Notes under the pieces: model-generated
The model's database searches: none
Told to the model about the DNA's origin: nothing
The model's input: the letters and a program-made list of their open reading frames with translations, nothing else
NCBI GenBank assembly: GCA_041659205.1
Contig: JBAZYS010000002.1
Location: forward strand, 1,627 to 65,626
Source of the DNA: Minisyncoccota bacterium
GTDB lineage: Bacteria; Patescibacteriota; Minisyncoccia; Phycocordibacterales; UBA9973
Direction of reading: 5' to 3'
DNA: 64,000 bases
Shown: positions 1 to 64,000 of the stretch, piece after piece
Layout: the number at the start of each line of letters is the position of its first letter
Position numbering within the stretch: position 1 is the stretch's first letter
Translations under genes and position numbers: made by a program

Positions 1-993
1 TAATACCGTCTGCGCTTCTTTTCCTGTGACACCAAGAGAACCAAAAACATCGGCTAGAATAAGGTGATTGTCAGTGCCTCCACCAATCATGCGAACTTTA
101 TTTTTGTGGAAAACTTTTTCCATTGCTTTCGCATTTTTTAATATCTGTTTTGCATACTTTTTATATTTTGGTGTCATTGCTTCTCCGAAAGCTACAGCCT
201 TCGCAGCAATGGTATGCATATGAGGGCCACCCTGGATACCTGGGAAAATAGATTTATCAATTTTCTTTGCTATCTCTTCGTTCTCTCTTGTAAGAATTAT
301 TCCTCCGCGTGGGCCACGCAAGGTCTTGTGGGTAGTAGAAGTGATAATATCGAAACCATCATCAAAAGGATTACGTAATGCACCAGCTCCTATGAGCCCT
401 GCTATGTGTGCCATGTCTGCCATAGTTATTGCCCCAACCTCATGTGCTATCTCTACAAATTTCTTATAGTTCAAAGATCGTGAATAAGCAGAAAAGCCAG
501 CAATAATTAATTTTGGTTTATTTTCCAACGCGACTTTTCGCATATCCTCATAATCAATCTCCCCTGTATCAGGGTCTTTCATTTTATAAGTTACGAATTT
601 ATAAATCTTTGCAGGAAGAGTCATCGGATGCCCATGAGTAAGGTGCCCTCCATGAGACAAGTCCATACCGAGCACTGTATCTCCTGGTTGCAACAATGCT
701 GCATAAACAGCAAGGTTCGCAGGAGCACCAGAGTGAGGCTGAACATTCGCAAACTTACATTTAAATAATTTACAAACGCGTTCGATAGCGAGCCTCTCAA
801 CAGCGTCCGTAAAATCCTGCCCGCCATAGTAGCGACGGCCTGGGTAGCCTTCGGAATATTTATTTGTGAAAACAGAACCATTAGCCTTCAAAACATCTTC
901 GGAAACATAGTTCTCGGAAGGTATCAATTCCAACCCTTCTTTCTGCCTCTTTTCCTCACTTTTAATTAGTTTTTCTATTAGTTTATCTCGCAT
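1..993 (-). CDS. glyA: Serine hydroxymethyltransferase; N-terminal ~330 aa only, C-terminus lies beyond the window start
   Basis: Manual translation of the minus strand from the ATG at 993 gives MRDKLIEKL...PSENYVSEDVLKANGSV...SGAPANLAVYAALLQPGDTVLGMDLSHGGHLTHG...TTHKTLRGPRGG, which are SHMT PLP-site motifs. It is missing from the ORF track because it has no stop in the window. Confidence 0.85.
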   Translation of the reverse strand, partial: MRDKLIEKLIKSEEKRQKEGLELIPSENYVSEDVLKANGSVFTNKYSEGYPGRRYYGGQDFTDAVERLAIERVCKLFKCKFANVQPHSGAPANLAVYAALLQPGDTVLGMDLSHGGHLTHGHPMTLPAKIYKFVTYKMKDPDTGEIDYEDMRKVALENKPKLIIAGFSAYSRSLNYKKFVEIAHEVGAITMADMAHIAGLIGAGALRNPFDDGFDIITSTTHKTLRGPRGGIILTRENEEIAKKIDKSIFPGIQGGPHMHTIAAKAVAFGEAMTPKYKKYAKQILKNAKAMEKVFHKNKVRMIGGGTDNHLILADVFGSLGVTGKEAQTVL

Positions 994-1862
994 GGCAATA
1001 TTGTATCACATTTAATAACTATCGTACCTAATAGGTCAGTTCTCAAAACTTTTAGGCCAAATTGAGACAGTGTATCTAGAGTTTCTTTGTGCGGGTGGCC
1101 GTATTTATTATCTTTACCATCAGAAATAAGTGCATAACTAGGAGAAACAGCTTTTACAAATTCTCTAGATGTAGCAGTGCGTGAGCCATGATGCCCAACT
1201 TTTAAAATATTACTCTGGAGTTGCGTTGGTGAATTTTCAGAAAGAATTATTTGTTCAGTTTTTATTGGCGCATCACCTGTCAGCATTATCGATGTTTTAC
1301 CATAACTCAGACGCGCTACCACAGACCCATCATTCGTCGCCCAAGAAGATACGTCTCGATCAGGAAATAGAATATCAATTATCACCCCACCACCCATATC
1401 TAACTTCATTCCCCTTTTTACTAAAATATCAGGAATATTTTGCCTCTTCATTTCATCTCTGAGGCTCTGGTATGTTTTTGAGTCAGTTAAAGTGCCAGAT
1501 TCAAAGACTCGACCTACTTTGTAATTTTTTAAAATGTCCATTATCCCTCCGATGTGATCTGCATCTGGGTTTGTAATAACTACTGCATCAATACTTTTAT
1601 CAAATGGAGACATAACTCGAGAAAGTGAACCTAAAACTTTGCGGGGTGGCCCAGCGTCAAACATAATTTGTGCGCCCGTTGGGGATTCTATAAAAAGGCC
1701 ATCGCCTTGACCAATATCAAGCATTGCAAAGGTAAGTAATCTGTGAGAATTTTTAAAATCTATGCAAAAAAGAAAAATATTTGCTACTAAAAGCAAAAAA
1801 ACAATAAAAAACAGGCTATATTTTCTCTGTTTTTCTAACATGATATACTTATAGTATATCAA
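978..1862 (-). CDS. Membrane-anchored metallo-beta-lactamase-fold protein resembling the ComEC/Rec2 C-terminal domain
   Basis: N-terminal TM segment, then MBL motifs (NPDADHIGG, KVGHHGSRTA). The start is preceded by TATACTataagtatatcATG, a -10 box with no SD. Confidence 0.6.
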   Translation of the reverse strand: MIYYKYIMLEKQRKYSLFFIVFLLLVANIFLFCIDFKNSHRLLTFAMLDIGQGDGLFIESPTGAQIMFDAGPPRKVLGSLSRVMSPFDKSIDAVVITNPDADHIGGIMDILKNYKVGRVFESGTLTDSKTYQSLRDEMKRQNIPDILVKRGMKLDMGGGVIIDILFPDRDVSSWATNDGSVVARLSYGKTSIMLTGDAPIKTEQIILSENSPTQLQSNILKVGHHGSRTATSREFVKAVSPSYALISDGKDNKYGHPHKETLDTLSQFGLKVLRTDLLGTIVIKCDTILPCEIN

Positions 1863-1904
1863 TTAACTTGCTTTGACATAAGTCGGAGTGAAAATAAAAA
1901 CATT

Positions 1905-2510
1905 ATGAAAAAATTTGAAGAAAAAAAGTTTAACATAGGAGAATTAAAGGGTATTTCAACCAAGAATATCGAAGAACATTTGAAGCTATATGCTGGGTAT
2001 GTGAAAAATACAAATGGAGTAATAGAAAAAATAAGCGCTCTAAGCGAAGGGATGTTTAAAAATGGAGAAGACAATGCATATTTAATTGCTGAACTTTTCC
2101 GACGTTTTTCTTTTGAGTATAACGGAATGCGAAATCATGAAATTTATTTTTCTTCCCTTTCCGATGGGCCAAAAACGCTCAACCCTGAAAGTAAGCTAGC
2201 TAAAAAGATAAATGAGGATTGTATGTCTCTCGAAATATTTTTGATGGGTTTCAAAAACATAGCAATGACTCGCGGAGTAGGCTGGGCTGTACTTTGGTAT
2301 GACAAAAAAGACAACAGGCTCTTAGCTTCCTGGATAGATGAACAACATCTTGGTCAGCTAAATGGCGCGACACCGATTCTTATGCTTGATATGTGGGAAC
2401 ATGCTTTCGTTTCGGACTATCAACCAAGTGGTAAAAAACAATATGTTGAGGACTTTTTTGAAAATCTCAACTGGGAAGTTGTTGAAGAAAATTTCAAAAA
2501 CGCAATCTAA
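1905..2510 (+). CDS. sodA: Fe/Mn superoxide dismutase
   Basis: 201 aa with an SOD-like N-terminus (LKGISTKNIEEHLKLYAGYV) and a C-terminal DMWEHAF metal-site motif. Confidence 0.75.
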   Translation: MKKFEEKKFNIGELKGISTKNIEEHLKLYAGYVKNTNGVIEKISALSEGMFKNGEDNAYLIAELFRRFSFEYNGMRNHEIYFSSLSDGPKTLNPESKLAKKINEDCMSLEIFLMGFKNIAMTRGVGWAVLWYDKKDNRLLASWIDEQHLGQLNGATPILMLDMWEHAFVSDYQPSGKKQYVEDFFENLNWEVVEENFKNAI

Positions 2511-2588
2511 AAAATCTAGAATAATATTTCTAAAAACTCTTCCTCGTCATAACTTTTACTCAACACGCATAATTTTCTACTGAAAATT

Positions 2589-2650
2589 TGCTACGCTCGG
2601 CTACCCGCCTGCGCAATGTTTCTTAAAAGTTACGACTTCAACGAGTTTTT
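2589..2650 (+). repeat. About 60 nt element (TTGCTNCGCTCGGCTACCCGCCTGCGCAA...CAACGAGTTTT), copy 1; an inverted copy lies at 54993-55053
   Basis: A 22-mer, gctcggctacccgcctgcgcaa, has its exact reverse complement at 55033-55054 with similar flanks. Both copies sit immediately 3' of a gene in sense orientation (sodA, murI). Confidence 0.6.
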
Positions 2651-2663
2651 GGTTTTGAAATAT

Positions 2664-2746
2664 AACTTTTGGAGGGGGTTTTGAGGCTGGCGAGTCGAAA
2701 ACTTCAGGGTTTTTTAAGCTTCAAAAAATCCGTACCCGAAAAAAGT
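2664..2746 (+). repeat. Structured intergenic element, copy 1 of the 85-nt family
   Basis: AACTTTTGGAGGGGGTTTTGAG-[GGCTGGCGAGTC]-GAAAACTTCAG-[GGTTTTTTAAGCTTCAAAAAATCC]-GTACCCGAAAAAAGTT; shares its conserved single-stranded blocks and covarying stems with the six other copies. Confidence 0.7.
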
Positions 2747-2773
2747 TGATATTTCAAATAAAAAAAACTACTC

Positions 2774-4255
2774 TTAAAAAGAGTTTTTTATGTTTCTCCA
2801 AAAAAGTTTGTAAATAAAATAGGCGTAAATAATTAACGTGAGGAAAAGTGGAAAATCTGGGAAAGAAAAAGCTGCAAAGGGCAGACGTGAGAAAAAGCTA
2901 ATCACACTGAGCTCGTAATGTAAAAATAAATACGAAACATAACCAAAAGGTATAGCAAATACATAATAAATAAGTCCTGCAAAGCCGGTGATAAAACCAA
3001 GCATCATCGTAAATGGAATAAACGGAAGAATTAAAACATTTGCAGGTAAAGCTACAAGCGATAAATTCCCCATTTTATAAAGAATAAAAGGAAAGACGAA
3101 AACATAAGCAGCAGAGGTGACAGAAACAATATCTCGTAATTGGAAACGCTCAGGTACCCACATAAAATATTTCTCAATTCTTGGGGCGAGGAATATCACA
3201 GCAACTGTCGCGATAAAGGAAAGCTGAAAAGATACATCATACACAAGCAAAAAAGGGTTAAGAACAATCATAGATACACCAGCAAGGATAAGAGCCCGCG
3301 CAACATCATAATTTCTACCAGTCGCGCGGGCAATAAGCGCAAGCGTTGCCATTGTCCCCGCCCGAATAGCTGTAGAGCTTCCCCCAGTCATTAAAATAAA
3401 CAATATAATTGCTAAAATACCCATTCCAATACTAAAATTTAATGAAACGAAAGATATTCGAGCAAATAATTTCATAAACCATTCAGCAACAATCGTCACA
3501 TTATATCCAGACAAAGCAACGATATGTATCGTTCCAGTATTTACAAAACTTTGTCTCAGGGACTGATCGAAGGAAGACTTTTCCCCTAGGATAAGCCCAC
3601 CCATAAGCAAACTCTCGGGTCCCGTTATAGCCAAATTCATTTTCTCTAAAAACTTTTCTTTAGCAAAAAACAAAGCACCTTGAATTTTATTGCCATTCCC
3701 CCGAGAAACAATCTCAACTTTGGGATAACTCATCACGTATAAAATTCCATCTTTGCGAAGGTAATTTATATAATCAAACTCTTTACCAGTATCTGTAATA
3801 AAATTCTCTGGCTTTTTTAAAACACCTGTAAAATTTATCTCATCTCCATATTTGTAACTTTCATCCAAACTAGTTGATAACAAAATCTCAGTTTTTACGA
3901 AGGGCCGACCTTCGTAAGCTACTTCTACAGTTAATTGCTGATTGTTTTCTTTAATACTTGGCTCATCTACAATCTCTCCTCTTAAAGCAACTTTTTGCCC
4001 AACATGGGACTCAAAAACCGCTGGGCTCTCAACATCCACCATATTAAATCGAAAAATTCCTAAACAAAAAGTTAAAATAAAAATAGAAATTAATATTCCC
4101 CAATTATTTTTCGAAATGAGAGTAAAAAACAAGAGCAAGGCTAAGCAAATTATGAGAAGTAAAACAACAAAATATAAATTTACAAATAAAAAAGAGCGTA
4201 TTAACACTCCCAATAAAAACCCAAAACAAATTGTATAAAAAACTTTATCCCGCAT
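2774..4255 (-). CDS. comEC: ComEC/Rec2-like competence membrane protein; membrane channel part only
   Basis: 493 aa polytopic membrane protein with a competence-domain-like core and a long extracytoplasmic N-terminal segment. The MBL-domain half is a separate gene at 978-1862. Confidence 0.6.
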   Translation of the reverse strand: MRDKVFYTICFGFLLGVLIRSFLFVNLYFVVLLLIICLALLLFFTLISKNNWGILISIFILTFCLGIFRFNMVDVESPAVFESHVGQKVALRGEIVDEPSIKENNQQLTVEVAYEGRPFVKTEILLSTSLDESYKYGDEINFTGVLKKPENFITDTGKEFDYINYLRKDGILYVMSYPKVEIVSRGNGNKIQGALFFAKEKFLEKMNLAITGPESLLMGGLILGEKSSFDQSLRQSFVNTGTIHIVALSGYNVTIVAEWFMKLFARISFVSLNFSIGMGILAIILFILMTGGSSTAIRAGTMATLALIARATGRNYDVARALILAGVSMIVLNPFLLVYDVSFQLSFIATVAVIFLAPRIEKYFMWVPERFQLRDIVSVTSAAYVFVFPFILYKMGNLSLVALPANVLILPFIPFTMMLGFITGFAGLIYYVFAIPFGYVSYLFLHYELSVISFFSRLPFAAFSFPDFPLFLTLIIYAYFIYKLFWRNIKNSF

Positions 4256-4829
4256 TTAAAACCTCATTAATTTTCTTAATTACTTCAGGTGCATTAACGT
4301 CTTCTAACTCCATATAAAAACCTTCTTTATTTTCAGCATATTCAACCTTTTTAAAACCAAACGATTCGGCAATGCTAATCGATGTTGCATTAGTAGCTTT
4401 TACCCCAAGCATAACTTTTTTCCCTCCTCGCCTTTGTATCTCTTCTAAACGTGTTGCAAGTATTTTTTTTCCGACTCCTCCTCGAGAATCGGGTTTTACA
4501 TACCCAGAATAAATGTACCAATCCCCCTTTTCCTCTCTTCTCTTTGCAAGACCTATTCCAATAGGCTTAGAATCACTCCAAGCCAATACACCAAATGCAC
4601 TATCCCCAGATAATTTTTCTTTCCATTCATTCTCACTCTCAGCTTCCTCCTCTTTAATTATTTCTTCCCTTCCTTCTCTTGTAATTCCAAACATTTCTGC
4701 ATCATCACCTTTACACATTATGACTCTCAACTCTTTACAGACCATCCAATCATCTGACTTAGCTATTTCTACTCTTACCTCCAACTTTTCTTGGTTAGAT
4801 TGTTTATTTTTAAAAGGATTCTCTGCCAT
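4245..4829 (-). CDS. GNAT family N-acetyltransferase
   Basis: 194 aa; the C-terminal half has an acetyl-CoA-binding-like RRGGKKVMLGV motif followed by a GNAT beta-strand pattern. Confidence 0.5.
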   Translation of the reverse strand: MAENPFKNKQSNQEKLEVRVEIAKSDDWMVCKELRVIMCKGDDAEMFGITREGREEIIKEEEAESENEWKEKLSGDSAFGVLAWSDSKPIGIGLAKRREEKGDWYIYSGYVKPDSRGGVGKKILATRLEEIQRRGGKKVMLGVKATNATSISIAESFGFKKVEYAENKEGFYMELEDVNAPEVIKKINEVLNAG

Positions 4830-4833
4830 AGAT

Positions 4834-5319
4834 TTATTTTTTATTTTTAAGCTCTACTGGATCATCGTCGGCAAAACTGGTGGCGATAATGTCTGCTCGT
4901 TCATTGTATTTGTCTCCGTTGTGACCTTTTACATAAGTCCATTTGGGTTTAAATTCTTCCGTAAGGGTGAAAAGCTCTTCCCAAAGTTCTTTATTCATAA
5001 CAGGTTTCTTGGCAGCATTGCGCCAATTATTTCTTTGCCAATTAAAAATCCATTCAGTGATTCCCAAAATTACATATTTTGAATCTGAAACAATCTCTAT
5101 GTGTGCGTTTATTTTGCCTGCCTGCGCAGACAGGTGTTTCTTGAGATATTTTAAGGCTCCTATTGGTGCAGAGAGTTCCATTTGATTATTCGTAGCATGA
5201 CATTCTCTTCCTCCAATTTCGAAATGTTCTTTACCATAAAGAAATACAGCGCCCCATCCAGCAGGCCCTGGATTACCCTTTGCCGCACCATCGGTATAGA
5301 TTTGGATTTTGTGCTCCAT
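4834..5319 (-). CDS. rnhA: Ribonuclease HI
   Basis: MEHKIQIYTDGAAKGNPGPAGWG...TNNQMEL...VSDSKYV...KGHNGDKYNERAD: RNase H catalytic DEDD pattern. Confidence 0.8.
   Translation of the reverse strand: MEHKIQIYTDGAAKGNPGPAGWGAVFLYGKEHFEIGGRECHATNNQMELSAPIGALKYLKKHLSAQAGKINAHIEIVSDSKYVILGITEWIFNWQRNNWRNAAKKPVMNKELWEELFTLTEEFKPKWTYVKGHNGDKYNERADIIATSFADDDPVELKNKK
5117..5134. repeat. GC-rich palindrome CCTGCCTGCGCAGACAGG, a member of a dispersed family, lying inside rnhA
   Basis: Near-perfect 18 bp palindrome in an AT-rich gene. It encodes SAQAG in frame. Related copies are at 36735-36754, 58288-58305, 2603-2616 and 55033-55046. Confidence 0.6.
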
Positions 5320-5321
5320 AT

Positions 5322-7055
5322 TTATAGTATATCAACTATTCTTAATCTTAGCTCTTCCCTGCCTCGAAACCTTGATAAATCAAAAGTGGTTAATAAATTT
5401 ACATTAATACCTTCAGCTAAAGTCTTTCCAAAAGAATCATGATTAGAAAAAAAAGAAATTGCCGTGGCTTTATGCTTATTTATATCTGAAAATTGAATTT
5501 CCAAATGCTCCCCAGATCCATTTTTACCAAACTTTTTTATTTTCTCAATTTTCACATTATCAAAAAGAAAAACGGGTTTCGAATTCCCGAGGCCAAAAGG
5601 AGCAAGCTTTTCTATTTCTCGCCAATTTTTCATATTTACGATACTTAAATCAGACTTCACGTCATAAGTTATTTCATCTTTTATAATATCCCTTTTCACT
5701 TTATGATAAGAAAGAGACAAGGCTTCTTCTAAGAAATGAATCTTCTCATTGTGCACAGTAAAACCTCCTGCAAGCTCATGTCCACCGAAATCGATAAATG
5801 ATTCAGAAGTTTCTGTCATTAGTTCTACGACTGACACAGAGCCATTACTACGGCAAGAACCCTTGATACAATCATTTTCGTCCTTTCCCCAAACAAAAAC
5901 GGGTTTCTTGTATTCATCAGAAATTTCCCCCGCCACTAAGCCTAAAATACCGACTCGCCAGCTTGGGTTACCTATTACTATCACTTCCTTCATTTCCCTC
6001 TCTTCAAATTTTTTATTCACTTCACGCATAATACTCTTCACAATGGTTTTTCTGTCGTCATTTATTTTTGATAAATGATCTGCGAGTATTCCAGCCTCTA
6101 CGTCATCATTCGTAGAAAGGAGTTCATAAGCCCGCATCGGGTCATCCATTCGAGATGCGGCATTCAAGCGCGGAGCAATCATAAAACCAATGTCATCCTC
6201 TGCTAAATATTTCTGCTCAATTTTCATTTTCGCAAGAAGTTTCTGCAATCCTGGGCGTGGAGACTTTCGTAAAACTTTCATCCCGAAATAAACCATCGCC
6301 CTATTTTCACCCGTGAGTGGAACCATATCAGAAAGCGTGGCAAGTCCTGCCATGTCGAGCATCCATTTTTCCTGCCCATCTTTTATTTTGAAATACTCTC
6401 CATACTTTTTTATAAAACCTTGTGCAAGTTTAAAAGCGACACCTGCCCCACAGAGCATCTTTTCACTATATTCATCTACTTTTGGATTCAAAATCGCATA
6501 AGCCCGAGGTAAAACTGCATGGGGAATGTGGTGATCAGTAATTATTACATCAATACCATCAACTTCTGCTTGAGCTACTTCTTCCACTGCCGTAATACCC
6601 AAATCAATAGTTATTAATAATTTCACCCCGTTTTTTGCAAACTGTTTTATCGCATCTAAATTTAGTCCATACCCTTCAGAGTTTCTCTGAGGAATATAAA
6701 CCTCATAATTTTTATATTTCAATAACTTAAACAAATCATTTAAAATAACCGCTCCAGGAATACCATCACAATCATAGTCAGCATAGATAACTATCTTCTC
6801 CTTTGCTTCCATTGCTTCAAATATTCGCACACAAGCGCGCTCCATATCCTTCATTTGGAAGGGGTCATTGAAATCTCTTGCATAGTCTGGGTTCAAAAAA
6901 ATCTCAGCATCTGCCGAGTTAGTAATGCCTCTTTTTTCTAACAATATCCGTAATAATTCCCCATACTTTTGCATGAATTGAATTTTAACATAAATAGAGT
7001 ACAATATAGAAAGTTTTTTGAAATATGAATTTTGAAGGGGTTTCGAGCCCGACAA
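5322..7055 (-). CDS. recJ: Single-stranded-DNA-specific exonuclease RecJ; the true start is possibly the internal Met near 6973
   Basis: DHH family motifs (DYDCDGIPGA, DHHIPH) and a DHHA1-like C-terminal region. Confidence 0.8.
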   Translation of the reverse strand: MSGSKPLQNSYFKKLSILYSIYVKIQFMQKYGELLRILLEKRGITNSADAEIFLNPDYARDFNDPFQMKDMERACVRIFEAMEAKEKIVIYADYDCDGIPGAVILNDLFKLLKYKNYEVYIPQRNSEGYGLNLDAIKQFAKNGVKLLITIDLGITAVEEVAQAEVDGIDVIITDHHIPHAVLPRAYAILNPKVDEYSEKMLCGAGVAFKLAQGFIKKYGEYFKIKDGQEKWMLDMAGLATLSDMVPLTGENRAMVYFGMKVLRKSPRPGLQKLLAKMKIEQKYLAEDDIGFMIAPRLNAASRMDDPMRAYELLSTNDDVEAGILADHLSKINDDRKTIVKSIMREVNKKFEEREMKEVIVIGNPSWRVGILGLVAGEISDEYKKPVFVWGKDENDCIKGSCRSNGSVSVVELMTETSESFIDFGGHELAGGFTVHNEKIHFLEEALSLSYHKVKRDIIKDEITYDVKSDLSIVNMKNWREIEKLAPFGLGNSKPVFLFDNVKIEKIKKFGKNGSGEHLEIQFSDINKHKATAISFFSNHDSFGKTLAEGINVNLLTTFDLSRFRGREELRLRIVDIL

Positions 7056-7107
7056 GGCGAGAACTTCAGGACCTTTTACGCTTCAAAAGGTCCGTACCGA
7101 AAAAATT
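7028..7107 (+). repeat. Structured intergenic element, copy 2
   Basis: AATTTTGAAGGGGGTTTCGAG-[CCCGACAAGGC]-GAGAACTTCAG-[GACCTTTTACGCTTCAAAAGGTCC]-GTACCGAAAAAATT. Its P3 stem carries compensatory CC/GG changes relative to other copies. Confidence 0.7.
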
Positions 7108-7126
7108 TATATTTAAAAAACTTTAT

Positions 7127-7519
7127 ATGAACGATTGTATTTTTTGTAAAATTTCAAACGGAGAAATTCCAAAAGAGTTTGTTTATCAAGATGAAAAATT
7201 TTTGGTTTTTCTTGATATCAAACCAGTCACGAACGGGCATCTAATAATAATTCCCCGAAAACATATTGTCTGGATGCAAGAAGCAGAGGATGAAACAATT
7301 TCTGAAATATTTAAACTAACAAAAAAACTAATGCTTGTGTTAAAAAAGGCATTTACTTGTGACTATGTGCAAGAAACTGTAGTGGGCAATGAGGTCCCAC
7401 ATTTTCATATCCATTTAATACCAAGATACAAGGATGACAATTTACCCAATCTCCCAACAAAAACTTACAAAGAAAAAGAAGAAAAAGAGGTTCTAGAAAA
7501 AATTACCCAAGTGCTTTAA
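7127..7519 (+). CDS. HIT-family (histidine triad) hydrolase
   Basis: The C-terminus has the HFHIHLIP histidine triad. The ORF-track start at 7025 would read through repeat copy 2, so the Met at 7127 (MNDCIFCKISNGEIPKEF) is preferred. Confidence 0.75.
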   Translation: MNDCIFCKISNGEIPKEFVYQDEKFLVFLDIKPVTNGHLIIIPRKHIVWMQEAEDETISEIFKLTKKLMLVLKKAFTCDYVQETVVGNEVPHFHIHLIPRYKDDNLPNLPTKTYKEKEEKEVLEKITQVL

Positions 7520-8618
7520 TCCCCGGCAGTGTTCCACTTGCCAGAAAATCAAGCGTCGCTCCTCCCCCAGTAGAAACAAAAGAAAATTTGTTTTCGATTT
7601 TAAGCTTAGTTATCAAAACAACAGTATCTCCACCTCCGACAATACTTTCAGCCCTTGAAGCTGCAACGAGTTTTAATATTTTTTTAGTACCCTCGGCTCC
7701 ACCATCTTCATATCTACCAAGCGGTCCATTCCAAAGAATAAATTTTGCATTTTTTATTAATGTCTCTATCCTTTTTACTGTTTTCTCACCAATATCTAAA
7801 ATGGTCTCATCTTTTTTAACCTCTTCGGCCTTTACGGTAATCAATTTATTCCCTGACTTCACCGTTAAATCAATCGGTAAAATTAATTTTTTATTTTTTA
7901 ATAATTTTGAAATACCATAATTTGTATCACCTACAAGAGATTGTCCAACTTCATACCCTTTCGCTTTTAAAAAATCATCCGCTAATGCTCCACCAACGAA
8001 AACATGATCTGCCAGCTTTAGATACTTATTAATTAAAGGCATTTTGGTGGAAAACTTCGCGCCACCTAAAATAAATAAAAATGGGTGTTTTGTATTTTTA
8101 AATGCATGAGACAAATTTTCAACTTCTTTTTCTAACTGAAAACCAGCAAACCCTGGCAAAAGCTTCGGCAAAAGGACTATAGAAGCATCTTCTCTATGAG
8201 AAACAGGGAAAGCATCGTTAATATATATATCTGCCAATTTTGCTAACTCCCCGGCAAAAATTTTACTGCAAGCTTGTTCCCCTTTATTATTTCTCAAATT
8301 TTCCAGCAAAACAACTTCTCCATTTTTCATCTCTCCAACAATTTTTTGAACCTTTAAACCAATTATTTCAGGCACAAATTTATTTTTTATATATTTATTT
8401 AATACTTTTGAAACTGGAAGCAGAGTTTCACCGCCTTTACCAAGGTGAGCAATTAGAACTACCCTTGCACCACTTTTTTGGAGAAATTTAATAGTGGGTA
8501 GTGTTTTAATGATTCTAAAATCATCTACAACTTTCCCATTCTTTATTGGAAGATTAAAATCTACTCGTAAAAGTACAGTTTTTCCTTTTAAATTTTTTAT
8601 TTGCCTAATGTTTCGCAT
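7503..8618 (-). CDS. pgk: Phosphoglycerate kinase
   Basis: 371 aa; N-terminal KTVLLRVDFNLP and the overall PGK layout. Confidence 0.85.
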   Translation of the reverse strand: MRNIRQIKNLKGKTVLLRVDFNLPIKNGKVVDDFRIIKTLPTIKFLQKSGARVVLIAHLGKGGETLLPVSKVLNKYIKNKFVPEIIGLKVQKIVGEMKNGEVVLLENLRNNKGEQACSKIFAGELAKLADIYINDAFPVSHREDASIVLLPKLLPGFAGFQLEKEVENLSHAFKNTKHPFLFILGGAKFSTKMPLINKYLKLADHVFVGGALADDFLKAKGYEVGQSLVGDTNYGISKLLKNKKLILPIDLTVKSGNKLITVKAEEVKKDETILDIGEKTVKRIETLIKNAKFILWNGPLGRYEDGGAEGTKKILKLVAASRAESIVGGGDTVVLITKLKIENKFSFVSTGGGATLDFLASGTLPGIKALG

Positions 8619-9379
8619 ATTCTTACAATTTCTAAAAACTTTTTTGGGTCAAGTGATGCCCTTCCTGCAAGGAGCCCCTCAATACTTCCATTTTTTAAAA
8701 AACTCTCTGCATCTTTTTCATTCACTGAACCCCCATAAACAATTCTCATTTGAGTTACTTCTGGCCCAAACTTATCAGACAAAACTTTTCGGATAAAAAT
8801 AACCATCTCTCTACAGTCGTCTGGAGTAGCATCTTTGCGGTCTATTGTTGTAGAAATCGCCCAAATTGGCTCATAAGCAATAATTATTTTTGATATACTT
8901 ATCTTAGAAATACCAGACAAACATTCTTCGAGTTGAACTTTAACTAAATTAAAATAACCATGATTTTCATCACGAACACTTTCACCCACACACAATATTG
9001 GAATAAGGCCTGAAGCAAGCGCACCTTTAATTTTCTTATTTATTTCAATATTACTCTCCCCCATCGCTCGTCTTTCGGAATGTCCTAAGATGACATACTT
9101 AGCTCCCATATCATAAAGCATCCCCGTTGAAACTTCTCCCGTAAAAGCACCAACGTCTCCAGGATAAGCATCTTGAGCTCCTAATGATATTTTTTTAGAT
9201 ATTTTTTTTAATTTTTCTATATATATAAACGGTGTACAAGCAACTACTTCTGTTTTTTTAAGACTAGAGATACCTTTTGCAATACTAGAAAATAACTTTT
9301 CTGCTTCTTTTAACGACCTCGGATTCATCTTCCAATTACCTATAATTATATTTTTTCTCATGTTCGTATAGTATAACAC
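8597..9379 (-). CDS. tpiA: Triosephosphate isomerase
   Basis: IIIGNWKMN...ILGHSERR...AYEPIWAIST...YGGS motifs. The 3' end overlaps the pgk start by 22 nt. Confidence 0.85.
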   Translation of the reverse strand: MLYYTNMRKNIIIGNWKMNPRSLKEAEKLFSSIAKGISSLKKTEVVACTPFIYIEKLKKISKKISLGAQDAYPGDVGAFTGEVSTGMLYDMGAKYVILGHSERRAMGESNIEINKKIKGALASGLIPILCVGESVRDENHGYFNLVKVQLEECLSGISKISISKIIIAYEPIWAISTTIDRKDATPDDCREMVIFIRKVLSDKFGPEVTQMRIVYGGSVNEKDAESFLKNGSIEGLLAGRASLDPKKFLEIVRICETLGK

Positions 9380-9382
9380 AAG

Positions 9383-11116
9383 TTATTTTACCTCTTTCCA
9401 GGATTTTATATTCCATCCTCCCGAGGGTCCATTCACAAAATTAGCATTTGCTAGCCCCGCGTCATAAATAACTGTGGAATTATTTTCCAACTCAATATAT
9501 TTACCATTCAAAGACTTCGCACTAGCATTATTTTCTAATTCTACTGTGCCGTTCGCCGCATAAAGTACCACCGCTCCACCATTATTTGATAACCTAATCG
9601 CTAAAGTAGAAGTAGAAGTAGAAAGTATCATTAAATAACTACCAGCAGAACCTGAACCTGAAAATACAGCATTATTGCCTATGTTCACAAGGCCATCAGC
9701 TACTATTACGCCCTCAGAAGTCCCATAACTAGAAGAAAGATTTACTGTAGCATTATTACTAACATCTATGTTTCCATGTACCCAGAGGGTCCCTGTCACT
9801 GTAAGATGGGCACCATTAGTTACCGAGAGATTCCCAGTAATTTCTTTAGGTCCTAGGGTTGATGACCCGCCGGCGGTAAAAGTTCCTGAATACACTCCTC
9901 CAGCCGTTGCTTCATCTTTCCAATCTAAAATATTTTGATCGGAAATAGGCATTGCTACCTGAGAAGGATCAGCAAGAGAAGTATTACAAGCTTTATTGTT
10001 TCCACTTCCAACTTGGCAATAATTTGTACCAGCAATAGTTGAGCTATTAACTGTGTGAGCATAAGCATTCCCTACCCCTCCTGTACCAACAGTTATTCCA
10101 CTAATAAGACCGGTTAAGCCACCAAGATAAAGATTGAAGAAACCATCAAGCCCAGATGGTGAAGTATTATTCCAAGTTCCAGAATATGCTCCTATTTTAC
10201 CAGTGCCATTTGCATAGCCATCGCTATTCGCACCAATTGTATAATATTTCGTTGAATTCGTGGCTCCATCTATTACAATCCAATAAGTAGTGCCAGCTGT
10301 TAACTCTGGATTTGAAGAAAATGGAACACTTACCCAGCCATAAGTAGCAGACACTAAAGATGCAGAAAGGGAGCCAGAAGCAAGAGTCGAGGTGCTCGGA
10401 TTTGTTCCTGAATTTGAAACAATCCTTACTGTTAAATTGCCAGGAGTACTAACTTTTTTAAGATATAAATCTACTTTATTAACGACCCCCGTAGTGCTGA
10501 CCTGGAAACTCTGAGCAAAATCTTGTGTCCCATTTGCATTTCCGAAAATAACATTACTGGCGGGTACCCCAGAACCATTTGATTGATCTGCCACGAGAGC
10601 TGGAGAGTTTGCAGATAAAGCTGTGCCTGTAATAGATCCTGTCCCTGTGATGTTTCCATTTGAATATACACTCCCTTGAACAGATGACCCATTTGTCATA
10701 TGAAACCCGCCTGTGCCTGTTTGTACGCCATAACTAAAAGAAACACCCATGCCCGTCGTTAATACTAATTGATTCAATCTCTGCCTTGAAGAAACATCCC
10801 CTAATGTGGTTATCGTTTTTTCATTATAACCAGAATCAGTAATGTTCGTAGTCGCAATATTACCATTTAATGTTATAACCGTAGATGAACCAATAACCTT
10901 TGCATTTTTTAATCTAAAATAAGCATCCTCCACCCCTGACTCAGATAAAAATAAACTTTCACGAGATTTCATAAAATCATTTGATATTTTAAATTCACGA
11001 ACAGATGGAGAAACCAGCCCAGAGATTATTGCTAGGGAAATAAAAAGAAAAAAAACAACTGAAATTAGCATCGCTGCCCCACCATTTCTCTTAATTTTTT
11101 TAAAATCTTTTTTCAT
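9383..11116 (-). CDS. Large secreted/membrane-anchored Gly/Ser/Thr-rich protein in the pilus operon; putative pilus-associated tip/adhesin protein
   Basis: 577 aa with an N-terminal TM anchor lacking the conserved Glu of prepilins. It is co-oriented and contiguous with the pilin genes. Function inferred from context only. Confidence 0.3.
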   Translation of the reverse strand: MKKDFKKIKRNGGAAMLISVVFFLFISLAIISGLVSPSVREFKISNDFMKSRESLFLSESGVEDAYFRLKNAKVIGSSTVITLNGNIATTNITDSGYNEKTITTLGDVSSRQRLNQLVLTTGMGVSFSYGVQTGTGGFHMTNGSSVQGSVYSNGNITGTGSITGTALSANSPALVADQSNGSGVPASNVIFGNANGTQDFAQSFQVSTTGVVNKVDLYLKKVSTPGNLTVRIVSNSGTNPSTSTLASGSLSASLVSATYGWVSVPFSSNPELTAGTTYWIVIDGATNSTKYYTIGANSDGYANGTGKIGAYSGTWNNTSPSGLDGFFNLYLGGLTGLISGITVGTGGVGNAYAHTVNSSTIAGTNYCQVGSGNNKACNTSLADPSQVAMPISDQNILDWKDEATAGGVYSGTFTAGGSSTLGPKEITGNLSVTNGAHLTVTGTLWVHGNIDVSNNATVNLSSSYGTSEGVIVADGLVNIGNNAVFSGSGSAGSYLMILSTSTSTLAIRLSNNGGAVVLYAANGTVELENNASAKSLNGKYIELENNSTVIYDAGLANANFVNGPSGGWNIKSWKEVK

Positions 11117-11118
11117 AG

Positions 11119-11622
11119 CTAGTAACTATTACGAAGGACAACTGTATTATAAAAATCTTGACTACGACCCAAGACATCGTTCGCAGACTGGAGTGTTAAG
11201 AAAATTCTAACTGCTTTTCCTTTTACTGTATTTATTTGAGTAAAAGTAAGTGCAGTAACCAATGTATTAGGTGTATTCAAGTTTCCTGTTATTGTTCCGT
11301 TTTCTAAAAGCTGAATATCAGAGCCTGAATCAAGAAGCTTAAATTCCACGGTTTTATTTGCTCCTACGTCATCCTTTGTATCTAGGGTTAGATCATTACT
11401 AAAAATTGTGTTAATTCCGTCAGCTTGTCGAATTTCTCGCGAGATCCTTTCTATTATATTTCCACTCTGCACAAACTCTGCTTGAATGCTTGTTTCTTTA
11501 AAAGACTTCGCCATTGTAATTATGGCATCAATAATTAATAAAGAAAAAATAGCAAAAAGAGCAATATAGAAGAGAAGTTCTAGAACAGCATACCCACCTT
11601 TTGTTTTGCTTGTTTTAATCAT
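11119..11622 (-). CDS. Prepilin-type N-terminal cleavage/methylation domain protein (minor pilin)
   Basis: MIKTSKTKGG|YAVLELLFYIALFAIF: class III signal with Glu at +5. Confidence 0.65.
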   Translation of the reverse strand: MIKTSKTKGGYAVLELLFYIALFAIFSLLIIDAIITMAKSFKETSIQAEFVQSGNIIERISREIRQADGINTIFSNDLTLDTKDDVGANKTVEFKLLDSGSDIQLLENGTITGNLNTPNTLVTALTFTQINTVKGKAVRIFLTLQSANDVLGRSQDFYNTVVLRNSY

Positions 11623-12134
11623 GAAAAAATATCAATTATATAAAATTGTAAAACTTTATTTATTGTCACCCCCCCTTCTAGCCAAGAGACTGTGACTGTC
11701 ACTAATTTTGTTCCTGGGTCATTTGTGCCAGTAGCGGAAATGTCTTGAGTAGTATTATCACGATTCACATTAGCAATACTCACAGTACGAGTAAAAATAC
11801 CAACGGTGTTTGGTGTAGAAGAAAGAGTCCAAGTACCACCTGCAAAGGTAGGATAATAATTTATACCCGCAGTGAGGCTAGAAATATTTGTCCAAGCATT
11901 GTCTCGAAGTATCCGAACAGCTTCTGCTCCCTCCTCCAAAATAAAAGAGGCTTGGGTAACATGGAGAGATTGCCTTGATATATAAACAGCCTTTTGAGCG
12001 ACAGCAGTTGCAGCTAAAACAGAAACAGTAATGATAGATGCTGCCACCAATATTTCCACTGCCATAAATCCCCGCCTGCAAAAACCATGTTTTAAGGATT
12101 GCGGGCAGGCTTTATTTTTAAAAATTGTTTTCAT
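11619..12134 (-). CDS. Prepilin-type minor pilin
   Basis: ...CRRG|FMAVEILVAASIITV: class III signal peptide motif. Confidence 0.6.
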   Translation of the reverse strand: MKTIFKNKACPQSLKHGFCRRGFMAVEILVAASIITVSVLAATAVAQKAVYISRQSLHVTQASFILEEGAEAVRILRDNAWTNISSLTAGINYYPTFAGGTWTLSSTPNTVGIFTRTVSIANVNRDNTTQDISATGTNDPGTKLVTVTVSWLEGGVTINKVLQFYIIDIFS

Positions 12135-12602
12135 TTAATTTACACTAACTATACCCGTAGCAGAAATTGTAATAATTTTAGAATAAGAAGTAGTCGAAAC
12201 AGTTATCGTGCCAGTTTGATTTGGCGCACCAGAAAGACGATTGAAATATACATCCCCCGTACTCCCGCTTACTCCACCTAAAGTAACATCTGTAATACTT
12301 GCGGGAATTATGATATCTATCGTTTCATTACTTAAATCCACTGCAGAAAAAACTATCCCTTTAAAAATTATAACTTTATCGGACTGAAAATGCACCCCAT
12401 ATGAAGAAGAACCTACAGAAGACAGAGTTTGGGATTGCGCTTTATTTAAACTCGAAGTTACTTCTTCTACAGTACTCTTGAGTACTTGGTTTTCTCTAAT
12501 TTTTGCAAATTGGGGCAAAGCAACAGCAATAATAATTCCAAGGACAGCCAATACAACCAGTAATTCTACGACTGTAATTCCTTTTTTGTAAAAATTTATC
12601 AT
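12135..12602 (-). CDS. Type IV pilin (candidate major pilin)
   Basis: MINFYKKG|ITVVELLVVLAVLGIII: short leader, Glu at +5, 155 aa. Confidence 0.7.
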   Translation of the reverse strand: MINFYKKGITVVELLVVLAVLGIIIAVALPQFAKIRENQVLKSTVEEVTSSLNKAQSQTLSSVGSSSYGVHFQSDKVIIFKGIVFSAVDLSNETIDIIIPASITDVTLGGVSGSTGDVYFNRLSGAPNQTGTITVSTTSYSKIITISATGIVSVN

Positions 12603-12606
12603 AATT

Positions 12607-13863
12607 TTAATTTATACTTCCAAGAATTGAATAAAGCGGCGAAATCATTGAAATAGCAAAGAAACCCACTGCTGCGCCAATAACAATCATTAAAATTGGT
12701 TCAATGATTGTAGAAAGATTTTTTGTTTTACTTTCGATCTCCTCTTCATAAAACAAAGATACCTCAAGCAACATGTCAGATAATTTTCCAGTTTCTTCTC
12801 CTACCTGCATCATTTCCGACATCATCACTGGATAAAGCTCAGGGTGAGCGATGAAAGCCTCCGAAAAAGGAGTTCCTTTTTCTATTCCTATTTTAGCTTC
12901 ATTTAATACTTTTTTATAATAAATATTTTGCACCACATCTTCTGTAATTTCGAGTGCACGTGTTAAAGAAACACCGGAAAGTAAGAGCGATGAAATAGTG
13001 CGGGCAGTGCGGGCAGTATTTAATTCTTTTGCCAAATTACCGATAATAGGAACTCTTATAACAATATAATCAATATATGATGCCATAAATTTAGCCCGGA
13101 AAAGTGAAAATAATCCAAAGCCAAGGGCAATGATAATTACAAAAGTTAATATTAAATTTTGAGAGAAAAAATTACCTAAAAAAATAAGAATCTGGGTGGA
13201 AAGGGGAAGCTTCACTCCGAGCTCTTTAAAAGTCCCAGCGAGAGTGGGCACAACAAAAGCAAACATCAAGACACCAATGACGATCATCGCTGACATAATG
13301 ACTCCCGGATACATCAAGGCTCCTTTTATTTTCTTTGTTAAAGAATTTGCTTTCTCTAAATTCATACCCACATCAGTAAGAGCCCCAGCTAAGTTTCCAG
13401 ATTCTTCTCCTGCTTTAGTCATAGATATAAAAAGTTTTGAGAAAACTTCTGGAAATTTCGAAAGGGCAGAAGAAAAAGATTCTCCTGCATTGATATCAGC
13501 CATCACTGAAGTCAAAACTTTATCGAGTTTAGGATTTTTAGTTTGCTTTTTTAGTACTGACAAGGCTCGAGAAAGAGAGAGCCCCGCCTTTATCATTCCG
13601 CTTAAATTTTTAGTCAAAATAATCTGCTCTCCAATTTTTACTTTTGAAAAAATATCGGTTAATTTTGAAAAGTTTCCAAAAAAATCTTTATTTTTTTCTT
13701 CAATCGACAATGGAGTTAAGTTGCGAGAACGTAGCTCCCGAATAAGTGCAAAACGATCGACAGCTTCTAGTGTGCTTTCGGTAATTTCACCTATCTTTGA
13801 TTTTGCTTTATATGTAAAAAGCATTTGTGTGAAGGCAAAGAGTAAACTATTCGGAAACAACAC
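12607..13863 (-). CDS. pilC: Type IV pilus assembly platform protein PilC (GspF family)
   Basis: 418 aa with a duplicated T2SS-F domain architecture and three TM segments. Confidence 0.8.
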   Translation of the reverse strand: MLFPNSLLFAFTQMLFTYKAKSKIGEITESTLEAVDRFALIRELRSRNLTPLSIEEKNKDFFGNFSKLTDIFSKVKIGEQIILTKNLSGMIKAGLSLSRALSVLKKQTKNPKLDKVLTSVMADINAGESFSSALSKFPEVFSKLFISMTKAGEESGNLAGALTDVGMNLEKANSLTKKIKGALMYPGVIMSAMIVIGVLMFAFVVPTLAGTFKELGVKLPLSTQILIFLGNFFSQNLILTFVIIIALGFGLFSLFRAKFMASYIDYIVIRVPIIGNLAKELNTARTARTISSLLLSGVSLTRALEITEDVVQNIYYKKVLNEAKIGIEKGTPFSEAFIAHPELYPVMMSEMMQVGEETGKLSDMLLEVSLFYEEEIESKTKNLSTIIEPILMIVIGAAVGFFAISMISPLYSILGSIN

Positions 13864-15610
13864 GAAAGACTTCTTCTAATGTCGTCGTCCCTAATACTGC
13901 TTGAAAAACTCCATCTTCAATCATTGTCATCATCCCCTCTTTTTTTGCTTGTGCTTCTATGTCATCCTGGGAACTCCCTTTGAGAATCATTTCTTTTATT
14001 GTCGTCGTGACTTTTAATACTTCATGCATTCCTGTGCGACTCGAGTATCCATCTTCAAACTCAGCACTTTTTACTGCTTTATAAAAAGGTATTTTATCCC
14101 AGGTATCTTTTTCACTTACAATATTCTCAGTTTTAAGAAACTCATGAACTCTGTCTAAATCAACAATCTTTTCTAAATTTTTTATTTCTGCTGATGACAA
14201 AAAATATTTTTCTTTATTAGGAGTAAGTTTACGTACCAACCTCTGGGCAATGATTGTTTTCACGGTTGCCGTTATTAAAAATGGTTCAACATCCATATCC
14301 ATTAATCTGGGTATCGCGCCCGCAGCTGAGTTCGTATGGATAGTGGAGAGAACTAAGTGTCCCGTAAGAGAAGCATTAATTGCGAGTCCTGCTGTCTCTC
14401 CATCACGTATTTCTCCGACCATCACAATGTCTGGGTCTTGACGTAGAAGTGAACGGAGACCATTTGCAAAAGTTAAACCAATTTCTGGCTTAACCTGAGT
14501 TTGGTTCACTCTCGGCATTTGATATTCGATAGGGTCTTCAACGGTTGAAATATTTACCTCAGGACGATTTAAAAGGTCGAGCATGGTGTAAAGGGTCGTT
14601 GTTTTTCCTGACCCTGTAGGCCCTGTAGCAAGGACCATGCCTGTTTTTTGTTTTAGGGAACTATGAATTCTGTCTAATGCTTCACCGTGAAAACCAAGAT
14701 TTTCCAAAGAAAAACCATGAGCAGTCTCCTTCAAGATTCTGATAACTGTTTTCTCTCCATAAAATGTCGGCAAAGTAGAAACACGAAAAGAAATTTTCTC
14801 TCCATTTTGTTCTATTTTAAATCTACCGTCTTGGGGTAATCTCTTCTCATCAAGCTTTAAATTCGACAATACTTTTATACGAGCAGTTATCCCCGCCCCG
14901 GCTGCTTTATCTAGAACCATCGCATCGTGCAAAATGCCGTCTATTCTATATCGAACAGTCAGCTCTGTCTCTCCTGGTTCAATGTGGATATCAGAAGTAT
15001 TTTGTAAAATTGCATGAAAAATTAAAGAGTCCACAATTTTCACCACTGGCAAATCTTCTGCCATTTCTTTCAACTCATCTTCTGATTTTTCATTAGGCTT
15101 TTCGCCTTCTTCCCCAGGAGTAACATTTAACTCAGCACTTTCCTTTTGAATAATATTCTGAAACTCGGACTTTAAACTTTGTCTATATTGAACTAACACC
15201 GAACGGATAGAAGCTGCATCTGTAAGTCTGGGTAAAATTTTCAAACCTGAACGCTTCTTGATAAAATCAATCACTGGCAAATCATCAGCATCGAGCATTG
15301 CCACTTCTAAACCTTTTTCTGTTTTTTTATAAGCGACAATGTTGTAGTTACGAGCAATCGGTTCAGGAATTAATGACAGCACAGAGAAATCTATTTTTTC
15401 TGCTGTAAGCAAAATAAATGGTATCCCTAAAACAAAAGCTTCCATTTTTTTTAAATCTGTTTCAGATATTTTCCCAAGAGAAAGCAAAACATCACCAATT
15501 TTCTGTTTTTTAGCTTCTGCTTTTTTTATTGCATCCTCAAGGTCCGTCTTAGAAACGAGCCCTCCTTCTAAAATAAATTTCTTTAGCTGTTCTTCATTGA
15601 TTTGCATCAC
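13847..15610 (-). CDS. pilB: Type IV pilus assembly ATPase PilB (GspE family)
   Basis: Walker A motif GPTGSGKTT plus an N-terminal GspE_N domain. The start is preceded by TATACTataagtgATG. Confidence 0.85.
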   Translation of the reverse strand: MMQINEEQLKKFILEGGLVSKTDLEDAIKKAEAKKQKIGDVLLSLGKISETDLKKMEAFVLGIPFILLTAEKIDFSVLSLIPEPIARNYNIVAYKKTEKGLEVAMLDADDLPVIDFIKKRSGLKILPRLTDAASIRSVLVQYRQSLKSEFQNIIQKESAELNVTPGEEGEKPNEKSEDELKEMAEDLPVVKIVDSLIFHAILQNTSDIHIEPGETELTVRYRIDGILHDAMVLDKAAGAGITARIKVLSNLKLDEKRLPQDGRFKIEQNGEKISFRVSTLPTFYGEKTVIRILKETAHGFSLENLGFHGEALDRIHSSLKQKTGMVLATGPTGSGKTTTLYTMLDLLNRPEVNISTVEDPIEYQMPRVNQTQVKPEIGLTFANGLRSLLRQDPDIVMVGEIRDGETAGLAINASLTGHLVLSTIHTNSAAGAIPRLMDMDVEPFLITATVKTIIAQRLVRKLTPNKEKYFLSSAEIKNLEKIVDLDRVHEFLKTENIVSEKDTWDKIPFYKAVKSAEFEDGYSSRTGMHEVLKVTTTIKEMILKGSSQDDIEAQAKKEGMMTMIEDGVFQAVLGTTTLEEVFRVVSE

Positions 15611-15621
15611 TTATAGTATAA

Positions 15622-15662
15622 CAAAAAATCCCCTCAATATAAATACTGATGGGGATTTTTTG
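15622..15662. terminator. Hairpin ATCCCC-N17-GGGGAT flanked by A/T runs on both sides; bidirectional rho-independent terminator
   Basis: Inverted repeat with poly-T on both strands, 3' of the 892 aa gene. It is part of a 199 bp block that is identical at 18404-18602. Confidence 0.6.
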
Positions 15663-15678
15663 TTAATAAAATATAATA

Positions 15679-18357
15679 TTAATTCTCAATAAATATTGGT
15701 TTCTTCTTCAGCTCTGTACAAGCAGTAGTTCCACATTTCCAAGTCCATTTCGAAGTGCTACTGGTACGATTGGTACTGCTGGTAGAACTTGGGACACAAG
15801 CATAGTGAGCTACTCCACAAACACCTCCTCCGGCATTCGTAAGATCACACGCTATTGGATTGCTTGCACCATTTATACATGCAAGCGAACCAAGAGGGTT
15901 ATTAGAATTACCACCAGGCCCCGTGCACCCTCCGTTACTACAAGGAACACAAGCAGATGAAAGATAAGCTAGGCCATCTGGACATTGACTACATGTGCCA
16001 GCATCGATTGCGCCATTGGCACAAGATGAAGCTGTACACTTGCCCCCAATCCAAGCAGTAGGAGTTGGTGTTTGTGAACAAACTGTTGTGACACTCACAC
16101 CTGAACCAGAAGGATACTCAGCGCTCGGTACAAGTGATTTTGCATTATTATAAAGATAAAATGTTCTACCTAAATATGGAACAGTAAAAAATAAAGCATT
16201 TCCAGATTGGCTTGAGGGTAGGGTAGAATTAGAAACAACAACATCAGACATACCAGAAGCAGTAATTTTTGTTGGAGATGCTTCAGGATTATTTATACTC
16301 CAGCCCAGATTTACGTTACAAGTACTTGCATTTAATGGAATCGTGCAAACAGAAGTCGAAGGAACAAGTGTACCGGACATCCCTGTAATGGTTTTACATG
16401 TGCCCGTAGGAACGTCCCAGCCAGTACCAGACGCACAAGTCACAGAAGTAGCGTTAACCGTACTCGAAGCAAGAGGAATTCCATTATTATAAAGATAAAA
16501 TGTTTCACCACCCCACTTAATAGCAAATGGAACTTTAGAACCAGTATTCCCTGTGGCCACAGTAACATTGACAGGTTTTGTAACCTTCGAAATAGCTACT
16601 GGGTTTGTGGTAGTCCAGGAAAAATTTATATTACAGGTGCTTGCCCCTGAAGCAATAACACAAGAAGAAGTCATTGGGGTAAGAGTACCTGTCATAGCTC
16701 CAGATTGACATGAACCAAGAACAGGATCCCAAACAGAACCAGAAATACAATTTGCTGAAGCAGCACTTGAAGCAAGCTCTACTCCTGTATTGTAAAGATA
16801 AAATGTCCTCCCCCCTTTAGGAACATTGAAAGATTGGGGCCCCCCGTTATCTCCAAATCCCTCAGTTCCACCTCCGGCACTAGAAACAGTAGAGCCTCCT
16901 ACGGTAGTAGGACTTGTTGTGGTCCAAGTAAGACTTACATTACAAGCACTTGCACCTACAGAAATAATACAAGAAGAAGGAGAAGGTGTGAGAGTCCCAG
17001 ACATTCCTGGAACAGTTTTGCATGTACCAGAAACTCCATCCCAAGCAGTACCTGAAGCACAAGAAGCTGCGGCCCACACAGGCCCAGCAAGCTGGACTGT
17101 ATTGTTATATAAATAAAAATCCCTGGAGCCAATGCCTGGAACGATAGGATAAGTTGTTGAACCTGAATTAAAATTTGAATTTGGCACAGTAACATTTGTA
17201 GGAGTTGTAACTGAAGAAATACCTTGTGGATTTGTAGTAGTCCAATTTAAAGTGGTAAGACAACTACTATTTCCTGCTGTAATGAAGCAGTCAGATGCCG
17301 TGAGCGTACCAGACATAGGGGGAGGAGCAGTAGTTACATTAACTGTCGCTGTCGCTGAACCACTCCCAGCAGCATTAGTACAAGTTAAAGTGTATGAATA
17401 CAATTTCACAGATGTTAGAACTCCTTGAGATACATTTGTTCCACTTACAGCTTTTAACCCTGACCAATCACCACTGGCAGTACATGAAGTTGGAGAATTA
17501 GTTGCACTCCAGGTAAGTGTTGGATTAACGACGTTTACCGTTCCAGAAATTGGATTTGCTGTAAGCGTAACGACAGGTGCAGAAGCAGATGCAAAATAAA
17601 AAGTATATGTACCAGCACCAGCAATATTGCCAGTTGTATAAACATTAGTATTTGTCTCCGCAGGATTTCCAGCAGCACCCCATCCACCCAATGGAGCTTT
17701 TAATTCATCAGAACTAGTGACAGATATTATAGCACCTGTTTTTGTAAAAGTTGTAGAAGTACCTGGAGGTACTGATTGAGAGCTTGGAGTAATAGTACCA
17801 GGACCATTCACTACTGTAGAAATTGGAAAAGTAGTAGCCGGGCAAGATACGGTTTCATATCTAACATTAGAAGTAGTACTACTATTACATTCACAAGAAA
17901 TATTATCTGTTTGACCTGGGCTCAAAGTACCTGAAGTTGTGACTGTCGCTCCTTTCCATGCAACCTTAGTATGAACTCCTGTAATATTATAAAGGTCTAC
18001 TTGAATAGATTCTGGTGCTCCCCCAGAATTTCCATAACAAGACTCTGTATAATTACATGTCCCTGCAACAGTTATTCTACATACTCCACCGACGGTAGGA
18101 GCCTCTTCGCAAAAACCTGAAGATCCATCAGGGGCAACAGTACAGGTTGTGCCGACAGGACAATAAGTAATATTTGGGGCCTGTCCCTCTGTTACACAAT
18201 GATCTAACCTTGTACTTGTCCAACAGCTATACAATGGAACCTGACTAGCGACACAAACGTATGCAGAAACATTTATTGGTTTAACTAAAACTGCTGTTAA
18301 TAAAACAAAAACAGCCAAAACAATAATTTTTAAAGATTTGTATTTCATAATACACAA
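15679..18357 (-). CDS. Giant secreted Cys-rich repeat protein (892 aa); paralog 1
   Basis: Signal peptide; at least four copies of a roughly 100 aa module (GMSGTLTP..SC.I..GAS.CNV.L.WTT.NP ... FYLYNN). The C-terminal about 47 aa are identical to those of the 1017 aa paralog. Confidence 0.7.
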   Translation of the reverse strand: MCIMKYKSLKIIVLAVFVLLTAVLVKPINVSAYVCVASQVPLYSCWTSTRLDHCVTEGQAPNITYCPVGTTCTVAPDGSSGFCEEAPTVGGVCRITVAGTCNYTESCYGNSGGAPESIQVDLYNITGVHTKVAWKGATVTTSGTLSPGQTDNISCECNSSTTSNVRYETVSCPATTFPISTVVNGPGTITPSSQSVPPGTSTTFTKTGAIISVTSSDELKAPLGGWGAAGNPAETNTNVYTTGNIAGAGTYTFYFASASAPVVTLTANPISGTVNVVNPTLTWSATNSPTSCTASGDWSGLKAVSGTNVSQGVLTSVKLYSYTLTCTNAAGSGSATATVNVTTAPPPMSGTLTASDCFITAGNSSCLTTLNWTTTNPQGISSVTTPTNVTVPNSNFNSGSTTYPIVPGIGSRDFYLYNNTVQLAGPVWAAASCASGTAWDGVSGTCKTVPGMSGTLTPSPSSCIISVGASACNVSLTWTTTSPTTVGGSTVSSAGGGTEGFGDNGGPQSFNVPKGGRTFYLYNTGVELASSAASANCISGSVWDPVLGSCQSGAMTGTLTPMTSSCVIASGASTCNINFSWTTTNPVAISKVTKPVNVTVATGNTGSKVPFAIKWGGETFYLYNNGIPLASSTVNATSVTCASGTGWDVPTGTCKTITGMSGTLVPSTSVCTIPLNASTCNVNLGWSINNPEASPTKITASGMSDVVVSNSTLPSSQSGNALFFTVPYLGRTFYLYNNAKSLVPSAEYPSGSGVSVTTVCSQTPTPTAWIGGKCTASSCANGAIDAGTCSQCPDGLAYLSSACVPCSNGGCTGPGGNSNNPLGSLACINGASNPIACDLTNAGGGVCGVAHYACVPSSTSSTNRTSSTSKWTWKCGTTACTELKKKPIFIEN

Positions 18358-18409
18358 ATTATACTACAAAATAAAAAATGTGTGAGGAAGTTATTCACAA
18401 AAACAAAAA

Positions 18410-18438
18410 ATCCCCTCAATATAAATACTGATGGGGAT
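18410..18438. terminator. Duplicate of the 15628-15656 terminator hairpin
   Basis: Identical sequence, located 3' of the 1017 aa paralog. Confidence 0.6.
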
Positions 18439-18460
18439 TTTTTGTTAATAAAATATAATA

Positions 18461-28626: not shown

Positions 28627-28680
28627 TAAATTTGAAAAAAATATTATAAATTTACTTGTCCCGCTAAGCGGGGAAAAAAT

Positions 28681-28914
28681 ATGGAACCAGAAAAAAAATC
28701 AAATGGAGCCCTAATTGGATTAATTGTTATTGTTGTTATCCTTATCATAGGAGGAATCTATATGTGGCAATCAAAAGTAAAAACTACTTTAGAAGATAAA
28801 AAATTGCAAACAGAAAATGTGGTTCCTGCAGATGCTAATGAATTAAATGCGTTAGGCCAAACCATAGATACCACAGATACAAATGTGGGAGTAGATATAA
28901 CAACTGTAAAATAA
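28681..28914 (+). CDS. Small single-pass membrane protein
   Basis: 77 aa with one TM helix (ALIGLIVIVVILIIGGIYMW). A GC hairpin, CCCGCTAAGCGGG, lies 8 nt upstream of the ATG. Confidence 0.4.
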   Translation: MEPEKKSNGALIGLIVIVVILIIGGIYMWQSKVKTTLEDKKLQTENVVPADANELNALGQTIDTTDTNVGVDITTVK

Positions 28915-28994
28915 AATATCAAAATAAAAATCCCTGGAAACGGGGATTTTTATTTTGTTTTGACAAAAGACGCTCTTAAATATAGTATAGAGTC

Positions 28995-30059
28995 ATGTCT
29001 AAAATAACCATAAAAAAATTGCTAAAAAGTGAAGTGGAAATAGAAGGAGAAATAGATTCTGCTATTTTCGAGTCTTATTTCAATAAAGCATTAAAAAAAC
29101 TTGGAGAAAATATCAACCTAGCTGGTTTCAGAAAAGGAAAAATTCCAGAAAGTGTTTTACTTTCTAATATTCCAGAAATTAGTATCTTAGAAGAAATGGC
29201 GGAACTCGCGCTCGGTGAACATTACCCTAAAATTGTCGAGGAGGAAAAAATAGATGCCATCGGCCGCCCAGAAATCTCTATTACTAAACTAGCCCGCAAT
29301 AATCCACTTGGATTTAAAATTAAAACAGCAATATTGCCTACAATTAAACTTCCCGACTACAAAGAAGACGCTAAAAAAATAATATCGAAGATTACAGATG
29401 CTGAGAAAAATACCGAAGTCTCTCCTGAAGATTTAGAAAATACAATAATGGATATCAGAAAATCTCGTGCTCCAAAAATACACATGGCAGAGGAACATGA
29501 GCATACAGAGGGGGAGGAACATGTCCACCCAGAGCCTGAACTCCCAGAATTCAATGATGAATTTGTCCGAGCGATAGGGCCCTTTAAAGATGTAGCGGAT
29601 TTTAAAGATAAATTAAAAGAAAATATCAAACTAGAAAAAGAAAACCAATTAAAAGAAAAAACTCGATTAAAGATAATCGAAAAAATAATAGATGATAGCG
29701 AAGTAGAACTACCAAATCTTTTAGTTGAAATTGAGTTAGATAAAATCTTATATAAAATGGAATCCGACATCACTCAGATGGGCCTAAAATTTGAAGATTA
29801 TTTAAAACATCTAAATAAAACTGTGGAGGACTTGAGAAAAGATTTCAAAACTGATGCGGAGAAAAAAGCTAAATTCGCTCTTATCTTAAATGAAATCGCA
29901 AAAGTAGAAAAAATAGTCGCCGACGAAGAACAAGTAGCGATGGAAGTCGCAGCCATCCTGGAACACTATAAAGATGCAGACCCTGAGAGAGCTCGCATGC
30001 ATGCAGAAAATGTCCTTACAAATGAAAAAATCTTTCAGTTTTTGGAGAATCAAAAATAA
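28995..30059 (+). CDS. tig: Trigger factor (short form)
   Basis: N-terminal ribosome-binding signature GFRKGKIP; clpP lies downstream, the usual tig-clpP arrangement. Only 354 aa, so the PPIase domain seems reduced. Confidence 0.65.
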   Translation: MSKITIKKLLKSEVEIEGEIDSAIFESYFNKALKKLGENINLAGFRKGKIPESVLLSNIPEISILEEMAELALGEHYPKIVEEEKIDAIGRPEISITKLARNNPLGFKIKTAILPTIKLPDYKEDAKKIISKITDAEKNTEVSPEDLENTIMDIRKSRAPKIHMAEEHEHTEGEEHVHPEPELPEFNDEFVRAIGPFKDVADFKDKLKENIKLEKENQLKEKTRLKIIEKIIDDSEVELPNLLVEIELDKILYKMESDITQMGLKFEDYLKHLNKTVEDLRKDFKTDAEKKAKFALILNEIAKVEKIVADEEQVAMEVAAILEHYKDADPERARMHAENVLTNEKIFQFLENQK

Positions 30060-30073
30060 AAATATAGTTATTA

Positions 30074-30109
30074 AAAAAGCCCCGAAAGAAAATTCTTTCG
30101 GGGCTTTTT
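30074..30109. terminator. Bidirectional rho-independent terminator between the convergent tig gene and the 1208 aa gene
   Basis: AAAAAGCCCCGAAAGAAAATTCTTTCGGGGCTTTTT. Confidence 0.75.
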
Positions 30110-30124
30110 CTTAATTTAATAATT

Positions 30125-33100
30125 TTATTTACAATACTGATCCCAAGTAGGCTGAAAATTTACTCCACAATATTTAGAAGGATAATTTGTCTGACATTGA
30201 GTAGCTTCATAATATTTACAGTCGTAAGTAAGGGATTCACAACCCGTCAGACTTCCATGCGCTTGCTTCATCGTACCAGCTGCAATAAATCCATCAATAA
30301 CCTTTTCAAATGCAGTTCTTCCGCCAATCGAAGGAATGTTTTTATCACAGTAATTGACAAGACCCCCTTTGCCAGGAGAAACTAATCCTTTATATAGACC
30401 ATCCATGGTCTTAATAGTATTATCCCAGTCATATCCAGTCATCTTATAAAAGACTTCTCTGTACCCAAGACTATACCCACCGACAGGTGTATTGAGAAGT
30501 GTTTGTTCATGACCGGCTGGAGCATCATAGGTACTTGCATTCGTAGCCATTACACCCAGATTAGTATTTTGGTATGGATTAAGTCTTTTAATTTCTTTTG
30601 CTCCCAGGTAAGCCAAGGTACAAACATTTATACGACTAAACTCAGCCATTAGATGCTCATATCCATAACCGACTTGATACGCAGGATCCGCTTTAGCTTT
30701 TCCATTGATTGGGTACTGCACTAAATCTGCTGCATATTCAGCTTGCATTTGTGAACCTGGTTCCGTACAGCCATATTGATTATATCGGTCTAATTGTTTT
30801 TTTATCAAAGCATCCCACTGTTTCTGAGAAACGGAAAGTTTCCACTCATTTGCATCAATAGATGCTCGAGAAGGAATTGGAAGAGGATTTGCTTCTGCTA
30901 ATCGACGATAGAGACTAGCAGCTAGAACTTGAGTCGTTGCAGTTTCTCCTGCAAGAAGAGTCCCTCTTGGTAAGATATCCCCTGCTGGAAGAGATCCAAA
31001 TGCTCCAGCACTACCAGAAGCAAGTTCATCATAGACACGAGTGCATGAAGAGAATTCATATTCAAGAGGGAAATTTCCTTGTGCATCATTACAGAAACGT
31101 TTTGCTAAACGATCGAAACGTTGTCCGATAGTTTCTCCTGCAACGGATGCCCAGCGCATTGCATCGTCCCCAAGTGAAACTGGTGTCGAATAAGAAGCCC
31201 AAATAGGCGAACCACCAAAACCAGTGACAGTACACATAATCGGCAACAAACCATTTGTGACCACTCCGGCCTCTACTCTTCTTGTAGGTTGAACACCTGA
31301 TGATGTTTTTGGAAGTGGATTTGAAATATCTTTTTGTTTAGCTTGAGCAGAAACTTGAGAGATGGCTGTATATATTTCGGAATAAGGAACGTTATCACCA
31401 CATGAATAAACTTTAGCTGGTGGCACAGTTCCAGCATTGACCGTCACACTTCCACCTCCTGTTCTACCCAATCCTCCTGTGCAAACAAGTGTATAAGTAT
31501 GTGCGCCCTCAGCAAGTGCAGGAGTAGTATAAGTCCCAGCACCCTCAGTCGCACCTGACCAGTCTCCAGACTTTACACAACCAGAAGTCACATTGCTTGA
31601 TGTATAGGTAATGACCGATGTTCCTCCAACAGCAACTGTTACAGGTGAAGCAGAAATTGTAACTACCGGTGCGAGAGGTGTTTGAAAATCAACAACGTTC
31701 CCTGGTGGTGTGTTTGTGTTTGTATTTGATGTATTGCTATTCGTGTTTGAAGATGTATTGCTTGAAGTATTTGAACTGATAGATCCAGCCGCTTCAGCGT
31801 TCATTTCTGCTTTAGTAAATTTACCCACAAGCCCATCAACTTTTAGCCCATGTTTTTGTTGCCATGTTTTTATAACAACAGTAGTTTTTGGCCCTAGCTT
31901 ACCATCCAATACCAAACCAAGTCCTTCTCTGTCATTAAGAAATTTTTGCAATGCCACAACATATTGACCCTTGCTTCCTCTTCGGAGAGTTGCAGGACCA
32001 AAATCATAACTGGTAGGCTTGGGACCTGAAGTATTTTGTAAATTTTGTGCTGGAGGATTAACTGGTGGTGGAGTAGCAGGTGGTGGAGTTACTGGAGCGA
32101 TAGGAGGTACGGGAGTGGCACTTACAATACATGGCTTCCCTGAAATTGGATGAAATTTATCTCCAGGTAGACAACCTGCGAGCAAAGAGGTTCCACTTGT
32201 AGCACATGGCTTCCCCGTTATTGGATGAAACTTATCTCCAGGGGCACAACTTGTTGCAGTCGGAGTACCGGATCCCGTTGGGGTTACCACAATAGGATCA
32301 ATAATAAAGAAAGTTATAGCATTCGCAGCAATTACTGCATCCGAAGAACCAAAATTTAAACTAAGAACATATGAAGATGCACTTTTCGGAATAGTTGTTT
32401 CAACATAACAACTCTCAACATCTGAAAAAATACAATCCGCTGTTTTAACCATTGAATATACCTTACCTACTTTCCAAGAAAAGCTTCCTGAATTTGGAAC
32501 AGTAGTATAGCCTGGTGAAAGATAATATGTTTTATCTACTCCATTAACTTTACCAGCAACTGTTATGTTGCCAAACGTACTACCTGGAAATTTTGTTTTA
32601 TTCCAAGTAATATTTTGAGTTTTTCCAATTTGCCAAGAATTATTACTTGCTAAAGTATAAGCACTAGCACCTGCTCCCGTACCTGTCCCAGTGCCTCCGC
32701 TTGTTCCACCACTAGTTCCAGTCCCTGTTCCTGAACCGCTGCCAGTACCGCTCCCTATTCCTCCAACTGTAAAGGTAAATGGGGTACTAGAAAGAATAGT
32801 GCATGTTCCAGAACCTATACCACGGCACGCATCTTGATCAGACAAATTTTTAAGTGTAAGAGTATGCGTACCAGATGCAAGCGAAACATTAATCCCAGGG
32901 AAATTGTCTGCTTGATAAGTAGCAGGAAGAGAGAAACTAAAAGACGTTGATGATATTAAGGTAGGATTTAAGGTCTTAGTTTTTCCATAAACTCCCTCAT
33001 CTAGAACAACTGAAGTAACAAGAATAGAAGGGTCTAATATAATAAAGTTTGTACCAGTTACTGCAACAGCCGCACCAGCAACTGGTGTTACTGGAGAAAT

Positions 33101-33751
33101 ACTTGAAATGGTTGGTTTCTGTATTGCGACAGGAACATTAAGTTCACCTTTACTACCTTCACCAAAAGAATTCAGACAGGTAATAAAAAAATGATAATTG
33201 GGTGTGTGGAGAGGACCAACAGTTTCTGTTCCAGAAGTTAGACTTGAATTCCAATTTGGATGCTCAGCTAAAGGTAAACAAGAAGCAGCACCATGTGCAG
33301 CCCAAGTAATAGTCGTTGTTCCTCCTTCATTTACGGATGTTGGACTTGCGGTAATTGTAAATGTTGGCAGAGGACCCTGAGATGGAATGATTTCAACAGA
33401 ATTACTGTCAGAGGCTGTTCCACCTGGACCAGTACAGGTAATGCCGTAAGTGTGAAGTCCGAGAGCTGGTGTTATAAAATCATGACCGCTCTTTGCAATA
33501 ACATTAACCCCAGCGAGGTCTCCCGTACCAGTACAGCTCGTAGCATTCGTTAATACCCAGCTAACAGTAAAAGAATAACCATAGATAAGACGTGGTGGAG
33601 TATACTGACTTGCAGGATTTAAGGTTGTGATAATTCTAACCGTTGGAACAGCCTGCGCGTGAGCAACAGAAGTGAACATATGCCCTGCACTTAATAAAAC
33701 AACTAGAGAAAATAGAAAAATTTTAAGACTTTTAAATATTTTTATTGACAT
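30125..33751 (-). CDS. Giant secreted protein (1208 aa) with a peptidoglycan-binding (PG_binding_1-like) domain, Gly/Ser/Thr linkers, a duplicated GDKFHPITGKPC motif and a roughly 480 aa C-terminal domain of unknown function
   Basis: Signal peptide; segment GSKGQYVVALQKFLNDREGLGLVLDGKLGPKTTVVIKTWQQKHGLKVDGLVGKFT; low-complexity SNTSSNTSSNT and GSGTGSGSGTGTG tracts. Confidence 0.6.
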   Translation of the reverse strand: MSIKIFKSLKIFLFSLVVLLSAGHMFTSVAHAQAVPTVRIITTLNPASQYTPPRLIYGYSFTVSWVLTNATSCTGTGDLAGVNVIAKSGHDFITPALGLHTYGITCTGPGGTASDSNSVEIIPSQGPLPTFTITASPTSVNEGGTTTITWAAHGAASCLPLAEHPNWNSSLTSGTETVGPLHTPNYHFFITCLNSFGEGSKGELNVPVAIQKPTISSISPVTPVAGAAVAVTGTNFIILDPSILVTSVVLDEGVYGKTKTLNPTLISSTSFSFSLPATYQADNFPGINVSLASGTHTLTLKNLSDQDACRGIGSGTCTILSSTPFTFTVGGIGSGTGSGSGTGTGTSGGTSGGTGTGTGAGASAYTLASNNSWQIGKTQNITWNKTKFPGSTFGNITVAGKVNGVDKTYYLSPGYTTVPNSGSFSWKVGKVYSMVKTADCIFSDVESCYVETTIPKSASSYVLSLNFGSSDAVIAANAITFFIIDPIVVTPTGSGTPTATSCAPGDKFHPITGKPCATSGTSLLAGCLPGDKFHPISGKPCIVSATPVPPIAPVTPPPATPPPVNPPAQNLQNTSGPKPTSYDFGPATLRRGSKGQYVVALQKFLNDREGLGLVLDGKLGPKTTVVIKTWQQKHGLKVDGLVGKFTKAEMNAEAAGSISSNTSSNTSSNTNSNTSNTNTNTPPGNVVDFQTPLAPVVTISASPVTVAVGGTSVITYTSSNVTSGCVKSGDWSGATEGAGTYTTPALAEGAHTYTLVCTGGLGRTGGGSVTVNAGTVPPAKVYSCGDNVPYSEIYTAISQVSAQAKQKDISNPLPKTSSGVQPTRRVEAGVVTNGLLPIMCTVTGFGGSPIWASYSTPVSLGDDAMRWASVAGETIGQRFDRLAKRFCNDAQGNFPLEYEFSSCTRVYDELASGSAGAFGSLPAGDILPRGTLLAGETATTQVLAASLYRRLAEANPLPIPSRASIDANEWKLSVSQKQWDALIKKQLDRYNQYGCTEPGSQMQAEYAADLVQYPINGKAKADPAYQVGYGYEHLMAEFSRINVCTLAYLGAKEIKRLNPYQNTNLGVMATNASTYDAPAGHEQTLLNTPVGGYSLGYREVFYKMTGYDWDNTIKTMDGLYKGLVSPGKGGLVNYCDKNIPSIGGRTAFEKVIDGFIAAGTMKQAHGSLTGCESLTYDCKYYEATQCQTNYPSKYCGVNFQPTWDQYCK

Positions 33752-33866
33752 AAAATGTAATGATTAAAACTATTTATAATCTATCTATTATATCATAGTA
33801 AAATATCAAAAAAACATCCCAAAAGGATAAACTTGAAAAATTATCAAAAAGATATATTATAAGGAT

Positions 33867-34472
33867 ATGCTTATACCTACAGTTATAGAAAAATCACAAT
33901 TTGGAGAGAGGGCTTATGATATATATTCCCGTCTTTTACGAGAACGTATCGTATTTTTAGCAGGTCCAATAGACGACCACACAGCAAACATTATCATTGC
34001 CCAACTTCTCTTCCTCGAATCCGAAGATGCAAAAAAGGATGTCTTCCTTTATATAAATTCTCCTGGTGGTTCCGTCACCTCCACGATGGCTATTGTAGAC
34101 ACGATGAACCATGTTCGACCCGATATCTCCACTTTTTGTGTCGGGCTCGCCGCTTCTGGCGCAGCGATTATTTTATCCGCAGGTAAGAAAGGTAAACGTT
34201 ACATTTTACCAAATGCAGAAGTAATGATTCACCAACCCTTGGGCGGAGTAGAAGGCCAAGCAACAGACATAGAAATCACTGCAAAGCATATTTTGAAAAC
34301 AAGAGACAATTTAAATAAACTTCTAGCAAAAAATACAGGAAAACTCCTCTCCCAGCTTGAAAAAGATGTGGAAAGAGACTTTTTTATGGACGCAACCGAG
34401 GCCAAAAAATACGGCATTATTGACGAAATAGTCACTAAATCTAAAAACCCTTCCCCAAAAGAAACCAACTAG
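33867..34472 (+). CDS. clpP: ATP-dependent Clp protease proteolytic subunit
   Basis: 201 aa with the ClpP catalytic-triad context ([22 protein letters not shown]). Confidence 0.85.
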
Positions 34473-34670
34473 ACATAACTCTCTTTGTTTGTTATACTTT
34501 AGACGTTGAATTTTAAAAATTATTTCGTTTAATTTATAGTTGGTTCGCAGGAATATCCCATATATTATGAAGTTTTTAAAGAAAAATTTGCAAATCTTTA
34601 CTCGATTTTTTCCAGCAAGGAAACAAAACTAAAATATAGTGGTTTGTTCTTGTAAGCTCGCTCAAAGCTT

Positions 34671-36200
34671 ATGAGTATAACAATAGTAATTACAATCGGA
34701 GTCGTAGCACTCCTTTTGGGTGTGGGGATAGGATACTATCTTCGCCTAATCATTGCATTAGGGAAAAGAAGATCTATAGAAATAGACATCAAGCAAATGA
34801 TGGTCGGTGCAAAAGAAGAAGCGCAAAAGATTACCGATGAAGCAAAGAAGAAGTCGGAAGAACAACTCGCATATCTAAAAGAAGAAGAGAAAAAGAAAGA
34901 AAATGAGTTTAAAGAAACAGAAAAAAGGCTCATCAAGAAAGACGAATTTCTAGACTCGCGTCAGGTTGAAGTAAATAAAGAAGTCGAAGGGATTAAAATC
35001 AAAGTAGAAGAAATCAAAAAAATCCAAGAAAAAGTATCTAAAATAGAAGCAGAAAAAATAATTGAACTTGAAAGAGTTGCAAAGTTAACAGAAATTGAGG
35101 CAAAAGATGAACTCTTGAAAGACGTTGAGAAAAAATACGAAGAAGATATATTAATCAGAATTCAAAAACTAGAAAATTCTAATGAGGAAAAATTAGACCG
35201 AAGAGCAAAAGACATTTTAGCTACTTCTATTCAGCGTCTCGCTTCCAGTACTGCCTCAGAACTAATGACGACCGTCGTCTCTATTCCAAACAATGAAATA
35301 AAGGGAAAGATAATAGGAAAAGAAGGCCGAAATATCCGAGCATTCGAGAGAGCTTCCGGAGTTGAACTCATCGTGGACGATACACCTGGCTCAATCGTTA
35401 TTTCTTCATTCGACCCTATTAGAAGACAAGTTGCTAGACTCGCACTTGAAAACTTAATCTTAGATGGACGCATCCAACCAGCTAAAATAGAAGAACTCGT
35501 AGATAAAGCAAAAGAGGAAATCAATAAAATCATCAAAGAAAAAGGTGAACAAGCAGTCTATGAATGTGGAATATTCAACTTTGATCCACGCATCATCGCA
35601 ATCGTTGGAAGATTATATTTCCGAACAAGTTATGGACAAAATGTTCTTCAGCACTCTATAGAAATGGCCCACATAGCTGGAATGCTCGCAGAAGAACTCG
35701 GTGCAGACGTTGCTATCGCAAAAGCCGGAGCACTTGTCCATGACATCGGTAAAGCTCTCGATCATGAAGTTCAGGGAACCCACATTGAGATAGGAATGCG
35801 CATCTTGCAGAAGTTCGGTGCTGATGAACGCATCATAACTGCAATGAAAAGCCACCATGAGGACTATCCTTATGAAACTATTGAATCAATCATCGTCCAG
35901 ACAGCTGACGCCATCTCTGGTGGCCGCCCTGGTGCACGTCGTGACTCAGTGGAAAACTACCTAAAGAGACTTCAGGAACTTGAAGCCCTTGTAAACGGCT
36001 TCCCTGCTGTCGAGAAATCATATGCTTTACAAGCTGGCCGAGAAATCCGCATATTTGTTACTCCAGAAAAGATTTCTGATGCCGAAGCAAAACTTATGGC
36101 TCGTGATATTGCTATTAAAATAGAACAAGAACTCAAATACCCTGGAGAAATCAAGGTCACAATGATTCGTGAAACAAGAATCATTGAATATGCTCGCTAG
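34671..36200 (+). CDS. rny: Ribonuclease Y
   Basis: N-terminal TM helix, coiled-coil, a KH domain (IGKEGRNIRAFE) and an HD domain (HSIEMAHIAG...LVHDIGK). Confidence 0.85.
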   Translation: MSITIVITIGVVALLLGVGIGYYLRLIIALGKRRSIEIDIKQMMVGAKEEAQKITDEAKKKSEEQLAYLKEEEKKKENEFKETEKRLIKKDEFLDSRQVEVNKEVEGIKIKVEEIKKIQEKVSKIEAEKIIELERVAKLTEIEAKDELLKDVEKKYEEDILIRIQKLENSNEEKLDRRAKDILATSIQRLASSTASELMTTVVSIPNNEIKGKIIGKEGRNIRAFERASGVELIVDDTPGSIVISSFDPIRRQVARLALENLILDGRIQPAKIEELVDKAKEEINKIIKEKGEQAVYECGIFNFDPRIIAIVGRLYFRTSYGQNVLQHSIEMAHIAGMLAEELGADVAIAKAGALVHDIGKALDHEVQGTHIEIGMRILQKFGADERIITAMKSHHEDYPYETIESIIVQTADAISGGRPGARRDSVENYLKRLQELEALVNGFPAVEKSYALQAGREIRIFVTPEKISDAEAKLMARDIAIKIEQELKYPGEIKVTMIRETRIIEYAR

Positions 36201-36216
36201 AAAATATTATAAATAC

Positions 36217-36300
36217 AACTTTTAAAGGGGGTTTCGAGGCTGACGAGCCGAGAACTTCAGGATTTCTTAAGCTTCAAGAAATCCGTACCCTTTAAAAGTT
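36217..36300 (+). repeat. Structured intergenic element, copy 3
   Basis: AACTTTTAAAGGGGGTTTCGAG-[GCTGACGAGCC]-GAGAACTTCAG-[GATTTCTTAAGCTTCAAGAAATC]-CGTACCCTTTAAAAGTT. The outer stem covaries (TTTAAAGGG/CCCTTTAAA). Confidence 0.7.
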
Positions 36301-36456
36301 AGTATTTATTATAAATTTTCTAAACTATACAAACACTTGCCTTAAAAAACCCTTGATATATAATGTATGGGTATCAATAATAAGGGTTAAATGTCACGCC
36401 AAAGGCGGACAGGGTCGAAGGATTATAAAATTATAAAAATAACTTATAAAAAACAC

Positions 36457-36729
36457 ATGAATAAACAAGCATTAGCTGAATTAGTACATGGAAAGCTCGG
36501 TGGTACAAAAGTACAAGCTGAGGAAATCGTTGACTCATTATTTGACGCTATCATCCAAACATTAAAAAAGGGAGGTGAAGTTTCAATCGCAGGTTTTGGT
36601 ATCTTTTCTGTAAAGGCAAGAGCTGCAAGAATGGCTCGCAATCCAAAGACTGGAGAGCAAGTAAAAGTAGCTGCAAAGAAAGTTCCAAAATTCCGAGCTG
36701 CAAAAGGTTTGAAAGACATGGTTGCTTAA
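36457..36729 (+). CDS. hup: DNA-binding protein HU
   Basis: MNKQALAELVHGKLGGTKVQAEEIVDSLFDAI...GFGIFSVKARAARMARNPKTGEQVKV: HU/IHF fold. The internal Met at 36457 is preferred over the ORF-track start at 36391. Confidence 0.8.
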   Translation: MNKQALAELVHGKLGGTKVQAEEIVDSLFDAIIQTLKKGGEVSIAGFGIFSVKARAARMARNPKTGEQVKVAAKKVPKFRAAKGLKDMVA

Positions 36730-36734
36730 TTTTT

Positions 36735-36754
36735 ACCTGTCTGCGCAGGCAGGT
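36735..36754. repeat. GC-rich palindrome ACCTGTCTGCGCAGGCAGGT (family member)
   Basis: Near-perfect 20 bp palindrome just 3' of hup. It is the reverse complement of the copy in rnhA. Confidence 0.6.
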
Positions 36755-36769
36755 CTCGAGATAAAAATA

Positions 36770-36805
36770 AAAACACCCCAAACGAAAGTAAGGGGTGTTT
36801 TTATT
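36770..36805 (+). terminator. Rho-independent terminator of hup
   Basis: AAACACCCC-AAACGAAAGTAA-GGGGTGTTTTT. Confidence 0.7.
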
Positions 36806-36830
36806 TTTATCTAGATTTTTTGGAATATAT

Positions 36831-36912
36831 CTTTTGAAGGGGGTTTCGAGGCTGACGAGCCGAGAACTTCAGAATTTTTTAAGCTTCAAAAAATTCGTGC
36901 CCGAAAAAAGTT
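36831..36912 (+). repeat. Structured intergenic element, copy 4
   Basis: CTTTTGAAGGGGGTTTCGAG-[GCTGACGAGCC]-GAGAACTTCAG-[AATTTTTTAAGCTTCAAAAAATT]-CGTGCCCGAAAAAAGTT. Confidence 0.7.
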
Positions 36913-36926
36913 ATATTCCAAAAAAT

Positions 36927-37493
36927 CTAATATTTTCGAATCACCGCTTTCAAAACTGCATTTATGTTTAAAGAGTGCACAGGATAGATTGGTTTATAGT
37001 TTTTATTCGCTGGCTCGAGCCATACTTTTGCCCCAACTTTACGAAAGTATTTCATCGTAAACTCCCCATCCACTTCAGCGATGACTATCTGCATATCTTT
37101 CGCAGCAGTCGCTTTCTCTACGAGCACCATATCTCCCTTTTCAATGTGCGCGTCGATCATAGAGTCACCGTCGACTTCAAGCATATATGTCAGTGATTTA
37201 TTTTTTATTAAAAGGTCATCTAGCTTTATTGTATCTACCAATTCCTCTTCCACTGTGGCTGGAAATCCTGCGGTAACAAAACCAAGCATTGGCACTTCTC
37301 CGAAGGTTTCAGCTGGAATAAGTCTACCCAAATGATCTTTCCCTACGAGCCCTGCCTCTATTAATTTCTCCACAACTTTAAATACAGCATTTTTTGATTT
37401 GAAATTAAAGAGCTTCAGCATTTCAGAATATGTCGGCATCCTTTTATTGTCTCCGTAGAATGACTCTAATTTTAGCTGATAGGTATTCTTCAT
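36927..37493 (-). CDS. lexA: LexA repressor (S24 peptidase)
   Basis: N-terminal winged HTH; C-terminal S24 motifs (VDGDSMIDAHIEKGDMVLV ... KYFRK). Confidence 0.85.
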   Translation of the reverse strand: MKNTYQLKLESFYGDNKRMPTYSEMLKLFNFKSKNAVFKVVEKLIEAGLVGKDHLGRLIPAETFGEVPMLGFVTAGFPATVEEELVDTIKLDDLLIKNKSLTYMLEVDGDSMIDAHIEKGDMVLVEKATAAKDMQIVIAEVDGEFTMKYFRKVGAKVWLEPANKNYKPIYPVHSLNINAVLKAVIRKY

Positions 37494-37496
37494 AAA

Positions 37497-37703
37497 TTAG
37501 AACTGAAGACGAGAACTAAAAAGTGTTGGAAAAAATCTACTAAAGAAGCTTCTTCTAGAATGATAACGAACTTTTTTCAAAAGTAATTTGTGCTCTCTCG
37601 CCTCCTTCATATAGTTTCTCCCTTCTAAGATTTTTAGATCAATCTTTTTATTGATCCTTTGAATCTCTTTATCTAACATTTTTAAATATTGTGATTGTGA
37701 CAT
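37497..37703 (-). CDS. Small coiled-coil protein encoded first in the lexA operon
   Basis: 68 aa (MSQSQYLKMLDKEIQRINKKIDLKILEGRNYMKEAREHKLLLKK...), 3 nt upstream of lexA and co-oriented, downstream of the LexA-box promoter. Confidence 0.4.
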   Translation of the reverse strand: MSQSQYLKMLDKEIQRINKKIDLKILEGRNYMKEAREHKLLLKKVRYHSRRSFFSRFFPTLFSSRLQF

Positions 37704-37776
37704 TGCTTTATGCTACTTATTGTTACTAATTTCGGCTTGCTTCCGCCAGAGGCGGACAGGCATGTAAATAGTATAA

Positions 37777-37792
37777 GTGAACGAGCGTTCAC
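37777..37792 (-). promoter_or_regulatory. LexA operator (Cheo box, GAAC-N4-GTTC) in the spacer of a sigma70-type promoter
   Basis: Minus strand reads TTGACA-GTGAACGCTCGTTCACT-TATACT: -35 at 37793-37798, a 17 nt spacer containing the palindrome GTGAACGCTCGTTCAC, and -10 at 37770-37775. Confidence 0.75.
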
Positions 37793-37848
37793 TGTCAACA
37801 ATCCCCCTGTGGATAACTAATTATTCACCCCTTCGACTTTGCTCAGGA

Positions 37849-39468
37849 TCACTGCGTGACTTTTGGCCTATATTGTATGGCTTCTAGGATATGATGTTCT
37901 TCGATATTTGGAGAATTTTCTAAGTCAGCGATAGTTTGAGCTATTTTAATAACTCGATGATATGCCCGAGCCGATAACGCTAAACGCTCCGCACTATCAT
38001 CTAGTAAGTCTCGTACCTTGCCCGTGAGGTTGACCATAGCCCCTAAATCTTTCACATTCATTTCACTGTTGGTTATTATATTTTTTTCAAATTTTTTAAA
38101 TCTATTTTTTTGAATTTCTCTCGCTTTCGTGACTCGTTCTTTTATCTTTTCGCTTTTCTCCCCATCCCCTGCTCCTCCGAGCTTTTTATAATCCACATTC
38201 CCCACAGAGACCCAGAGATCAATGCGGTCAATTATCGGACCAGAAAGTTTTCTTTTGTATCTATCCAAGTCTGAAGGTTTACAAATACAGGCTTTTTGTT
38301 TATTTCCCACATTTCCACAAGGGCAAGGATTCATCGCTGCGACTAAAATAAAATTCGAAGGGAAAATAGCAGTCGCTTTAGCACGCGAAATTGAGACAAT
38401 GTTATCTTCGAGTGGCTGACGCAAGGACTCAATTACTCTTTTTTCAAATTCTGGAAATTCATCTAAAAATAAAACTCCACGATGCGCGAGCGTAACTTCT
38501 CCAGGTTTCGGATACGTTCCTCCACCAATAATAGAGACATATGATGAGGTATGATGTGGCGCACGAAATGGGGCAAAGCAAACGAGCTCCCCCATCGTAC
38601 TACCTGCGACAGAATGAATACCTGTAATCTCGAGAACTTCTTCAATATTTAAATCTGGCAAAAGTTGGGAGAACGCTCGAGCGAGCATTGTCTTGCCTGT
38701 GCCTGGCGGACCGTACATCGCGATATTGTGCCCACCGGCTGCTGCTATCTCCAAGCCTCGCTTCGCCCCCTCCTGTCCACGAATATCTGAGAAGTCAGTG
38801 CGCGAAACTTCTTTTTTATAATTTATCTTTGTTTGTGGCTGAGCAATGATTTGTTTCCCAGTTTCCGTGAGCCTAGAAAATTTCTGAGTGGTCTGGCCGG
38901 GGTGTGGGGCCCCGGAGATCCGAGGACCCGAAGAAATTTTACTAGGCTCACGGAAACCAAGATGTTCCACCACTTCTTTTAAACTCTCCGCACCAAAAAT
39001 TGTAATCCCTTCCACGAGTGCCGCCTCGGCTGCATTTTCCTTCGGCAAATATACTTCTTCGAAACCAAGCCTCTTCGCTTCTTGAGCGAGCGGTAGCGCT
39101 CCCCTGATTCTGCGGAGGGTTCCGTCGAGCCCAAGCTCTCCTAGGAAAATCTTTTTCTCAGAATCAAACTTCACATCCCCAGCTGCGAGCATATAAGAAA
39201 GAGCAATACCTAAATCAAAAAAAGGGCCTTCTTTTTTTAAATCAGCCGGGGAAAGGGAAACTATTATTTTTTGATTTTTTGCTTTCGGAGACTTAAAACC
39301 AGAATTCTTGATTGCTCCACTTACTCTGTCTTTGGATTCATCTACCGCTTTATCAGGCAAACCAACCAAGCTAAAAGAATGCAGACCTCGAGAGAGGTCC
39401 ACTTCAATTGTCACGATAGTACCCTTCAGTAAATTAACTTGTGCTGAATAGACTTTTGCAAAAGCCAT
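37849..39468 (-). CDS. comM: YifB/ComM family Mg-chelatase-like AAA+ ATPase
   Basis: 539 aa with an N-terminal Lon-like domain, Walker A (GPPGTGKTMLAR), an arginine finger and a C-terminal helical domain. Confidence 0.8.
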   Translation of the reverse strand: MAFAKVYSAQVNLLKGTIVTIEVDLSRGLHSFSLVGLPDKAVDESKDRVSGAIKNSGFKSPKAKNQKIIVSLSPADLKKEGPFFDLGIALSYMLAAGDVKFDSEKKIFLGELGLDGTLRRIRGALPLAQEAKRLGFEEVYLPKENAAEAALVEGITIFGAESLKEVVEHLGFREPSKISSGPRISGAPHPGQTTQKFSRLTETGKQIIAQPQTKINYKKEVSRTDFSDIRGQEGAKRGLEIAAAGGHNIAMYGPPGTGKTMLARAFSQLLPDLNIEEVLEITGIHSVAGSTMGELVCFAPFRAPHHTSSYVSIIGGGTYPKPGEVTLAHRGVLFLDEFPEFEKRVIESLRQPLEDNIVSISRAKATAIFPSNFILVAAMNPCPCGNVGNKQKACICKPSDLDRYKRKLSGPIIDRIDLWVSVGNVDYKKLGGAGDGEKSEKIKERVTKAREIQKNRFKKFEKNIITNSEMNVKDLGAMVNLTGKVRDLLDDSAERLALSARAYHRVIKIAQTIADLENSPNIEEHHILEAIQYRPKVTQ

Positions 39469-39491
39469 AAATTATTTTAATTTTTGTAACT

Positions 39492-39857
39492 TTATTTGCT
39501 TTCTAAATGCTTTTTGCAAGTTCGAGCAGCTGGATTTGCGTCCAAGCGAGTCATTTCAATATCTTTTTTACAGACTTCGCACTTACCGAAAGATTCTCGA
39601 TTTATTCCTTTCAAGGCCTTTAAAATATTATTAAGTCTTGGCTCTAAAGTTCTCATCGTGGAGGTTCTTGCTTCAAAATCTTCAAACCTATCAGCTTTAT
39701 CATTCTCATCAGCCTCTGGGAACTCTAATTCTTCTGGAGTTGTCTCCCATTCACCTGTCTCTTTATCAAACTTACCCATATCCTTCATCTGCCCTAATAA
39801 TTGGTCCCTTTCTTTTTCTAATTTTTCTTTAATTTTTTTCTTATCTAACATAGACAA
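39492..39857 (-). CDS. DksA/TraR-family C4 zinc-finger protein
   Basis: C-terminal CEVCKKDIEMTRLDANPAARTCKKH with an acidic N-terminal coiled-coil. Confidence 0.6.
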   Translation of the reverse strand: MSMLDKKKIKEKLEKERDQLLGQMKDMGKFDKETGEWETTPEELEFPEADENDKADRFEDFEARTSTMRTLEPRLNNILKALKGINRESFGKCEVCKKDIEMTRLDANPAARTCKKHLESK

Positions 39858-39909
39858 ATAATAGCATGTTAATTTTTTGTAGCAAGCCCGAACAAATTAC
39901 CTATTTTTT

Positions 39910-40329
39910 TTATTCTAAATCTCTAAAAATAAACCCTTCTTTGTATGAATCAATTCCTAATTTTGTAGCCAGAAACAAAGGAGCGGGCAAATTGCCCAAA
40001 TCATACCAACCCCAGCCATCACATTTATTTGACTCCATTACTTCAGGTTCTCCACTTTTCCAATCTGCAATTACAGCAACTTGTATAAAATGTTTTGGAG
40101 AATAATCTTTTAAATTTGCTAAATATTGAAATTTAATATTACAAATCTCAATCCCTGTCTCCTCTTTTGTCTCCCTTCGAGCACATTCAAAAAAAGATTC
40201 CATATATTCAAGATGCCCACCGGGAAATGCATATTCTCCTGCACCAAAACTGCCATTACGTTTACCCAATAAAATTTTTCCATCTTTTAAAATCATCACT
40301 CCTATTCCAACCAATGGCCTTTTTTCCAT
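39910..40329 (-). CDS. NUDIX hydrolase
   Basis: Nudix box GGHLEYMESFFECARRETKEETGIEI. Confidence 0.75.
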   Translation of the reverse strand: MEKRPLVGIGVMILKDGKILLGKRNGSFGAGEYAFPGGHLEYMESFFECARRETKEETGIEICNIKFQYLANLKDYSPKHFIQVAVIADWKSGEPEVMESNKCDGWGWYDLGNLPAPLFLATKLGIDSYKEGFIFRDLE

Positions 40330-40353
40330 AATTATTTTTTTTTATTAAAATTT

Positions 40354-40800
40354 CTACAAACTCATATCTATATACCTAACTTCATCAGAAAGAATTACTC
40401 CTTTTTTAAAATCTTCCCATAATCTATTTGGCTTGAGAGGTACTGTACCAGAAGGATCTATCCAACAAACTTCTGCTATCTCATGTGCATGTGTTTTTTC
40501 AAGATGTTCAATATTTAAATAATCTTGTGCATTTGTAATTTCAAAGAAAAATTCTACAGACTGTCGAATGTCTCCGTCCATAAAATTATTTACATAAAGT
40601 AACCTACCTATCTCAGGAGTAACTCCAAGCTCTTCAATCATCTCTCTACTTAAACATTCTTTTATGTTTTCTTCCCATTCCAAATGACCACCTGGTAAAG
40701 CACAAAAACTAGTATCGTGTGGATGTTTAACACCCAAAAGTTTACCCTCGTGTATAATGATGCCTCTAGTTCGAACAACAAATTTTTTATCTTTTCCCAT
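40354..40800 (-). CDS. NUDIX hydrolase (second, in tandem)
   Basis: Nudix box LPGGHLEWEENIKECLSREMIEELGV. Confidence 0.75.
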   Translation of the reverse strand: MGKDKKFVVRTRGIIIHEGKLLGVKHPHDTSFCALPGGHLEWEENIKECLSREMIEELGVTPEIGRLLYVNNFMDGDIRQSVEFFFEITNAQDYLNIEHLEKTHAHEIAEVCWIDPSGTVPLKPNRLWEDFKKGVILSDEVRYIDMSL

Positions 40801-40847
40801 GAACCAATTATATCAGTTTTATTCTTTTTTTGTGGTAAAATACCAAC

Positions 40848-42107
40848 ATGAAATACGACATAAAAGACATCAATTTAGCAGCTAAGGGAATGATTAGAAT
40901 CGAGTGGGCGAATAAAGATATGCCCGTACTCTCTGGAATAGCAGCAGACTTAAAAAAGAGAAAACCATTTAAAAATATTATCATCGGGGCTTGCTTACAT
41001 GTCACTGCCGAAACTGCAAATCTGATGATTGCCTTAAAAGAAGGCGGAGCAAATGTCACCCTTTGTGCTTCGAATCCCCTCTCCACCCAAAACGACGTTG
41101 CTGCAGCTCTCGTGAAAAATTTCAAAATTCCTGTCTATGCAAAAAAAGGTGAAAATAAAAAAGAATATTTCTCACACTTAAATAGTGTCCTCGACACGAA
41201 ACCAAATATCACTATGGATGACGGAGCTGATTTAGTTTCTGTTTTGCATTCAGAAAGAAAAACAAATATAAAAAATATAATCGGTGGAACAGAAGAAACC
41301 ACCACTGGAGTCTCTCGTTTAAAATCTATGGCCAAAGAAGGGGCATTACTTTTCCCAGTCATTGCAGTGAATGATTCCATGACGAAACACTTTTTTGATA
41401 ATCGATATGGAACAGGTCAGTCCACATTAGATGGCATCATCCGAGCAACAAATAAATTAATTGCTGGTTCTGTTTTTGTAGTCGCTGGTTATGGTTGGTG
41501 CGGTAAGGGACTCGCCATGCGTGCTCGCGGTATGGGTGCCAATGTCATCGTCACGGAGATAGATGCAGTGAAAGCTCTCGAGGCACTGATGGATGGCTTC
41601 CGAGTGATGCCGATGAATGAAGCTGGCGCTGTTGCTGATTTTATTTGCACGGTCACGGGTAATACCAGTGTGATTAACAACGAAACCTTCAATACTATCA
41701 AGGATGGTTGCATAATTTCCAATTCTGGTCATTTCGACGTTGAAATTGATCTCGTTAATCTAAATAAGATAACCAAGAACAGAAAAACACTCCGAGATTT
41801 CGTCGAAGCATATACACTAAAGAGTGGTAAAACTATTTTTGTCCTCGCTGGTGGAAGACTTGTAAACCTCGGAAGTGCTGAAGGACATCCTGCTTCCGTC
41901 ATGGACATGAGTTTTGCGAACCAAGCTCTCGCTGCAGAATTTATTTTAAAGAACAAAGGAAAACTTTCAAATGATGTCCATGTTCTACCTGAAGCTTTAG
42001 ATAAAAATATTGCAATCTTGAAATTAAAAAGTCTCGGAGTAAAAATAGATACTTTAACCAAAAAACAAATTGCATATATGTCTGGCTGGCATGAGGGCAC
42101 AAAATAA
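40848..42107 (+). CDS. ahcY: Adenosylhomocysteinase
   Basis: 419 aa with SAH hydrolase N-terminal motifs and an NAD-binding GYGWCGKG. Leaderless-type start (TAAAATaccaacATG). Confidence 0.85.
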
Positions 42108-42111
42108 TTTT

Positions 42112-42636
42112 ATGAAAATTGTAATCATAGGAGCACAAGGCGTAGGTAAAACTACCTTAACTGAGCAAATTAATCAAGACAATCCTGATTACAAAATCAT
42201 CCCTGAAGCAGCACGACTAGCTATTGAAGCAGGATATAAACTCGACGAAACTGCGACGATAGAAACAGAGCATTGGCTGATTGCAAAGCAAATTGAATTA
42301 GAAAGTACAAATGACAGCAAGTGGGTAGCTGACCGATCTTGTATAGATTTACTCGCATATATCAACCATTTGTTTTCTGAAGAAAATGCTTTGATTGAAT
42401 TTGCCGAGAAAACATTAGTGCCAAGATTTAGTACTTATGATTTGGTTCTGTATTTACCTAGTGGAGAATTTGAGATTGAGGATGATGGTGTACGAATAAC
42501 TGATATTAATTTTCAACAAGCGATAGATCAAGAGATAAGAAATATTCTAGAAAAGCATAAGGTTCCATTTATTAAAATAGTTGGTTCACCAGAAGAACGA
42601 TTAGCGCAAGTTAAAGATTTATTTAAAGATTATTAA
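42112..42636 (+). CDS. P-loop NTPase, NadR/AAA_28-like putative nucleoside kinase
   Basis: MKIVIIGAQGVGKTTL Walker A at the N-terminus; about 175 aa; lies between ahcY and metK. Confidence 0.45.
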   Translation: MKIVIIGAQGVGKTTLTEQINQDNPDYKIIPEAARLAIEAGYKLDETATIETEHWLIAKQIELESTNDSKWVADRSCIDLLAYINHLFSEENALIEFAEKTLVPRFSTYDLVLYLPSGEFEIEDDGVRITDINFQQAIDQEIRNILEKHKVPFIKIVGSPEERLAQVKDLFKDY

Positions 42637-42658
42637 TTTTTTGTAGTATAATATTTTT

Positions 42659-43723
42659 ATGTTTTATAAACACAATAATAATTACACAGTTGAGAGCGTT
42701 ACCTCTGGTCATCCAGATAAAATCTGCGACCAAATATCAGATGCTATCTTAGATGCATATCTAACGCTAGACCCAATGAGTCGCGTCGCGGTGGAAACTT
42801 TCGGTGGTCATGGCAAACTTGTAATCGGCGGAGAAGTCACCTCCACGGGAAAAGTTGATTATGTAAAAATTGCCCGCGAAGTTTATAAAGAAATCGGTTA
42901 CAACGATGAACTAGAAATCTCTGCACACATCGTCACACAATCCCCCGACATCGCGATGGGTGTGGACACAGGTGGAGCCGGAGACCAAGGAATAATGTAC
43001 GGCTTTGCGACAGACGAAACTCCTGAATTTTTACCCAAGGGTGTCGTCCTCGCACACAAGCTCGCGAGAAGTCTAGAAGAAAAAAGAAAAGCTGATGAAA
43101 TAAAATGGCTCGGGCCTGATGGTAAAACACAGGTCACTTATACTGAAGGAAAATTAAATACAGTTCTAGTAAGTACGCAACATTCTCCAGACGTAACACT
43201 TGAAGAAATTAAAAAAGAAATTACTGAGAAAATTATAAATCCTCTCCTCTCTCCTGAAGAGCAAAACACCGTAAAAATATTAGTAAACCCAACAGGCAAA
43301 TTTGTCCAAGGCGGTTTTGAAGGAGACACAGGATTAACTGGACGCAAAATAATGGTAGACACTTATGGCGGACTTATCCCGCACGGAGGTGGATGTTTTT
43401 CTGGTAAAGATTCCACCAAAGTAGATCGCTCGGGTGCATACATGGCTCGCTATGTTGCAAAGAGTCTCGTCGCTGGTGGTTACGGTAAAGAAGTGCTCGT
43501 ATCTGTCGCTTATGCTATCGGCATGGCAGAACCTCTCATGATAGAAGCGATTAATGAAAAAGGAGAAAACTTAGCAGAAATAGTTCGCAAGAATTTTGAT
43601 TTTAAACCACTAGCTATAATCGAACACCTCGGTCTCCGCAATCCAATCTTCCGAGAGACCGCCGCTTATGGCCACTTCGGTAAAGCCAACCTTCCTTGGG
43701 AAAAAATTGAGAAAATAAAATAA
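42659..43723 (+). CDS. metK: S-adenosylmethionine synthetase
   Basis: GHPDKICDQISDAILDA signature and GGGCFSGKD; a -10 box sits 7 nt upstream of the ATG (GTATAATatttttATG). Confidence 0.85.
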   Translation: MFYKHNNNYTVESVTSGHPDKICDQISDAILDAYLTLDPMSRVAVETFGGHGKLVIGGEVTSTGKVDYVKIAREVYKEIGYNDELEISAHIVTQSPDIAMGVDTGGAGDQGIMYGFATDETPEFLPKGVVLAHKLARSLEEKRKADEIKWLGPDGKTQVTYTEGKLNTVLVSTQHSPDVTLEEIKKEITEKIINPLLSPEEQNTVKILVNPTGKFVQGGFEGDTGLTGRKIMVDTYGGLIPHGGGCFSGKDSTKVDRSGAYMARYVAKSLVAGGYGKEVLVSVAYAIGMAEPLMIEAINEKGENLAEIVRKNFDFKPLAIIEHLGLRNPIFRETAAYGHFGKANLPWEKIEKIK

Positions 43724-43752
43724 AAATTAATGCTATAATTAACATCATAAAT

Positions 43753-44865
43753 ATGAAATCACGTGAAATTATAGAAAAAATACTTAACTCAGCTGATGTA
43801 AAAATTAATGGAAATAGAGCCTGGGATATAAAAGTTCATGACGAGAGATTTTATGACCGCGTCTTAACGAAAGGCACCATGGGCCTCGGTGAATCTTATA
43901 TGGATGGTTGGTGGGATTGTGAACAAATAGACGAGCTAATATATAGAATACTTAAATTTAGTGACAACACTATCATATACAAAAACCTCACAAATATTCT
44001 CCATTTCTTAAAATCCAAATTTTTTAATCTGCAAACTAAAACAAGAGCAAAAACAGTTGCCATAAGACATTATGACTTAGGCAATGATTTATATATGTCT
44101 TTCCTAGACCCATACAATCAATACACTTGTGGTTACTTTAAAGATACGGACAACTTAAATACTGCACAAGAAAATAAACTCGAGCTAATTTGCAAAAAAT
44201 TACAACTAAAATCCACAGACAGAGTGCTCGACATCGGCTGTGGCTGGGGAGGATTTGCAAAATATGCTTCCGAACATTATGGCTGTCATGTCACAGGTAT
44301 CAGTATTTCAGATGAACAAATAAAATACGCAAAAGAATTTACTAAAGATTTACCTGTAGAAATATTGAAAATGGACTACCGAGACATTGTCGGCCAATAT
44401 GATAAAGTTTTAATCTGTGGAATGATAGAACATGTCGGTTATAAAAATTACCGAAAAATTATGGAAATAGTTAAAAAACATCTAAATAAAAACGGCCTAT
44501 TCCTCTTGCATACGATTGGCAAAAACAAATCAACTGCCGCAGTTGACCCCTGGATAGAAAAATATATATTCCCTAATAGCATTCTCCCCGCGGTAAAACA
44601 ATTAGCAAATGCTTACGAAGGCCTATTTATCATGGAAGACTGGCACAACTTTGGACAATACTATGACCCCACCTTAATGTCTTGGTATAAAAATTTTGAT
44701 AAATCCTGGCCTAATATAAAGCAAAAATATGATGAGAGATTTTATAAAATGTTCCGTTATTATTTACTTGCCTGTGCAGGAGCCTTTAGAGCAAGAGACA
44801 TCCAACTCTGGCAAGTAGTACTATCCCCCTCTGGCGTACCAGGTGGATATAAACCAATAAGATAA
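43753..44865 (+). CDS. cfa: Cyclopropane-fatty-acyl-phospholipid synthase family SAM-dependent methyltransferase
   Basis: SAM-binding DIGCGWGG and a CFA synthase-like length and layout. Confidence 0.75.
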   Translation: MKSREIIEKILNSADVKINGNRAWDIKVHDERFYDRVLTKGTMGLGESYMDGWWDCEQIDELIYRILKFSDNTIIYKNLTNILHFLKSKFFNLQTKTRAKTVAIRHYDLGNDLYMSFLDPYNQYTCGYFKDTDNLNTAQENKLELICKKLQLKSTDRVLDIGCGWGGFAKYASEHYGCHVTGISISDEQIKYAKEFTKDLPVEILKMDYRDIVGQYDKVLICGMIEHVGYKNYRKIMEIVKKHLNKNGLFLLHTIGKNKSTAAVDPWIEKYIFPNSILPAVKQLANAYEGLFIMEDWHNFGQYYDPTLMSWYKNFDKSWPNIKQKYDERFYKMFRYYLLACAGAFRARDIQLWQVVLSPSGVPGGYKPIR

Positions 44866-44899
44866 AATCATGCTATAATCTCTATCTGTCATAAACTGT

Positions 44900-45817
44900 A
44901 TGATTCCCATATTTCCTAATTTCAAAAAAATTGGCCTCGAGGACAAAAAAAGTATTGAGTCATTTACTCATCGATACCTACCCTATTCAGATTTCAATTT
45001 CACGAGCCTATGGGCATGGGATACAAAAGATAAACGAATGATCTCTAAACTCAACGATAATCTGATCGTACGCTTAACCGACTATGAAACAAATGAACCT
45101 TCTTTTTCCTTTCTCGGAACCAATGAACCTGAACGTACTGCACGCGAACTTATAAATTTTGCTGAAAAATTCGGCATATCTCCTATCCTACGCTTTATTC
45201 CAGAAGAATCAGTAGCTGGCTTAAAAAACTCCAATCTTCTTGTAGAAGAAGATAAAGACAACTTTGATTATATATTTTCTGTTCCGAAATTAGCTGAACT
45301 GCAAGGCATAAAATTTAAAGAAAAAAGAAATTCAGTAAATAAATTCTTGCGTGAACATCCCAATGCAACTTTTGAACTCAAAGAGTTAAGTAGCCTAGCT
45401 GTGCGTGAGCAAATCCTCTCAGTGCTTCGTCGTTGGAAAAACAAAAAAAGTTTAGACAATAAACCATTTGATTTTAAAAATGAAGAATTAGCAATTGACC
45501 GATTACTCCACACAGCTAAAGATCACAAACTTATTACTTCGTGTGTCTTTTTGGGTGATACAATGATTGGTTTTAGCATTGATGAAATCTTACCCTTTCA
45601 ATATGCAACTTCACATTTTTTCAAAGCAGATAATTCATTTAATGGTGTATATGATTTTCTAAATAATAAAGTAGCACAATATCTAGCAACCCAAAATGTT
45701 ACATTGTGGAATTGGGAACAAGACCTAGGTCTTGAAAATTTAAGAAAGTCAAAAATGAGTTATAACCCGGTTAATTTTCTTTTAAAATATAAGGTTTCTT
45801 TGACTTACAATAAATAA
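44900..45817 (+). CDS. DUF2156-like protein (resembles the C-terminal aminoacyl-phosphatidylglycerol synthase domain of MprF); tentative
   Basis: 305 aa soluble protein; FTSLWAWD-type motif recalled from memory; lies between cfa and a DMT transporter. Confidence 0.3.
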   Translation: MIPIFPNFKKIGLEDKKSIESFTHRYLPYSDFNFTSLWAWDTKDKRMISKLNDNLIVRLTDYETNEPSFSFLGTNEPERTARELINFAEKFGISPILRFIPEESVAGLKNSNLLVEEDKDNFDYIFSVPKLAELQGIKFKEKRNSVNKFLREHPNATFELKELSSLAVREQILSVLRRWKNKKSLDNKPFDFKNEELAIDRLLHTAKDHKLITSCVFLGDTMIGFSIDEILPFQYATSHFFKADNSFNGVYDFLNNKVAQYLATQNVTLWNWEQDLGLENLRKSKMSYNPVNFLLKYKVSLTYNK

Positions 45818-45836
45818 AGCGTATAATTTATATAAT

Positions 45837-46754
45837 ATGATATGGTTTTTTATAGCACTCATTGGCCCGTTCCTATATGCATTAACGAACCATATAGATA
45901 AAGTACTCTTAGAAAAATATTTCAAGGAAGGAGGTGTTGGTACACTCATTCTATTTTCTTCTCTTCTTTCTGCAATGGCATTGCCATTTATTTTTCTCGC
46001 AAACAAAACATTATTTGATATTAATGGTATGAGTATTCTTGTGCTTGCTGTAGTTGGGATACTGAATGTACTAGTGCTTTGGTGTTGGTTATTAGCTCTC
46101 AAGACTGAAGAAGCATCAGTCGCAGTTGTATTTTACCAGCTTGTACCAGTATTTGGGGTAATATTAGGCTATCTTGTTCTTGGCGAAGTGCTAACACAGC
46201 TACAACTCATCGCTATGGCTACAGTCATCCTTGGCACGACGATTATCTCCTTCGAGATAGACGCAGAAAATAAATTTAAACTCCGAAGAAAGACCATCCT
46301 CCCAATGACTGCGGCCTCCTTTTTTTGGGCACTTGGATCAGTTTTGTTTAAGGCTGTTGCACTAGAAGAGAACCTCTGGAGAACAATTTTTTGGGAACAC
46401 CTCATGCTTGTGCTTGTAGGTCTTTTTATCTTCGTGTTTATGCGTTCTTATCGTGAAAACTTTCTGTTCGCAATCAAAAATAATTCCAAGACAATTCTCG
46501 TACTTAATGTTGCAAATGAATCCTTGTTTATGTTTGGAAACATCGCGTATTCTATAGCATACTTGCTCGCCCCCGTAGGACTCGTACTACTTGCAGAATC
46601 ATTCCAGCCTATCTTTGTTTTAGCTATTGGAATTTTTCTTACAATTTTTTTCCCTCACATATCAACCGAAAAAATACAAGCAAAACATATTTGGCATAAA
46701 ATTATTGCCATTTGCTTAACTGGAATAGGAACATATTTACTTTTTTCTTCATAA
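45837..46754 (+). CDS. EamA/DMT-superfamily transporter
   Basis: About 10 TM helices in a duplicated 5-TM pattern. Confidence 0.55.
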   Translation: MIWFFIALIGPFLYALTNHIDKVLLEKYFKEGGVGTLILFSSLLSAMALPFIFLANKTLFDINGMSILVLAVVGILNVLVLWCWLLALKTEEASVAVVFYQLVPVFGVILGYLVLGEVLTQLQLIAMATVILGTTIISFEIDAENKFKLRRKTILPMTAASFFWALGSVLFKAVALEENLWRTIFWEHLMLVLVGLFIFVFMRSYRENFLFAIKNNSKTILVLNVANESLFMFGNIAYSIAYLLAPVGLVLLAESFQPIFVLAIGIFLTIFFPHISTEKIQAKHIWHKIIAICLTGIGTYLLFSS

Positions 46755-46775
46755 AGAAGACTCGTATTTCACTCA

Positions 46776-47204
46776 TTGTTCAATTTCTGCTATACTTCTA
46801 ACAACACCATGGAAACTAAACATTCGCATTTTCGAGACCATATTCTACTCTATATACTCTTACCACTCGTCATTATGACTGGAACTGCTTCTTATTATCG
46901 GTTCATGGTCAAACAAGATTATATGGTTGTCTATGAAGGAATTTGTGATCCAAATAGTAAAAGTTGTTTTATAAGTTGCGAAGATGATGATTGCACGAAG
47001 GGTCACTATTATTCTAGAGTAGAAAAATACGCACCTGATTTGTATAAAGAATGTGGGAAGGATATTACAGACTGTAGAGCAGCCAGTGCTTGCATTCCAG
47101 GTGATCATAAATGTTCTATAACCTATTGTGAAACTGGGGTTGATGGAAACAACTGTTCTGAAGCAAACTCGCAAAATAATAATCTAAACGATACTAATAT
47201 ATGA
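46776..47204 (+). CDS. Small Cys-rich membrane-anchored protein
   Basis: One TM helix, then a 14-Cys ectodomain (CDPNSKSCFISCEDDDC...). Confidence 0.4.
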   Translation: MFNFCYTSNNTMETKHSHFRDHILLYILLPLVIMTGTASYYRFMVKQDYMVVYEGICDPNSKSCFISCEDDDCTKGHYYSRVEKYAPDLYKECGKDITDCRAASACIPGDHKCSITYCETGVDGNNCSEANSQNNNLNDTNI

Positions 47205-48844
47205 TATGTAATTTATTTCCTGAACCTACATACTTTTTTTTCTCCTCAGCTGTGCCAGCATTACTTTACTACGCACAAATACCTGCCACAGTGATTGCAC
47301 TCCTTCTAAGCTTCTATGTATTTTGGAAAGGTAGAAAACTTTTACTCAATAGACTTCTTTTTTTAATCTCTATATTTTTTTCACTTTGGACACTTTCAAC
47401 CTTAATAGCTTGGACTAATATTCACAGTGACTTTATAATATTTACTTGGTCTTTTTTCAGTTTAATATTAGGCCTCATTTCCATCTTCTGCATTTATTTT
47501 ATTTATGTATTTTTATGGAAAAACGATATTTCAGTACGTCTCAAGGTAATTTTTATTACGCTACTTGCACCTCTCCTTATCCTCGCACCTACTACTTTAA
47601 ACCTTAGTGGTTTCAACCTAACAAATTGTGACGCTTTTGATTTCGAATGGCTCCCATTCAAACTCTATGGTACGTCACTCGGAGTACTAGCAATTATATG
47701 GATTCTCGTTCTTCTCATTAAGGCATATCGTGTAGCAAAGCCTGATTTTAAAAAACAAATTGCTCTCATGGGAACAGGTATTGAATTATTTCTCTTCTCT
47801 TTTTTTGGAATGGAATTCATCGCAACTTACCTTGCAAGAATTGGTATCTTCCCAGATTCCCAGCTCGAGCTATATGGGATGTTCGGAATGGTAATATTTA
47901 TGATATATATAAGCGTTCTCATGGTCCGCTTTAAAGCTTTTAACGTAAAACTTCTTGCCACCCAGGCATTGGTATGGGGACTTGCAGCATTAGTAGGTTC
48001 ACAATTCTTCTTTATTAAAGCAACTGTAAACTTTGTCCTTAATGGATTTGGATTTCTTACCTCTATAATTTTGGGACAATATTTGATTAAATCTGTTAAA
48101 AAAGAAATAGAGCAAAAAGAAAAATTAGCTAGACTAAATATAGATCTTCAGCTTTCAATTAAACAAAGGGAAAGCCTTGTCCACCTCGTTACTCACAAGG
48201 TTAAAGGTTCATTTACTCGCACGAAATTTCTTTTTGCTGGAATACTAGATGGCACCTTTGGACCAATAACTCCTGAAATTAAAAAAAGAGCAGAGCAGGG
48301 TCTTGAATTTGATAATGGTGGAATCCGCACGGTTGACTTGGTTTTAAATGTCGCCAATTTGCAAAATGGAGTCATTAAATATGATATGCAAAATTTTGAT
48401 TTTAAAGAGATGACTCTTGAAACAGTAGATGAAAAAAGGGTTGGGGCTGAAGCAAAAGGATTAAAAATAGAAACAAAAATTAATAATGACACTTATAACA
48501 TTAAAGGTGACACTTTCTGGCTCAAAGAAGTAATAAACAATTTGCTTGAAAATTCTATTAAATATACAAAAGAAGGATTGATAACAGTCTCACTCGAAAA
48601 GAAAGAAAACAAAATATTGTTAAGTGTCAAAGACACAGGATTTGGCATCACTAAAGAAGATAAAGAACATTTATTTACTGAAGGTGGACGAGGCAAAGAC
48701 TCTGTAAAAATAAATGTGGACAGTACAGGCTATGGACTCTATACAGTAAAATTAATCGTAGAAGCCCATAAAGGCCGCGTCTGGGCAGAGTCTGAAGGTG
48801 CGGACAAAGGTTCTACTTTCTTTGTAGAATTACCAACAACATAA
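47201..48844 (+). CDS. Sensor histidine kinase (orphan, polytopic N-terminus)
   Basis: Six to seven TM helices, a coiled-coil, a HisKA H-box (HLVTHKVKGS) and HATPase_c G-boxes (DTGFGI, GYGLY). Confidence 0.75.
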   Translation: MICNLFPEPTYFFFSSAVPALLYYAQIPATVIALLLSFYVFWKGRKLLLNRLLFLISIFFSLWTLSTLIAWTNIHSDFIIFTWSFFSLILGLISIFCIYFIYVFLWKNDISVRLKVIFITLLAPLLILAPTTLNLSGFNLTNCDAFDFEWLPFKLYGTSLGVLAIIWILVLLIKAYRVAKPDFKKQIALMGTGIELFLFSFFGMEFIATYLARIGIFPDSQLELYGMFGMVIFMIYISVLMVRFKAFNVKLLATQALVWGLAALVGSQFFFIKATVNFVLNGFGFLTSIILGQYLIKSVKKEIEQKEKLARLNIDLQLSIKQRESLVHLVTHKVKGSFTRTKFLFAGILDGTFGPITPEIKKRAEQGLEFDNGGIRTVDLVLNVANLQNGVIKYDMQNFDFKEMTLETVDEKRVGAEAKGLKIETKINNDTYNIKGDTFWLKEVINNLLENSIKYTKEGLITVSLEKKENKILLSVKDTGFGITKEDKEHLFTEGGRGKDSVKINVDSTGYGLYTVKLIVEAHKGRVWAESEGADKGSTFFVELPTT

Positions 48845-48860
48845 AAACGGTAATATAATG

Positions 48861-48936
48861 TTTTTTAGGGGTTTTGAGCACGACGGTGCGAAAACTTCAG
48901 GATTTTTTAAGCTTCAAAAAATCTGTACCTAAAAAA
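48861..48936 (+). repeat. Structured intergenic element, copy 5
   Basis: TTTTTTAGGGGTTTTGAG-[CACGACGGTGC]-GAAAACTTCAG-[GATTTTTTAAGCTTCAAAAAATC]-TGTACCTAAAAAA. The outer stem covaries (TTTTAGGG/ACCTAAAA). Confidence 0.7.
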
Positions 48937-48958
48937 TATTATATTACGGTTTTTACTT

Positions 48959-49867
48959 TCACTTTTTCTTTTGAGCAGAAGCCAAACGAAGCATTATTTC
49001 ATGTGCAGCAGGCTGTGAATCTGTAAAGATTACATAATTATCATCTGCGAAGATATATGCCATAACCGTCTTTCTATCTTTATCATAAAGTACTCGAGCA
49101 TTTTTATTATCTACGATACCATCCTCGAAATTTTTAGTGAAAAGATAATTTGTCTCATTTGTAAGACTAATCCCAAAAAATCCATGTAAATCATAAAGCA
49201 TTTTATTTTCCCAGTTGCGCAAAGAATCAAAAATATCAGCCGTAGAACGAACTTTAATTATCATAAAAAAGTCCCCAGCAGTTGGTGAAGTAGATTTAAG
49301 CCCAGTTAGAACTGACCCCAGCAAAAAATTATCATTAACAAAAAGTCTATTATTTACTGGAACGAAATCACTCTTAATTAAAGAAATAAATCTTCTAAGC
49401 CCTATAATTTGTTTATTTTCTGTGAGATAAACCCCTTCCACTCCTCCTACTTTTACTTTTGAATTATTAATTTCACCTAAAACAGTCTGAGCTATTTCTT
49501 CTTTCTTGAGTCCAGCAACTTCCAAAAAAGTACTCTGCTCATTAAAAATGATAGGCACAAATTGTGGGGCTACTGAAATAGTATTGATATCTTTTTTAAA
49601 AAAGAAAAAAAATAAAGTCACCAAAGCAAGAAATATTAGCAAAATACTAACGAGCATGAAAATCTTGTTTTTTTGTGATTCTGGAGATAGATTTTTCTTT
49701 TCTGCCTCGTGCTCTTCTTCTCCATGGATTATTTTCTTTATTAGCCCCTCTTTGTCATTCTCAAGAACACTTGCCATGTCTTCGGCATAAGTCTGAACAA
49801 TTTTATGTTCCACTCCTTTCCCAGAACCGACAGGTGAAGGAACGGGTATTTTTTTATCTGTCTCCAT
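48959..49867 (-). CDS. Hypothetical membrane-anchored protein
   Basis: 302 aa, one TM helix, no recognisable motifs. Confidence 0.35.
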   Translation of the reverse strand: METDKKIPVPSPVGSGKGVEHKIVQTYAEDMASVLENDKEGLIKKIIHGEEEHEAEKKNLSPESQKNKIFMLVSILLIFLALVTLFFFFFKKDINTISVAPQFVPIIFNEQSTFLEVAGLKKEEIAQTVLGEINNSKVKVGGVEGVYLTENKQIIGLRRFISLIKSDFVPVNNRLFVNDNFLLGSVLTGLKSTSPTAGDFFMIIKVRSTADIFDSLRNWENKMLYDLHGFFGISLTNETNYLFTKNFEDGIVDNKNARVLYDKDRKTVMAYIFADDNYVIFTDSQPAAHEIMLRLASAQKKK

Positions 49868-49870
49868 ATT

Positions 49871-52048
49871 TTATGACTTTGGTGCAAAGAAATCTTTATC
49901 CGCTTCCTTGATGGATAGACTTATCTTTCCTCTCTCACTATCAATCTTTATGACCTTCACAGGCACAATAGTACCTTCCTTTATTATATCTGATACTTTG
50001 TCTACGCGAAATGGCGCCATTTCAGAAATATGTACCATGCCGTCGGTAAAAGGATTAAGAGCCACAAACACTCCAAAATCAGCAAGCTTTACCACTTCTC
50101 CTTTCAATATTTCACCAACTTTAAACTCATGGGTCATTTCTTCGACAATCTGTTTAGCTTTTTCAGCTGATCCATCTTTACCAGTCAAATATACTGTTCC
50201 ATCGTCCTCAATAGTTATTTCCGCCCCAGACCTCTCTTTAATATCTTTAATTGTTTTTCCCCCGCCACCAATAACCATACCGATTTTATCTGGGTTGATT
50301 TTAATTATTAAAATCTTTGGTGCATTAGCAGATATATTTTCTCGTGGTTTAGCAATTTCTTTTTCCATTGCGTCCAAAATATGGAAGTGTGCTTTTCTAG
50401 ACTGTTTCATCGCTTCTGCCAATATTTTTATTGGCACTCCATCCACCTTCACATCGAGCTGAATAGCGGTGACTCCCTCTCTTGTTCCCGCAACTTTGAA
50501 ATCCATATCGCCATGATGATCTTCAGGTCCTTGGATGTCGGTAAGGATTTTATATTTATCTTCGTTTTCAAACATCAGACCCATCGCAATACCAGCAACA
50601 GGATTTTTTATTGGGACTCCACCATCCATCAAGGCTAAAGTCGAAGCACAGATTGAAGCTTGAGAAGTTGAACCATTGGATGCCATAGATTCAGAAACAA
50701 TACGAATAGTATAAGGGAACTCTAGAGGTGATGGTAATACCATCGCTAATGCTTTTTCAGCAAGTGCTCCGTGTCCTACTTCTCGGCGATTTGTAAAACC
50801 AAAACGCCCAGCTTCTCCCGCAGAATAAGGTGGAAAATTATAGTGATGCATAAATCTCCTCTCGGACGTCACATCCATTCCATTCACCGCTTGCTTGTCT
50901 CCAGGTCCACCTAAGGTCAAAGCAGAGAATACGTGCGTTCCCCCACGATAGAAAATTCCTGACCCATGCAAAATTTTTGATAATCCTCCAGCTTGCGCAT
51001 AGAGATCACGCACTTCATCCATCGCTCGTCCATCTGCACGCCTTCCTTCTTTGATTGCTTTCTCATGCAACATTTCATTTTCTGTGTTATCAAATAAATC
51101 ATCTTCCAGTTCATAATTTTTATTATCTGGAAATTTTTCTTTCACTAAATTATTCCAAGTTGTATGCAATTCATCTATATGTTTTTTACCAACTTCGGTA
51201 AAAATAGCTTCTTCCATTTTGGGCAAAATATTTTCTTTAAACAAAGCCACTGCCTCCGGATTTATAACCTCTTCAGGTATAATTCTTTTTTCTTTACCAA
51301 TTTCCTTCGCAATATTCTTCTGGAATTCTTCAAGTTTCGAAATTTCTTTACTTGCTACTTCTAGGGCTTCTACAAGCTCTTCTTCTTTTACTTGCCTGGC
51401 AGCAGCCTCAATCATGTTCACATGCCCTTCTCTTCCGCAGACAGTTAGATCAAATTTGTATGGATATTCTTCCGCTCTCAGAACTGTAGATGCATTTATT
51501 TTTAAAGTTTCGCCATCATACTTTCCAATGCGGACACAACCGATTGGTCCTCTCCAGGGTATGTTGGAAACAAGAATAGCGAGAGAGGCTGCATTTACTG
51601 CAAGCATAGCGGGATCATTGTCGTCACAAGCGATAACGGTCACAATGACTTGTACGGCGTGCCTTAAGTGCTGGTCAAAGAGTGGACGAATTGTTCGGTC
51701 AATGACTCGACTTGCTAAAACTGCTTCCGTCGATGCTTTCCCTTCTCTCCTGACATACTGAGAACCTAAAATTTTCCCTGCAGCATAAAACTTTTCCGCA
51801 TAATCGACTGTTAAATTAAAAAATCCCAAGCCTGCCTGTTTGTCGTGAGACATACAAGCTGTGGCTAGAACTATTGTCTCTCCATACTTCAACATCACAC
51901 TTCCATGTGCTTGATCTGCTAAATCAGTAAAAATGGCGGTCAATGTTTTCCCTCCAATTTCTACGCTATATTCTTTCTTTTGCATAATTATTTTACCCAC
52001 CTGTGGCGAGCATTGAGTTCGTGTTCGAACTGCAGTATTGTTCTTCAT
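49871..52048 (-). CDS. pnp: Polynucleotide phosphorylase; the true start is probably the internal Met near 51985
   Basis: Two RNase PH domains plus KH and S1 domains (GPEDHHGDMDFKVAGT, KILKGEVVKLADFGVFV). Confidence 0.85.
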   Translation of the reverse strand: MKNNTAVRTRTQCSPQVGKIIMQKKEYSVEIGGKTLTAIFTDLADQAHGSVMLKYGETIVLATACMSHDKQAGLGFFNLTVDYAEKFYAAGKILGSQYVRREGKASTEAVLASRVIDRTIRPLFDQHLRHAVQVIVTVIACDDNDPAMLAVNAASLAILVSNIPWRGPIGCVRIGKYDGETLKINASTVLRAEEYPYKFDLTVCGREGHVNMIEAAARQVKEEELVEALEVASKEISKLEEFQKNIAKEIGKEKRIIPEEVINPEAVALFKENILPKMEEAIFTEVGKKHIDELHTTWNNLVKEKFPDNKNYELEDDLFDNTENEMLHEKAIKEGRRADGRAMDEVRDLYAQAGGLSKILHGSGIFYRGGTHVFSALTLGGPGDKQAVNGMDVTSERRFMHHYNFPPYSAGEAGRFGFTNRREVGHGALAEKALAMVLPSPLEFPYTIRIVSESMASNGSTSQASICASTLALMDGGVPIKNPVAGIAMGLMFENEDKYKILTDIQGPEDHHGDMDFKVAGTREGVTAIQLDVKVDGVPIKILAEAMKQSRKAHFHILDAMEKEIAKPRENISANAPKILIIKINPDKIGMVIGGGGKTIKDIKERSGAEITIEDDGTVYLTGKDGSAEKAKQIVEEMTHEFKVGEILKGEVVKLADFGVFVALNPFTDGMVHISEMAPFRVDKVSDIIKEGTIVPVKVIKIDSERGKISLSIKEADKDFFAPKS

Positions 52049-52147
52049 AGATAGAGAACACTACTATATGTCCGAACGCGAACTGATTAACTACTAATAT
52101 CTAATAAACTATGATTATATTAGCACTTTTACATCAAAAAGCAAAAA

Positions 52148-52657
52148 CTATTTTGCTCCCATGAGATACTTCCTTGGATTTTCAGACAAGTCCACAAAAT
52201 CATCTACAGCTTCACGTAGTTTCCCAGAAGTTGATTTACCAAATGATACAACTTCGACTTGGACACCAATACTCTGCAAATATTCTACAAGAGGAATAAA
52301 GTCACCATCACCAGAGATTATTACTACGGAGTCCAAACGTGGTGACATTTTAATCGCATCGACAGCCAACCCGACATCCCAATCAGCTTTCTTTGCACCC
52401 CCAGCAAATATTTGTAAATCTTTTGTCTTTGTTTCAATCCCGAGCTTCTCTAATGCTTCAAAGAAATTCTTTTCATCACCCGCTTCAGTGGTGATAACAT
52501 AAGCTACAGCTCTTACGAGTTTACGTCCCGCAACTGCATCTTTCAAAACGGCACCGAAATTAACTCGCGCTTGGTACAAGTTGCGAGCTGAATGATATAA
52601 ATTTTGGGTATCGATAAAAACCCCAACTCTTTGTTCTTTATGTTTTATAACTGTCAT
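52148..52657 (-). CDS. NYN-domain (LabA-like) protein
   Basis: VGVFIDTQNLYHSA ... ISGDGDFIPLV: NYN/PIN-like nuclease motifs. Confidence 0.6.
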   Translation of the reverse strand: MTVIKHKEQRVGVFIDTQNLYHSARNLYQARVNFGAVLKDAVAGRKLVRAVAYVITTEAGDEKNFFEALEKLGIETKTKDLQIFAGGAKKADWDVGLAVDAIKMSPRLDSVVIISGDGDFIPLVEYLQSIGVQVEVVSFGKSTSGKLREAVDDFVDLSENPRKYLMGAK

Positions 52658-52783
52658 ACATTAATTATAGCAAAGAATACTTATAAAAACGACTACGGAA
52701 GCTGACGAGCTGAGTCCTGAGCAAAAATTCAACAGAATTTTATGTGTGCGTTTTTAAAAATATTTTTTGCTAGAATTACAAAT

Positions 52784-53047
52784 TTACGCAAGATCCATTT
52801 TCTTCATCAAAGCAGCATAACGAGGCTTACTTTTTCGTTCCAAATACTTCAAATGAGTTCGGCGGTCGGCTACCATTTTGATAAGCCCACGACGAGAATG
52901 ATTATCTTTTTTATGCTTTTTAAGGTGTTTTGCAAGAGCGTCAATCTGAGTAGACAAAACGGCAACCTGAACTTCCGGAGAGCCAGTATCTGTCTCATGA
53001 ATTTGATTTTTCTTTATAACTGCTTGTTTTTTCTTTGTTGCTAACAT
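52784..53047 (-). CDS. rpsO: 30S ribosomal protein S15
   Basis: TGSPEVQVAVLSTQIDALAKHLKKHKKDNHSRRGLIKMVADRRTHLKYL. Confidence 0.8.
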   Translation of the reverse strand: MLATKKKQAVIKKNQIHETDTGSPEVQVAVLSTQIDALAKHLKKHKKDNHSRRGLIKMVADRRTHLKYLERKSKPRYAALMKKMDLA

Positions 53048-53123
53048 GTTTATTATATTAGCATAAACCCTATAAATTGCAAGTTCCCTTAGAAAATATT
53101 GTGCGACATGCTAAAATATATCT

Positions 53124-54080
53124 ATGGCATCCGTACATGAACTTAAAAATCAATTTCTGGAATATATAGAGATAGAAAAAGGCCGAGCGATAAGAACAGT
53201 TGAAAACTACGATCATTATTTAACTGTTTTTTTAAACCAAACAAAAATCACTGACCCGAAAGATATAACAGATGAAAAAGTCCGAGATTTTCGTATCTGG
53301 CTCAACCGGCAAACAACAGGCAACAACAGAGCTACTGGCGGGACAGTAAAAAAGAAAACACAAAATTATTATTTAATAGCCCTCCGTACTTTTCTTAAAT
53401 TTCTAACAAGGAGAAATATCACATCCCTTCCCTCAGACCACATAGAGCTAGCAAAAGTCGGTGAAAGACAAATCGATGTTATATCCCAAGAAGAATTGCG
53501 CAGACTCTTGCGCGCACCAGACAATGAAAAAAATTTAGAAAAAAAATATCGAGACAAAGCAATCATGGAAATGCTTTTCTCGACTGGCCTGCGTGTTTCA
53601 GAACTTTGCTCACTAAAAAATGATCTCGACCTTCAGCTAGATGAATTTTCTATTCGTGGGAAAGGGGGTAAGGTGCGTGTCGTTTTTTTATCTGATGAAG
53701 CAAAGGCTGCCGTAAAAAATTATTTAGCAAATCGCAAAGATATGTCTGATGCCCTTTTTGTAAAAGTTAATGAAGAAACATCAGCAGGAACAAATTTAAA
53801 TAAAAAGAAAGGAAAAAACTCTACAGAAAATGATGGCCTCACTCGTCGCTCCATAGAAAGAATTGTAAAAAGATATGCCACAATCGCAGGCATATCAAAA
53901 AAGGTTACACCACATGTCATTCGTCATGTTTTCGCCACAGACTTGCTTTCCAATGGAGCAGACATCCGCTCGGTGCAGGCCATGCTCGGCCATTCCAATA
54001 TTGCGACAACCCAAATTTATACACACGTTACTGACAAGCATTTGCGTGATATTCACAAAAAATTTCATAACAAACAATAA
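53124..54080 (+). CDS. Tyrosine site-specific recombinase (XerC/XerD-like)
   Basis: C-terminal catalytic region HVIRHVFATDLL...GHSNIATTQIYTHV; R-H-R-Y residue context. Confidence 0.75.
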   Translation: MASVHELKNQFLEYIEIEKGRAIRTVENYDHYLTVFLNQTKITDPKDITDEKVRDFRIWLNRQTTGNNRATGGTVKKKTQNYYLIALRTFLKFLTRRNITSLPSDHIELAKVGERQIDVISQEELRRLLRAPDNEKNLEKKYRDKAIMEMLFSTGLRVSELCSLKNDLDLQLDEFSIRGKGGKVRVVFLSDEAKAAVKNYLANRKDMSDALFVKVNEETSAGTNLNKKKGKNSTENDGLTRRSIERIVKRYATIAGISKKVTPHVIRHVFATDLLSNGADIRSVQAMLGHSNIATTQIYTHVTDKHLRDIHKKFHNKQ

Positions 54081-54094
54081 AACCTTTAGAACAT

Positions 54095-54176
54095 AACTTT
54101 TGCAGGGGTTTTGAGCTCGGCGGAGCGAAAACTTCAGAATTTTTTAAGCTTCAAAAAATTCGTACCGAAAAAAGTT
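54095..54176 (+). repeat. Structured intergenic element, copy 6
   Basis: AACTTTTGCAGGGGTTTTGAG-[CTCGGCGGAGC]-GAAAACTTCAG-[AATTTTTTAAGCTTCAAAAAATT]-CGTACCGAAAAAAGTT. Confidence 0.7.
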
Positions 54177-54222
54177 TATGTTCTAAGAGTTTCACAATTT
54201 ACTTTGTGCTACAATTATTAAA

Positions 54223-54993
54223 ATGAAAATCATAAGCTGGAACACAAATGGACTACGGGCAACAGCAAAACAAGGCTTTTTTGTTCCCCTTTTCAAAGAT
54301 GAAAAACCTAATATTTTATGCCTTCAAGAAACAAAAGCTGAACCAGATCAGCTTCCAGAAGATGTCCGCAATGTAAAAGGTTATTATTCATATTTTTCAC
54401 ATCCCAAAATTAAAAAAGGCTACAGTGGAGTAGCTATTTATACTAAAGAAAAACCAAAAGAAGTTTTCTATGGAATGGGCATAAAAAAATTGGATGATGA
54501 AGGCAGGCTTCTCGGTGTAAAATTAAAAAATTATACAGTGATAACTGGGTATTTCCCTAACGGGGGGCAGGGACCCCATAGACTGAAATACAAATTAGAA
54601 TTTTACGATGCCTTTTTAAAATTTATATTAAAACTTCGCAAAAATGGTGAAAATGTCATTTTTTGTGGGGACGTAAATACCGCCCATGAAGCCATCGACC
54701 TCGCTCGCCCTAAAGCAAATGAAGAAAATACAGGATTCTTGCCAATAGAGCGTGCCTGGATTAGTAAAGTAATTGAAAATAACTTTTTAGATATTTATAG
54801 AAAATTCTATCCTGGAAAAGTCGGCGCCTATACTTATTGGGATATAAAAACACGAGCCCGAGACAGAAATGTCGGATGGCGTCTAGACTATTTTTTTGCA
54901 GATGCAAAAATCGTTCCAAAAATAAAAAATGCTGGAATGTTATCAGACTATTACGGCTCAGACCACTGCCCTATTTGGATACAACTTAATTAA
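54223..54993 (+). CDS. xth: Exodeoxyribonuclease III
   Basis: MKIISWNTNGLRA ... LQETK ... SDHCPI: AP endonuclease family. Confidence 0.85.
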   Translation: MKIISWNTNGLRATAKQGFFVPLFKDEKPNILCLQETKAEPDQLPEDVRNVKGYYSYFSHPKIKKGYSGVAIYTKEKPKEVFYGMGIKKLDDEGRLLGVKLKNYTVITGYFPNGGQGPHRLKYKLEFYDAFLKFILKLRKNGENVIFCGDVNTAHEAIDLARPKANEENTGFLPIERAWISKVIENNFLDIYRKFYPGKVGAYTYWDIKTRARDRNVGWRLDYFFADAKIVPKIKNAGMLSDYYGSDHCPIWIQLN

Positions 54994-55053
54994 AACTCGT
55001 TGCAGGTGTAGTTTTTATGAACCCTTGCGCAGGCGGGTAGCCGAGCAGAGCAA
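54993..55053 (-). repeat. Inverted copy of the 2589-2650 element, 3' of murI
   Basis: TTGCGCAGGCGGGTAGCCGAGC is the exact reverse complement of 2595-2616, with similar flanks. Confidence 0.6.
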
Positions 55054-55106
55054 TTTTTTAGTAAAAAAATATGCGTGGTGAATAAAAACTATACCAAAAA
55101 AGAGTT

Positions 55107-55901
55107 TTATATTTCAATTAATCCTGGTTTAATCTTTGCTCCAAACCATTTAGAAGTAAGTATTTCTACGGTTTTTGTCTTGTCTGTAACGAGAATTTTA
55201 ACACTTCCCTTTTTTGAAAGCTTTTGAAATATTTCTTCATGTTTTTTAAGATATTCCTTGAGTTTTTTGGGTATTATTTCGTCCTGAGAAATTATTTTAA
55301 TATTTTTAGGTAAAAATTTTCTTATTTGTCCTTTAAATATAGGATAGTGCGTGCAACCAAGAATTAAAGCATCTAATTTTTTATTTAAAAAAGGTTGCAA
55401 ATATTTTTTGATAAATGGCAGAGCATTTTTTATTTCTCCTTCTTCTGCGAGAGCCACCAGGAGTGGCGCAGCATTTTGGAAAATTATTACTTTTTTGTTT
55501 ATTTTTTTAATTTCTTGCGGAAAAGTATTGGAGTCAACAGTTCCCTTTGTCCCTAAGACCCCTACTCTCTTAAATTTAGCAGCTTCTTCTGCAGCCGGGA
55601 TCAAAACTCCCAATACTTTTCTCCCAGGGAAATTCTTAGGTAAATATTCCTGTTGTATTTTTCGCAAAGCCCGAGCTGAAGATGTATTACAGGCAACAAT
55701 AACAATAGCGCAATTTTCTTTACGGAAAAGATAGTCCACACATTCTCGCGTAAATTCATACACAGCTTCATGCGAACGGTTTCCATAAGGCACCCTTTTG
55801 GTATCACCTAAATACACATAATCGTATTCTGGCATTACTTTTACTATTGATTTCGCAATCATAAGCCCTCCTAAACCTGAATCAAAAATTCCTATCTTCA
55901 T
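55107..55901 (-). CDS. murI: Glutamate racemase
   Basis: IGIFDSGLGGL...VACNTSS...GCTHYP. Confidence 0.85.
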   Translation of the reverse strand: MKIGIFDSGLGGLMIAKSIVKVMPEYDYVYLGDTKRVPYGNRSHEAVYEFTRECVDYLFRKENCAIVIVACNTSSARALRKIQQEYLPKNFPGRKVLGVLIPAAEEAAKFKRVGVLGTKGTVDSNTFPQEIKKINKKVIIFQNAAPLLVALAEEGEIKNALPFIKKYLQPFLNKKLDALILGCTHYPIFKGQIRKFLPKNIKIISQDEIIPKKLKEYLKKHEEIFQKLSKKGSVKILVTDKTKTVEILTSKWFGAKIKPGLIEI

Positions 55902-56002
55902 ATTTTTATAATAACATAATCTGCAAAATGAAAAAGTTACATTTTTAAAGCCTTGCGCAAGAGCTTAGAAAATAAAAATGGTAATCCATTTATTATTTTC
56001 TT

Positions 56003-56037
56003 GAGCGACGAGCAGTTCGCTGGCGAAGCTTCGCCAG
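56003..56037 (+). repeat. Degenerate variant of the 85-nt element (GAGCGACGAGCAG...CTGGCGAAGCTTCGCCAG)
   Basis: Keeps the GAG-hairpin block and the AAGCTTC loop, but the P3 stem is GC-rich (CTGGCG/CGCCAG). Confidence 0.35.
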
Positions 56038-56053
56038 ATAGATTGCTTTCAAA

Positions 56054-56758
56054 ATGCAACTTTTTCATTTTGTAGATTTATGGTATATTTTATACATGAG
56101 CCACGCAAGATTAGAACAATTATCCGACGGAATTTTCGCAATAGTAATGACCGTGTTAGTTTTTCAAATTAGACTACCTGCCATCTGGGGCCCGATAGAC
56201 AATATGGGTCTTTGGTTCGAAATCAAAAAACTATTCCCTCTTTTACTTAGTTACGTTTTGGGCTTTTCTTTACTCTTCACATATTGGAGAGCGCACCATT
56301 TCTTTGTCTCTATTTACGCAAAAAATGTAGACTCAAGGCTCACAAACATAAATGCTTTATTTTTTATGCTTATAAGCCTAGTGCCCTTCTCCGCTAGTGT
56401 CCTCGGTAGCTTCAGTAGCAACGAACTTTCTATAATACTTTTCGGCATACATATTACCCTAATCGGCCTTACTTTGTATTGGATGAGAAGATATGTACTT
56501 TTCTCTGAACATATAAAAAACCCTGAAATAACAAAAAGAGAAATCCGAGGCAGTACTATCCGCACCCTAATCCCAGTTGTCTTTGCATTAATCGCTATGC
56601 CGCTTTCTTTTTTAAGCATAAAACTTTCTTTATTTTTATTTACCCTCGCTGTAATCTTCAACCTTTCTTCTTATAGCACGAAACTTTTTGAAAATATTCT
56701 AAAGACTCTTCACCATATGTTTTTCGGTGAAGACAAAAAAGGCCACTTCGCAGATTAA
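56054..56758 (+). CDS. DUF1211 (TMEM175-like) membrane protein
   Basis: Signature RLEQLSDGIFAIVMTVLVFQI, a second-half repeat, and six TM helices. Confidence 0.6.
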   Translation: MQLFHFVDLWYILYMSHARLEQLSDGIFAIVMTVLVFQIRLPAIWGPIDNMGLWFEIKKLFPLLLSYVLGFSLLFTYWRAHHFFVSIYAKNVDSRLTNINALFFMLISLVPFSASVLGSFSSNELSIILFGIHITLIGLTLYWMRRYVLFSEHIKNPEITKREIRGSTIRTLIPVVFALIAMPLSFLSIKLSLFLFTLAVIFNLSSYSTKLFENILKTLHHMFFGEDKKGHFAD

Positions 56759-56774
56759 AAATTCCCCAAAATAC

Positions 56775-56856
56775 TTTTTGTAGGGGTTTCGAGAGCGACG
56801 GCTCGAGAATTTCAGGATTTCTTAAGCTTCAAGAAATCCGTACCATAGAAAAGTTG
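56775..56856 (+). repeat. Structured intergenic element, copy 7, nested in an extra 11 bp inverted repeat ATTCCCCAAAA/TTTTGGGGAAT at 56762-56870
   Basis: CTTTTTGTAGGGGTTTCGAG-[AGCGACGGCTC]-GAGAATTTCAG-[GATTTCTTAAGCTTCAAGAAATC]-CGTACCATAGAAAAG. Confidence 0.7.
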
Positions 56857-56927
56857 TTTTGGGGAATTTTTACTTCATCTCACAAGTATTTTTCTACTGA
56901 AAAATCTCGCGAGCCCTCCTCGCCTCG

Positions 56928-58541
56928 TCAGGCTCCGGCCTTGCGATCGGGTCCCTTGCCCGATCTCACCCCATGCTTCTCGTGAAGCTTTGCGACTTCT
57001 TCTTCTTCAAGCTCTTCTTTTTTCTCTTTTCCACGTAGGCCGAGGACTTTGAGCTCAGCATCACCAAGCATATTTAATGATTTTACTAATCCAGATAAAT
57101 GACTTACCGTATTTTTCTCTGGCGCATCCAAAACTTCCTCTAAAAGAGCGTTTAAAATCCAGCCCATTCTAGGTCCAGGAGTAATTCCCAGCTCTTTAAT
57201 CATATATTCTCCATTAATCTTCAGTTGTCCCACAGAAATAGGGTCACGAAGAGCTTCTTCTATCATCGCGAAGTATTTTCTTAGCCGATAAGGTGCTTCT
57301 TTTTTATTCATTCCTACCCTATCGCACTCACGGACATTCATCAATGTCCAAATATTTTCTTTACCAACTTTCACAACAATTCTTCGCACCGCAGAAAGCG
57401 TAATTAATTCAGTGTCCGAAAAAAACATATGCATACGCACAAGTTTTTCCACAAGATCAATTTCTTTTTTAGGGAATTTTAATCTCTCCATTATTTTTTT
57501 TCCCATCCTTGCGCCAATAACTTCATGACCATAAAAAGTATATTTCTTTTTTCCAGAACCCGCCTCTGCAAGCCTTCTGGATCTAGGTTTTCCAATATCA
57601 TGGAAAAGAGCAGAAAGCCTTATTTCTAAAGGCCAATTTTTGTCTGTAGCATGCTGCAAAGCATGCAGTAAATGATTCCAAACATCATAGATATGCTCAC
57701 CGGATTGTTCACATCCGATTCCCTCTTCCAGCTCTGGAATAATATTTTTTAATAAATTAAATTTCTGCAACATTACAATTCCACTTGCAGAATTTGGTGA
57801 CATAATTATTTTTACAAACTCATCACGAATTCTTTCTTCCGATATTTTTTTTAACAATTCAGAATTTTTTAAAATACTTTCCATCGTCTCATGTTCTACA
57901 GAAAAATTTAATTGGCAAGAGAAACGGACAGCCCTCAGCATTCGAAGAGCATCTTCTGTAAAACGGTCATCTGGGTTTCCTACTGCTTTTAAACTCTTGT
58001 CCTTAATGTCCTTTAGGCCATCAAACAGGTCAATTAACTGTCCTTTAGACTTGCCCGCCGAATTGGAGGGATTTAAGGCTAAGGCATTAACAGTGAAATC
58101 CCTTCTTTTTAGGTCATCTTCCAGCTTATCACTGAATTTTACCTCGTCAGGATGCCTAAAATCACTATATTTTGTCTCAGTTCTATATGGTGTAACCTCA
58201 ATTATCTTATATTCTGATGTTCCATGTGAAACATCATCCAATGGTGTTTCACGAGAAACGTTATTGGAAAGTGTTTCGCATGGAACACCTGCCTGCGCAG
58301 GCAGGCACACCCCTACTGTCCCGAAGGTATTCTCATAGACCGTCTTTTCAAAAAGGCTAATTATCTGCTCTGGCTTGGCGTTAGTTGTAATGTCCCAATC
58401 CTTTGGTTCCTTGTCCATCAAAAGATCTCGGACACATCCACCGACAAGGTACACCTCAAAACCAGCTTTCTCTAATGTAACTGTTACATGTGAAACTTCC
58501 TTAGGAATTTTCGCTATTAAATTTTTAATTGTTAAGTCCAC
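56928..58541 (-). CDS. cca: CCA-adding enzyme / tRNA nucleotidyltransferase with an HD domain; GTG start 8 nt after tRNA-Gly
   Basis: GGCVRDLLMDKEPKDWD ... TEDALRMLRAVRF ... HD motif. Carries an in-frame roughly 30 aa insertion encoded by palindromic repeats at 58218-58305. Confidence 0.8.
   Translation of the reverse strand: MDLTIKNLIAKIPKEVSHVTVTLEKAGFEVYLVGGCVRDLLMDKEPKDWDITTNAKPEQIISLFEKTVYENTFGTVGVCLPAQAGVPCETLSNNVSRETPLDDVSHGTSEYKIIEVTPYRTETKYSDFRHPDEVKFSDKLEDDLKRRDFTVNALALNPSNSAGKSKGQLIDLFDGLKDIKDKSLKAVGNPDDRFTEDALRMLRAVRFSCQLNFSVEHETMESILKNSELLKKISEERIRDEFVKIIMSPNSASGIVMLQKFNLLKNIIPELEEGIGCEQSGEHIYDVWNHLLHALQHATDKNWPLEIRLSALFHDIGKPRSRRLAEAGSGKKKYTFYGHEVIGARMGKKIMERLKFPKKEIDLVEKLVRMHMFFSDTELITLSAVRRIVVKVGKENIWTLMNVRECDRVGMNKKEAPYRLRKYFAMIEEALRDPISVGQLKINGEYMIKELGITPGPRMGWILNALLEEVLDAPEKNTVSHLSGLVKSLNMLGDAELKVLGLRGKEKKEELEEEEVAKLHEKHGVRSGKGPDRKAGA
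58218..58305. repeat. Composite palindromic insertion inside cca: three 14 bp palindromes (GTTCCATGTGAAAC, GTTTCACGAGAAAC, GTTTCGCATGGAAC) with 27-28 bp phasing, then the 18 bp perfect palindrome CCTGCCTGCGCAGGCAGG
   Basis: Read directly from the sequence. Translates in frame as ...CLPAQAGVPCETLSNNVSRETPLDDVSHGTSE. Confidence 0.7.
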
Positions 58542-58549
58542 CTATTTAG

Positions 58550-58620
58550 TGCGGCTAGGGAGAATCGAACTCCCGTCTCATCCTTGGCAAGGACGTGTTC
58601 TACCACTAAACCATAACCGC
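58550..58620 (-). tRNA. tRNA-Gly (GCC); CCA not encoded
   Basis: Manual cloverleaf: acceptor GCGGTTA/TAGCCGC, anticodon loop TTGCCAA, T-arm GGGAGTTCGATTCTCCC. Confidence 0.8.
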
Positions 58621-58796
58621 TAGTTATTTCTAATAAAAACGACCCAAATATAACAACAGAGTCATATTTAAAGTAAATCATTTTTAACTTATCAATTATA
58701 GTATTAAATTTAACTTATTGCAATTTTAGGATATATGCTTATAAAATAAGGGGGTTTTGATAATTTTAAAATATGATGTATAATCAAAAGCAATAT

Positions 58797-58868
58797 GCAC
58801 CCGTAGTGAAATGGATATCACAACAGTCTTCGGAACTGTCGTTGGGGGTTCGAATCCCTCCGGGTGCA
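58797..58868 (+). tRNA. tRNA-Arg (TCG)
   Basis: Acceptor GCACCCG/CGGGTGC, anticodon stem ACAGT/ACTGT with loop CTTCGGA, T-arm GGGGGTTCGAATCCCTC. An extended -10 box (TGTATAAT) lies 14 nt upstream. Confidence 0.75.
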
Positions 58869-59079
58869 CAATATTTGCAAATTAATAATATAAAATCTGT
58901 CCTTTACTTAAAGCTTTGTTATACAAGGATTTTAGTGAAATATATACCAAAATGTGGATAACTATGTGAGTAATGTTTATAAAGGACACGTCTAGAAGTT
59001 GTCTTTAAGCACTAATTTTGTTAAAATATGCTTATAAAATATGGACATTTTAGTAAAAGACACAAAAATTCATCAAAAT

Positions 59080-59120
59080 GTTTCACGTGAAACGAAAATA
59101 GACGATGTTCCATGTGAAAC
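59080..59120. repeat. Two 14 bp palindromes (GTTTCACGTGAAAC perfect; GTTCCATGTGAAAC) with 27 bp phasing, upstream of yraN
   Basis: Same family as the array inside cca. A further copy, GTTTCTCGTGAAAC, at 59309-59322 lies inside yraN. Confidence 0.7.
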
Positions 59121-59530
59121 CCATTAAAATGCCTAAAGTTTTTACATCTAACACACAAAAAACTGGAGAAATTGGAGAAAATATAGCTGCAAAGTTTCTC
59201 ATGAAACATGGTTTTTCAATTCTAGATAGAAACTATACAAAAAAATGGGGTGAAATTGATATAGTCGCCGAAAAAGCCTGCAGACTATATTTCATTGAAG
59301 TTAAAAGCGTTTCTCGTGAAACGCTGAGCAATGAGACATTGAATAGTTATAGGCCAGAAGATAATATGCACCCCTGGAAACTTAAACGCTTGTCACGGAC
59401 AATCCAAACATACCTTCTGTCAGAAAAAGTCTCAGATGAAAAGGAATGGCAAGTAGATTTATTGGTAGTGTTTCTTGATACAAAAAACAAAAAAGCAAAA
59501 ATAAAAGTAGTCAGTGATATTATTTTATGA
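59105..59530 (+). CDS. yraN: YraN/UPF0102 family endonuclease (start may be the Met at 59129)
   Basis: GEIGENIAAKFLMKHGFSILDRNYTKKWGEIDIVAEK...YFIEVKS: the UPF0102 pattern. Confidence 0.65.
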   Translation: MFHVKPIKMPKVFTSNTQKTGEIGENIAAKFLMKHGFSILDRNYTKKWGEIDIVAEKACRLYFIEVKSVSRETLSNETLNSYRPEDNMHPWKLKRLSRTIQTYLLSEKVSDEKEWQVDLLVVFLDTKNKKAKIKVVSDIIL

Positions 59531-59552
59531 TATACTCGAAAAGCTTTAAGAG

Positions 59553-59626
59553 CGGGCTGTAGTATACCGGTAGTACAAGTGCTTTGGGAGCATTTAGACT
59601 GGGTTCAATTCCCAGCAGCCCGACCA
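59553..59626 (+). tRNA. tRNA-Pro (TGG) with encoded CCA
   Basis: Acceptor CGGGCTG/CAGCCCG, anticodon loop TTTGGGA, T-arm CTGGGTTCAATTCCCAG, 3' ACCA. Confidence 0.75.
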
Positions 59627-59640
59627 GGTGAGTAAATAAG

Positions 59641-59711
59641 CGGGATTAGTTTAATGGTAAAACGTCAGTTTTCCAAACTGAGGTTGGGAGTTCGATTCTC
59701 CCATCCCGCAC
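59641..59711 (+). tRNA. tRNA-Gly (TCC)
   Basis: Acceptor GCGGGAT/ATCCCGC, anticodon stem TCAGT/ACTGA with loop TTTCCAA, T-arm GGGAGTTCGATTCTCCC. Confidence 0.75.
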
Positions 59712-60461
59712 ATGATTTTCACTTATTTATATGCATTTGCGAGCGTTATAATAGTTAGTCTTATCTCTTTAGTTGGAGTTATTTCGCTATCTCTTAAAGA
59801 GGAAACTTTGAGAAAATATATTAGTTTATTTATCAGCCTTGCCGTTGGGGCACTTCTCGGAGATGCATTTATTCACATAGTGCCAGTAGCATTTAAAAGT
59901 TCTCCAAACTCTAATCTTCCAAGCCTATTAATCATCGCAGGAATTCTTTTATTCTTTATAATTGAAAAGTTTTTTCACTGGCACCATCACGGAGAAGATA
60001 AAGAAGAAGCTCATATTCACCCAGTAGGGAAGTTATTACTCTTCACAGATAGTTTTCATAATTTCTTAGATGGTGTGATCATCGGTGTAAGTTTCCTAGT
60101 CAGTGTTCCTGTCGGCATCGCCACCACAATAGCTGTAATTTTACATGAAATTCCTCAAGAGATAGGCGACTTTGCTGTCCTTGTTCATTCTGGTTATTCA
60201 GTCAAAAAAGCAATCTGGCTTAATTTTATTTCTGCCCTCGCTGCTATTTTGGGACTTATAGTTGCTCTAATCTTTGGCAACGTAGCTGCTGCTTTCTCTT
60301 TGTGGACTCTCCCAATTGCTGCTGGTGGATTTATTTATATTGCAGTCGCTGATCTAATCCCAGAACTTCAAAAGACAAAAGAAGCTAAATATTCTCTCCT
60401 ACAAATCCTCGCAGTCGTCATTGGAATTCTAGCTATGCTTGCTTTAACCTTACTTGAATAA
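59712..60461 (+). CDS. zupT: ZIP-family divalent metal transporter
   Basis: HEIPQEIGDFAVL motif and eight TM helices. The ATG immediately follows tRNA-Gly(TCC). Confidence 0.75.
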   Translation: MIFTYLYAFASVIIVSLISLVGVISLSLKEETLRKYISLFISLAVGALLGDAFIHIVPVAFKSSPNSNLPSLLIIAGILLFFIIEKFFHWHHHGEDKEEAHIHPVGKLLLFTDSFHNFLDGVIIGVSFLVSVPVGIATTIAVILHEIPQEIGDFAVLVHSGYSVKKAIWLNFISALAAILGLIVALIFGNVAAAFSLWTLPIAAGGFIYIAVADLIPELQKTKEAKYSLLQILAVVIGILAMLALTLLE

Positions 60462-60701
60462 AGTTTAACAATCATACTAAGATAAAATCTCCTTATTTAT
60501 ATAGTTATTTTTTAATATCTATTTGACATTTCAAATTTAGCATGCTATATTTTGTACCTACAAATATAGTTCTTTAAAATTTATTTTTGACCATTTCGGC
60601 AAAGGGTGCAGGACGTTTTATAAAAAATATCATCGTGCATCATTTGCCGAAATGGCATCTCGCTACGTGAAGTAGTATGAGATTTTTCCCAGGAGGGAAA
60701 C

Positions 60702-61340
60702 ATGAAAGTTACAATCAAACGCGGAATAGGACAGCCGGGCAAGCTCTGGACAGGGTCCAGGGACTTTTTCCCTGGGGCAGACCTGTTCATCCCCGGCTTG
60801 GAACACACTTCTCTCGGCAAAGCAGAGGGCTTCGGCGACAGAGTTGTCGAAGTCAATATCATCGAAAACTGGTCAGTGTCAGGGGCCACCACGCGTCGTC
60901 TCTGGGTTGTAAACAGAGAAGTCACGTTCACGCCTGAAGAAGCTGCTTTGGCTCCCGTCCTTTACATTGGGACCGGCGGGGTCGGCTCATTGCCTGACCC
61001 GAGCGCAGGACTACGGGAAGAGGATTTGGCTCTCCTGAAGGTAGCTTTATGGAACTGGTCGGGGAGGATCGGCGGCTTTGCCATTCTCAATCCCATCACC
61101 GTTCTCTCAGGATATTACAGCCAAAGTGATCTACGTGATCTACCCAAGGTCACGGAGGAATTCAAGTGGGTTCAGACATATGCTGGGAACGTTGTTTCAG
61201 AATATGTCTTGCTGGAGTTCCGGGGAGGAAACCTCCATCCTAGACACATACCGCCATTCACCATCTGGCCGAAAGCAACCTTGTCACCTCCTGAAAAGAA
61301 AAGATTGGAGGAGACTTTTCGACGAGGAATTCGGAAATAA
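60702..61340 (+). CDS. Hypothetical protein (212 aa) of the GC-rich insertion; no recognisable motif
   Basis: ORF with GC-rich codon usage and SD AGGAGGG 6 nt upstream. The overlapping alternative-frame ORFs are artefacts of the GC content. Confidence 0.5.
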   Translation: MKVTIKRGIGQPGKLWTGSRDFFPGADLFIPGLEHTSLGKAEGFGDRVVEVNIIENWSVSGATTRRLWVVNREVTFTPEEAALAPVLYIGTGGVGSLPDPSAGLREEDLALLKVALWNWSGRIGGFAILNPITVLSGYYSQSDLRDLPKVTEEFKWVQTYAGNVVSEYVLLEFRGGNLHPRHIPPFTIWPKATLSPPEKKRLEETFRRGIRK

Positions 61341-61375
61341 TTAGTGATATCGTTCGGGGGTCGCAATGTGGCCCC

Positions 61376-61428
61376 CAGCTGTTTCGAGATGTGTATCTCG
61401 ACTGATGAGTCCTAAAGGACGAAACAGA
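61376..61428 (+). ncRNA. Type III hammerhead ribozyme
   Basis: cugu-U|UCGAGA-ugugua-UCUCGA-CUGAUGA-GUCC-uaaa-GGAC-GAAA-caga. All 11 invariant core nucleotides are present; helix I is 6 bp, helix II 4 bp with a UAAA loop, helix III 4 bp and open, with the A15.1-U16.1 pair. Predicted cleavage after U61383 (GUU triplet). Confidence 0.6.
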
Positions 61429-61445
61429 AAATTCCAATTAGAAAA

Positions 61446-61484
61446 ACAGCCCCGTCACTCACGAGTGACGGGGCTGTTTTATTT
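61446..61484 (+). terminator. Strong rho-independent terminator after the hammerhead
   Basis: CAGCCCCGTCACTC-ACGA-GTGACGGGGCTG followed by TTTTATTTT. Confidence 0.8.
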
Positions 61485-61498
61485 TATATAAATTTATT

Positions 61499-62617
61499 TT
61501 AATTTGCCCAAGACCAGTCTGTGCCTGGATTTTTAGCATTGAAAACTTCAAAGTGGATGTGGGGTCCAGTTGAATGCCCCGTAGAGCCCACGAGGCCGAT
61601 AACTTCTCCCTGAGTGACCTCTGCACCAGTGTGGGTAATTACTTTACTCATGTGAGCGTAGAGAGTTTTAGTACCATTTGGGTGTTGAACGATTACCATA
61701 TTCCCATATCCTCCACTCCAGCCTGTTTTTGCAATAAGTACTACTCCTGAAGCAGAAGCATAAATCGGTGTACCTATCGGTGCTCCAATATCTATTCCAC
61801 GGTGTCCTGGACCATGGAGACCTTGAGTTTTCCTAATTCTAGGACCGGTAGGCAAAGGGTCTATAAAGTACCCGGAAACGCTTTGGATTGGATGTGTAGC
61901 ATAATAATTTTTATCTTTCGCAACAGCTGAACCGAGGTTTGCGGCAGGCTTGTCGCCTCCTTCATCAATCATTTCGCCCCCAGGAATCATAATCTTATCT
62001 CCAATAGCAAGCTTGGTATCTTCATCAAAACCGTTAAACTGAATGATATCTGATGCATCTACTTTATAAAGAGCGGCAATCCCTTTCAATGTCTGTCCTT
62101 TTTTGACTGTATGCTCTGTTCCAGATATAGGCAAAATAAATAGCACATCACCCTCTACGAGTTTTGTGCCTTTCTTTAAATCATTCGCTGACAAAACAGT
62201 ACTGACTGAAACTTCAAATAACTTAGCAATTGAAGCAACAGTATCACCTTTTCTGACTACATAGACACTTGTGTCTTCTGGAGAAACATCTGGAATATCC
62301 TTTCCATCAGATACACCCAGCGGACCAGTTGCAGGGACAAGGGAATTGTTGGAAACAATATTGGAATTGGAATTTGTATCAGTATTGCTCTTTCTATCTT
62401 CAACTATTGAAGCGGAAGAAACATTAGCCTGCAAAAGGGCTATATTTTGAGAGTTGCTACCTATTTTAGGAAGACTTACTGTATTTGGACTTGTTTCGGC
62501 ATAAGCCTGGTCCCCGACAAAGAGAGAAGAGAAGGAAGAGAAGAAATCTGCCTGCACTTTTCGGGTAGGCACAAGAAGAGTCCCAAACAACAACGTAAAG
62601 GCTAGAAAAGATCTCAA
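61499..62617 (-). CDS. Secreted LysM-LysM-M23 peptidoglycan endopeptidase
   Basis: Signal peptide, two LysM repeats (YVVRKGDTVASIAKLF, HTVKKGQTLKGIAALY) and M23 motifs (HRGIDIGAP ... GSTGHSTGPHIHFEV). Confidence 0.8.
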   Translation of the reverse strand: MRSFLAFTLLFGTLLVPTRKVQADFFSSFSSLFVGDQAYAETSPNTVSLPKIGSNSQNIALLQANVSSASIVEDRKSNTDTNSNSNIVSNNSLVPATGPLGVSDGKDIPDVSPEDTSVYVVRKGDTVASIAKLFEVSVSTVLSANDLKKGTKLVEGDVLFILPISGTEHTVKKGQTLKGIAALYKVDASDIIQFNGFDEDTKLAIGDKIMIPGGEMIDEGGDKPAANLGSAVAKDKNYYATHPIQSVSGYFIDPLPTGPRIRKTQGLHGPGHRGIDIGAPIGTPIYASASGVVLIAKTGWSGGYGNMVIVQHPNGTKTLYAHMSKVITHTGAEVTQGEVIGLVGSTGHSTGPHIHFEVFNAKNPGTDWSWAN

Positions 62618-62975
62618 TATTTTACTAACATTTTTATTTTGAGGTTTTATAAAACAAACTAAATGTCGCGAGATTTCCTTTTCTAGCCTTATAAAATAAG
62701 GGTAGAATTACAGGACGACCATAGTACTGCAAACTGGATTTTCTCACGATGGTTACTGTCACCTCTAGATTTCAGTCGACTTGCTCTGTACCTCTCTTCA
62801 GGAACTACCCCTTCAAGATAGCTCAAAAAGGGCCAAAAGTCAATCTGACCACCCCCTCCTGTGGATAACTTCCATTCATTACAAAATTGACAAAATAGTT
62901 TAAAAGTAGTATAATTATAGTATCTTTCAATAAAAAATTAGGTTTAAAAACTAAAAACTATATAATATAAATACC

Positions 62976-64000
62976 ATGAACGAGAAAATAAAAGGACCAC
63001 CAGCTCCACCTAGACGAAAACCAATAAAAGGAGGAAAACTCGAGGATTACCTAGAAGATGAGGATGATGGATCTATTGCTCCGACAGAACCAACACAGCC
63101 AGAAGGTTCCAATACACCTACAGAACCAGCCCCAATAGATATTTCTGATAATCCCACAGAACCAATCCCTATAATGCTAAAATCTACCCAACGAATTACA
63201 AAGCTTAATTCTCCTAAAAAACCTGATTCTCCTAAAAAAGACAGACATAAAATAGCAACAGAGATTTTTGGGCAACCTTCTTCTGGAGATGATAATTTAG
63301 AAGTGATGATGGCAAAATGGAAAGAAGAAAGAAAAGGGAAGTCTCCTGCTAAAACAAACGCATCAAAAAAAACACAAAAAATAGATTTATCCAGCCCCCC
63401 CAAGAAACTTGAACCCAGAGAAGGCGTCGCTCATACAATAGCGAAACTAGAAAAAAGTATAAAACTATTAAAAGAACAACGTAGAGAAATCGAAGAAGAT
63501 TATACTTTACCAACTAATGAAAAAGAACAAAAACTTGATAAGCTCGAAGGACAATTAGAAGATTATAGCTTAGAACTAGAAGAACAAAAAAGACTCGCAG
63601 AGGGTAGTATTTTAAAATCTCCTGCAGCAAATATTGGGACCCAGGAACAAGTCATTAATGAAATTGCAGAATTGCTAAAAAATAATCGCATTAACCAAGT
63701 TGTCATCCATGGCCAGAAAAAAATAATAGAACAGGATAGGATAAAAAATGAAGTTCTGACATTTGATTCAGATTTAGATGCGAGAACTGCATTGTTTTTA
63801 TTAAATGAATACAATAAAAAATCGCTAGAAGAAACATATGAAAAAGATGCTGTAACTTCTCTAGTTCCTAAAGGAGGTTCTGAAAAGAATTTAACAGAAA
63901 AAAAGAAAGGGCTTAAAATTTTTATAGACGTTGGTGGTAACTGGTTGAGTATTGAAAAAGATAACGAAACAACAACGATTCACATTGACCACCATGGAAC
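62976..64000 (+). CDS. DHH-family phosphoesterase-like protein with a long low-complexity N-terminal extension (partial; runs off the window end)
   Basis: Manual translation is open from the ATG at 62976 to the window edge. VVIHGQ...DSDLDARTALFLL resembles DHH motif I (compare RecJ LVHGDFDADGMTSTALL), followed by IFIDVGG and IHIDHHGT. Confidence 0.4.
   Translation, partial: MNEKIKGPPAPPRRKPIKGGKLEDYLEDEDDGSIAPTEPTQPEGSNTPTEPAPIDISDNPTEPIPIMLKSTQRITKLNSPKKPDSPKKDRHKIATEIFGQPSSGDDNLEVMMAKWKEERKGKSPAKTNASKKTQKIDLSSPPKKLEPREGVAHTIAKLEKSIKLLKEQRREIEEDYTLPTNEKEQKLDKLEGQLEDYSLELEEQKRLAEGSILKSPAANIGTQEQVINEIAELLKNNRINQVVIHGQKKIIEQDRIKNEVLTFDSDLDARTALFLLNEYNKKSLEETYEKDAVTSLVPKGGSEKNLTEKKKGLKIFIDVGGNWLSIEKDNETTTIHIDHHG

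Follow-up and report, generated by a model that had tools for sequence, protein, structure and literature searches.

Foldback interspersed repeats with a conserved three-way-junction cap in Parcubacteria-group genomes: a probable superfamily of mobile non-coding DNA

Among bacterial small repeats, several classes, including REP/BIME, have described properties that allow comparison with the element reported here (PMC3184786). Pneumococcal SPRITE/BOX sequences are small non-coding interspersed repeats that form stable hairpins (PMC3184786). The present element is alike in these respects, and has the same location bias and a partial terminator look. However, it has no sequence relation to SPRITE/BOX, its host clade is the CPR, its arms are copy-specific and capped by a conserved three-way junction, and a U-tract occurs in less than half of its copies. 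ERIC, Correia (nemis) and other MITEs are imperfect palindromes of ~100-160 bp, situated in intergenic transcribed regions and present or absent between strains (PMC3184786). The element here matches them in size, foldback shape, polymorphism and orientation behavior. ERIC is conserved across genera, and MITEs of the ERIC/Correia type occur in either orientation relative to genes. In classical MITEs, however, the terminal inverted repeats are conserved and the target duplication is fixed (TA in both ERIC and Correia), whereas MITE-like defined ends and 7-bp duplications are found here only in a long, GAATTAC-ended subfamily, ordinary copies having neither.

High copy number, extragenic palindromes at gene 3′ ends, a lack of target duplication and a strand or orientation bias are common to this element and to REP/BIME with RAYT, whose roles include mRNA 3′-end protection and termination. 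REPs, on the other hand, are GC-rich single hairpins of 20-40 nt with a conserved GTAG-type head, whereas the element here is 115-125 nt long, A/T-rich and branched, and about 900 kb of sequence around its copies revealed no RAYT gene. Integron attC sites are conserved in structure and largely free in sequence, lie at ORF 3′ ends and fold strand-specifically in a manner linked to replication, features that are shared here. Unlike attC, the elements are dispersed among housekeeping genes rather than gathered in cassette arrays beside an integrase, the RYYYAAC/GTTRRRY boxes are not conserved, and whereas the centre of attC is variable, here a 62-nt centre is conserved.

The window, the whole 64,000-nt stretch of DNA that was analysed, contains seven full copies (type A), all at the predicted positions and on the + strand. 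Each of two independent degenerate patterns recovered 7/7 copies on the + strand and none on the - strand, with 0 expected from shuffles, and an unfiltered covariance-model run scored the seven at 90-105 bits, with no comparable match on the - strand. With four divergent relatives, of which one is on the - strand, the window has 11 superfamily members in total:

2644..2769, + strand: type A, 90.2 bits; core 2675-2736, arms 2644-2674 and 2737-2769; in the spacer of convergent sodA and comEC, with a type B copy adjoining.
7005..7129, + strand: type A, 94.1 bits; core 7037-7098; between divergent recJ (-) and HIT-family (+) genes.
36198..36322, + strand: type A, 102.3 bits; core 36228-36289; 5′ arm begins at the rny stop codon (TAG), hup downstream.
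36808..36932, + strand: type A, 97.4 bits; core 36840-36901; after the canonical hup terminator (36758-36816), with the stop codon of lexA (- strand; CTA, 36927-36929) inside the 3′ arm.
48842..48955, + strand: type A, 105.4 bits; core 48868-48929; forms the entire spacer of the convergent histidine-kinase gene and next - strand gene, the arms including both stop codons.
54080..54192, + strand: type A, 93.6 bits; core 54105-54166; between an xer-type recombinase gene and an endonuclease/exonuclease/phosphatase-family gene, both + strand.
56756..56872, + strand: type A, 90.1 bits; core 56783-56844; 5′ arm begins at the stop codon of a TMEM175/DUF1211-like gene; arms AAAAATTCCCCAAAA/TTTTGGGGAATTTTT resemble a split terminator.
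54991..55109, + strand: type B, 24.5 bits, z -5.95; between convergent genes; type A architecture with another core (TTGCGCAGGCGGGTAGCCGAGC...AGTA-loop hairpin...GCGTG) inside a shell module AAACTCGTTGCAG.../...AAAAAGAGTTT.
2532..2650, - strand: type B, 19 bits, z -7.79; directly adjoins the type A copy 2644-2769.
52662..52778, + strand: type C, 24.3 bits, z -5.22; P2 type A-like (AGCTGACGAGCT), P3 type B-like.
~55934-56056, + strand: expanded type B; between divergent genes; TTGCGCAAGAG, a long P2 arm, GAGCGACGAGCA and a P3 with GAAGCTTC apex.

The original prediction placed every copy on the + strand, which is true of the seven type A copies and untrue of the family, since the two type B copies (54990-55110 on +, 2530-2650 on -) had been overlooked. 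Its two degenerate relatives, at 52690-52740 and 56003-56037, are indeed kin, but of other subtypes, namely type C and expanded type B. Similarly, six of seven copies were said to lie immediately 3′ of + strand genes. Only the four noted at 36217, 48861, 54095 and 56775 start right at such a gene's stop codon; those at 2664, 36831 and 7028 do not, and at 2664 another element lies between the copy and sodA, the copy itself bordering comEC (- strand).

The unit is longer than the ~85 nt first proposed, as the outer stem runs on into copy-specific sequence (median 28 nt per arm) to give a full hairpin of 115-125 nt, in which a 62-nt core caps a stem of ~28 bp. The proximal third of this stem is family-specific (AATATAACTTTT / AAAAGTTATATT), while its distal part differs in nearly every copy. 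A median of 29 flanking positions are paired, and each copy's own 5′ and 3′ flanks pair far better than flanks swapped between copies (p = 1e-21). The apical module is a three-way junction composed of a short GC hairpin (P2) with flanking tandem G.A, an A/T-rich hairpin of variable length (P3) and near-invariant joining strands. The predicted three-stem architecture and its compensatory variants are visible in the alignment and are likewise seen across 107 non-redundant copies drawn from the window and from other genomes. In this sample, 85.6% of cells are paired, compared to 36-62% in slid controls, and the observed covariation was reached by 0/500 shuffles. P2 undergoes GC/CG and UA/CG swaps at 99% pairing, and the proposed Y-R covariation (Y24-R42) is borne out by 71 CG and 33 UA pairs with 3 exceptions. 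Core identity is 0.88 in orthologous and non-orthologous pairs alike, with 21 pattern-fixed core positions conserved by ascertainment, although the proteins encoded alongside share no more than 50-90% identity between these genomes. Both the tandem G.A pairs and the conservation of unpaired nucleotides are features typical of a functional RNA or a protein-binding site. Furthermore, the modules recombine: cores of type A, B and C occur with an optional outer "shell" that has a conserved 6x6 internal loop and is common to different types, and one A/B hybrid was seen.

The same core was found in 108 genuine loci among 115 pattern matches, essentially all in Parcubacteria-group MAGs. This previously undescribed family is thus widespread in Parcubacteria-group (CPR) genomes. 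With 7 + 4 copies in the window and more than 100 loci elsewhere, the predicted abundant, structured intergenic family is genuine. Copies collect where compact genomes tolerate extra DNA, at gene 3′ ends (129 adjoining 3′ ends compared to 75 5′ ends) and above all in convergent spacers (26 convergent contexts compared to 4 divergent). They often stand beside or in place of ordinary terminators; canonical terminators adjoin copies in L037, L024 and the window. Enrichment of U-tracts at the base of the hairpin is threefold (31% compared to 9%). However, 55% of copies lack one, so a terminator role is not general.

Comparison of orthologous sites shows that copies are gained, flipped, partly deleted (leaving solo arms or core-less hairpins) and swapped for other subtypes. 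Truly empty sites exist, as 12-35 nt gaps or overlapping genes; the sites orthologous to 48842-48955 are empty, with gaps of 35 nt in L019 and 12 nt in L043. Around hup, in assemblies encoding an identical HU protein, the copy 36808-36932 is missing in L120, L121 and L122 and survives as a core-less remnant in L119, and at the 36198-36322 site L119 carries an additional hairpin, L120 only the 3′ arm, and L122/L123 another core in place of the original. In different genomes, a single orthologous site may carry type A, B/D, C or a plain terminator. The site of 2644-2769 is occupied in L080 and L108, and that of type B 54990-55110 holds a type A copy in L083. In addition, the type C of 52660-52780 recurs in L024 at the rplL/purH site, and the expanded type B has homologues in L003, L007, L008, L042, L091 and L107. 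Altogether, 28 orthologous occupied pairs were found, 20 in the same orientation and 8 in opposite orientation, with opposite core orientations at 5 sites.

The long, GAATTAC-ended copies are the one subfamily to have both terminal inverted repeats and target duplications, the latter of 7 bp: in one MAG, long copies that are almost identical carry 7-bp direct repeats (four 7-mers compared to 0.3 expected). These defined ends and duplications indicate transposase-type insertion. In ordinary copies, target-site duplications do not exceed the control and no terminus is sharp and conserved, so that these copies fall outside the classical MITE definition. No transposase or other recurrent neighbour gene was found in about 900 kb flanking the copies, nor any autonomous element bounded by the same ends.

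These observations probably describe interspersed, non-coding foldback (long-hairpin) repeats that form one superfamily, specific to the Parcubacteria-group CPR and consisting of mobile REP/ERIC/SPRITE-like DNA, not of a strand-specific RNA. In function it would correspond to REP/BIME, ERIC, Correia and the SPRITE/BOX elements of pneumococci. A putative trans-acting enzyme would recognize the conserved apical module and spread the copies as DNA. Single-stranded DNA folded at the replication fork probably takes part in this spreading, since the core is oriented with the replication-type strand asymmetry at a ratio of about 3:1: the top strand lies on the C-rich strand in 36/46 loci (p = 1.6e-4), including 15/20 in convergent contexts. 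Arm complementarity may be upheld by palindrome self-templating, by selection to fold, or by both. Read-through transcription in either orientation would yield a very stable hairpin acting as a transcript-end barrier (terminator or 3′-exonuclease block), a role that would make the element tolerated or mildly useful, but no strand-specific RNA gene. Several findings count against this reading. No linked transposase or autonomous element was found, and ordinary copies lack both target duplications above control and a sharp terminus. Core conservation is far beyond expectation for neutral mobile sequence, and the 28 pairs of occupied orthologous sites, of which 20 agree in orientation, could reflect long-term retention by selection.

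Alternatively, the element could be a cis-acting RNA module that the host selects at the 3′ ends of its transcripts, whether as a structured bidirectional terminator/insulator or as an RNase processing and mRNA-stabilising site, bound by a conserved CPR protein; it would have been copied for its usefulness and would work in either orientation. This possibility, which we regard as rather unlikely, accords with the strong 3′-end and convergent-spacer bias, arms that begin at stop codons, often with A-run/T-run brackets, and orthologous sites that carry either the element or a canonical terminator. The very strongly conserved core, with compensated changes, conserved internal loop and tandem G.A, and the frequent highly expressed neighbours (e.g., rplL, efp, recA, ftsZ, hup and sodA) point the same way. 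However, more than half of the copies have a U-tract on neither side, several adjoin a perfectly good canonical terminator, and some lie in divergent or 5′-leader positions (7005-7129, 55934-56056 and the L019 pnp leader). Moreover, close relatives lack the element at the same site, internal pairs have no G.U excess, and the 62-nt junction is left unexplained, as a simple hairpin would suffice for such a role.

A folded single-stranded DNA site for a recombinase or HUH-type enzyme, as in REP with RAYT, IS200/IS605 ends or integron attC, with the three-way junction as recognition structure and the fork setting orientation, seems improbable. Orientation tracks the replication-type skew even between convergent genes, and all 7 window type A copies lie on one strand, the cumulative skew being monotonic across the window. 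Ordinary copies without target duplication, stems that pair symmetrically on both strands, and conserved structure with free arm sequence as in attC are also in its favor. Nevertheless, no Y1/HUH transposase or integrase is recurrently linked (the xer-type neighbour is a single case), the arms do not conserve the attC R-box consensus, the top strand is the one less exposed in replication, the reverse of IS608-type behavior, and the 7-bp duplications of the long subfamily are typical of DDE transposition.

The original prediction favored a functional RNA over a REP, and a 3′-UTR element on the sense strand. Among 100+ copies in other genomes, however, where the flanking genes are co-directional, the top strand is antisense to them in 35 cases and sense in 11, and no positionally fixed promoter was found. 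Internal pairs have no excess of the G.U type: G.T and A.C mismatches are equally rare there (7 compared to 11), unlike what single-stranded RNA selection would give, and the arms have 83 compared to 70. As DNA, both strands fold almost equally well. Copies thus lie on both strands relative to transcription, one subfamily has terminal inverted repeats with 7-bp duplications, and copies are polymorphic for presence and partial deletion, largely the kinds of observation that the prediction itself had named as contradicting it; its 3′-UTR RNA or ribozyme reading is not supported. A novel top-strand RNA (self-cleaving ribozyme, processing motif or small protein-binding RNA) is very improbable, despite the covarying three-way junction with its near-invariant joining strands, the lack of any Rfam match, ribozyme classes included, by which it would be new, and a hammerhead candidate in the same window, by which small ribozymes do occur in the source genome, given the 3:1 antisense placement, the core flips at orthologous sites, and ribozyme models that all failed to score even with permissive filters. 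Some stem sequences, GGATTTTTT/AAAAAATCC among them, themselves barely vary, an unusual trait in ribozyme helices, and the better RNA folding of the top strand in 106/107 cores stems from two or three junction-adjacent G.T positions only.

The repeat in the window is a branched foldback of 115-125 nt and about 37% GC, in which the conserved three-way junction of 62 nt forms the tip of a longer hairpin, so that the unit of about 85 nt given in the original prediction proved too short. An alignment of the seven copies recognized there (type A) spans about 120 nt, and 52 of its columns are invariant. When the two halves of the core were searched with separate, independent degenerate patterns, each pattern matched exactly these seven, all on the + strand, where dinucleotide shuffles expect none. 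A covariance model trained on 107 non-redundant copies and run over the window without filters likewise returned the seven at 90-105 bits, with nothing comparable on the - strand. The stem runs far past the conserved part into arms (median length 28 nt) that differ in almost every copy and keep their complementarity: the 45-nt flanks have a median of 29 paired positions, and pairing of a 5' flank is far better with the 3' flank of the same copy than with that of another (p = 1e-21). Four relatives with divergent cores bring the total to 11 copies in 64 kb, in addition to more than 100 loci in other genomes:

54991-55109, + strand: type B copy
2532-2650, - strand: type B copy, touching the type A copy at 2644-2769
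52662-52778, + strand: type C copy
about 55934-56056, + strand: expanded type B copy

The last two had been described as degenerate relatives; their relationship is real, but they belong to other subtypes, type C and an expanded type B. Similarly, the statement that all copies lie on the + strand holds for the seven type A copies and not for the type B copy at 2532-2650.

Minimum-free-energy folds return the predicted three-way junction, with z-scores from -2.6 to -8.2. In the alignment of 107 sequences, an explicit structure of outer stem, P2a/P2 and P3 pairs 85.6% of cells, compared with 36-62% in slid controls whose 3' partners were moved by 1-3 columns, and the observed covariation was reached by none of 500 column shuffles. 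The three variable pairs of P2 show GC/CG, CG/GC and UA/CG swaps at 99% pairing, P3 covaries at four positions, and 71 copies have CG at the Y-R pair already noted, 33 have UA and in 3 the pair is broken. A K-turn at YGAG/CGAR is ruled out, as Y24-R42 covaries as a pair and leaves only a 1-nt bulge. The invariance of 21 core positions is by construction, because the pattern used in the genome scan held them fixed; P3 and the GTACC joiner are nearly invariant although they lie outside these positions. Parts of the fold recur in different combinations. Type C consists of the P2 of type A and the P3 of type B, the copy at L076:407 in another genome has an exact type A P2 within type B junctions, and an outer shell whose 6x6 internal loop is conserved (AAACTC-GTYGNA...NNRGAA-GAGTTT) is found around type A or around type B, depending on the genome.

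Scanning one genome per species with a sequence pattern yielded at least 115 loci. Among the 115 matches listed, about 108 are genuine and seven are chance matches in high-GC genomes from outside the CPR. All genuine loci among them belong to MAGs of the Parcubacteria group within Patescibacteria (Nomura-, Yonath-, Yanofsky- and Adlerbacteria, 'Paceibacterota'); the candidate phyla of this group that have the element number at least five. Proteins encoded in the window itself share 70-85% identity with those at Nomurabacteria/Paceibacterota loci. Some MAGs with the element are labelled 'uncultured Candidatus Saccharibacteria' (L008, L012, L013, L033, L036, L040, L053, L055, L063, L065, L075, L078, L087, L092, L096 and L115). 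These are probably mislabelled, since their flanking proteins, where comparable, are 76-90% identical to those of Nomurabacteria/Paceibacterota MAGs. The element was not found in IMG/VR viral contigs, where three pattern matches were not confirmed by the covariance model, arguing against phage carriage. A full-text literature search found no published description of such an element in CPR, and exact-protein look-ups of SodA, LexA, the TMEM175-like protein and Xer for further strain comparisons returned nothing on record.

Orthologous sites occur empty, occupied, reduced to a solo arm or replaced. Synteny analysis of about 830 flanking ORFs revealed some that are truly empty, with gaps of 12-35 nt or overlapping genes, and the whole hairpin with its arms is therefore gained or lost as a unit. 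The occupant of a single orthologous site can be type A, type B/D, type C, type A with a canonical terminator, or plain terminator hairpins only. Strain-level change is seen among five assemblies encoding an identical 90-aa HU protein: in three of them the copy at 36808-36932, between hup and lexA, is missing and the hup terminator adjoins the lexA stop codon. At the same site, locus L119 keeps two arm motifs and has lost the core; between rny and hup it carries a type A copy and an extra hairpin. The rny-hup site of L120 retains only a 3' arm, which fits a deletion between A-runs. The family-specific AAAGTTATATT in this arm marks it as a deletion remnant, and its reading as virgin target sequence is ruled out. 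In L122 and L123 the 5' arm at the rny-hup site is kept, and after it the type A core and 3' arm give way to an unrelated palindrome of about 150 nt (CCCACACACCTATCTTGGTAT...ATACCAAGATAGGTGTGCGGG; L122:470-745, L123:270-545), possibly another repeat family.

The MAG MFTH01 contains several almost identical copies of about 165 nt, the product of a recent burst. This long subfamily has defined ends (TGAATTACGAAAC.../...GTTTCGTAATTCA, with the end sequence TGAATTACGAAACTCGTCGA) and is bracketed by 7-bp direct repeats: a script found TAAGTAA, TATACAA and TCTATTT, and inspection by eye ATTTTAC, TTTATCA and TCAAAAC (four 7-mers, where 0.3 would be expected). With X-drop boundaries, direct repeats at the hairpin boundary of ordinary copies do not exceed the control level, so that a general target-site duplication is rejected outside the long subfamily. 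Insertion into the loop of a pre-existing terminator is not general either, because orthologous empty sites lack a palindrome, though the arms at 56756-56872, L039 and L053 look like a split terminator.

In size, non-coding content and copy number (about 100-400 bp, many copies) and in insertion polymorphism between related genomes, the element resembles a MITE. A MITE has conserved terminal inverted repeats that mark its ends. Here the proximal arms are family-specific and their conservation fades outward without a sharp end; defined ends and a fixed-length duplication (7 bp) are confined to the long subfamily, and no cognate autonomous IS with matching ends occurs within the fetched loci. 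REP/BIME sequences are GC-rich imperfect palindromes of 20-40 nt with a conserved head tetranucleotide and a link to RAYT, whereas the element is longer, AT-richer and branched, and no RAYT-like gene was found next to it. Neither a transposase nor any other recurrent neighbour was found among the flanking genes, which are housekeeping genes, and an adjoining partner gene is accordingly rejected. Core identity is 0.88 in orthologous and non-orthologous pairs alike, with flanking proteins only 50-90% identical, and the distal arms of orthologues are barely more similar (0.55) than those of other pairs (0.48-0.51). In orthologous copies such as L026/L042 and L034/L103, differences in the arms are fully compensated. 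The explanation is either strong purifying selection on the tip, for a partner that recognises its sequence as well as its shape, or homogenisation among the copies. A conserved tip on free, copy-specific and compensated arms goes beyond the textbook MITE or REP. The best-supported reading, which we consider fairly probable, is a new superfamily of REP/ERIC/SPRITE-like foldback repeats in the Parcubacteria group, which would be spread at the DNA level by a putative enzyme and would be tolerated, or mildly useful, at transcript ends.

Among the loci listed, 26 copies lie between convergent, 46 between co-directional and 4 between divergent genes, and the adjacent gene ends are 3' in 129 cases and 5' in 75. 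Arms often start exactly at a stop codon (36198, 48842, 56756) or contain one (the lexA stop at 36927-36929), and a canonical terminator stands beside several copies. At least six of eight positions at the hairpin base are T in 31% of copies on the top strand, that is, the strand of the core as originally drawn, and in 32% on the bottom strand, against a background of 9%. Taken together, these features place the element in terminator zones. The 3'-end location and convergent enrichment are those of an intrinsic or SPRITE-like terminator; the hairpin followed by a U-tract is not general, as 55% of copies have no T-tract on either strand. The element may thus be a putative transcript-end barrier, yet not simply the terminator.

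An RNA end-module selected by the host would account for this location, but is unlikely. In co-directional gene pairs among the loci listed, the top strand is antisense in 35 cases and sense in 11, contrary to the predicted strand-specific 3'-UTR RNA on the sense strand. Among 28 orthologous occupied pairs, core orientation is the same in 20 and opposite in 8 (5 sites); downstream of rplL, for example, L037 has the core in sense orientation, whereas L062, L065 and L072 have it in antisense. RNA energies favour folding of the top strand, but this advantage is lost on inspection: 40 of 47 top-strand G.T pairs come from two junction-adjacent positions, and the DNA energies of the two strands are about equal (-25.4 and -23.9 kcal/mol). 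G.U is normally tolerated far more than A.C in selected RNA helices. The remaining core pairs include 7 G.T and 11 A.C, and the arms 83 and 70, respectively. Neither a consistent orientation to transcription nor G.U far above A.C, the marks of a structured cis- or trans-acting RNA, was found. An independently transcribed sRNA is rejected, as neither strand of 98 copies shows a -35/-10 pair whose position is fixed.

Core orientation instead follows replication asymmetry. When the skew of coding strands (+0.092) was separated from the residual strand skew within each locus, the top strand of the core lay on the C-rich strand in 36 of 46 loci (p = 1.6e-4). The same holds for 15 of 20 convergent contexts, where transcription cannot cause the bias because the copies sit between convergent genes. 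The cumulative skew of the window is monotonic, suggesting that it probably lies on a single replichore, and the replication-linked orientation explains why all seven type A copies share one strand. This skew-linked orientation points to a putative single-stranded-DNA step at the fork, in either insertion or loss. More speculatively, and with less likelihood than the RNA end-module, the three-way junction may be an active nucleic-acid module: a small motif of a new kind that cleaves or processes itself, or the fold recognised by the putative enzyme. The element would then be a new CPR-specific class of mobile element. It would insert with no duplication of its target and would generate copy-specific inverted-repeat arms itself, for example through inverted copying of the target flank at the replication fork. 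A recombination site of folded single-stranded DNA would also suit such a step, but is more doubtful still. An integron attC in particular is ruled out, as the arm columns are not conserved to the R''/R' consensus (RYYYAAC / GTTRRRY), and the copies are dispersed among housekeeping genes rather than in a cassette array near intI.

A novel catalytic or protein-binding RNA, in line with the covarying helices and conserved loops, is the least probable and very unlikely. The suggested comparison with Rfam was carried out: types A-C have no gathering-level match in Rfam 15, which includes hammerhead, twister, twister-sister, pistol, hatchet and HDV-like ribozymes, and E-values up to 10 return only generic long-hairpin miRNA models. 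A known RNA family or ribozyme is thereby ruled out. Nor can CUGACGAG...GAAAC be mapped onto a hammerhead, since P2 alternates with GCGCGACGGCGC. The earlier interpretation as a ribozyme or strand-specific 3'-UTR RNA is therefore unsupported by orientation, by G.T relative to A.C, by promoter position and by Rfam, and a functional-RNA call needs more than covarying helices and conserved loops.

The genomes of CPR/Patescibacteria are tiny, come largely from uncultured organisms and are poorly annotated beyond their genes, and a repeat that takes up a large part of their scarce intergenic space has both practical and biological consequences. A covariance model could mask or label it in annotation, and in assembly and binning it is an interspersed repeat. 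In streamlined genomes, it may also account for the way terminator-like hairpins arise, move and disappear. The foldback repeat's invariant branched tip on freely varying arms is unusual among bacterial dispersed repeats, and therefore offers a handle for finding the protein that recognises it.

Other features were observed in the window. A candidate type III hammerhead ribozyme at 61376-61430 (+ strand) has a complete CUGAUGA...GAAA core, stem I UCGAGAU/AUCUCGA and stem II GUCC/GGAC, and scores 37.8 bits against Rfam RF00008 (gathering 48.5; E = 4e-7). Its neighbours are a 212-aa ORF without a Pfam match and a LysM/M23 peptidase gene; a GC hairpin precedes it and a canonical terminator follows. 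The PNPase gene has a leader with about 90 conserved nt (GTTCGCGTTCGGACATATAGTAGTGTTCT...AGAACAATACTGCAGTTCGAACACGA) at 52049-52147 (- strand), common to four genomes (the window, L019, L043 and L060) and without a match in Rfam; the ORF start given as 52048 probably lies too far upstream. L019 has a type A insertion that separates this leader from the start codon. The spacer at 23942-24158, upstream of the gene at 24159, contains two canonical terminators and then a GC-rich structured stretch (GCGTCGCATATTGGCCGCGTCCTAAAGGACTTACGCGGCACGATTCCGCAGAATCGAC...) that may be an unannotated leader, with no gathering-level match in Rfam. Two identical blocks of about 62 nt in two co-directional spacers (15611-15678 and 18400-18460), each consisting of a terminator AAAAAATCCCCTCAATATAAATACTGATGGGGATTTTTT and TGTTAATAAAATATAATATTAAT, look like a duplicated terminator/promoter cassette. 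Just downstream of the last type A copy, at 58550-59710, are four tRNA genes, three of them on the + strand and one on the - strand.

Follow-up and report, generated by a model that had tools for sequence, protein, structure and literature searches.

The window, i.e. the whole stretch of 64,000 nucleotides that was analysed, contains a locus in which two tRNA genes are enclosed by cca and yraN. The cca gene (56928..58541, minus strand) encodes a CCA-adding enzyme with an HD domain, and its residues ~82-112 are a loop insert encoded by the repeated palindromes described below. It is followed by tRNA-Gly(GCC) (58549..58620, minus strand), by an AT-rich spacer (58621..58796), which is a candidate DNA-unwinding region of the putative origin, and by tRNA-Arg(TCG) (58797..58869, plus strand). 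Three DnaA-box-like 9-mers are arranged head to tail on the minus strand at 58953..58982, with the perfect box TGTGGATAA at 58953, TGTGAGTAA at 58965 and TGTTTATAA at 58974. The yraN gene (59105..59530, plus strand) belongs to the UPF0102 family and likely starts at the ATG at 59129 (MPKVF). Four tRNAs were the sole significant Rfam matches in the window. A structured RNA was rejected as an explanation of the palindromes, as Rfam returned only the tRNAs and two sub-threshold matches to miRNA families on palindromes, which were regarded as noise. A conserved partner protein beside the cluster was also rejected, the 212-aa ORF at 60702-61340 being found in this genome alone. The 302-aa ORF at 48959-49867 was dismissed as a partner because its sequence looks like that of a membrane protein.

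A previous sequence-only reading of this DNA had listed six copies of a 14-bp palindrome around the tRNA genes. The repeat is real, and the motif behind it is the canonical chromosomal parS, TGTTNCACGTGAAACA. The window was scanned with the 16-mer TGTTTCACGTGAAACA, allowing up to 3 mismatches, and this gave 10 matches in 64 kb, 8 of them in 58218-59323, where 0.32 were expected for the whole window. All six listed copies are present, three as strict matches and three as close variants, but two more, at 58482 and 59193, had been overlooked. The strict pattern GTTTCNCGNGAAAC has 3 matches in the window (58246, 59080 and 59309) versus 0.00 expected, and near variants of it are found at 58219 and 59107 (GTTCCATGTGAAAC) and at 58273 (GTTTCGCATGGAAC). 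The sites in the window differ from parS by 1-3 mismatches.

Three sites are located in the part of cca that encodes the loop. These are TGTTCCATGTGAAACA (58218..58233), with 1 mismatch to the Bacillus subtilis parS, TGTTTCACGAGAAACG (58245..58260), the minus strand of which encodes V-S-R-E-T, and the degenerate site TGTTTCGCATGGAACA (58272..58287). Together they make up a larger 70-bp palindrome. A weak parS-like site, TGTTACATGTGAAACT (58482..58497), coincides with N-terminal codons of cca (E-V-S-H-V-T), and relatives have a site at the corresponding position, 192-250 bp away from those in the loop. The best and strongest site, TGTTTCACGTGAAACG (59079..59094), is intergenic, conserved in position and ~130 bp from the DnaA box. 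At a distance of 27 bp from it, TGTTCCATGTGAAACC (59106..59121) coincides with the likely yraN start or lies just ahead of it, and is not clearly within the gene. Within yraN we find the weak parS-like site AGTTTCTCATGAAACA (59193..59208) and the parS-like site CGTTTCTCGTGAAACG (59308..59323), which encodes V-S-R-E-T and is 115 bp from the site before it, a distance that recurs in 26 species. The peptides quoted earlier for Cca and YraN were correct. Several copies are degenerate, with 3 mismatches, and the left half-site is poor in many of those in the loop; therefore, not every copy need be functional.

It is the palindromes that are iterated and not the spacers, as had been noted, and they make up an array of putative binding sites for a dimeric protein. 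The 27-bp spacing given for 59080 and 59107 holds, while the spacings within cca are 27 and 27 bp rather than 28 and 27. As a general phasing, 27 bp is dominant only within the frame of cca, where 42 neighbouring pairs are spaced at 27 bp and 5 at 24 bp, whereas sites in non-coding DNA are spaced at 16 or 24-27 bp. A strict 27-bp rule was rejected, since it is confined to the cca frame. Across bacteria, parS doublets have spacing modes of 25-27 and 35-41 bp.

The comparison set consisted of 80 related Nomurabacteria/Paceibacterota species with a total of 1.25 Mb, in which a zone from -1600 to +500 of the cca start was considered. Each locus carries 2-10 sites, most commonly 5, and good sites are present on both sides in 51 of the 61 loci spanning the whole zone. 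A consensus made from 394 sites of the 80 species, tGTTtCAcgtGAAACa, agrees with the parS consensus throughout its 16 positions, the outer T and A among them. The sequence is that of the canonical ParB site parS, and not that of an iteron or an operator of some unassigned kind.

Among the alternatives, the one that fares best is that the sites are operators which merely resemble parS and are bound by another protein, such as a transcription factor that regulates cca, yraN and the tRNA genes, a ParB paralogue similar to Noc, or a factor controlling the origin. We consider this unlikely. The strongest sites do lie in the promoter/5' region of yraN, the sites adjoin DnaA boxes, and a search around the cluster turned up no ParB gene. 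Neither parA, parB nor dnaA was detected in the 64-kb window (Pfam and NCBIfam on 50 ORFs, and tblastn), none of the 80 relatives had one of these genes within 10 kb of its cluster (tblastn), and a parB gene for the lineage was not located in these regions. A database search using a Spo0J probe, which was 100% identical to a database entry, gave among the matches listed only Bacillus and no ParB of this lineage. The dnaA neighbourhoods of two Parcubacteria have no parAB within 10 kb. Approximately 25% of bacteria are without ParABS (PMC7333895). Against operators, 16 of 16 positions follow the parS consensus, and sites situated hundreds of bp into coding regions, with a copy number in cca that varies from 1 to 6, are unlike operators. 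The Noc site TATTTCCCGGGAAATA differs at specificity positions, where the sites described here have G2 and a CACG/CGTG core. Furthermore, the motif is linked to parAB across bacteria. In a metagenome scan, 120 stretches were selected solely by two nearby perfect cores, and a Spo0J/ParB homologue was found in 54 and a Soj/ParA homologue in 69 of these. None of the CPR contigs flagged among the 120 loci also had a ParB.

Allowing at most 1 mismatch, 101 sites were found within the ~2-kb zone of the 80 species and 0 in the other 1.10 Mb; allowing at most 2 mismatches, the numbers were 251 within and 7 outside. The motif is confined to one 2-kb locus and is therefore not a dispersed mobile repeat. 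This disagrees with the likeness to the palindromic elements of Rickettsia (RPEs) that had been pointed out from the sequence. A mobile in-frame palindromic element of this kind, spreading through the genome without breaking reading frames, is in our view very improbable, as 0 of the 101 near-perfect copies lie beyond the locus in 1.1 Mb and none elsewhere in the window, each unit is 16 bp long and not ~100-150 bp, and the sequence is parS, which is found with parAB in unrelated bacteria. What can be said for it is that the segment in cca is inserted in frame and varies in length, and that a neighbouring GC-rich palindrome is dispersed and in frame in two proteins. This 18-bp palindrome, CCTGCCTGCGCAGGCAGG, is present at 58288..58305 as claimed. 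It encodes LPAQAG, in frame, as part of the same loop of Cca, is distinct from parS, and has 3 copies in the window, with an in-frame reading in both Cca and RNase H. The RPE analogy fits CCTGCCTGCGCAGGCAGG better than the parS-like motif.

The in-frame insertion between conserved head-domain residues of Cca was recovered in two ways: residues 82-112 of the query align to just 2 residues of the solved CCA-adding enzyme 6ibp, and the Pfam head-domain match is split into two stretches. Across relatives, this head-domain loop measures 33-183 nt, in every case divisible by 3, and holds 0-6 copies of V-x-x-E-T, with an identical codon phase in all 135 loop sites (135/135). For V..ET motifs picked at the protein level, Val is encoded by GTT in 99% (background 28%), Glu by GAA in 100% (background 70%) and Thr by ACA in 82% (background 37%). 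The codon before the motif ends in T in 74%, and the two middle residues are variable. Synonymous codons are thus fixed to the parS bases, which means that selection acts at the DNA level. The reverse situation, where V-S-R-E-T is functional in Cca and YraN and the palindrome is a by-product, could draw on the recurrence of the peptide in two proteins and in 80 orthologues. It is even less credible than a mobile element, as the synonymous codons are frozen while the middle amino acids are free, the same 16-mer is also found in non-coding DNA of the locus, and the insert is predicted as a low-confidence loop (pLDDT 26-42) that is missing from solved Cca enzymes and from the Cca of one related lineage. 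Chance clustering of a short AT-rich palindrome, which has nothing more than the low genome GC content in its favour, is negligible with 10 sites observed versus 0.32 expected, 8 of them within 1.1 kb, and the same locus in 80 species.

The composition of the surrounding DNA was evaluated over +-10 kb. On one side of the locus, the GC3 skew is -0.075 for genes on the plus strand and -0.057 for genes on the minus strand, and on the other side it is +0.148 and +0.159, respectively. This is an origin-type skew switch irrespective of gene strand, and the polarity was checked on a dnaA-linked Moranbacteria locus. The mean cumulative skew is lowest at -500..0, with the local minimum away from the locus in 11 of 28 loci. 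Coding sequences are co-directional away from the locus in 76% and 55%. AT content is highest (67.5%) in the 1-kb bin upstream of cca, and 57 perfect DnaA boxes were counted in the upstream bin versus ~0-3 per bin elsewhere. The three-box block is conserved in 58 species and bordered by inverted TGTCCTTTA/TAAAGGACA repeats; it has one perfect box and two with 2 mismatches, i.e. fewer boxes than typical origins. Another single DnaA box of similar kind, 3.3-4.3 kb off, looks promoter-associated. Judged from these sequence properties, the AT-rich region with two tRNA genes and the DnaA-box block is most likely the replication origin of the Nomurabacteria (Patescibacteria/CPR) chromosome.

The palindromes are very probably chromosomal parS, i.e. 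ParB loading sites, six to eight of which flank the probable Nomurabacteria origin, some of them in frame in cca and yraN. As a kind of element parS is ordinary, and it is the coding-embedded setting with variable copy number that is unusual. ParB is a CTPase and parS sites are its centromere-like loading sites (PMC7333895). Based on ParABS biology (PMC7333895), ParB dimers would nucleate at each parS, close as CTP-bound clamps and slide to adjacent DNA, and the partition complex would tag the freshly duplicated origin for segregation, together with ParA and/or SMC. Several sites in 1.1 kb, on either side of the origin and the tRNA genes, would multiply loading and permit spreading in both directions. 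Sites would be placed inside coding DNA because the genome is compact. The sites in cca would occupy an insertion-tolerant beta-hairpin turn of the head domain, where the array would grow and shrink among species by whole-codon units, mostly of 27 bp, and the V-x-x-E-T peptide would be a by-product forced by the array. ParB binding in the host, origin firing at the locus and the benefit of multiple sites are what we infer here.

Two sister CPR lineages have comparable arrangements. On a Moranbacteria contig, 15 perfect parS are packed into 1 kb lying between tRNAs and dnaA-dnaN, and in a second locus (L167) parS sites are interspersed with tRNAs, adjoining cca, at a skew switch. A wider reading, which we give about an even chance, is that the centromere and origin of Nomurabacteria form one compact module around two tRNA genes, unlinked to dnaA and parAB, with part of the centromere lying in the coding frame of an essential enzyme. 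In the Cca loop, the parS array would expand and contract by whole-codon (mostly 27-bp) units, so that centromere evolution writes a hypervariable Cca peptide, and very dense parS arrays beside tRNAs (in Moranbacteria as many as 15 perfect sites per kb) would be a general CPR way of loading ParB on tiny, gene-packed genomes. In the literature library searched, nothing relevant turned up on parS, ParB or oriC in CPR, Patescibacteria, Parcubacteria or Saccharibacteria.

With this assignment, an odd-looking repeat gains a function, and a likely centromere and origin are obtained for a bacterial group that is uncultured and little studied. The loci supply ParB biology with natural cases of very dense parS arrays. 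They also present a dual constraint in which DNA binding overlaps protein coding and the selection on DNA can be read cleanly in the codons. For annotation, this means that a cis-acting DNA element can drive length variation of a conserved enzyme. Additionally, the combination of parS cluster, DnaA box and skew switch may be used as a simple origin marker for CPR metagenome bins.

In the ParABS system, chromosomal parS ranges from a single site to a few dozen, grouped close to the origin, according to Livny et al. (2007) as cited in PMC7333895. The B. subtilis parS, 5'-TGTTCCACGTGAAACA, sits within the parB coding sequence (PMC4333373). The sites described here are like the parS of B. subtilis Spo0J/ParB in being 16-bp palindromes, clustered near an origin and located in coding sequence. 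They differ in that 6-8 sites share 1.1 kb and flank the putative origin on both sides, away from parAB and dnaA, and in the in-frame tandem array in cca, the copy number of which differs by species. Pseudomonas aeruginosa has a four-site parS cluster closest to oriC, and Streptomyces coelicolor and Listeria innocua have 20-23 parS sites (PMC7333895). Redundant parS around the origin is shared with these bacteria, but here the cluster spans only 1.1 kb. The clustered regions of those bacteria span from kilobases to ~200 kb.

Plasmid centromeres such as sopC (PMC3597684) offer another comparison. Like the arrays of this locus, F sopC has dense ParB-type dimer sites at short and roughly regular spacing. 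Its unit is a 43-bp repeat that contains a 16-bp inverted repeat, and 12 of these units stand in tandem. In contrast, the spacers here are not conserved, the spacing is variable, the sequence is that of chromosomal parS, and no par operon is adjacent. RPEs are ~100-150 bp long with an extended palindromic structure and many dispersed copies. They have in common with the present sites that palindromic DNA is read in frame in genes and adds a peptide at a tolerant surface region, but here the motif is 16 bp and restricted to one locus. Finally, the Noc-binding sites (NBS) of Firmicutes, TATTTCCCGGGAAATA, are 16-bp palindromes that are bound by a ParB-family protein and scattered over the chromosome with the terminus avoided. 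The parS sites of Nomurabacteria are 16-bp palindromes as well, but they form a single cluster and differ from NBS at the positions that determine specificity.

The strict pattern GTTTCNCGNGAAAC has three matches in the 64-kb window, at 58246, 59080 and 59309, where none are expected. Palindrome copies at 58219, 58273 and 59107 are one- or two-base variants of it, so the copies claimed by the sequence-only reading are real. Widened by one base per side, the motif becomes TGTTTCACGTGAAACA. Allowing at most 3 mismatches, this 16-mer gives 10 matches in the window versus 0.32 expected, 8 of them within 58218-59323; the earlier list lacked two weaker ones, at 58482 and 59193. Spacings in cca are 27 and 27 bp, not 28 and 27 bp as first read, and the 27 bp for the pair 59079/59106 stands. 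The three sites in the cca loop, i.e. the in-frame head-domain insert of the CCA-adding enzyme, jointly form a 70-bp larger palindrome (58218-58287) centred on the middle site, with arms at 58218-58250 and 58255-58287 that are 79% complementary.

Judged by its bases, the repeated 16-mer is parS, the site that ParB binds on chromosomes. In B. subtilis, parS is 5'-TGTTCCACGTGAAACA and lies within the parB coding sequence (PMC4333373). Window site 58218 is one base off this site, and site 59079 is one base off the perfect palindrome. As an independent test, public metagenome contigs were scanned for two perfect 14-mer cores 2-30 bp apart, which gave at least 120 stretches. Among the matches listed, a Spo0J/ParB homologue was found on the same short stretch in 54 of 120 and a Soj/ParA homologue in 69 of 120, which ties the motif closely to parAB operons across bacteria. 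Closely spaced parS doublets were common among these matches, with spacing modes of 25-27 and 35-41 bp. Between perfect cores in the listed stretches, start-to-start distances cluster at multiples of 13: 26 bp, 39 bp and, less markedly, 52 bp.

A Cca protein scan using one genome per species gave 80 loci from Candidatus Nomurabacteria/Paceibacterota (Patescibacteria, CPR), each taken with up to 10 kb per side of cca. Nearly all parS-like sites occupied two zones, one inside cca (about +220 to +310) and one upstream, 480-1400 bp away from the gene. With at most 1 mismatch, 101 sites fell within -1600 to +500 of the cca start versus 0 in the other 1.10 Mb; with at most 2 mismatches the numbers were 251 versus 7 outside. 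Each locus carried 2-10 sites (mode 5), and in 51 of the 61 loci covering the whole zone good sites were present on both sides. The architecture is constant across loci. It runs from yraN, which contains two or three parS-like sites (26 species share a spacing of 115 bp) and has one or two strong sites at its 5' end, through roughly 130 bp of conserved DNA to a DnaA box and two tRNAs, and then to cca, where a weak N-terminal site occurs in addition to those of the loop. Together with the confinement, the constant architecture rules out a dispersed mobile repeat.

In the window, the locus consists of cca, encoding a CCA-adding enzyme with HD domain (56928-58541, minus strand), tRNA-Gly(GCC) (58549-58620, minus strand), tRNA-Arg(TCG) (58797-58869, plus strand) and yraN, encoding a UPF0102/YraN protein (59105-59530), with tRNA-Pro and tRNA-Gly(TCC) downstream of yraN. 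All tRNAs were identified using ARAGORN and Rfam. The tRNA-Gly(GCC)/tRNA-Arg(TCG) pair (58549-58869; -80 to -900 from cca in the relatives) occurs in two orders and orientations between species (the window and locus L013 versus L001), a small inversion at the putative origin, and the spacer separating the two tRNAs measures between about 150 and 800 bp. Upstream of both tRNA-Arg (58733-58763) and yraN (59026-59056) lies a directly repeated 31-nt sequence, ATATGCTTATAAAATA..., probably the same promoter twice. The stretch 60500-61400, where ORFs overlap and GC content is 0.44 versus about 0.36, is probably an insertion specific to this strain; its 212-aa ORF (60702-61340) has no family match and is missing from 80 of 80 relatives.

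Residues 19-81 and 113-269 of the window Cca align to 50-113 and 116-264 of the solved CCA-adding enzyme 6ibp, and the gap therefore corresponds to about 29 extra residues. Including 80 orthologues, loop length is 33-183 nt and a multiple of three in every case, which bears out the in-frame insertion read from the sequence; the peptides quoted there are also correct. Loops hold zero to six V-x-x-E-T copies, the shortest form being IQEDVSRETLR with one site, and all 135 of 135 loop sites share one codon phase. We compared codons of V-x-x-E-T motifs, chosen at protein level only, with the rest of cca as background. Val is GTT in 99% of motifs (background 28%), Glu is GAA in 100% (70%) and Thr is ACA in 82% (37%), and the preceding codon ends in T in 74%; the middle pair of residues is highly variable (S/I/N/P/T with R/Q/H/C). 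The codon test shows that selection on the loop motifs acts on the DNA. AlphaFold gave a model of moderate quality (mean pLDDT 65) in which residues 84-108 form a low-confidence loop (pLDDT 26-42) linking strands 76-81 and 111-118. Other recurring in-frame segments, GC-rich ones among them, are common to several species and are found in the relatives' loops (about +230 to +420 from the cca start), for example LSAKALAS(A/E)EET, SPQPSPCKGEGE and PSLILPL-KGEMPKAEGV, a sign that this loop may have taken up more small insertion elements.

Two of the metagenome stretches belong to sister lineages. L113, assigned to Candidatus Moranbacteria by its DnaA relatives, carries 15 perfect parS sites of 16 bp within a non-coding 1 kb (1044-2027), between tRNA-Arg/tRNA-Ala and dnaA-dnaN-dciA, far denser than is known from model organisms. 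At a GC-skew switch in L167 (3871-4262), just past the 3' end of cca, tRNA-Pro, tRNA-Val and tRNA-Ala are interspersed with five parS sites. The L167 Cca, about 51% identical and from a related lineage, has no loop insert, its Pfam head-domain match being a single stretch, so the loop array looks derived, a trait of the Nomurabacteria group. Judging from these two arrays, densely packed parS sites next to tRNA genes seem to be a recurrent origin feature among CPR bacteria.

The 64-kb window contains no parA, parB or dnaA gene, none of the 80 relatives has one within 10 kb of its cluster, and no ParB-bearing CPR contig was among the loci examined; the ParB protein matches listed were all from Bacillus. 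For skew analyses within ±10 kb, every locus was turned to put cca on the plus strand. Upstream of cca, GC skew at third codon positions is -0.075 for plus-strand genes and -0.057 for minus-strand genes, against +0.148 and +0.159, respectively, on the cca side; as both gene strands change alike, the switch is independent of transcription direction. The negative-to-positive polarity is of origin type and is the same at the dnaA-linked locus of the Moranbacteria contig. Coding sequence is co-directional away from the locus (76% and 55%). Mean cumulative skew is V-shaped with its minimum at -500 to 0, and of the 28 loci fully covered over ±8 kb, 17 have their minimum within -1000 to 0. The 1 kb upstream of cca has 57 perfect DnaA boxes, where bins of 500 bp elsewhere have about 0-3 each. 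When 58 species were aligned, a conserved block emerged, TTATAAACA-TTACNAACA-tag-TTATCCACA, flanked by inverted repeats TGTCCTTTA/TAAAGGACA; in the window its DnaA boxes lie at 58953-58982, only one being perfect. By composition the cca/tRNA locus thus behaves like a replication origin, and it is rated a probable one. It falls short of proven because no more than one of its boxes is perfect, because another lone box of this type stands ahead of a TTGACT promoter element, and because the scope was ±10 kb.

That second conserved perfect box, AGTTATCCACA (about 62859-62867, between 61499-62617 and 63047-63403), occurs 3.3-4.3 kb from cca in about 20 species; the promoter-like element follows roughly 8-16 nt past it, upstream of a LysM/M23 peptidase gene, and the box may mark a DnaA-regulated promoter. 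At 58898-59064, the inverted 9-mers bracketing the DnaA boxes, and TGTCTTT/TAAAAGACA closer to yraN, may be sites for another origin- or promoter-binding factor.

In characterised systems, ParB dimers nucleate at parS, turn into CTP-bound sliding clamps and spread; the partition complex they build makes contact with ParA and SMC and, once replicated, is the first part to be segregated (PMC7333895). By analogy with characterised ParABS systems, this locus is a candidate site of ParB loading. Several close parS sites flanking the origin would raise the loading rate, and sites on both sides would let clamps spread both ways past likely roadblocks, i.e. DnaA complexes and heavily transcribed tRNA genes.

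The locus differs from a plasmid iteron array in having no fixed period, conserved spacer or adjacent par operon. The likeness to Rickettsia-type palindromic elements, drawn earlier for the 14-bp palindrome, fails on dispersal (101 sites in the locus against 0 elsewhere in 1.10 Mb) and on size. It fits better with the GC-rich 18-bp palindrome CCTGCCTGCGCAGGCAGG adjoining the cca-loop sites, a different element from the parS motif, with three copies in the window (5117-5134, 36736-36753, 58288-58305; 0 expected). Cca and RNase H each read through this palindrome in frame, as LPAQAG and LSAQAG respectively, its remaining copy lies directly past a stop codon, and it is sporadic in relatives (L005, L006 and L063 only); it looks like a small dispersed hairpin element tolerating in-frame insertion. 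The literature searched yielded no account of parS, ParB or oriC from CPR bacteria. Agreeing with chromosomal parS in sequence, clustering and proximity to the putative origin, the repeated element is, as far as sequence comparison goes, an already known kind of site. What is unusual here is the site density, the lack of linkage to parAB/dnaA and an in-frame, copy-number-variable array within an essential gene.

Follow-up and report, generated by a model that had tools for sequence, protein, structure and literature searches.

The closest analogues of the sequence described here, an 18-bp palindrome that we call P18, are the Rickettsia palindromic elements (RPEs) and the GC clusters of yeast mitochondria. 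RPEs are selfish palindromic DNA that lies in frame in housekeeping genes with no relation to one another; the genome is small and AT-rich, and the extra peptide sits at places that the fold tolerates. They form several families, each encoding its own conserved peptide, and occur in Rickettsia only; Ogata et al. (2000) reportedly give further RPE features used in this comparison. Their length is about 100 to 150 bp (PMC10969869). Mitochondrial GC clusters (e.g., GC42/GC18) are GC-rich palindromes of AT-rich genomes that are patchy at homologous sites, have constrained stems and occur as units that merge or nest (PMC4478555). These organellar sequences have short flanking direct repeats (AG/ACT), are exchanged between species by homologous recombination that leaves co-conversion tracts and, in some cases, lie occasionally in frame within var1/rps3 (PMC4478555).

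Several other families of short repeats can be set beside P18. REPs and REPINs (mobilized by RAYT, a Y1 HUH enzyme) and IS200/IS605-derived PATEs are short hairpin repeats that do not move by themselves. Single-strand transposition creates no target duplication and can allow precise excision. REPs are imperfect palindromes of 20 to 40 nt with a conserved head tetranucleotide, extragenic and often arranged as inverted doublets, with tens to hundreds of copies in genomes in which a RAYT gene is present. IS200/IS605-type elements leave no target duplication and seamless empty sites, insert 3' of a specific tetra- or pentanucleotide and carry subterminal imperfect hairpins together with guide sequences. 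MITEs depend on a DDE transposase, create a target-site duplication and have a parent insertion sequence with identical terminal inverted repeats. Finally, the DUS of Neisseria, the USS of Pasteurellaceae and HIP1 of cyanobacteria are over-represented short motifs, and some of them are palindromic or come in pairs. They are also found within genes, in tolerated frames; point mutation creates them under molecular drive, and a genome contains hundreds to thousands.

We analyzed P18 in a 64-kb stretch of DNA (the window) from a small, groundwater-type bacterium of the Candidate Phyla Radiation (CPR) that resembles Paceibacteria/Nomurabacteria and has about 38% GC. Like RPEs, P18 is a selfish palindrome in frame in unrelated housekeeping genes, and the genome is again small and AT-rich; the P18 peptide falls in a low-pLDDT loop in rnhA and in a hypervariable loop in cca. 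Unlike RPEs, it is only 18 bp long, perfect and unspaced, and occurs across the superphylum and beyond, here in a Paceibacteria-like CPR host. The parallels to GC clusters are nested hairpins (found in L052 and L014), a mosaic rnhA allele, conserved stems and patchiness, whereas P18 is bacterial, unspaced, mostly in open reading frames (ORFs) and free of direct repeats. Like REPs and PATEs, P18 is a short hairpin repeat that does not move by itself, but it differs from REPs in being perfect, unspaced, low in copy number and mostly within ORFs (65 of the 105 low-GC copies listed and two of the three in the window). It resembles IS200/IS605-type elements in its seamless empty sites without target duplication but shows just a purine^pyrimidine preference, and its unit is the hairpin alone. 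In contrast to MITEs, no duplication was seen at four empty sites, and in contrast to DUS, USS and HIP1, P18 is rare per genome and arises by block insertion. An earlier note, made from the sequence of the window alone, had proposed a REP/RPE-like mobile hairpin. The general class holds, but REP proper fails on extragenic location and RPE proper on length. Full-text searches, with most subscription journals outside their coverage, returned no description of the P18 sequence or of palindromic in-frame insertions in CPR.

P18 in the window

The pattern CCTGYCTGCGCAGRCAGG matched three times in the window (Table 1) versus 0.02 matches expected from shuffles, and three matches were reached in 0 of 100 shuffles. 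No further match was present in the window, even when up to three mismatches were allowed. The palindrome family is thus real. P18 itself, CCTGCCTGCGCAGGCAGG, is a perfect unspaced palindrome of 2 x 9 bp with arms reading (CCTG)2C and a hairpin stability of -6.5 kcal/mol as DNA. The copy in cca has this perfect form, exactly where it had been reported. The copy next to hup is indeed the exact reverse complement of the rnhA copy, although it spans 36736-36753 and not 36735-36754; the same point variant is common to both, in opposite orientations. The two coding copies lie in minus-strand genes and encode L-S/P-A-Q-A-G, in agreement with the shared xAQAGx peptide pointed out before (LSAQAG in rnhA and LPAQAG in cca). 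The GC content of the window is 37.8%, in place of the 33% given earlier for the genome. Rfam recovered four tRNAs only from the window, and P18 matched no known RNA family.

Table 1. Copies of P18 in the window, the genes that host or adjoin them, and neighboring 16-mers
Feature	Position	Strand	Description
P18 copy 1	5117..5134		+ strand reads CCTGCCTGCGCAGACAGG, 1 mismatch from perfect P18; within rnhA, encodes LSAQAG
P18 copy 2	36736..36753		CCTGTCTGCGCAGGCAGG; 7 nt past the hup stop codon, upstream of a terminator hairpin
P18 copy 3	58288..58305		perfect palindrome CCTGCCTGCGCAGGCAGG; within cca, encodes LPAQAG
rnhA (RNase HI)	4834..5319	-	hosts copy 1; Pfam RNase_H, E = 1.7e-37
hup (HU DNA-binding protein)	36457..36729	+	copy 2 just 3'; Pfam Bac_DNA_binding
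cca (CCA-adding enzyme with HD domain)	56928..58541	-	hosts copy 3; Pfam PolyA_pol (two stretches), PolyA_pol_RNAbd, HD, tRNA_NucTran2_2
Three parS-like 16-mers	58218..58287 (starts 58218, 58245, 58272)		27-bp spacing, within the cca loop; third one directly adjoins copy 3

Precise insertion at rnhA, hup and cca

All three window copies are precise 18-bp insertions relative to empty sites in relatives. In rnhA, LSAQAG lies between KKH and KIN. The empty site of two relatives (L201 and L233) reads AA(A/G)CA^TAAAATAAAT, so that the window copy is an exact 18-bp addition, and the closest orthologue (P0121) is 6 amino acids shorter. In an AlphaFold2 model of the rnhA product, the insert (residues 63-68) covers the end of helix 44-66 and part of the loop 67-72. 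It is the lowest-confidence interior block of the model, with a mean pLDDT of 61 and values below 50 at residues 67-69, and the C-terminal residue alone scores below it. The insert is accordingly predicted to occupy a low-confidence surface loop.

The allele in rnhA is a mosaic. It matches the empty-site relative L201 at 100% over about 116 nt 5' of the insert, a tract that stops exactly at the insert; in the 21 nt 3' of the insert, the allele is nearer to L232, which bears an insert. The L232 copy carries the point variant of the window, indicating descent and not a new insertion. P18 is patchy among close rnhA orthologues, the same pattern as in cca.

For hup, five other contigs encode an identical HU protein and all lack the unit. 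The empty site in one relative (L204) reads TTTA^TCTCGAGATAAAAA, and the reconstructed empty site of the window is a palindrome too, TTTTTATCTCGAGATAAAAA.

In cca, LPAQAG separates GVC from VPCET. Removing the 18 nt of copy 3 leaves GGG GTG TGT GTT CCA TGC GAA ACA, that is GVCVPCET, as in the orthologues L004 and L046; the nearest orthologues (P0002-P0004) are without P18. A search for proteins identical to the window cca product gave no record. Across 120 orthologues the loop concerned, flanked by FGTVGV and EVTPYR, is hypervariable; it splits the PolyA_pol head domain into two Pfam stretches. P18 is present in 9 of these 120 orthologues, which belong to several groups whose nearest relatives lack it, and in one of them (P0045) it sits at a second position in the loop. 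In five cca orthologues the P18 DNA is 18/18 or 17/18 identical, with rare GC-rich codons, and the flanks differ widely at synonymous sites (roughly 20-25% by eye). Conservation acts on the P18 DNA, not on the peptide. Orthologues without the AQAG segment were thus found for both rnhA and cca, as were hup relatives without the unit, which upholds the proposed insertion in frame in coding genes, and the orthologues sharing LPAQAG carry the palindromic DNA itself.

At four empty-site comparisons (the three window copies and L005), we found neither a target-site duplication nor a flanking deletion. Among the matches listed, the end of the left flank equaled the start of the right flank over at least 4 nt at just 2 of 104 sites. 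P18 enters DNA as an exact 18-bp unit without target-site duplication.

Variant forms were also recovered. A sister 20-bp form consists of 10+10 nt, CCTGCCTGCC joined to GGCAGGCAGG. In the cca gene of L050 it comes with a +1 nt as compensation, in line with an event at the DNA level. The arm forms found were 9+9, 10+10 and a single 13+9; junctions of 8+8, 9+10 or 11+11 were absent, non-coding DNA included. At the same sites, 24-bp variants (L234 and L039) keep the outer stem with a changed center, and point-mutated and decayed copies are present at orthologous sites.

Occurrence, flanks and reading phase

The scan of other genomes took one genome per species and selected exact matches; it is incomplete and biased towards perfect copies. 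It returned at least 125 P18 copies in at least 120 stretches, so the family extends well beyond the few copies of the window. The copies among the matches listed were 99 perfect, 26 single-variant and 0 double-variant, and a further count by number of mismatches (83 perfect, 25 with one mismatch, 1 with two and 1 with three) shows few decayed copies. Named CPR lineages made up about 69 of the 120 stretches (~58%) among the matches listed, including Paceibacteria, Microgenomates, Saccharibacteria, WWE3 and Dojkabacteria. The unit is thus present in many Patescibacteria (CPR) lineages, and also in some other phyla; in Bacteroidota it lies within larger dispersed repeats with conserved flanks. 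Its sources are independent projects and assemblers, with Litoribacter ruber and Rosettibacter primus among the cultured isolates. Relatives of the window carry 3 copies in 1.05 Mb, about 3 per Mb, and a second copy lay inside the same 8 kb at 5 of 120 loci among the matches listed. No neighborhood is common to the copies, which sit in genes without relation to each other, in loops, in 3' regions and in repeats.

Among the matches listed, the flanks were unrelated except for a purine at -1 and a pyrimidine at +1, each in about 80%, and no target consensus was found past this purine^pyrimidine step. Non-coding copies show the same bias, as does the synonymous third position of the Gly codon. 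Among the matches listed, insertion within existing hairpins was modestly enriched, with stems of at least 7 bp at 6.7% of the sites versus 1.9% of controls; the preference for centers of existing palindromes is weak, the overall rank test being not significant. P18 favors a purine^pyrimidine step, and similar hairpins nest in one another.

P18 amounts to six codons without a stop in any frame on either strand. Because of this, its insertion into coding DNA can leave the protein untruncated. The 65 in-ORF copies mentioned above come from loci with GC <= 0.52 and ORFs of at least 120 codons among the matches listed. Their phases were LPAQAG in 48, PACAGR in 10 and CLRRQ in 7, versus the 33:20:48% expected from purine^pyrimidine steps (p = 4e-12). 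This phase bias indicates that the encoded peptide is merely tolerated.

We looked for a mobilizing enzyme, a parent element and a vector. Neither a transposase domain nor another candidate enzyme was found in the 12 window ORFs checked, all ordinary housekeeping genes. Between paired copies (L124 and L199) there was no transposase either, the genes apparently being ordinary housekeeping genes as judged from translations read by eye, without domain search. No full-length parent element with 9-bp ends was found: CCTGCCTGC and GCAGGCAGG did not occur as separated ends at any locus in the genome fragments covered, which were the 64 kb of the window and 8-kb pieces of other genomes. A phage vector was likewise set aside: IMG/VR gave 25 stretches, mostly with 58-67% GC, where chance matches are likelier.

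Origin of the insertions

With a probability of roughly 60%, we interpret P18 as a discrete, non-autonomous, ultra-short palindromic insertion element. Its movement would need a trans-acting enzyme recognizing the dyad or the hairpin. Because no target duplications were seen, the most plausible candidates would be a single-strand (HUH/IS200-IS605-like) activity, a serine-recombinase-like activity or insertion coupled to break repair. Selection would retain mainly copies in surface loops and in the LPAQAG phase, and homologous recombination would also pass filled alleles from one related lineage to another. The perfect symmetry may be preserved by young age, continual turnover or hairpin-templated self-correction. 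Several points count against this interpretation: no transposase or other candidate enzyme was found among the genes checked, 18 nt leave scant room for the guide or recognition sequences of known hairpin transposases, and ~3 copies per Mb are unusual for REP- or MITE-like families. In cca and rnhA, recurrence at one site may stem from alleles exchanged by recombination instead of repeated transposition, and the L232 copy of rnhA points to descent. A recombination or restriction site had also been suggested for the palindrome; nothing supports restriction, and recombination is backed by the single mosaic tract in rnhA only.

The perfect conservation of P18 could alternatively reflect a cellular function of the site, either as an operator for a dimeric protein or as a DNA or RNA hairpin signal, kept by selection and spread mainly by homologous recombination of alleles. 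A perfect unspaced 2 x 9 bp dyad is what would be expected of a homodimer site, and the stable hairpin, the mosaic rnhA allele and the 24-bp variants with their conserved outer stem fit as well, as does perfection kept while synonymous flanks diverge and few copies decay. We nevertheless consider this unlikely. The copies arise as precise insertions and not as point mutations, they are few per genome and scattered over unrelated settings, the nearest relatives manage without them, and the phase bias speaks for a peptide that is merely tolerated.

Somewhat less probable still is a scar of double-strand-break repair, in which a (CCTG)n-type template serves to extend both ends by 5'-CCTGCCTGC. 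Blunt joining of the equally extended ends would yield an unspaced perfect palindrome without target duplication, as observed. The (CCTG)2C arms, the 10+10 and 13+9 forms and the identity tract that ends at the rnhA insert like a conversion tract would also be accounted for. However, only two discrete symmetric forms were seen, the intermediate junctions being absent even from non-coding DNA, the empty-site comparisons show no flanking deletions, and the Bacteroidota units lie inside larger repeats with conserved flanks. To our knowledge, no end-extending enzyme of this sort is known in bacteria.

An uptake or recombination signal of the DUS/USS type, enriched by preferred uptake in competence-dependent bacteria, appears very improbable. 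The patchiness of the same filled allele across lineages, the mosaic rnhA allele and a ComEC competence protein encoded in the window are in line with it, and USS are known to show a reading-frame bias within coding DNA. DUS and USS, however, occur at roughly one per kb, far above the density of P18, which moreover arises by insertion instead of point mutation and is also found in Bacteroidota repeats and other phyla. Lastly, only the small copy number in the window favors a chance effect of codon usage or an error of sequencing or assembly. Both can be dismissed given the shuffles, the identical DNA in non-coding positions and in orthologues, the independent projects, assemblers and cultured isolates, the mutated and decayed copies at orthologous sites and the strong phase bias.

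If P18 is indeed a palindromic insertion element, then genome-reduced CPR, usually described as poor in mobile DNA, carry an ultra-short element family whose copies lengthen essential enzymes, RNase HI and the CCA-adding enzyme among them, by six residues. This would put a lower bound on the size of mobile DNA and point to a new hairpin- or dyad-specific insertion activity. It would also provide a cheap marker for recombination and gene flow among uncultivated lineages, and CPR proteomes contain puzzling loop insertions and low-complexity peptides of the "LPAQAG" type that it would partly explain. P18 would give bacteria an equivalent of the GC clusters of mitochondria and the RPEs of Rickettsia, and one solved mechanism could inform the others. 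A bolder proposal, which we put forward tentatively and hold for less probable than the insertion element as such, is that P18 is the smallest mobile DNA unit described, an 18-bp "nano-element" consisting of the recognition hairpin alone. The enzyme responsible would be specific for the dyad or the hairpin, be shared across CPR and extend to Bacteroidota and others. It would copy the unit into purine^pyrimidine steps without duplication, and loops of essential proteins would be remodeled repeatedly. There may also be a guild of tiny GC-rich hairpin elements, with 18-, 20-, 23- and 30-bp families nesting mutually and in parS-like palindromes.

The association suggested with 14-bp palindromes, which are parS-like, did not hold in general, TGTTYC starting 0 of 198 flanks among the matches listed; such neighbors are local to cca, yraN and rnhA of this clade. 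The 16-mers in cca have 1-3 mismatches to TGTTNCACGTGAAACA and are translated as VSHGT, VSRET and VPCET. A suggested link with an 85-nt element (~85-105 nt) fell away as well, the hup copy alone lying near one; the ~105-nt D1 element is a separate insertion, and relatives lack D1 and P18 independently. The supposed half-sites at 2589-2650 and 54993-55053 have just GCCTGCGCA in common with the palindrome and are part of a different conserved dispersed motif, GCTCGGCTACCCGCCTGCGCAATG, present in many relatives.

Precise insertion of P18 at purine^pyrimidine steps

The 18-bp GC-rich palindrome (P18; pattern CCTGYCTGCGCAGRCAGG) had three matches in the window, whose GC content is 37.8%, and no further match was found there even when 3 mismatches were allowed. 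Dinucleotide-preserving shuffles gave a chance expectation of 0.02 matches in the window. The cca copy is one of only two perfect unspaced palindromes of 18 bp in the window, and the rnhA and post-hup copies are exact reverse complements of each other and hence have one point variant in common. The host genes of the two coding copies are on the minus strand, and the copies are read as LSAQAG (rnhA) and LPAQAG (cca). Pfam matched the products to RNase_H and to a PolyA_pol/HD CCA-adding enzyme, the head domain of which was matched as two stretches.

Comparison of filled and empty alleles (with and without P18) shows that all three copies are precise insertions. The insertion into coding genes proposed in the earlier note is borne out, as orthologues without the AQAG segment exist for both rnhA and cca. 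The closest RNase HI orthologue (P0121, 91% identity) is, like many others, exactly 6 residues shorter (KKH-KIN), and in its DNA (L201) the 18 nt of P18 are the sole gap in the alignment with the window gene. This empty site reads AAGAAACA^TAAAATAAAT, where ^ is the insertion point, and a second empty allele (L233) agrees with it. Removing the 18 nt from cca gives GGG GTG TGT GTT CCA TGC GAA ACA, translated as GVCVPCET, a sequence present in orthologues. At hup, P18 is absent from 5/5 contigs encoding an identical HU protein, and the empty site in locus L204 reads TTTA^TCTCGAGATAAAAA. The copy in locus L005 lies in a conserved intergenic stretch that reads TTATTAA^AATATC in 7 relatives, the window among them. 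None of the filled/empty comparisons at rnhA, hup, cca or L005 revealed a target-site duplication. An AlphaFold2 model of RNase HI from the window (mean pLDDT 84.7) places the P18 peptide where helix 44-66 ends and within loop 67-72, in a part predicted with less confidence than any other interior block; the cca insert sits in a loop that is hypervariable across 120 orthologues.

P18 inserts as a block, free of duplication, at purine^pyrimidine steps. Among the matches listed, the 104 low-GC sites have a purine at -1 and a pyrimidine at +1 in ~80% each; beyond these positions their flanks carry no other information, and direct-repeat flanks occur at chance level. The bias is a feature of the DNA, since it holds at +1 of copies read as LPAQAG, the synonymous third base of a Gly codon (pyrimidine in 37/47), and in non-coding copies (72% purine). 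P18 lies within a pre-existing hairpin with stems of at least 7 bp at 6.7% of sites compared to 1.9% of controls, a modest enrichment, and a rank test for insertion into existing hairpins was not significant.

The ~116 nt just 5' of the rnhA insert (window 5135-5250) are 100% identical to L201 in a region averaging ~81%, and this tract ends at P18, the behaviour expected of a recombination or co-conversion tract. Across 21 nt on the 3' side, the window gene has 2 differences from the insert-bearing L232 compared to 6 from L201, and the L232 copy has the same T variant as the window rnhA copy. This mosaic, at one locus, points to short-patch homologous recombination as the route by which the filled allele was acquired. 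A less likely, rival explanation is that P18 is a break-repair scar left by templated end extension.

Distribution, reading phase and conservation

P18 is widely and patchily distributed. When one genome per species was scanned, at least 125 copies turned up in at least 120 stretches. Among the matches listed (125 copies), 99 are perfect palindromes, 26 have one of the two single variants allowed, and no copy combines them. CPR/Patescibacteria account for ~69/120 stretches among the matches listed, as counted from record titles, and include WWE3, Woese-, Gottesman-, Roizman-, Beckwith-, Shapiro-, Nomura-, Kaiser-, Yonath-, Wildermuth-, Zambryski- and Uhrbacteria, Saccharibacteria and Dojkabacteria. 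The non-CPR matches listed include two cultured isolates and Bacteroidota, where P18 lies within larger dispersed repeats with conserved flanks. Matches in a few high-GC genomes plausibly arose by chance. The calculated per-site probability of the perfect 18-mer in 40% GC DNA is ~1e-12, so that the CPR matches cannot be chance. Coincidence and artefact are excluded as the source of the P18 copies. In IMG/VR, 25 stretches carry P18, on contigs mostly of 58-67% GC.

The cca and rnhA homologues came from metagenome-assembled genomes of Paceibacterota, Nomurabacteria and Minisyncoccia. In 80 cca-centred loci of relatives (1.05 Mb), we found only 3 further copies, which gives a typical density of ~3 per Mb; by comparison, the window is rich in P18 (3 copies in 64 kb). 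Another rival reading, and an unlikely one, is that P18 is an uptake signal. P18 is present in 9/120 cca orthologues, spread over several separate groups, and absent from the window's closest relatives (P0002, P0003 and P0004, whose identity outside the loop is 91-95%). In P0045, it occupies a second position, within one of the parS-like sites of the cca loop. The rnhA gene is equally patchy, with LPAQAG, LSAQVG and LPAQTG alleles, and in L234 the site holds a 24-bp variant in which the outer stem is retained (CCTGCCTCAACTGGGCAAGGCGGG).

Copies within genes are subject to a reading-phase filter. Among the matches listed, 65/105 copies in loci with a GC of at most 0.52 lie in ORFs of at least 120 codons, read as LPAQAG (48), PACAGR (10) or CLRRQ (7). 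Purine^pyrimidine steps in window genes predict 33:20:48%; the observed phases depart from this expectation (p = 4e-12), so a target effect does not account for the bias. P18 could enter any frame, since its 18 nt make six codons and no frame contains a stop; selection would then keep mainly the benign peptide, in loops.

P18 is conserved at the DNA level. In five cca orthologues with LPAQAG, its DNA is identical at 18/18 (four) or 17/18 bases, with GC-rich codons, and synonymous sites around it differ by ~20-25% (estimated by eye). What is conserved is the DNA and not its peptide. A further rival view, also less likely, is that P18 is a functional site at the protein or RNA level. Decayed copies are rare: we counted 83 perfect, 25 one-, 1 two-, 1 three- and 8 four-mismatch copies, compared to shuffle expectations of 0, 0, 0, 0.1 and 1.9.

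Candidate mechanism and known systems

Movement of P18 may depend on an enzyme that acts in trans and specifically recognises the dyad or hairpin. Pfam found ordinary housekeeping domains only, and no candidate enzyme, in 12 window ORFs. The genes between paired P18 copies, judged from their translations, also look like ordinary housekeeping genes, with no candidate. Because duplications are lacking and empty sites are seamless, single-strand (HUH/IS200-IS605-like) or serine-recombinase-like chemistry fits better than DDE transposition, a comparison that draws on what is established about these families. Unlike the HUH/IS200-IS605-like and serine-recombinase-like systems, P18 has no guide sequences or target motifs.

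Among the closest known systems are the Rickettsia palindromic elements, selfish in-frame palindromes of ~150 bp (PMC10969869), and the GC clusters of yeast mitochondria, which are patchy, stem-constrained and merging, are exchanged by recombination with co-conversion tracts and, unlike P18, are flanked by AG/ACT repeats (PMC4478555). REP/RAYT elements are also close, but their tested defining features were not found in P18. Full-text searches yielded no description of the P18 sequence, nor of such elements in CPR, and P18 has a real chance of representing a new and minimal class of mobile DNA.

Related hairpins and other repeats

Positions of P18 copies, related palindromes and other repeats
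Feature	Sequence	Position
P18, rnhA	window	5117-5134
P18, 3' of hup	window	36736-36753
P18, cca	window	58288-58305
20-bp sister palindrome	L022; L050; L175	12396; 3809; 23
Asymmetric 13+9 form	L190	393
Split tRNA-Gln-like fragments	L117; L128; L134; L129	1725-1770; 3530-3575; 362-400; 6775-6825
parS-like sites (8)	window	58218-59323
MITE-like copies (7)	window	2658-2762, 7020-7124, 36211-36315, 36823-36927, 48851-48955, 54088-54192, 56766-56870
117-nt inverted pair	window	2533-2649 / 54992-55108
~161-bp intergenic unit	window	55918-56078
Second perfect 18-bp palindrome	window	56020-56037
Further palindromes CAAGACCTAGGTCTTG, GAAATGGCGCCATTTC, ACACATATACGCCATGGCGTATATGTGT	window; L017; L025	45719-45734, 50008-50023; 18081; 17977
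Palindrome ACACATTTACGCCATGGCGTAAATGTGT	L074	14643
Repeat-bearing region	window	15620-21540
Adjacent ORFs of this region	window, minus strand	15679-18357, 18461-21514

Related hairpin families are nested in one another. The 20-bp sister palindrome CCTGCCTGCCGGCAGGCAGG is P18 with a central CG, and in L050 it lies within cca alongside a compensating +1 nt; an asymmetric form was also found. Members of a 30-bp hairpin family (e.g., CCTGTCCGCCAAAGCTTTAGCGTCGGCGGA, read as LSAKALASA) occupy the exact centre of parS-like sites (GTTCCACG|TGAAACA) in the cca loop of L021, L024, L034/L035, L049, L052 and L074 and in yraN of L002. A second hairpin is nested in the first in L052 cca, and in L014 yraN a P18-like hairpin itself contains an insert. 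The same cca and rnhA loops are also filled by further GC-rich hairpin inserts, of the PSP..GEG and other types. Four CPR lineages have a tRNA-Gln-like 5' fragment interrupted by the 18-mer (TGCCGGrtCr|P18|TCTAATGGTAGGA), ~30-400 bp upstream of an intact tRNA-Gln gene. This arrangement could be an integration scar or the remnant of insertion into a tRNA followed by partial duplication.

The parS-like sites (TGTTNCACGTGAAACA, at most 3 mismatches) number eight in a 1.1-kb stretch of the window, in 5' cca, tRNA genes and yraN. Loop DNA was recovered for 78 cca orthologues (among L001-L080), and each has 1-6 of these sites; in the loop that separates FGTVGV from EVTPYR, they are read as VSRET, VSHGT or VPCET. 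The minimal loop (FGTVMVIQEDVSRETLRQIEVTPYR) has one. The arrangement resembles a conserved, centromere-like array carried inside a coding loop.

A MITE-like element of ~105-118 bp, with 24-nt terminal inverted repeats in the copy at 36812-36929, is missing from the hup-lexA spacer of relatives. It is probably the "85-nt element" whose association with the palindrome the earlier note wished to see tested; the two proved to be unlinked. The 117-nt inverted pair is 80% complementary and includes GCTCGGCTACCCGCCTGCGCAATG, a motif dispersed in many relatives (L001, L014, L025, L037, L042, L062, L065 and L073). Rfam gave no match for the pair at gathering thresholds, and the pair may represent an unannotated small RNA or a mobile-element end. 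The second perfect 18-bp palindrome, CTGGCGAAGCTTCGCCAG, lies in a unit that has 34-nt inverted repeats (91% complementary) at its ends and is flanked by a racemase gene and a TMEM175-like gene. Further unspaced perfect palindromes could be operator-like sites or more mini-elements; among them, the 28-bp ACACATATACGCCATGGCGTATATGTGT and the L074 palindrome differ by a symmetric change that keeps perfection. Finally, two big adjacent ORFs have long internal repeats in common, among them several 47-104-nt families and a segment of 207 nt that is 99% identical.

Follow-up and report, generated by a model that had tools for sequence, protein, structure and literature searches.

What kind of genetic unit is a GC-rich segment of ~1 kb, furnished with its own open reading frame and a hammerhead ribozyme, that lies between two convergent chromosomal genes of a Minisyncoccota bacterium, and how did it come to be there? 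The question arises in a window of 64,000 nucleotides of contig JBAZYS010000002.1, the whole of which is the stretch of DNA analysed here. An earlier note, made from the letters of this stretch alone, had described a GC-rich insertion bounded by a 10 bp direct repeat and had suggested that it could be mobile. The reading that we favor, to which we assign a probability of roughly 60%, is that the segment reached the genome horizontally as a self-contained cassette for an accessory gene, lodged between the stops of the ZIP and M23 genes of a member of the Paceibacterota (Patescibacteria), and that the 3′ end of its mRNA would be set by ribozyme cleavage.

The insertion site and its boundaries

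The site and its host surroundings comprise the following features:

59553-59711: tRNA-Pro and tRNA-Gly
59712-60461, + strand: host ZIP zinc transporter gene, the left flank (Pfam Zip, E 8e-48; 70-75% identity with the ZIP genes of empty-site relatives)
60462-61498, unstranded: inserted intergenic segment, between the stops of the convergent ZIP and M23 genes
60577-60587, unstranded: left copy of an AT-rich direct repeat, AAATTTATTTT, within the transcribed leader and not a boundary
61490-61500, unstranded: right copy of the AT-rich repeat, overlapping the M23 stop codon
61499-62617, - strand: host LysM/M23 peptidase gene, the right flank (Pfam Peptidase_M23 and LysM)
61506-61537: M23 core, counterpart of the 32 bp att-like repeat of the related locus L007, with one copy in the window

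That the segment is a true insertion follows from the distance between the flanking stop codons, which is 1037 bp in the window and 1-63 bp in 11 related metagenome loci. The empty site that the earlier note had proposed to look for is thus present in 11 relatives, whose ZIP sequences are 67-75% identical to that of the window, and its claim of a foreign, GC-rich insert is borne out. The left edge coincides with the ZIP stop (60461), and the right edge lies somewhere within 61428-61498. Composition changes across this span, local GC climbing from 0.26-0.32 (60400-60700) to 0.49-0.57 (60600-61300) in a window that stands at 0.38 as a whole, and GC3 is 0.55 in the cassette ORF compared with a host mean of 0.30. 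The rise itself is as described before, but the insertion is not bounded by the two repeat copies, as it includes an AT-rich promoter upstream of the left one.

An abrupt change of composition could also betray an assembly chimera or a contaminating GC-rich fragment, which is hardly credible at this locus. An independent Logan assembly (SRR18595301) matches positions 59690-61408 at 100% identity and so covers the end of the tRNA, the ZIP gene, the left junction, the ORF, and part of the hammerhead. Moreover, the GC-rich ORF runs on without a break from the AT-rich promoter and leader, and a like architecture of AT-rich flanks and GC-rich core is repeated in the independent assemblies of L003, L007, L010, and L017.

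The direct repeat had been put forward as a possible target-site duplication. Its 10 bp word AATTTATTTT is indeed located at 60578-60587 and 61491-61500, the common word really extending to 11 nt (60577-60587 and 61490-61500). However, the 10 bp word occurs 7 times in the window, an exact 10-mer common to two AT-rich zones of such size arises in 8-12% of trials (P 0.08-0.12), and the left copy sits 27-36 nt 3′ of the −10 box, flanked by leader blocks conserved with L017. Being at chance level, and having one copy within a conserved transcribed leader, the repeat does not constitute a target-site duplication. The promoter (60523-60551) lies upstream of the left copy, yet is part of the insertion, and a longer, 21 nt repeat pair that brackets the unit from promoter to terminator is non-significant too (P 0.04-0.18). 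The neighboring tRNA genes, invoked as an integration hot spot, fare no better. The ancestral tRNA-Arg/Gly/Pro/Gly-ZIP-M23 synteny is intact in relatives with an empty site, and the insert lies beyond the ZIP gene as seen from the tRNAs, so that tRNA targeting is not supported.

Taken together, a small autonomous mobile or selfish element with a 10 bp target-site duplication at a tRNA hot spot is highly improbable, even though the insertion is real, the repeat word is present on both sides, and related units occur at unrelated loci. The sole credible ORF of the segment lacks any Pfam, NCBIfam, PHROG, or structural match to a recombinase or transposase, no significant terminal inverted repeat exists in 60400-61650, and the window holds neither a second copy of the att-like M23 core nor a significant flanking repeat; neither the cassette nor any of the proteins tested contains a recognisable integrase. 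A transposable element with target-site duplication was accordingly rejected (no recombinase, a repeat that is not at the ends, no terminal inverted repeats), as were a tRNA-targeted integrative island (an insert not abutting a tRNA, no integrase) and, for the window itself, the signature of an L007-like island targeting a gene 3′ end (a single core copy, the att duplication missing).

Architecture of the cassette and its predicted transcript

The Shine-Dalgarno sequence, the 212-aa ORF, the hammerhead, and the terminator were all found where the earlier note had placed them, within the following series of elements:

60523-60551, + strand: cassette promoter ATGCTATATT (TTGACA, 17 nt spacer, TATATT, extended −10)
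60564-60575, + strand: conserved leader block ATATAGTTCTTT, upstream of the left repeat copy
60591-60655, + strand: leader hairpin 1, with 23 nt arms and an AU-rich apical loop
60657-60683, + strand: leader hairpin 2, in both the MFE and the centroid structure
60685-60700, + strand: leader hairpin 3 (UUUCCC-AGGA-GGGAAA), containing the Shine-Dalgarno sequence AGGAGGG (60691-60697)
60702-61340, + strand: 212-aa ORF of an orphan family, without known domain or fold
61356-61376, + strand: P0 hairpin, GGGGGUCGC-AAU-GUGGCCCCC, 2 nt 5′ of hammerhead stem III
61379-61427, + strand: type III hammerhead ribozyme (Rfam RF00008, 37.8 bits, E 2.5e-6; full descriptor match)
61443-61487, unstranded: bidirectional intrinsic terminator (17-18 bp stem at 61443-61480, A tract before and U tract after)

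The promoter, predicted by consensus matching to be of the sigma-70 type, agrees with that consensus at 11 of 12 positions and carries the TG extension; its −35 element and its −10 region (ATGCTATAYT) align with those of the L017 and L003 cassettes. Conservation continues into the leader, where L017 has an identical 12-mer at the equal position, followed in both loci by TTGACCA..TTTCG. The 13 bp perfect inverted repeat reported earlier exists and forms the core of hairpin 1, whose arms (60591-60613 and 60633-60655) are 87% complementary, and hairpins occur at the equivalent leader position in L003, L004, and L017. As a whole, the structured leader of ~150 nt with its three hairpins folds at -49 kcal/mol (z -6.0). 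Searches of Rfam found no other ribozyme or riboswitch family in the leader hairpins; matches of the leader to rox1 and to miRNAs were rejected as chance. The genes of the host are mostly leaderless, as had been surmised, with a Shine-Dalgarno core in just 11% of 46 long ORFs and a TATAAT-like box directly 5′ of the start codon in many. A strong Shine-Dalgarno sequence is unusual in this genome.

The hammerhead possesses a complete catalytic core (CUGAUGA at 61402-61408, GAAA at 61421-61424, U61382 as 16.1, and U61383 as H17) in a three-way junction, with stem I (7 bp, loop GUGU) and stem II (4 bp, loop UAAA) closed by loops and stem III (4 bp) open. Cleavage is predicted between U61383 and U61384. 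Rfam at gathering thresholds returns four tRNAs only and no hammerhead; that of the window was found with E-value thresholds only, its E-value of 2.5e-6 applying to the 1.1 kb searched. Its score and those of L010 (44.4 bits) and L012 (35.3 bits) all fall below the gathering threshold of 48.5 bits, apparently mainly owing to short stem III flanks and to loop and flank positions unlike the seed. An explicit structural descriptor was preferred to a sequence-only model, whose MAFFT alignment mis-registered two of the hammerheads. A strict application of the descriptor to 769 kb of DNA in total places complete type III hammerheads solely in the window, L010/L011, L012, and L017, always on the strand of the family ORF; 20 shuffles of all sequences yielded 5 matches in total. 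No type III hammerhead meets the strict descriptor in 80 ZIP-anchored loci that lack the family, and a hammerhead-specific DNA pattern has no match in IMG/VR.

Across the four loci, every stem position is Watson-Crick or G-U, with compensatory changes at pairs 2-4 of stem I, pairs 2-4 of stem II, and pairs 2-5 of stem III (n=4 sequences), and a hairpin adjoins the hammerhead in 4/4 loci with a gap of 0-2 nt. The active fold lies 1.8 kcal/mol above the MFE in the window and 0-3.4 kcal/mol above it across loci. As stem III has just 4 bp and H17 is U, where C is optimal, the activity of the window hammerhead could be weak.

The terminator probably belonged to the host before the cassette arrived, serving the ZIP and M23 genes, considering that in one relative, L028, the terminator directly 3′ of the ZIP stop has equal stem arms, ACAGCCCCG and CGGGGCTGT. 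The full unit would then consist of promoter, three-hairpin leader, Shine-Dalgarno sequence, 212-aa ORF, P0 hairpin, type III hammerhead, and a terminator that is probably the host's. Transcription would start at the cassette promoter, and the hammerhead would cleave at U61383/U61384, leaving an mRNA that ends in the P0 hairpin and a 7 nt tail with a 2′,3′-cyclic phosphate and releasing the ribozyme body and terminator with a 5′-OH end. In this way the ribozyme would fix the 3′ end of a foreign mRNA wherever the cassette landed, and with it the stability and expression level of that mRNA.

A compact unit with these traits also invites comparison to RNA replicons. Obelisks, reportedly described by Zheludev et al. 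in 2024, are said to carry type III hammerheads, as are other viroid-like RNAs, and the window unit resembles them superficially in its size of ~1 kb, its ORF of ~200 aa without known fold, and its hammerhead type. The transcript is more structured than its shuffles (z -6.4), and the hammerhead lies at the 3′ edge of the inserted DNA. Nonetheless, it is very improbable that the segment is a viroid-like or Obelisk-like replicon copied into DNA, or a relative of one, or that it moves via a ribozyme-defined RNA intermediate. Whereas Obelisks are circular, rod-like RNAs with no DNA counterpart, the unit is chromosomal, a DNA promoter belongs to its conserved part, its MFE structure is multibranched, a rod-like fold being rejected, and its one ribozyme is of a single polarity. 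A reverse transcriptase is absent, homologs reside within multi-gene DNA islands and on phage-like contigs, and inspection by eye saw no Oblin-like motif in the 212-aa protein. Furthermore, type III cleavage keeps the ribozyme body on the downstream fragment, so that an RNA ending at the cleavage site cannot carry the ribozyme.

An orphan protein family and its islands

The protein encoded by the cassette belongs to a rare family, with 49 clusters among 1.84 billion representatives. Pfam, PHROGs, PADLOC, and NCBIfam recognise nothing in the ORF, in five homologs, or in 48 family members. Because a first AF2 run on 5 sequences was too weak (pLDDT 64), a 35-sequence run was used instead; the fold of the family is confidently predicted but unmatched, a structural search retrieving no known fold. 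All of the matches in species-representative genomes (6/6) are Patescibacteria MAGs. Between classes, members of clade A share 62-83% identity, and the GC content of the family ORF exceeds that of its flanks by 10-25 points wherever flanks are measurable, save in L098, a viral contig (just 2 points), and L012 (7 points, the sampled flank lying inside a GC-rich island). From this identity across classes and the GC excess, we infer that the family has spread horizontally among Patescibacteria.

More distant, Cys-type members include one on a 22.5 kb IMG/VR viral contig and one in a RecT/DnaB/P22-like region. In IMG/VR, P0046 is the only query that maps to a viral contig, while the Patescibacteria-type alignment (A3) and P0044 give zero matches, and the family is absent from GenBank phages by tblastn. 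The phage early-region relatives, together with an ancestral four-Cys site, suggest a role in interactions with nucleic acids or the host. At one locus a homolog adjoins a HEPN AbiU2 gene and an XRE-like HTH gene.

Such neighbors raise the prospect of a ribozyme-gated toxin or defence gene, in which RNA structuring (a partly sequestered Shine-Dalgarno sequence and 3′ processing) keeps a harmful protein under tight control, as in addiction or abortive-infection modules. Besides the HEPN association, a Csx3-like ORF directly 3′ of the hammerhead in the L012 island, which also has a DEAD/ResIII helicase, and the placement of the Shine-Dalgarno sequence inside a hairpin would fit this scenario, and phage-encoded relatives could be counter-defence versions. 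We consider it unlikely, since PADLOC matched 0/5 members tested, no antitoxin-like partner is adjacent in the window, the neighborhoods are heterogeneous, and the near-consensus promoter implies constitutive expression.

The favored reading, a self-contained cassette, draws on how the unit recurs elsewhere. The association of the ORF family with a type III hammerhead, which the earlier note had suggested seeking at other sites, is found again at L017, at L010/L011, and in the L012 island. In L017, from a member of the Moraniibacteriota, the order is the same (promoter, leader hairpin, family ORF, hairpin, type III hammerhead, and terminator) and the flanks are AT-rich. This cassette is surrounded by 68 nt inverted repeats. 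The hammerhead is facultative within the family: L001 and L003 have complete 3′ regions without it, and it was not found in L004, L007, L008, L014, L015, or L016. Conversely, the L012 hammerhead follows a 214-aa ORF that has no relation to either the family or the partner ORF, and this links the ribozyme to the type of island, not to the family ORF.

L007 is syntenic with the window (ZIP ~70% and M23 61-69% identical in the main tblastx segments) and bears on the origin of the cassette: an island of 7.3 kb occupies the corresponding site there, and a further member of the family lies at its right, M23-proximal end. The island contains an orphan 1237-aa protein, a TrmB-like regulator, a long leader, and GC-rich ORFs. 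On either side of the island stands a copy of the M23 3′ end, as a direct repeat of 32 bp (31/32); in the left copy the original M23 stop survives, 4 nt beyond the stop of the ZIP gene. Integrative islands are known to target gene 3′ ends, which they regenerate, leaving att direct repeats; classically the targets are tRNA or tmRNA genes and the enzymes tyrosine integrases. The L007 island shares with them the repeat of the M23 3′ end and the displacement of the original end to its far side, but no integrase is recognisable in it or in related islands. In the window, att is not duplicated, and the cassette is placed immediately beyond the coding sequence of M23. A pair formed by a large protein and a TrmB-like regulator recurs upstream of family genes in L007, L008, L010, L014, and L015; apart from a GNAT domain in one member, the large protein is unmatched in Pfam, NCBIfam, and PDB.

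It is possible, though doubtful, that the window cassette is what remains of such a site-specific island, which would have integrated at the 3′ end of M23 and then decayed, losing its left part with attL and keeping the terminal cassette. This would be a specific origin scenario inside the favored explanation. The shared synteny, the M23-proximal position of the family gene, and the recurrent gene pair speak for it. The window, by comparison, has one core copy and no homolog of the large protein or of TrmB, and the M23 C-terminus, SWAN*, is that of the empty-site relative L025 (compared by eye). The insert is found beyond the end of M23 coding DNA, ahead of the probable host terminator, and not within the 32 bp core, and the window and L007 family proteins are just 33% identical, so that the island would have to be a different variant.

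More generally, the cassette would have originated as cargo of phage-like or integrative elements of Patescibacteria, and may have arrived as the remnant of an L007-like island or through recombination after DNA uptake; neither vehicle nor recombinase was identified for the window copy. A bolder proposal, which we regard as a long shot, sees in the cassette the smallest version of a mobile system that is specific to Patescibacteria and has so far gone undescribed. In it, GC-rich modules ending in a hairpin and a type III hammerhead would be carried, or mobilised in trans, by an integrative element that lacks a recognisable integrase. Such an element would encode a TrmB-like regulator and an orphan 800-1240 aa protein, contain a long non-coding leader that is conserved, and use a 32 bp att core to target the 3′ end of the M23 gene. 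If true, it would mean new recombination machinery in CPR bacteria and a ribozyme integral to the life cycle of a mobile unit, as opposed to a passenger.

Relation to known systems and significance

The closest precedents to the cassette are bacterial hammerheads that are clustered close to prophage or integrase genes and border accessory genes; in Agrobacterium tumefaciens, for instance, a triple hammerhead surrounds ardA (Perreault et al. 2011; PMC3088659). Their role in the processing of 3′-UTRs or polycistronic mRNAs has been suggested and is not established (PMC6765202). Like these, the window unit places a canonical hammerhead in untranslated or intercistronic RNA of an acquired accessory gene, with presumed mRNA processing and a tie to mobile or phage-like DNA. 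It differs in its patescibacterial host and its compact type III form, type II being the more usual form in bacteria, as well as in a fixed hairpin-hammerhead layout that recurs with one orphan GC-rich family or island, and in being a single-gene unit outside any recognisable prophage.

Phage morons, as conceived by Hendrix and colleagues, are independent promoter-gene-terminator units of deviant composition inserted between genes. The cassette is moron-like in its own predicted promoter, its elevated GC3, its position between two undisrupted genes, and the distant family members on phage-like contigs. Unlike a moron, it resides in a chromosome between housekeeping genes, with no prophage genes recognised next to it, probably borrows its terminator from the host, and has a ribozyme and a long structured leader. 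With integron gene cassettes it shares the small single-gene format and an imperfect hairpin; however, those consist of an ORF plus an attC hairpin, whereas here the hairpin precedes the ORF, as part of a transcribed leader, the unit has its own promoter, and there is neither a cassette array nor a recognised integrase in the cassette or the proteins tested.

What hammerheads encoded in bacterial genomes do is, for the most part, still to be defined (PMC6765202). We found no paper linking hammerheads with Patescibacteria or CPR, and those described here appear to be the first reported examples in this group. Further additions for CPR/Patescibacteria are a protein family whose fold is predicted with confidence yet has no match, evidence of gene flow within the phylum, and an integration hot spot, including one island with att-type repeats but no known integrase. 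The locus offers a compact, repeatable arrangement of hairpin, type III hammerhead, and terminator in the 3′ UTR of one orphan family, with natural variants that have or lack the ribozyme (L017 versus L003) in otherwise mostly leaderless genomes. As such, it provides a clean test system for asking whether 3′-UTR ribozymes set the mRNA ends and the expression of horizontally acquired genes.

The insertion and its boundaries

The cassette, a GC-rich segment lying between convergent ZIP and M23 genes, is an established insertion of foreign composition that bears a full set of expression signals and a canonical, covarying hammerhead ribozyme, and it represents a recurring unit. It resides in a Patescibacteria genome (GC 0.38 across the window), and the product of its 212-aa ORF is identical to an NCBI protein attributed to a Candidatus Paceibacterota MAG.

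Features of the cassette and its neighbourhood, in window coordinates
tRNA-Gly(gcc) and tRNA-Arg, first in the local gene order, before the UPF0102-family gene
UPF0102-family gene, between tRNA-Gly(gcc)/tRNA-Arg and tRNA-Pro/tRNA-Gly(tcc)
59553-59711, tRNA-Pro and tRNA-Gly(tcc)
59712-60461, plus strand, ZIP transporter gene
Cassette segment, between the ZIP transporter gene and the LysM/M23 peptidase gene
60523-60551, near-consensus promoter (TTGACA, 17 nt spacer, TATATT, with TG)
60591-60655, leader hairpin 1
60657-60683, leader hairpin 2
60685-60700, leader hairpin 3, containing the Shine-Dalgarno sequence (SD)
60702-61340, 212-aa ORF
61356-61376, P0 hairpin, in the 3′ UTR
61379-61427, hammerhead, starting 2 nt past P0 and followed by a 15 nt linker and the terminator
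61499-62617, minus strand, LysM/M23 peptidase gene

The earlier note had proposed an insertion, to be checked against empty sites in relatives. Metagenome contigs were scanned with the ZIP protein, yielding 80 loci; in 11 of these (ZIP 67-75% identical), ZIP and M23 are convergent with their stops 1-63 bp apart, versus 1037 bp in the window, and the segment is a real insertion. An assembly chimera is argued against by the independent Logan assembly of SRR18595301, which matches window positions 59690-61408 at 100% identity and runs across the left junction and the ORF into the hammerhead. The reported jump in GC content is borne out, from 0.26-0.32 to 0.49-0.57 over ~60600-61300, and the cassette ORF has a GC3 of 0.55 versus a host mean of 0.30.

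The proposal that nearby tRNA genes served as an integration hot spot does not hold. The four-tRNA cluster, ZIP, and M23 are already syntenic in the empty-site relatives, with the end of tRNA-Gly(tcc) directly at the ZIP start in several of them; the tRNAs are therefore ancestral neighbours and not the insertion site. Beside this cluster, the palindromic 14-mer GTTTCACGTGAAAC (at most one mismatch) occurs three times in 1.1 kb (58246-58259, 59080-59093, and 59309-59322; 0.01 expected), two of the copies lying inside coding sequences, one in the gene for the CCA-adding enzyme and one in the UPF0102 gene.

Elsewhere in the window, 21642-23941 stands out as a second compositional outlier, in which a minus-strand 419-aa ORF (GC 0.51, GC3 0.55; CarboxypepD_reg match below threshold) and a divergent 265-aa ORF (GC3 0.48, SD GGAGGA), parted by a 22% GC spacer, probably constitute another acquired pair.

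The direct repeat AATTTATTTT, located at 60578-60587 and 61491-61500 as originally described, had been taken to bound the foreign DNA as a possible target-site duplication. As a pair it is at chance level: the word has 7 occurrences in the window, and an exact 10-mer was common to two AT-rich zones of the same size in 8-12% of trials. Nor does it mark the edge of the foreign DNA, the promoter (60523-60551) being upstream of its left copy. In alignment, the −35 element and an ATGCTATAYT −10 element are common to the cassettes of the window, the Moraniibacteriota locus L017, and two further family-bearing loci (L003 and L004), and the block ATATAGTTCTTT (60564-60575) is identical in the window and L017, followed in both by TTGACCA..TTTCG. 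The left repeat copy thus falls between conserved leader blocks and is internal to the unit, which rules the repeat out as a target-site duplication. An imperfect 21 nt repeat bracketing the promoter-terminator interval (60496-60516 / 61483-61503) was non-significant (P 0.04-0.18).

At the 3′ side, the window terminator arms ACAGCCCCG / CGGGGCTGT also build a terminator directly after the ZIP stop in the ZIP-anchored relative L028, and this paired-arm hairpin occurs in no other locus among ~100. On the strength of that one relative, we infer that the window terminator is the host's bidirectional ZIP/M23 terminator; by the same single relative, the inserted DNA would span ~60462-61442 and carry the hammerhead at the 3′ edge.

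Expression signals and the hammerhead

Host genes had been described as mostly leaderless, in agreement with an SD core in only 11% of 46 long window ORFs; in the same survey, the start codon of many genes is directly preceded, at ~15 nt or less, by a TATAAT-like box, which suggests that the mRNAs of this genome are predominantly leaderless. An AGGAGGG SD does precede the 212-aa ORF, within a leader of ~150 nt that folds into three hairpins (z-score −6.0), and the previously noted 13 bp inverted repeat is present, forming the core of a longer hairpin (arms of 23 nt). Structure in the full transcript also exceeds that of shuffles (z −6.4); the transcript is multibranched rather than rod-like.

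Downstream of the ORF, the hammerhead is found as claimed, as is a terminator, whose stem is 17-18 bp long. The ribozyme (CUGU-U/UCGAGAU-GUGU-AUCUCGA-CUGAUGA-GUCC-UAAA-GGAC-GAA-ACAG, the slash marking the predicted cleavage site after U61383) has all core nucleotides. Stems I (7 bp) and II (4 bp) are closed and stem III (4 bp) is open, which defines the ribozyme as type III. Its Rfam score of 37.8 bits (E 2.5e-6, 1.1 kb searched) falls short of the gathering score of 48.5 bits; in sequence and structure the ribozyme nevertheless qualifies as a type III hammerhead, and its cleavage is predicted.

A strict structural descriptor applied to 769 kb of fetched DNA recovered complete type III hammerheads from the window, L010/L011, L012 (an island in a Taylorbacteria MAG), and L017 alone, and the ORF-hammerhead pair sought elsewhere by the earlier note does recur. 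All of these are loci bearing the rare orphan protein family of the 212-aa ORF product, and in each the hammerhead shares the strand of the family gene; the descriptor found none among 80 ZIP-anchored loci without the family, and 20 shuffles of all sequences gave 5 matches in total. Every stem position is Watson-Crick or G-U in all four hammerheads, compensatory double changes are observed among them in stems I, II, and III, and the catalytically competent fold lies 0-3.4 kcal/mol from the minimum-free-energy fold. A stable hairpin is situated 0-2 nt from stem III at each of the four loci, so that cleavage would leave a 5′ product terminating in a hairpin (−10 to −18.5 kcal/mol) plus a 4-7 nt tail. 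The ribozyme is positioned between the last ORF and the terminator in the window, L010, and L017, and between two cistrons in L012. It is facultative in family loci, being absent from the complete 3′ regions of L001 and L003, and none was found in L004, L007, L008, L014, L015, and L016. A literature search returned no paper joining hammerheads and Patescibacteria or CPR.

A rare protein family and its genomic settings

Neither the 212-aa protein nor its relatives have a match in Pfam, PHROG, PADLOC, or NCBIfam, and an exhaustive profile search yielded 49 clusters only, among 1.84 billion representatives. The family is marked by the conserved motifs GxPGKLWTG, GATTR(K/R), GGVGS, WNWSGRxGG, and W..TY.G.TLSE, and most members, those on phage-like contigs included, also have a four-Cys motif, CxC...CPxC, that is likely a zinc site. 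In the subfamily of the window, serines occupy the Cys positions (WS.VSG ... LSPPE; window residues ~57-60 and 193-199), and a structural zinc site looks to have been lost.

All six hits in species-representative genomes are Patescibacteria MAGs (Taylorbacteria, Nomurabacteria, Paceibacterota, Moraniibacteriota, and two labelled just 'Patescibacteria group'). Clade A (L003, L004, L007, L010, and L017) is 62-83% identical across hosts of different classes, and the window protein is a divergent S-type member, 43% identical to its nearest relative, L001. Family ORFs exceed their flanks by 10-25 GC points (GC3 0.53-0.86) in all measurable loci but two, namely L012 (+7 points, the sampled flank being inside the GC-rich island) and the viral contig L098 (+2 points). 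Distant Cys-type members occur on a 22.5 kb contig, viral per IMG/VR, that carries a lysozyme gene and is dense in small ORFs; others lie within a RecT/DnaB/P22-like region, and the family was not found in GenBank phages. The 22.5 kb contig, L098 / L102 (IMGVR_UViG_3300044731_001608; 22,561 bp, 58% GC), is a small phage-like genome encoding a 382-aa Cys-type member, and several samples contain contigs of like length (22.5-23.5 kb).

The window's best analogue is L017, a solo cassette with AT-rich flanks and the same order of promoter, leader hairpin, ORF, hairpin, hammerhead, and terminator. On both sides of it lie inverted repeats of 68 nt with 78% complementarity (5590-5657 / 6912-6979) and near-palindromic ~110 nt units (also 5575-5603 / 7051-7079); these may be repeat elements of the host or the ends of an element. 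The Taylorbacteria island (L012 1-11600) is a GC-rich stretch of >11 kb with co-oriented genes, in which the hammerhead (839-893) lies 3′ of a 214-aa ORF unrelated to the family and directly upstream of a Csx3-like ORF (1046-1405). The island further encodes a family member of the Cys type along with a DEAD/ResIII helicase. Each GC-rich island has its own set of repeated intergenic hairpins between ORFs (40-64 nt, copies 91-100% identical), which may be processing or terminator modules: L010 7832-7875 / 9098-9141; L014 6892-6931 / 7705-7744 and 6844-6907 / 8819-8882; and L015 7407-7447 / 8541-8581.

A recurrent landing site and a proposed 3′-end module

In L007 (JGI 3300009537), a relative syntenic with the window (ZIP ~70%, M23 61-69% in the main tblastx segments), the ZIP-M23 gap is 7.3 kb (island region 1878-9230). 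Encoded on this island are a 1237-aa orphan protein and a divergent TrmB-like regulator; it also has a promoter followed by a long non-coding leader, a 184-aa ORF that is GC-rich, and, adjoining M23, a family gene of clade A. A further short ORF, picked out by eye, was not confirmed, stop codons being present within the coordinates tried. The large orphan protein and TrmB pair (L007 1997-6482) is also found upstream of family genes in L008 (1-2284), L010 (2936-6146), L014 (1253-4904), and L015 (799-4487). The large protein, of 800-1240 aa, has a GNAT domain in one member only and drew no identification from Pfam, NCBIfam, or PDB.

Between TrmB and the first GC-rich ORF, 3′ of a strong promoter, lies a long non-coding region. 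Between L008 (2826-3623) and L014 (4911-5917) it is 76-94% identical over segments as long as 243 nt, and L012 (1687-1781) and L007 (7023-7069) contain short matches to it. The L008/L014 region has no Rfam match and may represent a large leader or ncRNA not previously described.

Bracketing the L007 island are two copies (1890-1921 / 9195-9226; 31/32) of a 32 bp direct repeat that corresponds to the 3′ end of M23. The left copy still includes the original, displaced M23 stop codon, 4 nt past that of ZIP. This repeat is a classic signature of site-specific (att-type) integration into a gene 3′ end; the island has no recognisable integrase-like domain. In L028 (3300-4540), the same gap is occupied by an AT-rich, minus-strand ORF that is unrelated and has a Walker A motif (GPRQVGKT); it is placed after the terminator whose arms match those of the window. 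With the window, L007, and L028 all occupied, the ZIP/M23 gap is therefore a recurrent landing site.

The window copy may be a decayed remnant of an L007-type island, though this is less likely than not. Both occupants carry a family gene in the same gap; their family proteins are 33% identical, versus ~65-70% for the flanking genes, and the two are therefore not vertical orthologues. In the window, the 32 bp core is single-copy, inside M23, and no homolog of the L007 large protein or TrmB is found. The window copy may instead have recombined in after DNA uptake. The cassette was also compared with insertion sequences and transposons, tRNA-targeted islands, integron cassettes, and Obelisk-like elements; it is none of these, the defining features checked for each being absent.

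In the mechanism proposed here, the cassette would be transcribed from its own promoter, and the hammerhead would cleave co- or post-transcriptionally, parting an mRNA that ends in P0 with a 2′,3′-cyclic phosphate from a ribozyme-terminator fragment with a 5′-OH. The 3′ module would set the transcript end and stability regardless of the landing site, and such a site-independent 3′ end would suit a gene moving between genomes. The only roles suggested so far for bacterial hammerheads are in mRNA and polycistron processing near phage genes, which the proposed 3′-end role fits (PMC3088659; PMC6765202); the cassette would work like a phage moron and a prophage-type hammerhead combined. It is improbable that the ribozyme, together with the integrase-less island, forms part of a mobile life cycle; the chief interest nonetheless lies in that integrase-less island and in the possible role of the ribozyme in such a cycle.

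Follow-up and report, generated by a model that had tools for sequence, protein, structure and literature searches.

A predicted type III hammerhead ribozyme at the 3′ end of an acquired gene cassette in a Paceibacterota genome

Introduction

Hammerhead ribozymes of types I, II and III have been known in bacteria and phages since 2010–2011, as has their position beside orphan ORFs in foreign DNA. These genomic hammerheads (de la Pena & Garcia-Robles 2010; Perreault et al. 2011, PMC3088659; Jimenez et al. 2011) have a canonical core and are intergenic. In bacteria they flank small, non-conserved ORFs and have been proposed to process mRNAs (PMC3088659, PMC6155905, PMC6765202), cutting them into units of differing stability, and their role is still called elusive (PMC6765202, PMC6155905). 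The sTRSV(+) hammerhead, which processes the rolling-circle multimers of a plant satellite RNA, has a crystal structure showing loop-loop docking (PMC6155905), and its derivative RiboJ, positioned 5′ of genes with an extra hairpin downstream, is used as an insulator that makes transcript ends context-independent. The mammalian Clec2 3′-UTR contains a eukaryotic hammerhead, split by a long insertion, that removes the polyadenylation signal to lower expression (PMC6765202). A literature search linking hammerheads with Patescibacteria, CPR or TM7 found nothing relevant, within incomplete coverage.

Here we describe a predicted type III hammerhead in a 64,000-nt stretch of contig JBAZYS010000002.1 (hereafter the window). 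In common with the bacterial and phage examples, it has a canonical core, is intergenic, flanks a small ORF annotated without function and is linked to foreign or mobile DNA. It differs from them in being a single copy and not one of a cluster, in occupying the gap between a stop codon and a terminator instead of lying between cistrons, and in its host, a member of the Paceibacterota (CPR), with no integrase or phage genes found near the ribozyme. The topology, the CUGU/ACAG helix III, the 6-bp helix I with a UGUG-containing loop, the GUCC/GGAC helix II and a tetraloop ending in A are all shared with sTRSV(+) and RiboJ, whereas the helix I sequence, loop 2 (UAAA versus GUGA) and the cleavage nucleotide (U versus C) are not. 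Unlike sTRSV, the window ribozyme does not process rolling-circle multimers, and in contrast to RiboJ it is placed 3′ of its gene with the extra hairpin upstream, though in the view proposed here it would likewise act as an insulator of transcript ends. The Clec2 and window cleavage sites both lie between a stop codon and the signal that forms the 3′ end (PMC6765202), so that cleavage would remove that signal in either case; the window ribozyme is instead compact and bacterial, with a hairpin directly before it that would be protective in the proposed view.

Results

Architecture of the predicted ribozyme

The ribozyme and the elements surrounding it are listed in Table 1. On the (+) strand, 61376-61430 reads CAG-CUGU-U-UCGAGA-UGUGUA-UCUCGA-CUGAUGA-GUCC-UAAA-GGAC-GAAA-CAG-AAA. 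A sequence-only reading of this DNA had described a type III hammerhead here, and its core, helices, loops and coordinates agree with the sequence base for base, with every listed element present. The invariant core (C3 U4 G5 A6 N7 G8 A9, G12 A13 A14, the A15.1-U16.1 pair and H at position 17) is complete in the window copy, U61382 pairing with A61424 to make the 16.1-15.1 pair. Loop 1 is the family consensus, loop 2 keeps the three conserved A's, and both loops are similar to those of sTRSV. In a 158-nt context, a fold constrained to the active secondary structure comes within 2.7 kcal/mol of the minimum free energy. The predicted cleavage triplet, GUU, is cut more slowly than GUC in minimal hammerheads and is a minority triplet within the family, U occupying the cleavage position in 14 of 84 listed relatives. 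The spacing described by the sequence-only reading also holds, with the ORF stop codon 36 nt before 61376 and a strong terminator 15-18 nt downstream of the ribozyme.

Table 1. Coordinates of the hammerhead ribozyme and of the flanking elements in the window
Feature	Position	Strand	Description
Direct repeat D1, left copy	60490-60516		Duplicated ~25-nt AT-rich stretch; alignment A6
Putative promoter, sigma-70-like	60523-60551	+	Consensus scan only; TTGACA, 17-nt spacer, TATATT, upstream TG; 11/12 matches
GTTCTTTAAAA motif	60569-60579	+	Start of cassette leader, just after promoter
Long hairpin in ORF212 5′ leader	60591-60655	+	Inverted repeat I1, 23-nt arms, 87% complementary; fold prediction
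ORF212	60702-61340	+	212 codons, stop 61338-61340
GC-rich hairpin	61356-61376	+	~9 bp, -17.2 kcal/mol; ends 2 nt before helix III
Type III hammerhead ribozyme	61379-61427	+	All core nucleotides and three helices present
Helix III	61379-61382/61424-61427	+	CUGU with ACAG, 4 bp, open
Cleavage nucleotide (predicted)	U61383, position 17	+	Triplet GUU; cut between U61383 and U61384
Helix I	61384-61389/61396-61401	+	UCGAGA with UCUCGA, 6(+1) bp
Loop 1	61390-61395	+	UGUGUA, 6 nt
Core	61402-61408	+	CUGAUGA
Helix II	61409-61412/61417-61420	+	GUCC with GGAC, 4 bp
Loop 2	61413-61416	+	UAAA
GAAA	61421-61424	+	Core, 3′ part
Bidirectional intrinsic terminator	61443-61480		17-18 bp stem, A-run before, T-run after
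Direct repeat, right copy	61477-61503		Duplicated ~25-nt stretch; abuts M23 peptidase stop codon

Statistical and covariance-model support

On the two strands of the window together, a descriptor search found a single type III motif. When the window was shuffled 1000 times with its dinucleotides preserved, no shuffle contained an equally good motif (helix I ≥6, helix II ≥4 and helix III ≥4 bp), and a loose version of the motif appeared in 43 of 1000. The Rfam model RF00008 (Hammerhead_3) aligned with the window copy over its full length, model positions 1-54, with every core column matched (local E = 4.6e-7; when all 4227 Rfam families were run over the whole window, E = 1.5e-4, with no other ribozyme match). 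The search with RF00008 suggested by the sequence-only reading thus matched the motif, but the score of 37.8 bits falls short of the gathering score of 48.5, an outcome which that reading had named as counting against a ribozyme, and an Rfam scan at the gathering threshold reports no hammerhead in the window.

The RF00008 model expects a 7-bp helix III, compared with 4 bp in the window copy. When the same cut-off was applied to 18 loci, 17 of them with Patescibacteria names (L042, L043, L009, L109 and others), it was passed by only 5 of ~45 clear type III relatives, and those that passed have a 7-bp helix III. Since RF00008 catches only copies of this kind, the low score of the window copy reflects the model and not the sequence, and because the threshold also rejects most unambiguous family members, a sub-threshold score is uninformative here. 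A covariance model constructed from 80 related hammerheads with the window left out (model R1) gave the window copy 70.8 bits (E 5e-19). This score, together with helices that covary across 84 listed relatives, bears out the assignment to type III.

A second candidate on the (+) strand at 22774-22842 (18 bits, E 0.008; CUGAUGAGUCC...GGACGACAC) was rejected, its core being broken with GACA in place of GAAA. The minus strand carries a 419-codon ORF at this place, and the candidate is probably a chance match or a decayed copy. Further sub-threshold Rfam matches (E 0.06-0.09), His_leader-like or ohsC-like, at 30012-30197 on both strands and at 36758-36833 on the minus strand are probably palindromic terminator-like sequences.

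A family of type III hammerheads, mostly from Patescibacteria

Relatives were collected from one genome per species with the pattern CTGATGAGTCC-N3-8-GGACGAAAC, which fixes only the core and helix II, and at least 120 genome loci match it. Among 120 listed records, 83 are named as Patescibacteria lineages (Saccharibacteria, Paceibacterota, Parcubacteria, Kaiser-, Taylor- and Nomurabacteria and others), 11 are an unnamed "bacterium" and 26 belong to other taxa, counts that are not an unbiased census because they cover only the matches listed and because the pattern fixes helix II. Applied to viral contigs, this pattern retrieves type II ribozymes for the most part, type III accounting for 36 of 129 matches.

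Of 132 listed pattern matches, 108 show the type III arrangement, in which helix I has ≥5 bp and is closed by a hairpin while helix III is open and has ≥3 bp, versus 7 of 1195 random anchors. Among the listed copies the shared 53-nt build comprises CUGUC, a 6-bp helix I, the UGUGUA loop, CUGAUGA, GUCC-AAAA-GGAC and GAAACAG, and the loops UGUGUA and NAAA are conserved across the matches listed. In a gap-free alignment of 84 listed matches, pairing in helix I reaches 99% and six of the seven pairs are doubly changed in 30-55 sequences each, and 5 of 6 pairs of helix III are changed on both sides; sliding the 3′ partners by 1-3 columns lowers the pairing to 30-47%. These helix statistics are partly circular, the 84 sequences having been pre-selected by a descriptor that requires the helices, and the anchor comparison is for that reason the fairer, non-circular control. 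The window copy shares 96% identity with L042, a copy from Saccharibacteria, and belongs to the minority type with a 4-bp helix III (41 of 127 listed copies). By these sequence comparisons, the window element is a member of an abundant type III family found mainly in Patescibacteria genomes.

Among the matches listed, about 90% of the family members lie between two same-strand ORFs. The flanking ORFs are mostly small and mostly lack a Pfam or PHROG match, and no gene family recurs beside the hammerheads listed, the ORF clusters having at most 4 members. Over the 500 nt upstream of the ribozyme the GC content exceeds the locus mean by 4-5 points, compared with 1-2 points downstream; the ribozyme is thus associated with the 3′ end of a gene comparatively rich in GC, and the window conforms to this.

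Two sets of records deserve separate mention. Near-identical hammerheads with near-identical flanks are found in a MAG labelled Polynucleobacter (L028) and in a Saccharimonadales record (L072); L028 is probably a mis-binned Saccharimonadales contig, and several other matches labelled non-CPR may reflect similar mis-binning. A Blastocatellia MAG (L046, 329-1944) has four near-identical hammerheads, not of type III, within 1.6 kb, three of them ~22-25 nt before an ATG and the first ~33 nt before one, in what looks like a polycistronic "punctuation" array.

Sequences flanking the ribozyme

The GC-rich hairpin that precedes helix III did not figure in the sequence-only reading and would become the new 3′ end if cleavage occurs. 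A structured element at this position is a property of the family, the 36 nt before helix III in the listed copies having a mean folding energy of -9.8 kcal/mol versus -5.8 kcal/mol for controls 200 nt away (Wilcoxon p 2e-8). In 60 of 67 listed cases, 0-2 nt separate the end of the hairpin from helix III, a range that includes the window gap.

On the downstream side, the motif GNNCWUU, mostly GTTCTTT, occurs no more than 20 nt after helix III in 53 of 127 listed members versus 3-7 in control windows, and it is often followed by the ribosome-binding site and start codon of a same-strand gene. The motif is conserved in sequence, yet no covarying partner was found for it, and a pairing of GUUCUUU with loop 2 and helix II (AAAGGAC) was rejected, as sequence variants do not compensate. 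The window copy has no GNNCWUU downstream and has AGAAAAUUCCAAUUAG instead, followed by the terminator. A terminator likewise takes the place of the motif, 6-18 nt after the ribozyme, in L014, L049/L095, L050 and L076, and also in L133. In the window the motif is found as GTTCTTTAAAA in the cassette leader; the same motif follows the hammerhead in ~40% of the family members among the matches listed, and it is also present in leaders of ORF212 homologues that have no ribozyme. Motifs of the GTTCTTTAAAA type were seen in the leaders of L003, L125 and L127 and at 2765-2775 of L132. The window terminator is common to the ORF212 cassette and to the convergent M23/LysM peptidase gene.

ORF212 and its association with hammerheads

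The sequence-only reading had called the upstream gene a GC-rich orphan. The GC contrast is confirmed (52-56% in ORF212 versus ~35-38% around it), and the ORF proves to belong to a small conserved family, with 49 representatives at 50% identity and 27 invariant columns among five remote members, all members being GC-richer than their surroundings. ORF212 has no Pfam or PHROG match, and its structure prediction is mediocre, neither fold nor sequence giving a match. No homologues were found in viral contigs or among the ORFs adjoining 140 family hammerheads.

Besides the window, 13 loci of ORF212 homologues were examined, 3 contigs and 10 metagenome loci. The three contigs have no ribozyme, whereas model R1 identified hammerheads in 2 of the 10 metagenome loci, L133 and L132. 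In L133, an ORF with 35% identity to ORF212 precedes a hairpin, a type III hammerhead and, 13 nt further on, a terminator; this ribozyme is diverged and has an extended helix II, and the layout equals that of the window. The L132 hammerhead lies ~120 nt upstream of the ORF212 homologue, and a 118-nt direct repeat (2702-2819 and 3642-3772; 89-96% identical) surrounds the ribozyme, leader and ORF. This repeat consists of three hairpins and GTTCTTTT-AGGAGG with a 940-nt period, the hammerhead following the first copy only. Two hairpins and a terminator close the remaining homologues, and no other ribozyme classes were found near ORF212 homologues. The sequence-only reading had suggested looking for homologues of the ORF beside hammerheads: a hammerhead lies 3′ of the ORF in L133 and 5′ of it in L132, making three loci with the window, but the other 11 of 13 loci have none. 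Because L133 and L132 carry one and most homologues do not, the association is recurrent and not obligatory.

The inserted cassette and its site

The window is chromosomal DNA of a Candidatus Paceibacterota MAG, the ORF212 product matching an NCBI entry of this MAG with full identity. The neighbouring genes are of the ordinary housekeeping kind and encode a TMEM175-like channel, a CCA-adding enzyme, four tRNAs, a YraN/UPF0102 protein, a ZIP transporter and a convergent LysM/M23 peptidase. We compared this region with the loci of the closest M23-peptidase homologues (L254-L257; 78-80% identity), which have the same gene order as the window. In L254-L257 the ZIP and M23 genes are convergent and 53 nt apart, with a small terminator between them and neither ORF212 nor an R1 match, whereas in the window the two genes are separated by ~970 bp. 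The insert contains, in order, the promoter, a leader with GTTCTTTAAAA and the long hairpin, ORF212, the GC-rich hairpin, the ribozyme and the terminator. Both junctions of this block match, in alignment A6, a single stretch beside the M23 stop codon in L254-L257, and the resulting ~25-nt duplication looks like a target-site duplication. The claim of the sequence-only reading that this segment is foreign is therefore sustained on more direct grounds than composition, a ~970-bp block absent from the four closest syntenic loci being bracketed by a ~25-nt duplication. Judged from these alignments, the cassette is a recent, horizontally acquired insertion in a Paceibacterota lineage. No recombinase was found inside the ~970-bp block, and the cassette DNA gave no match to phage records.

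The ORF212 leader is ~150 nt long and may act as a cis-regulatory RNA. Leaders that are long and structured are seen in homologues too, with partial conservation among L003, L125, L127 and L129. The GC-rich terminator stem of the window is non-homologous to the terminator of the relatives, and the old upstream terminator is decayed. At 60462-60500 the terminator of the ZIP gene itself has apparently been lost, leaving AAAATCTCC as a remnant of the hairpin of the relatives; ZIP transcription may therefore enter the cassette and be ended or cut there.

Discussion

We consider it probable, with some reserve, that the window carries a genuine type III hammerhead that arrived in a ~970-bp cassette and serves as a cis-acting 3′-end processing module. 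We infer its transcription, its cleavage in vivo, the contact between its loops and its effect on mRNA stability. The cassette transcript is predicted to fold into a three-helix junction in which loop 1 (UGUGUA) and loop 2 (UAAA) probably make a docking contact in the manner of sTRSV. The 2′-OH of U61383 would then attack the adjacent phosphate and generate 2′,3′-cyclic phosphate and 5′-OH ends. The 5′ product would be the ORF212 mRNA, ending in the 9-bp GC hairpin and a 7-nt tail (AGCUGUU>p), and the 3′ product would be a fragment of ~100-107 nt with a 5′-OH end that comprises the ribozyme body and the terminator. The cassette mRNA would in this way gain a defined, hairpin-protected end regardless of the sequence downstream. 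The short 4-bp helix III would release the products quickly, so that the hairpin and hammerhead together could form a portable 3′-end-forming module; that such a module belongs to small self-contained cassettes moving between Patescibacteria genomes is a tentative proposal, which we put forward as possible and hold to be somewhat doubtful. Several considerations weigh against this explanation: the Rfam score lies below the gathering threshold, GUU is a minority triplet in the family, the very strong terminator 15 nt downstream would already give a protected end, most ORF212 homologues do without a hammerhead, and the upstream hairpin could aid folding of the ribozyme and not protection of the mRNA.

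An alternative is that the hammerhead, intact and perhaps active, is a passenger or relic with no selected role in a monocistronic, terminator-backed setting, the usual setting of hammerheads being between the genes of a polycistronic array. The roughly nine-tenths of listed family members that lie between same-strand ORFs and not before a terminator, the strong terminator already in place, the lack of a hammerhead beside most ORF212 homologues and the recent insertion of the cassette are all in keeping with a passenger. A relic would not, however, be expected to retain the core, the helices and both conserved loops intact and to score so highly with the family model, and the order of ORF, hairpin, hammerhead and terminator is found again in L133 with a diverged ribozyme and, at the 6-18 nt spacing, in the four other terminator-type cases noted above. 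We judge a passenger unlikely, though it is the strongest of the competing explanations. By analogy with the Clec2 3′-UTR hammerhead and with engineered 3′-UTR twister ribozymes (PMC6765202), cleavage might instead lower expression, cutting off the terminator hairpin and shortening the life of the mRNA, which would hold down a possibly harmful foreign gene. The 17-bp terminator stem is indeed stronger than the 9-bp upstream hairpin, but the GC-rich hairpin that abuts helix III is conserved in the family and would protect the new 3′ end, and down-regulation of this kind seems to us improbable.

Still less probable, to the point of being a slender possibility, is a role for the ~100-nt 3′ fragment as a stable small RNA, for example one that pairs with the 3′ end of the convergent M23 mRNA. 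The fragment is highly structured (-45.8 kcal/mol) and overlaps the bidirectional terminator that it has in common with the M23 gene, whereas neither spacer nor terminator shows conservation when the window, L133 and the remaining terminator-type members are compared, and the terminator stem is unlike that of the relatives. As for a chance resemblance, or contamination with RiboJ or sTRSV vector sequence in place of a native ribozyme, the sub-threshold Rfam score and the likeness to the sTRSV-derived RiboJ insulator might suggest it, and RiboJ vector sequence is present in one public assembly: the 532-bp contig L031 (RAYF01000220.1, "Bacterium D16-36"), with synthetic RiboJ, a hairpin and then a cloning site, is vector contamination. 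Against chance stand the 1000 shuffles without an equally good motif and the 70.8 bits from an independent family model; against contamination, a helix I, two loops and a cleavage nucleotide unlike those of RiboJ, native flanks on a 163-kb MAG contig and dozens of natural near-relatives. This explanation is effectively refuted.

The locus is unusually easy to interpret, having a single ribozyme, gene, promoter and terminator, and close relatives allow a precise comparison with the empty site. Two aspects may be new: the view of the family as a whole in CPR genomes, and a clean example of insertion. The RF00008 gathering score misses ~40 of ~45 clear relatives, and routine annotation will therefore overlook most of this family, which, among the matches listed, is mostly from CPR bacteria. 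The regularities of the family, namely a hairpin at helix III, a GC-enriched upstream gene, a downstream GNNCWUU and a variant with a terminator at 6-18 nt, point to a role in defining where the transcripts of acquired genes end at the 3′ side, and not to control of the gene that follows. Were the hairpin and hammerhead a portable 3′-end module of mobile cassettes, the window would provide a clean example of a filled site against an empty site with a target duplication of ~25 nt, thousands of type III hammerheads in the reduced genomes of Patescibacteria would mark cassette boundaries, and these organisms, which have few RNA-processing enzymes, would possess an RNase-independent form of mRNA punctuation.
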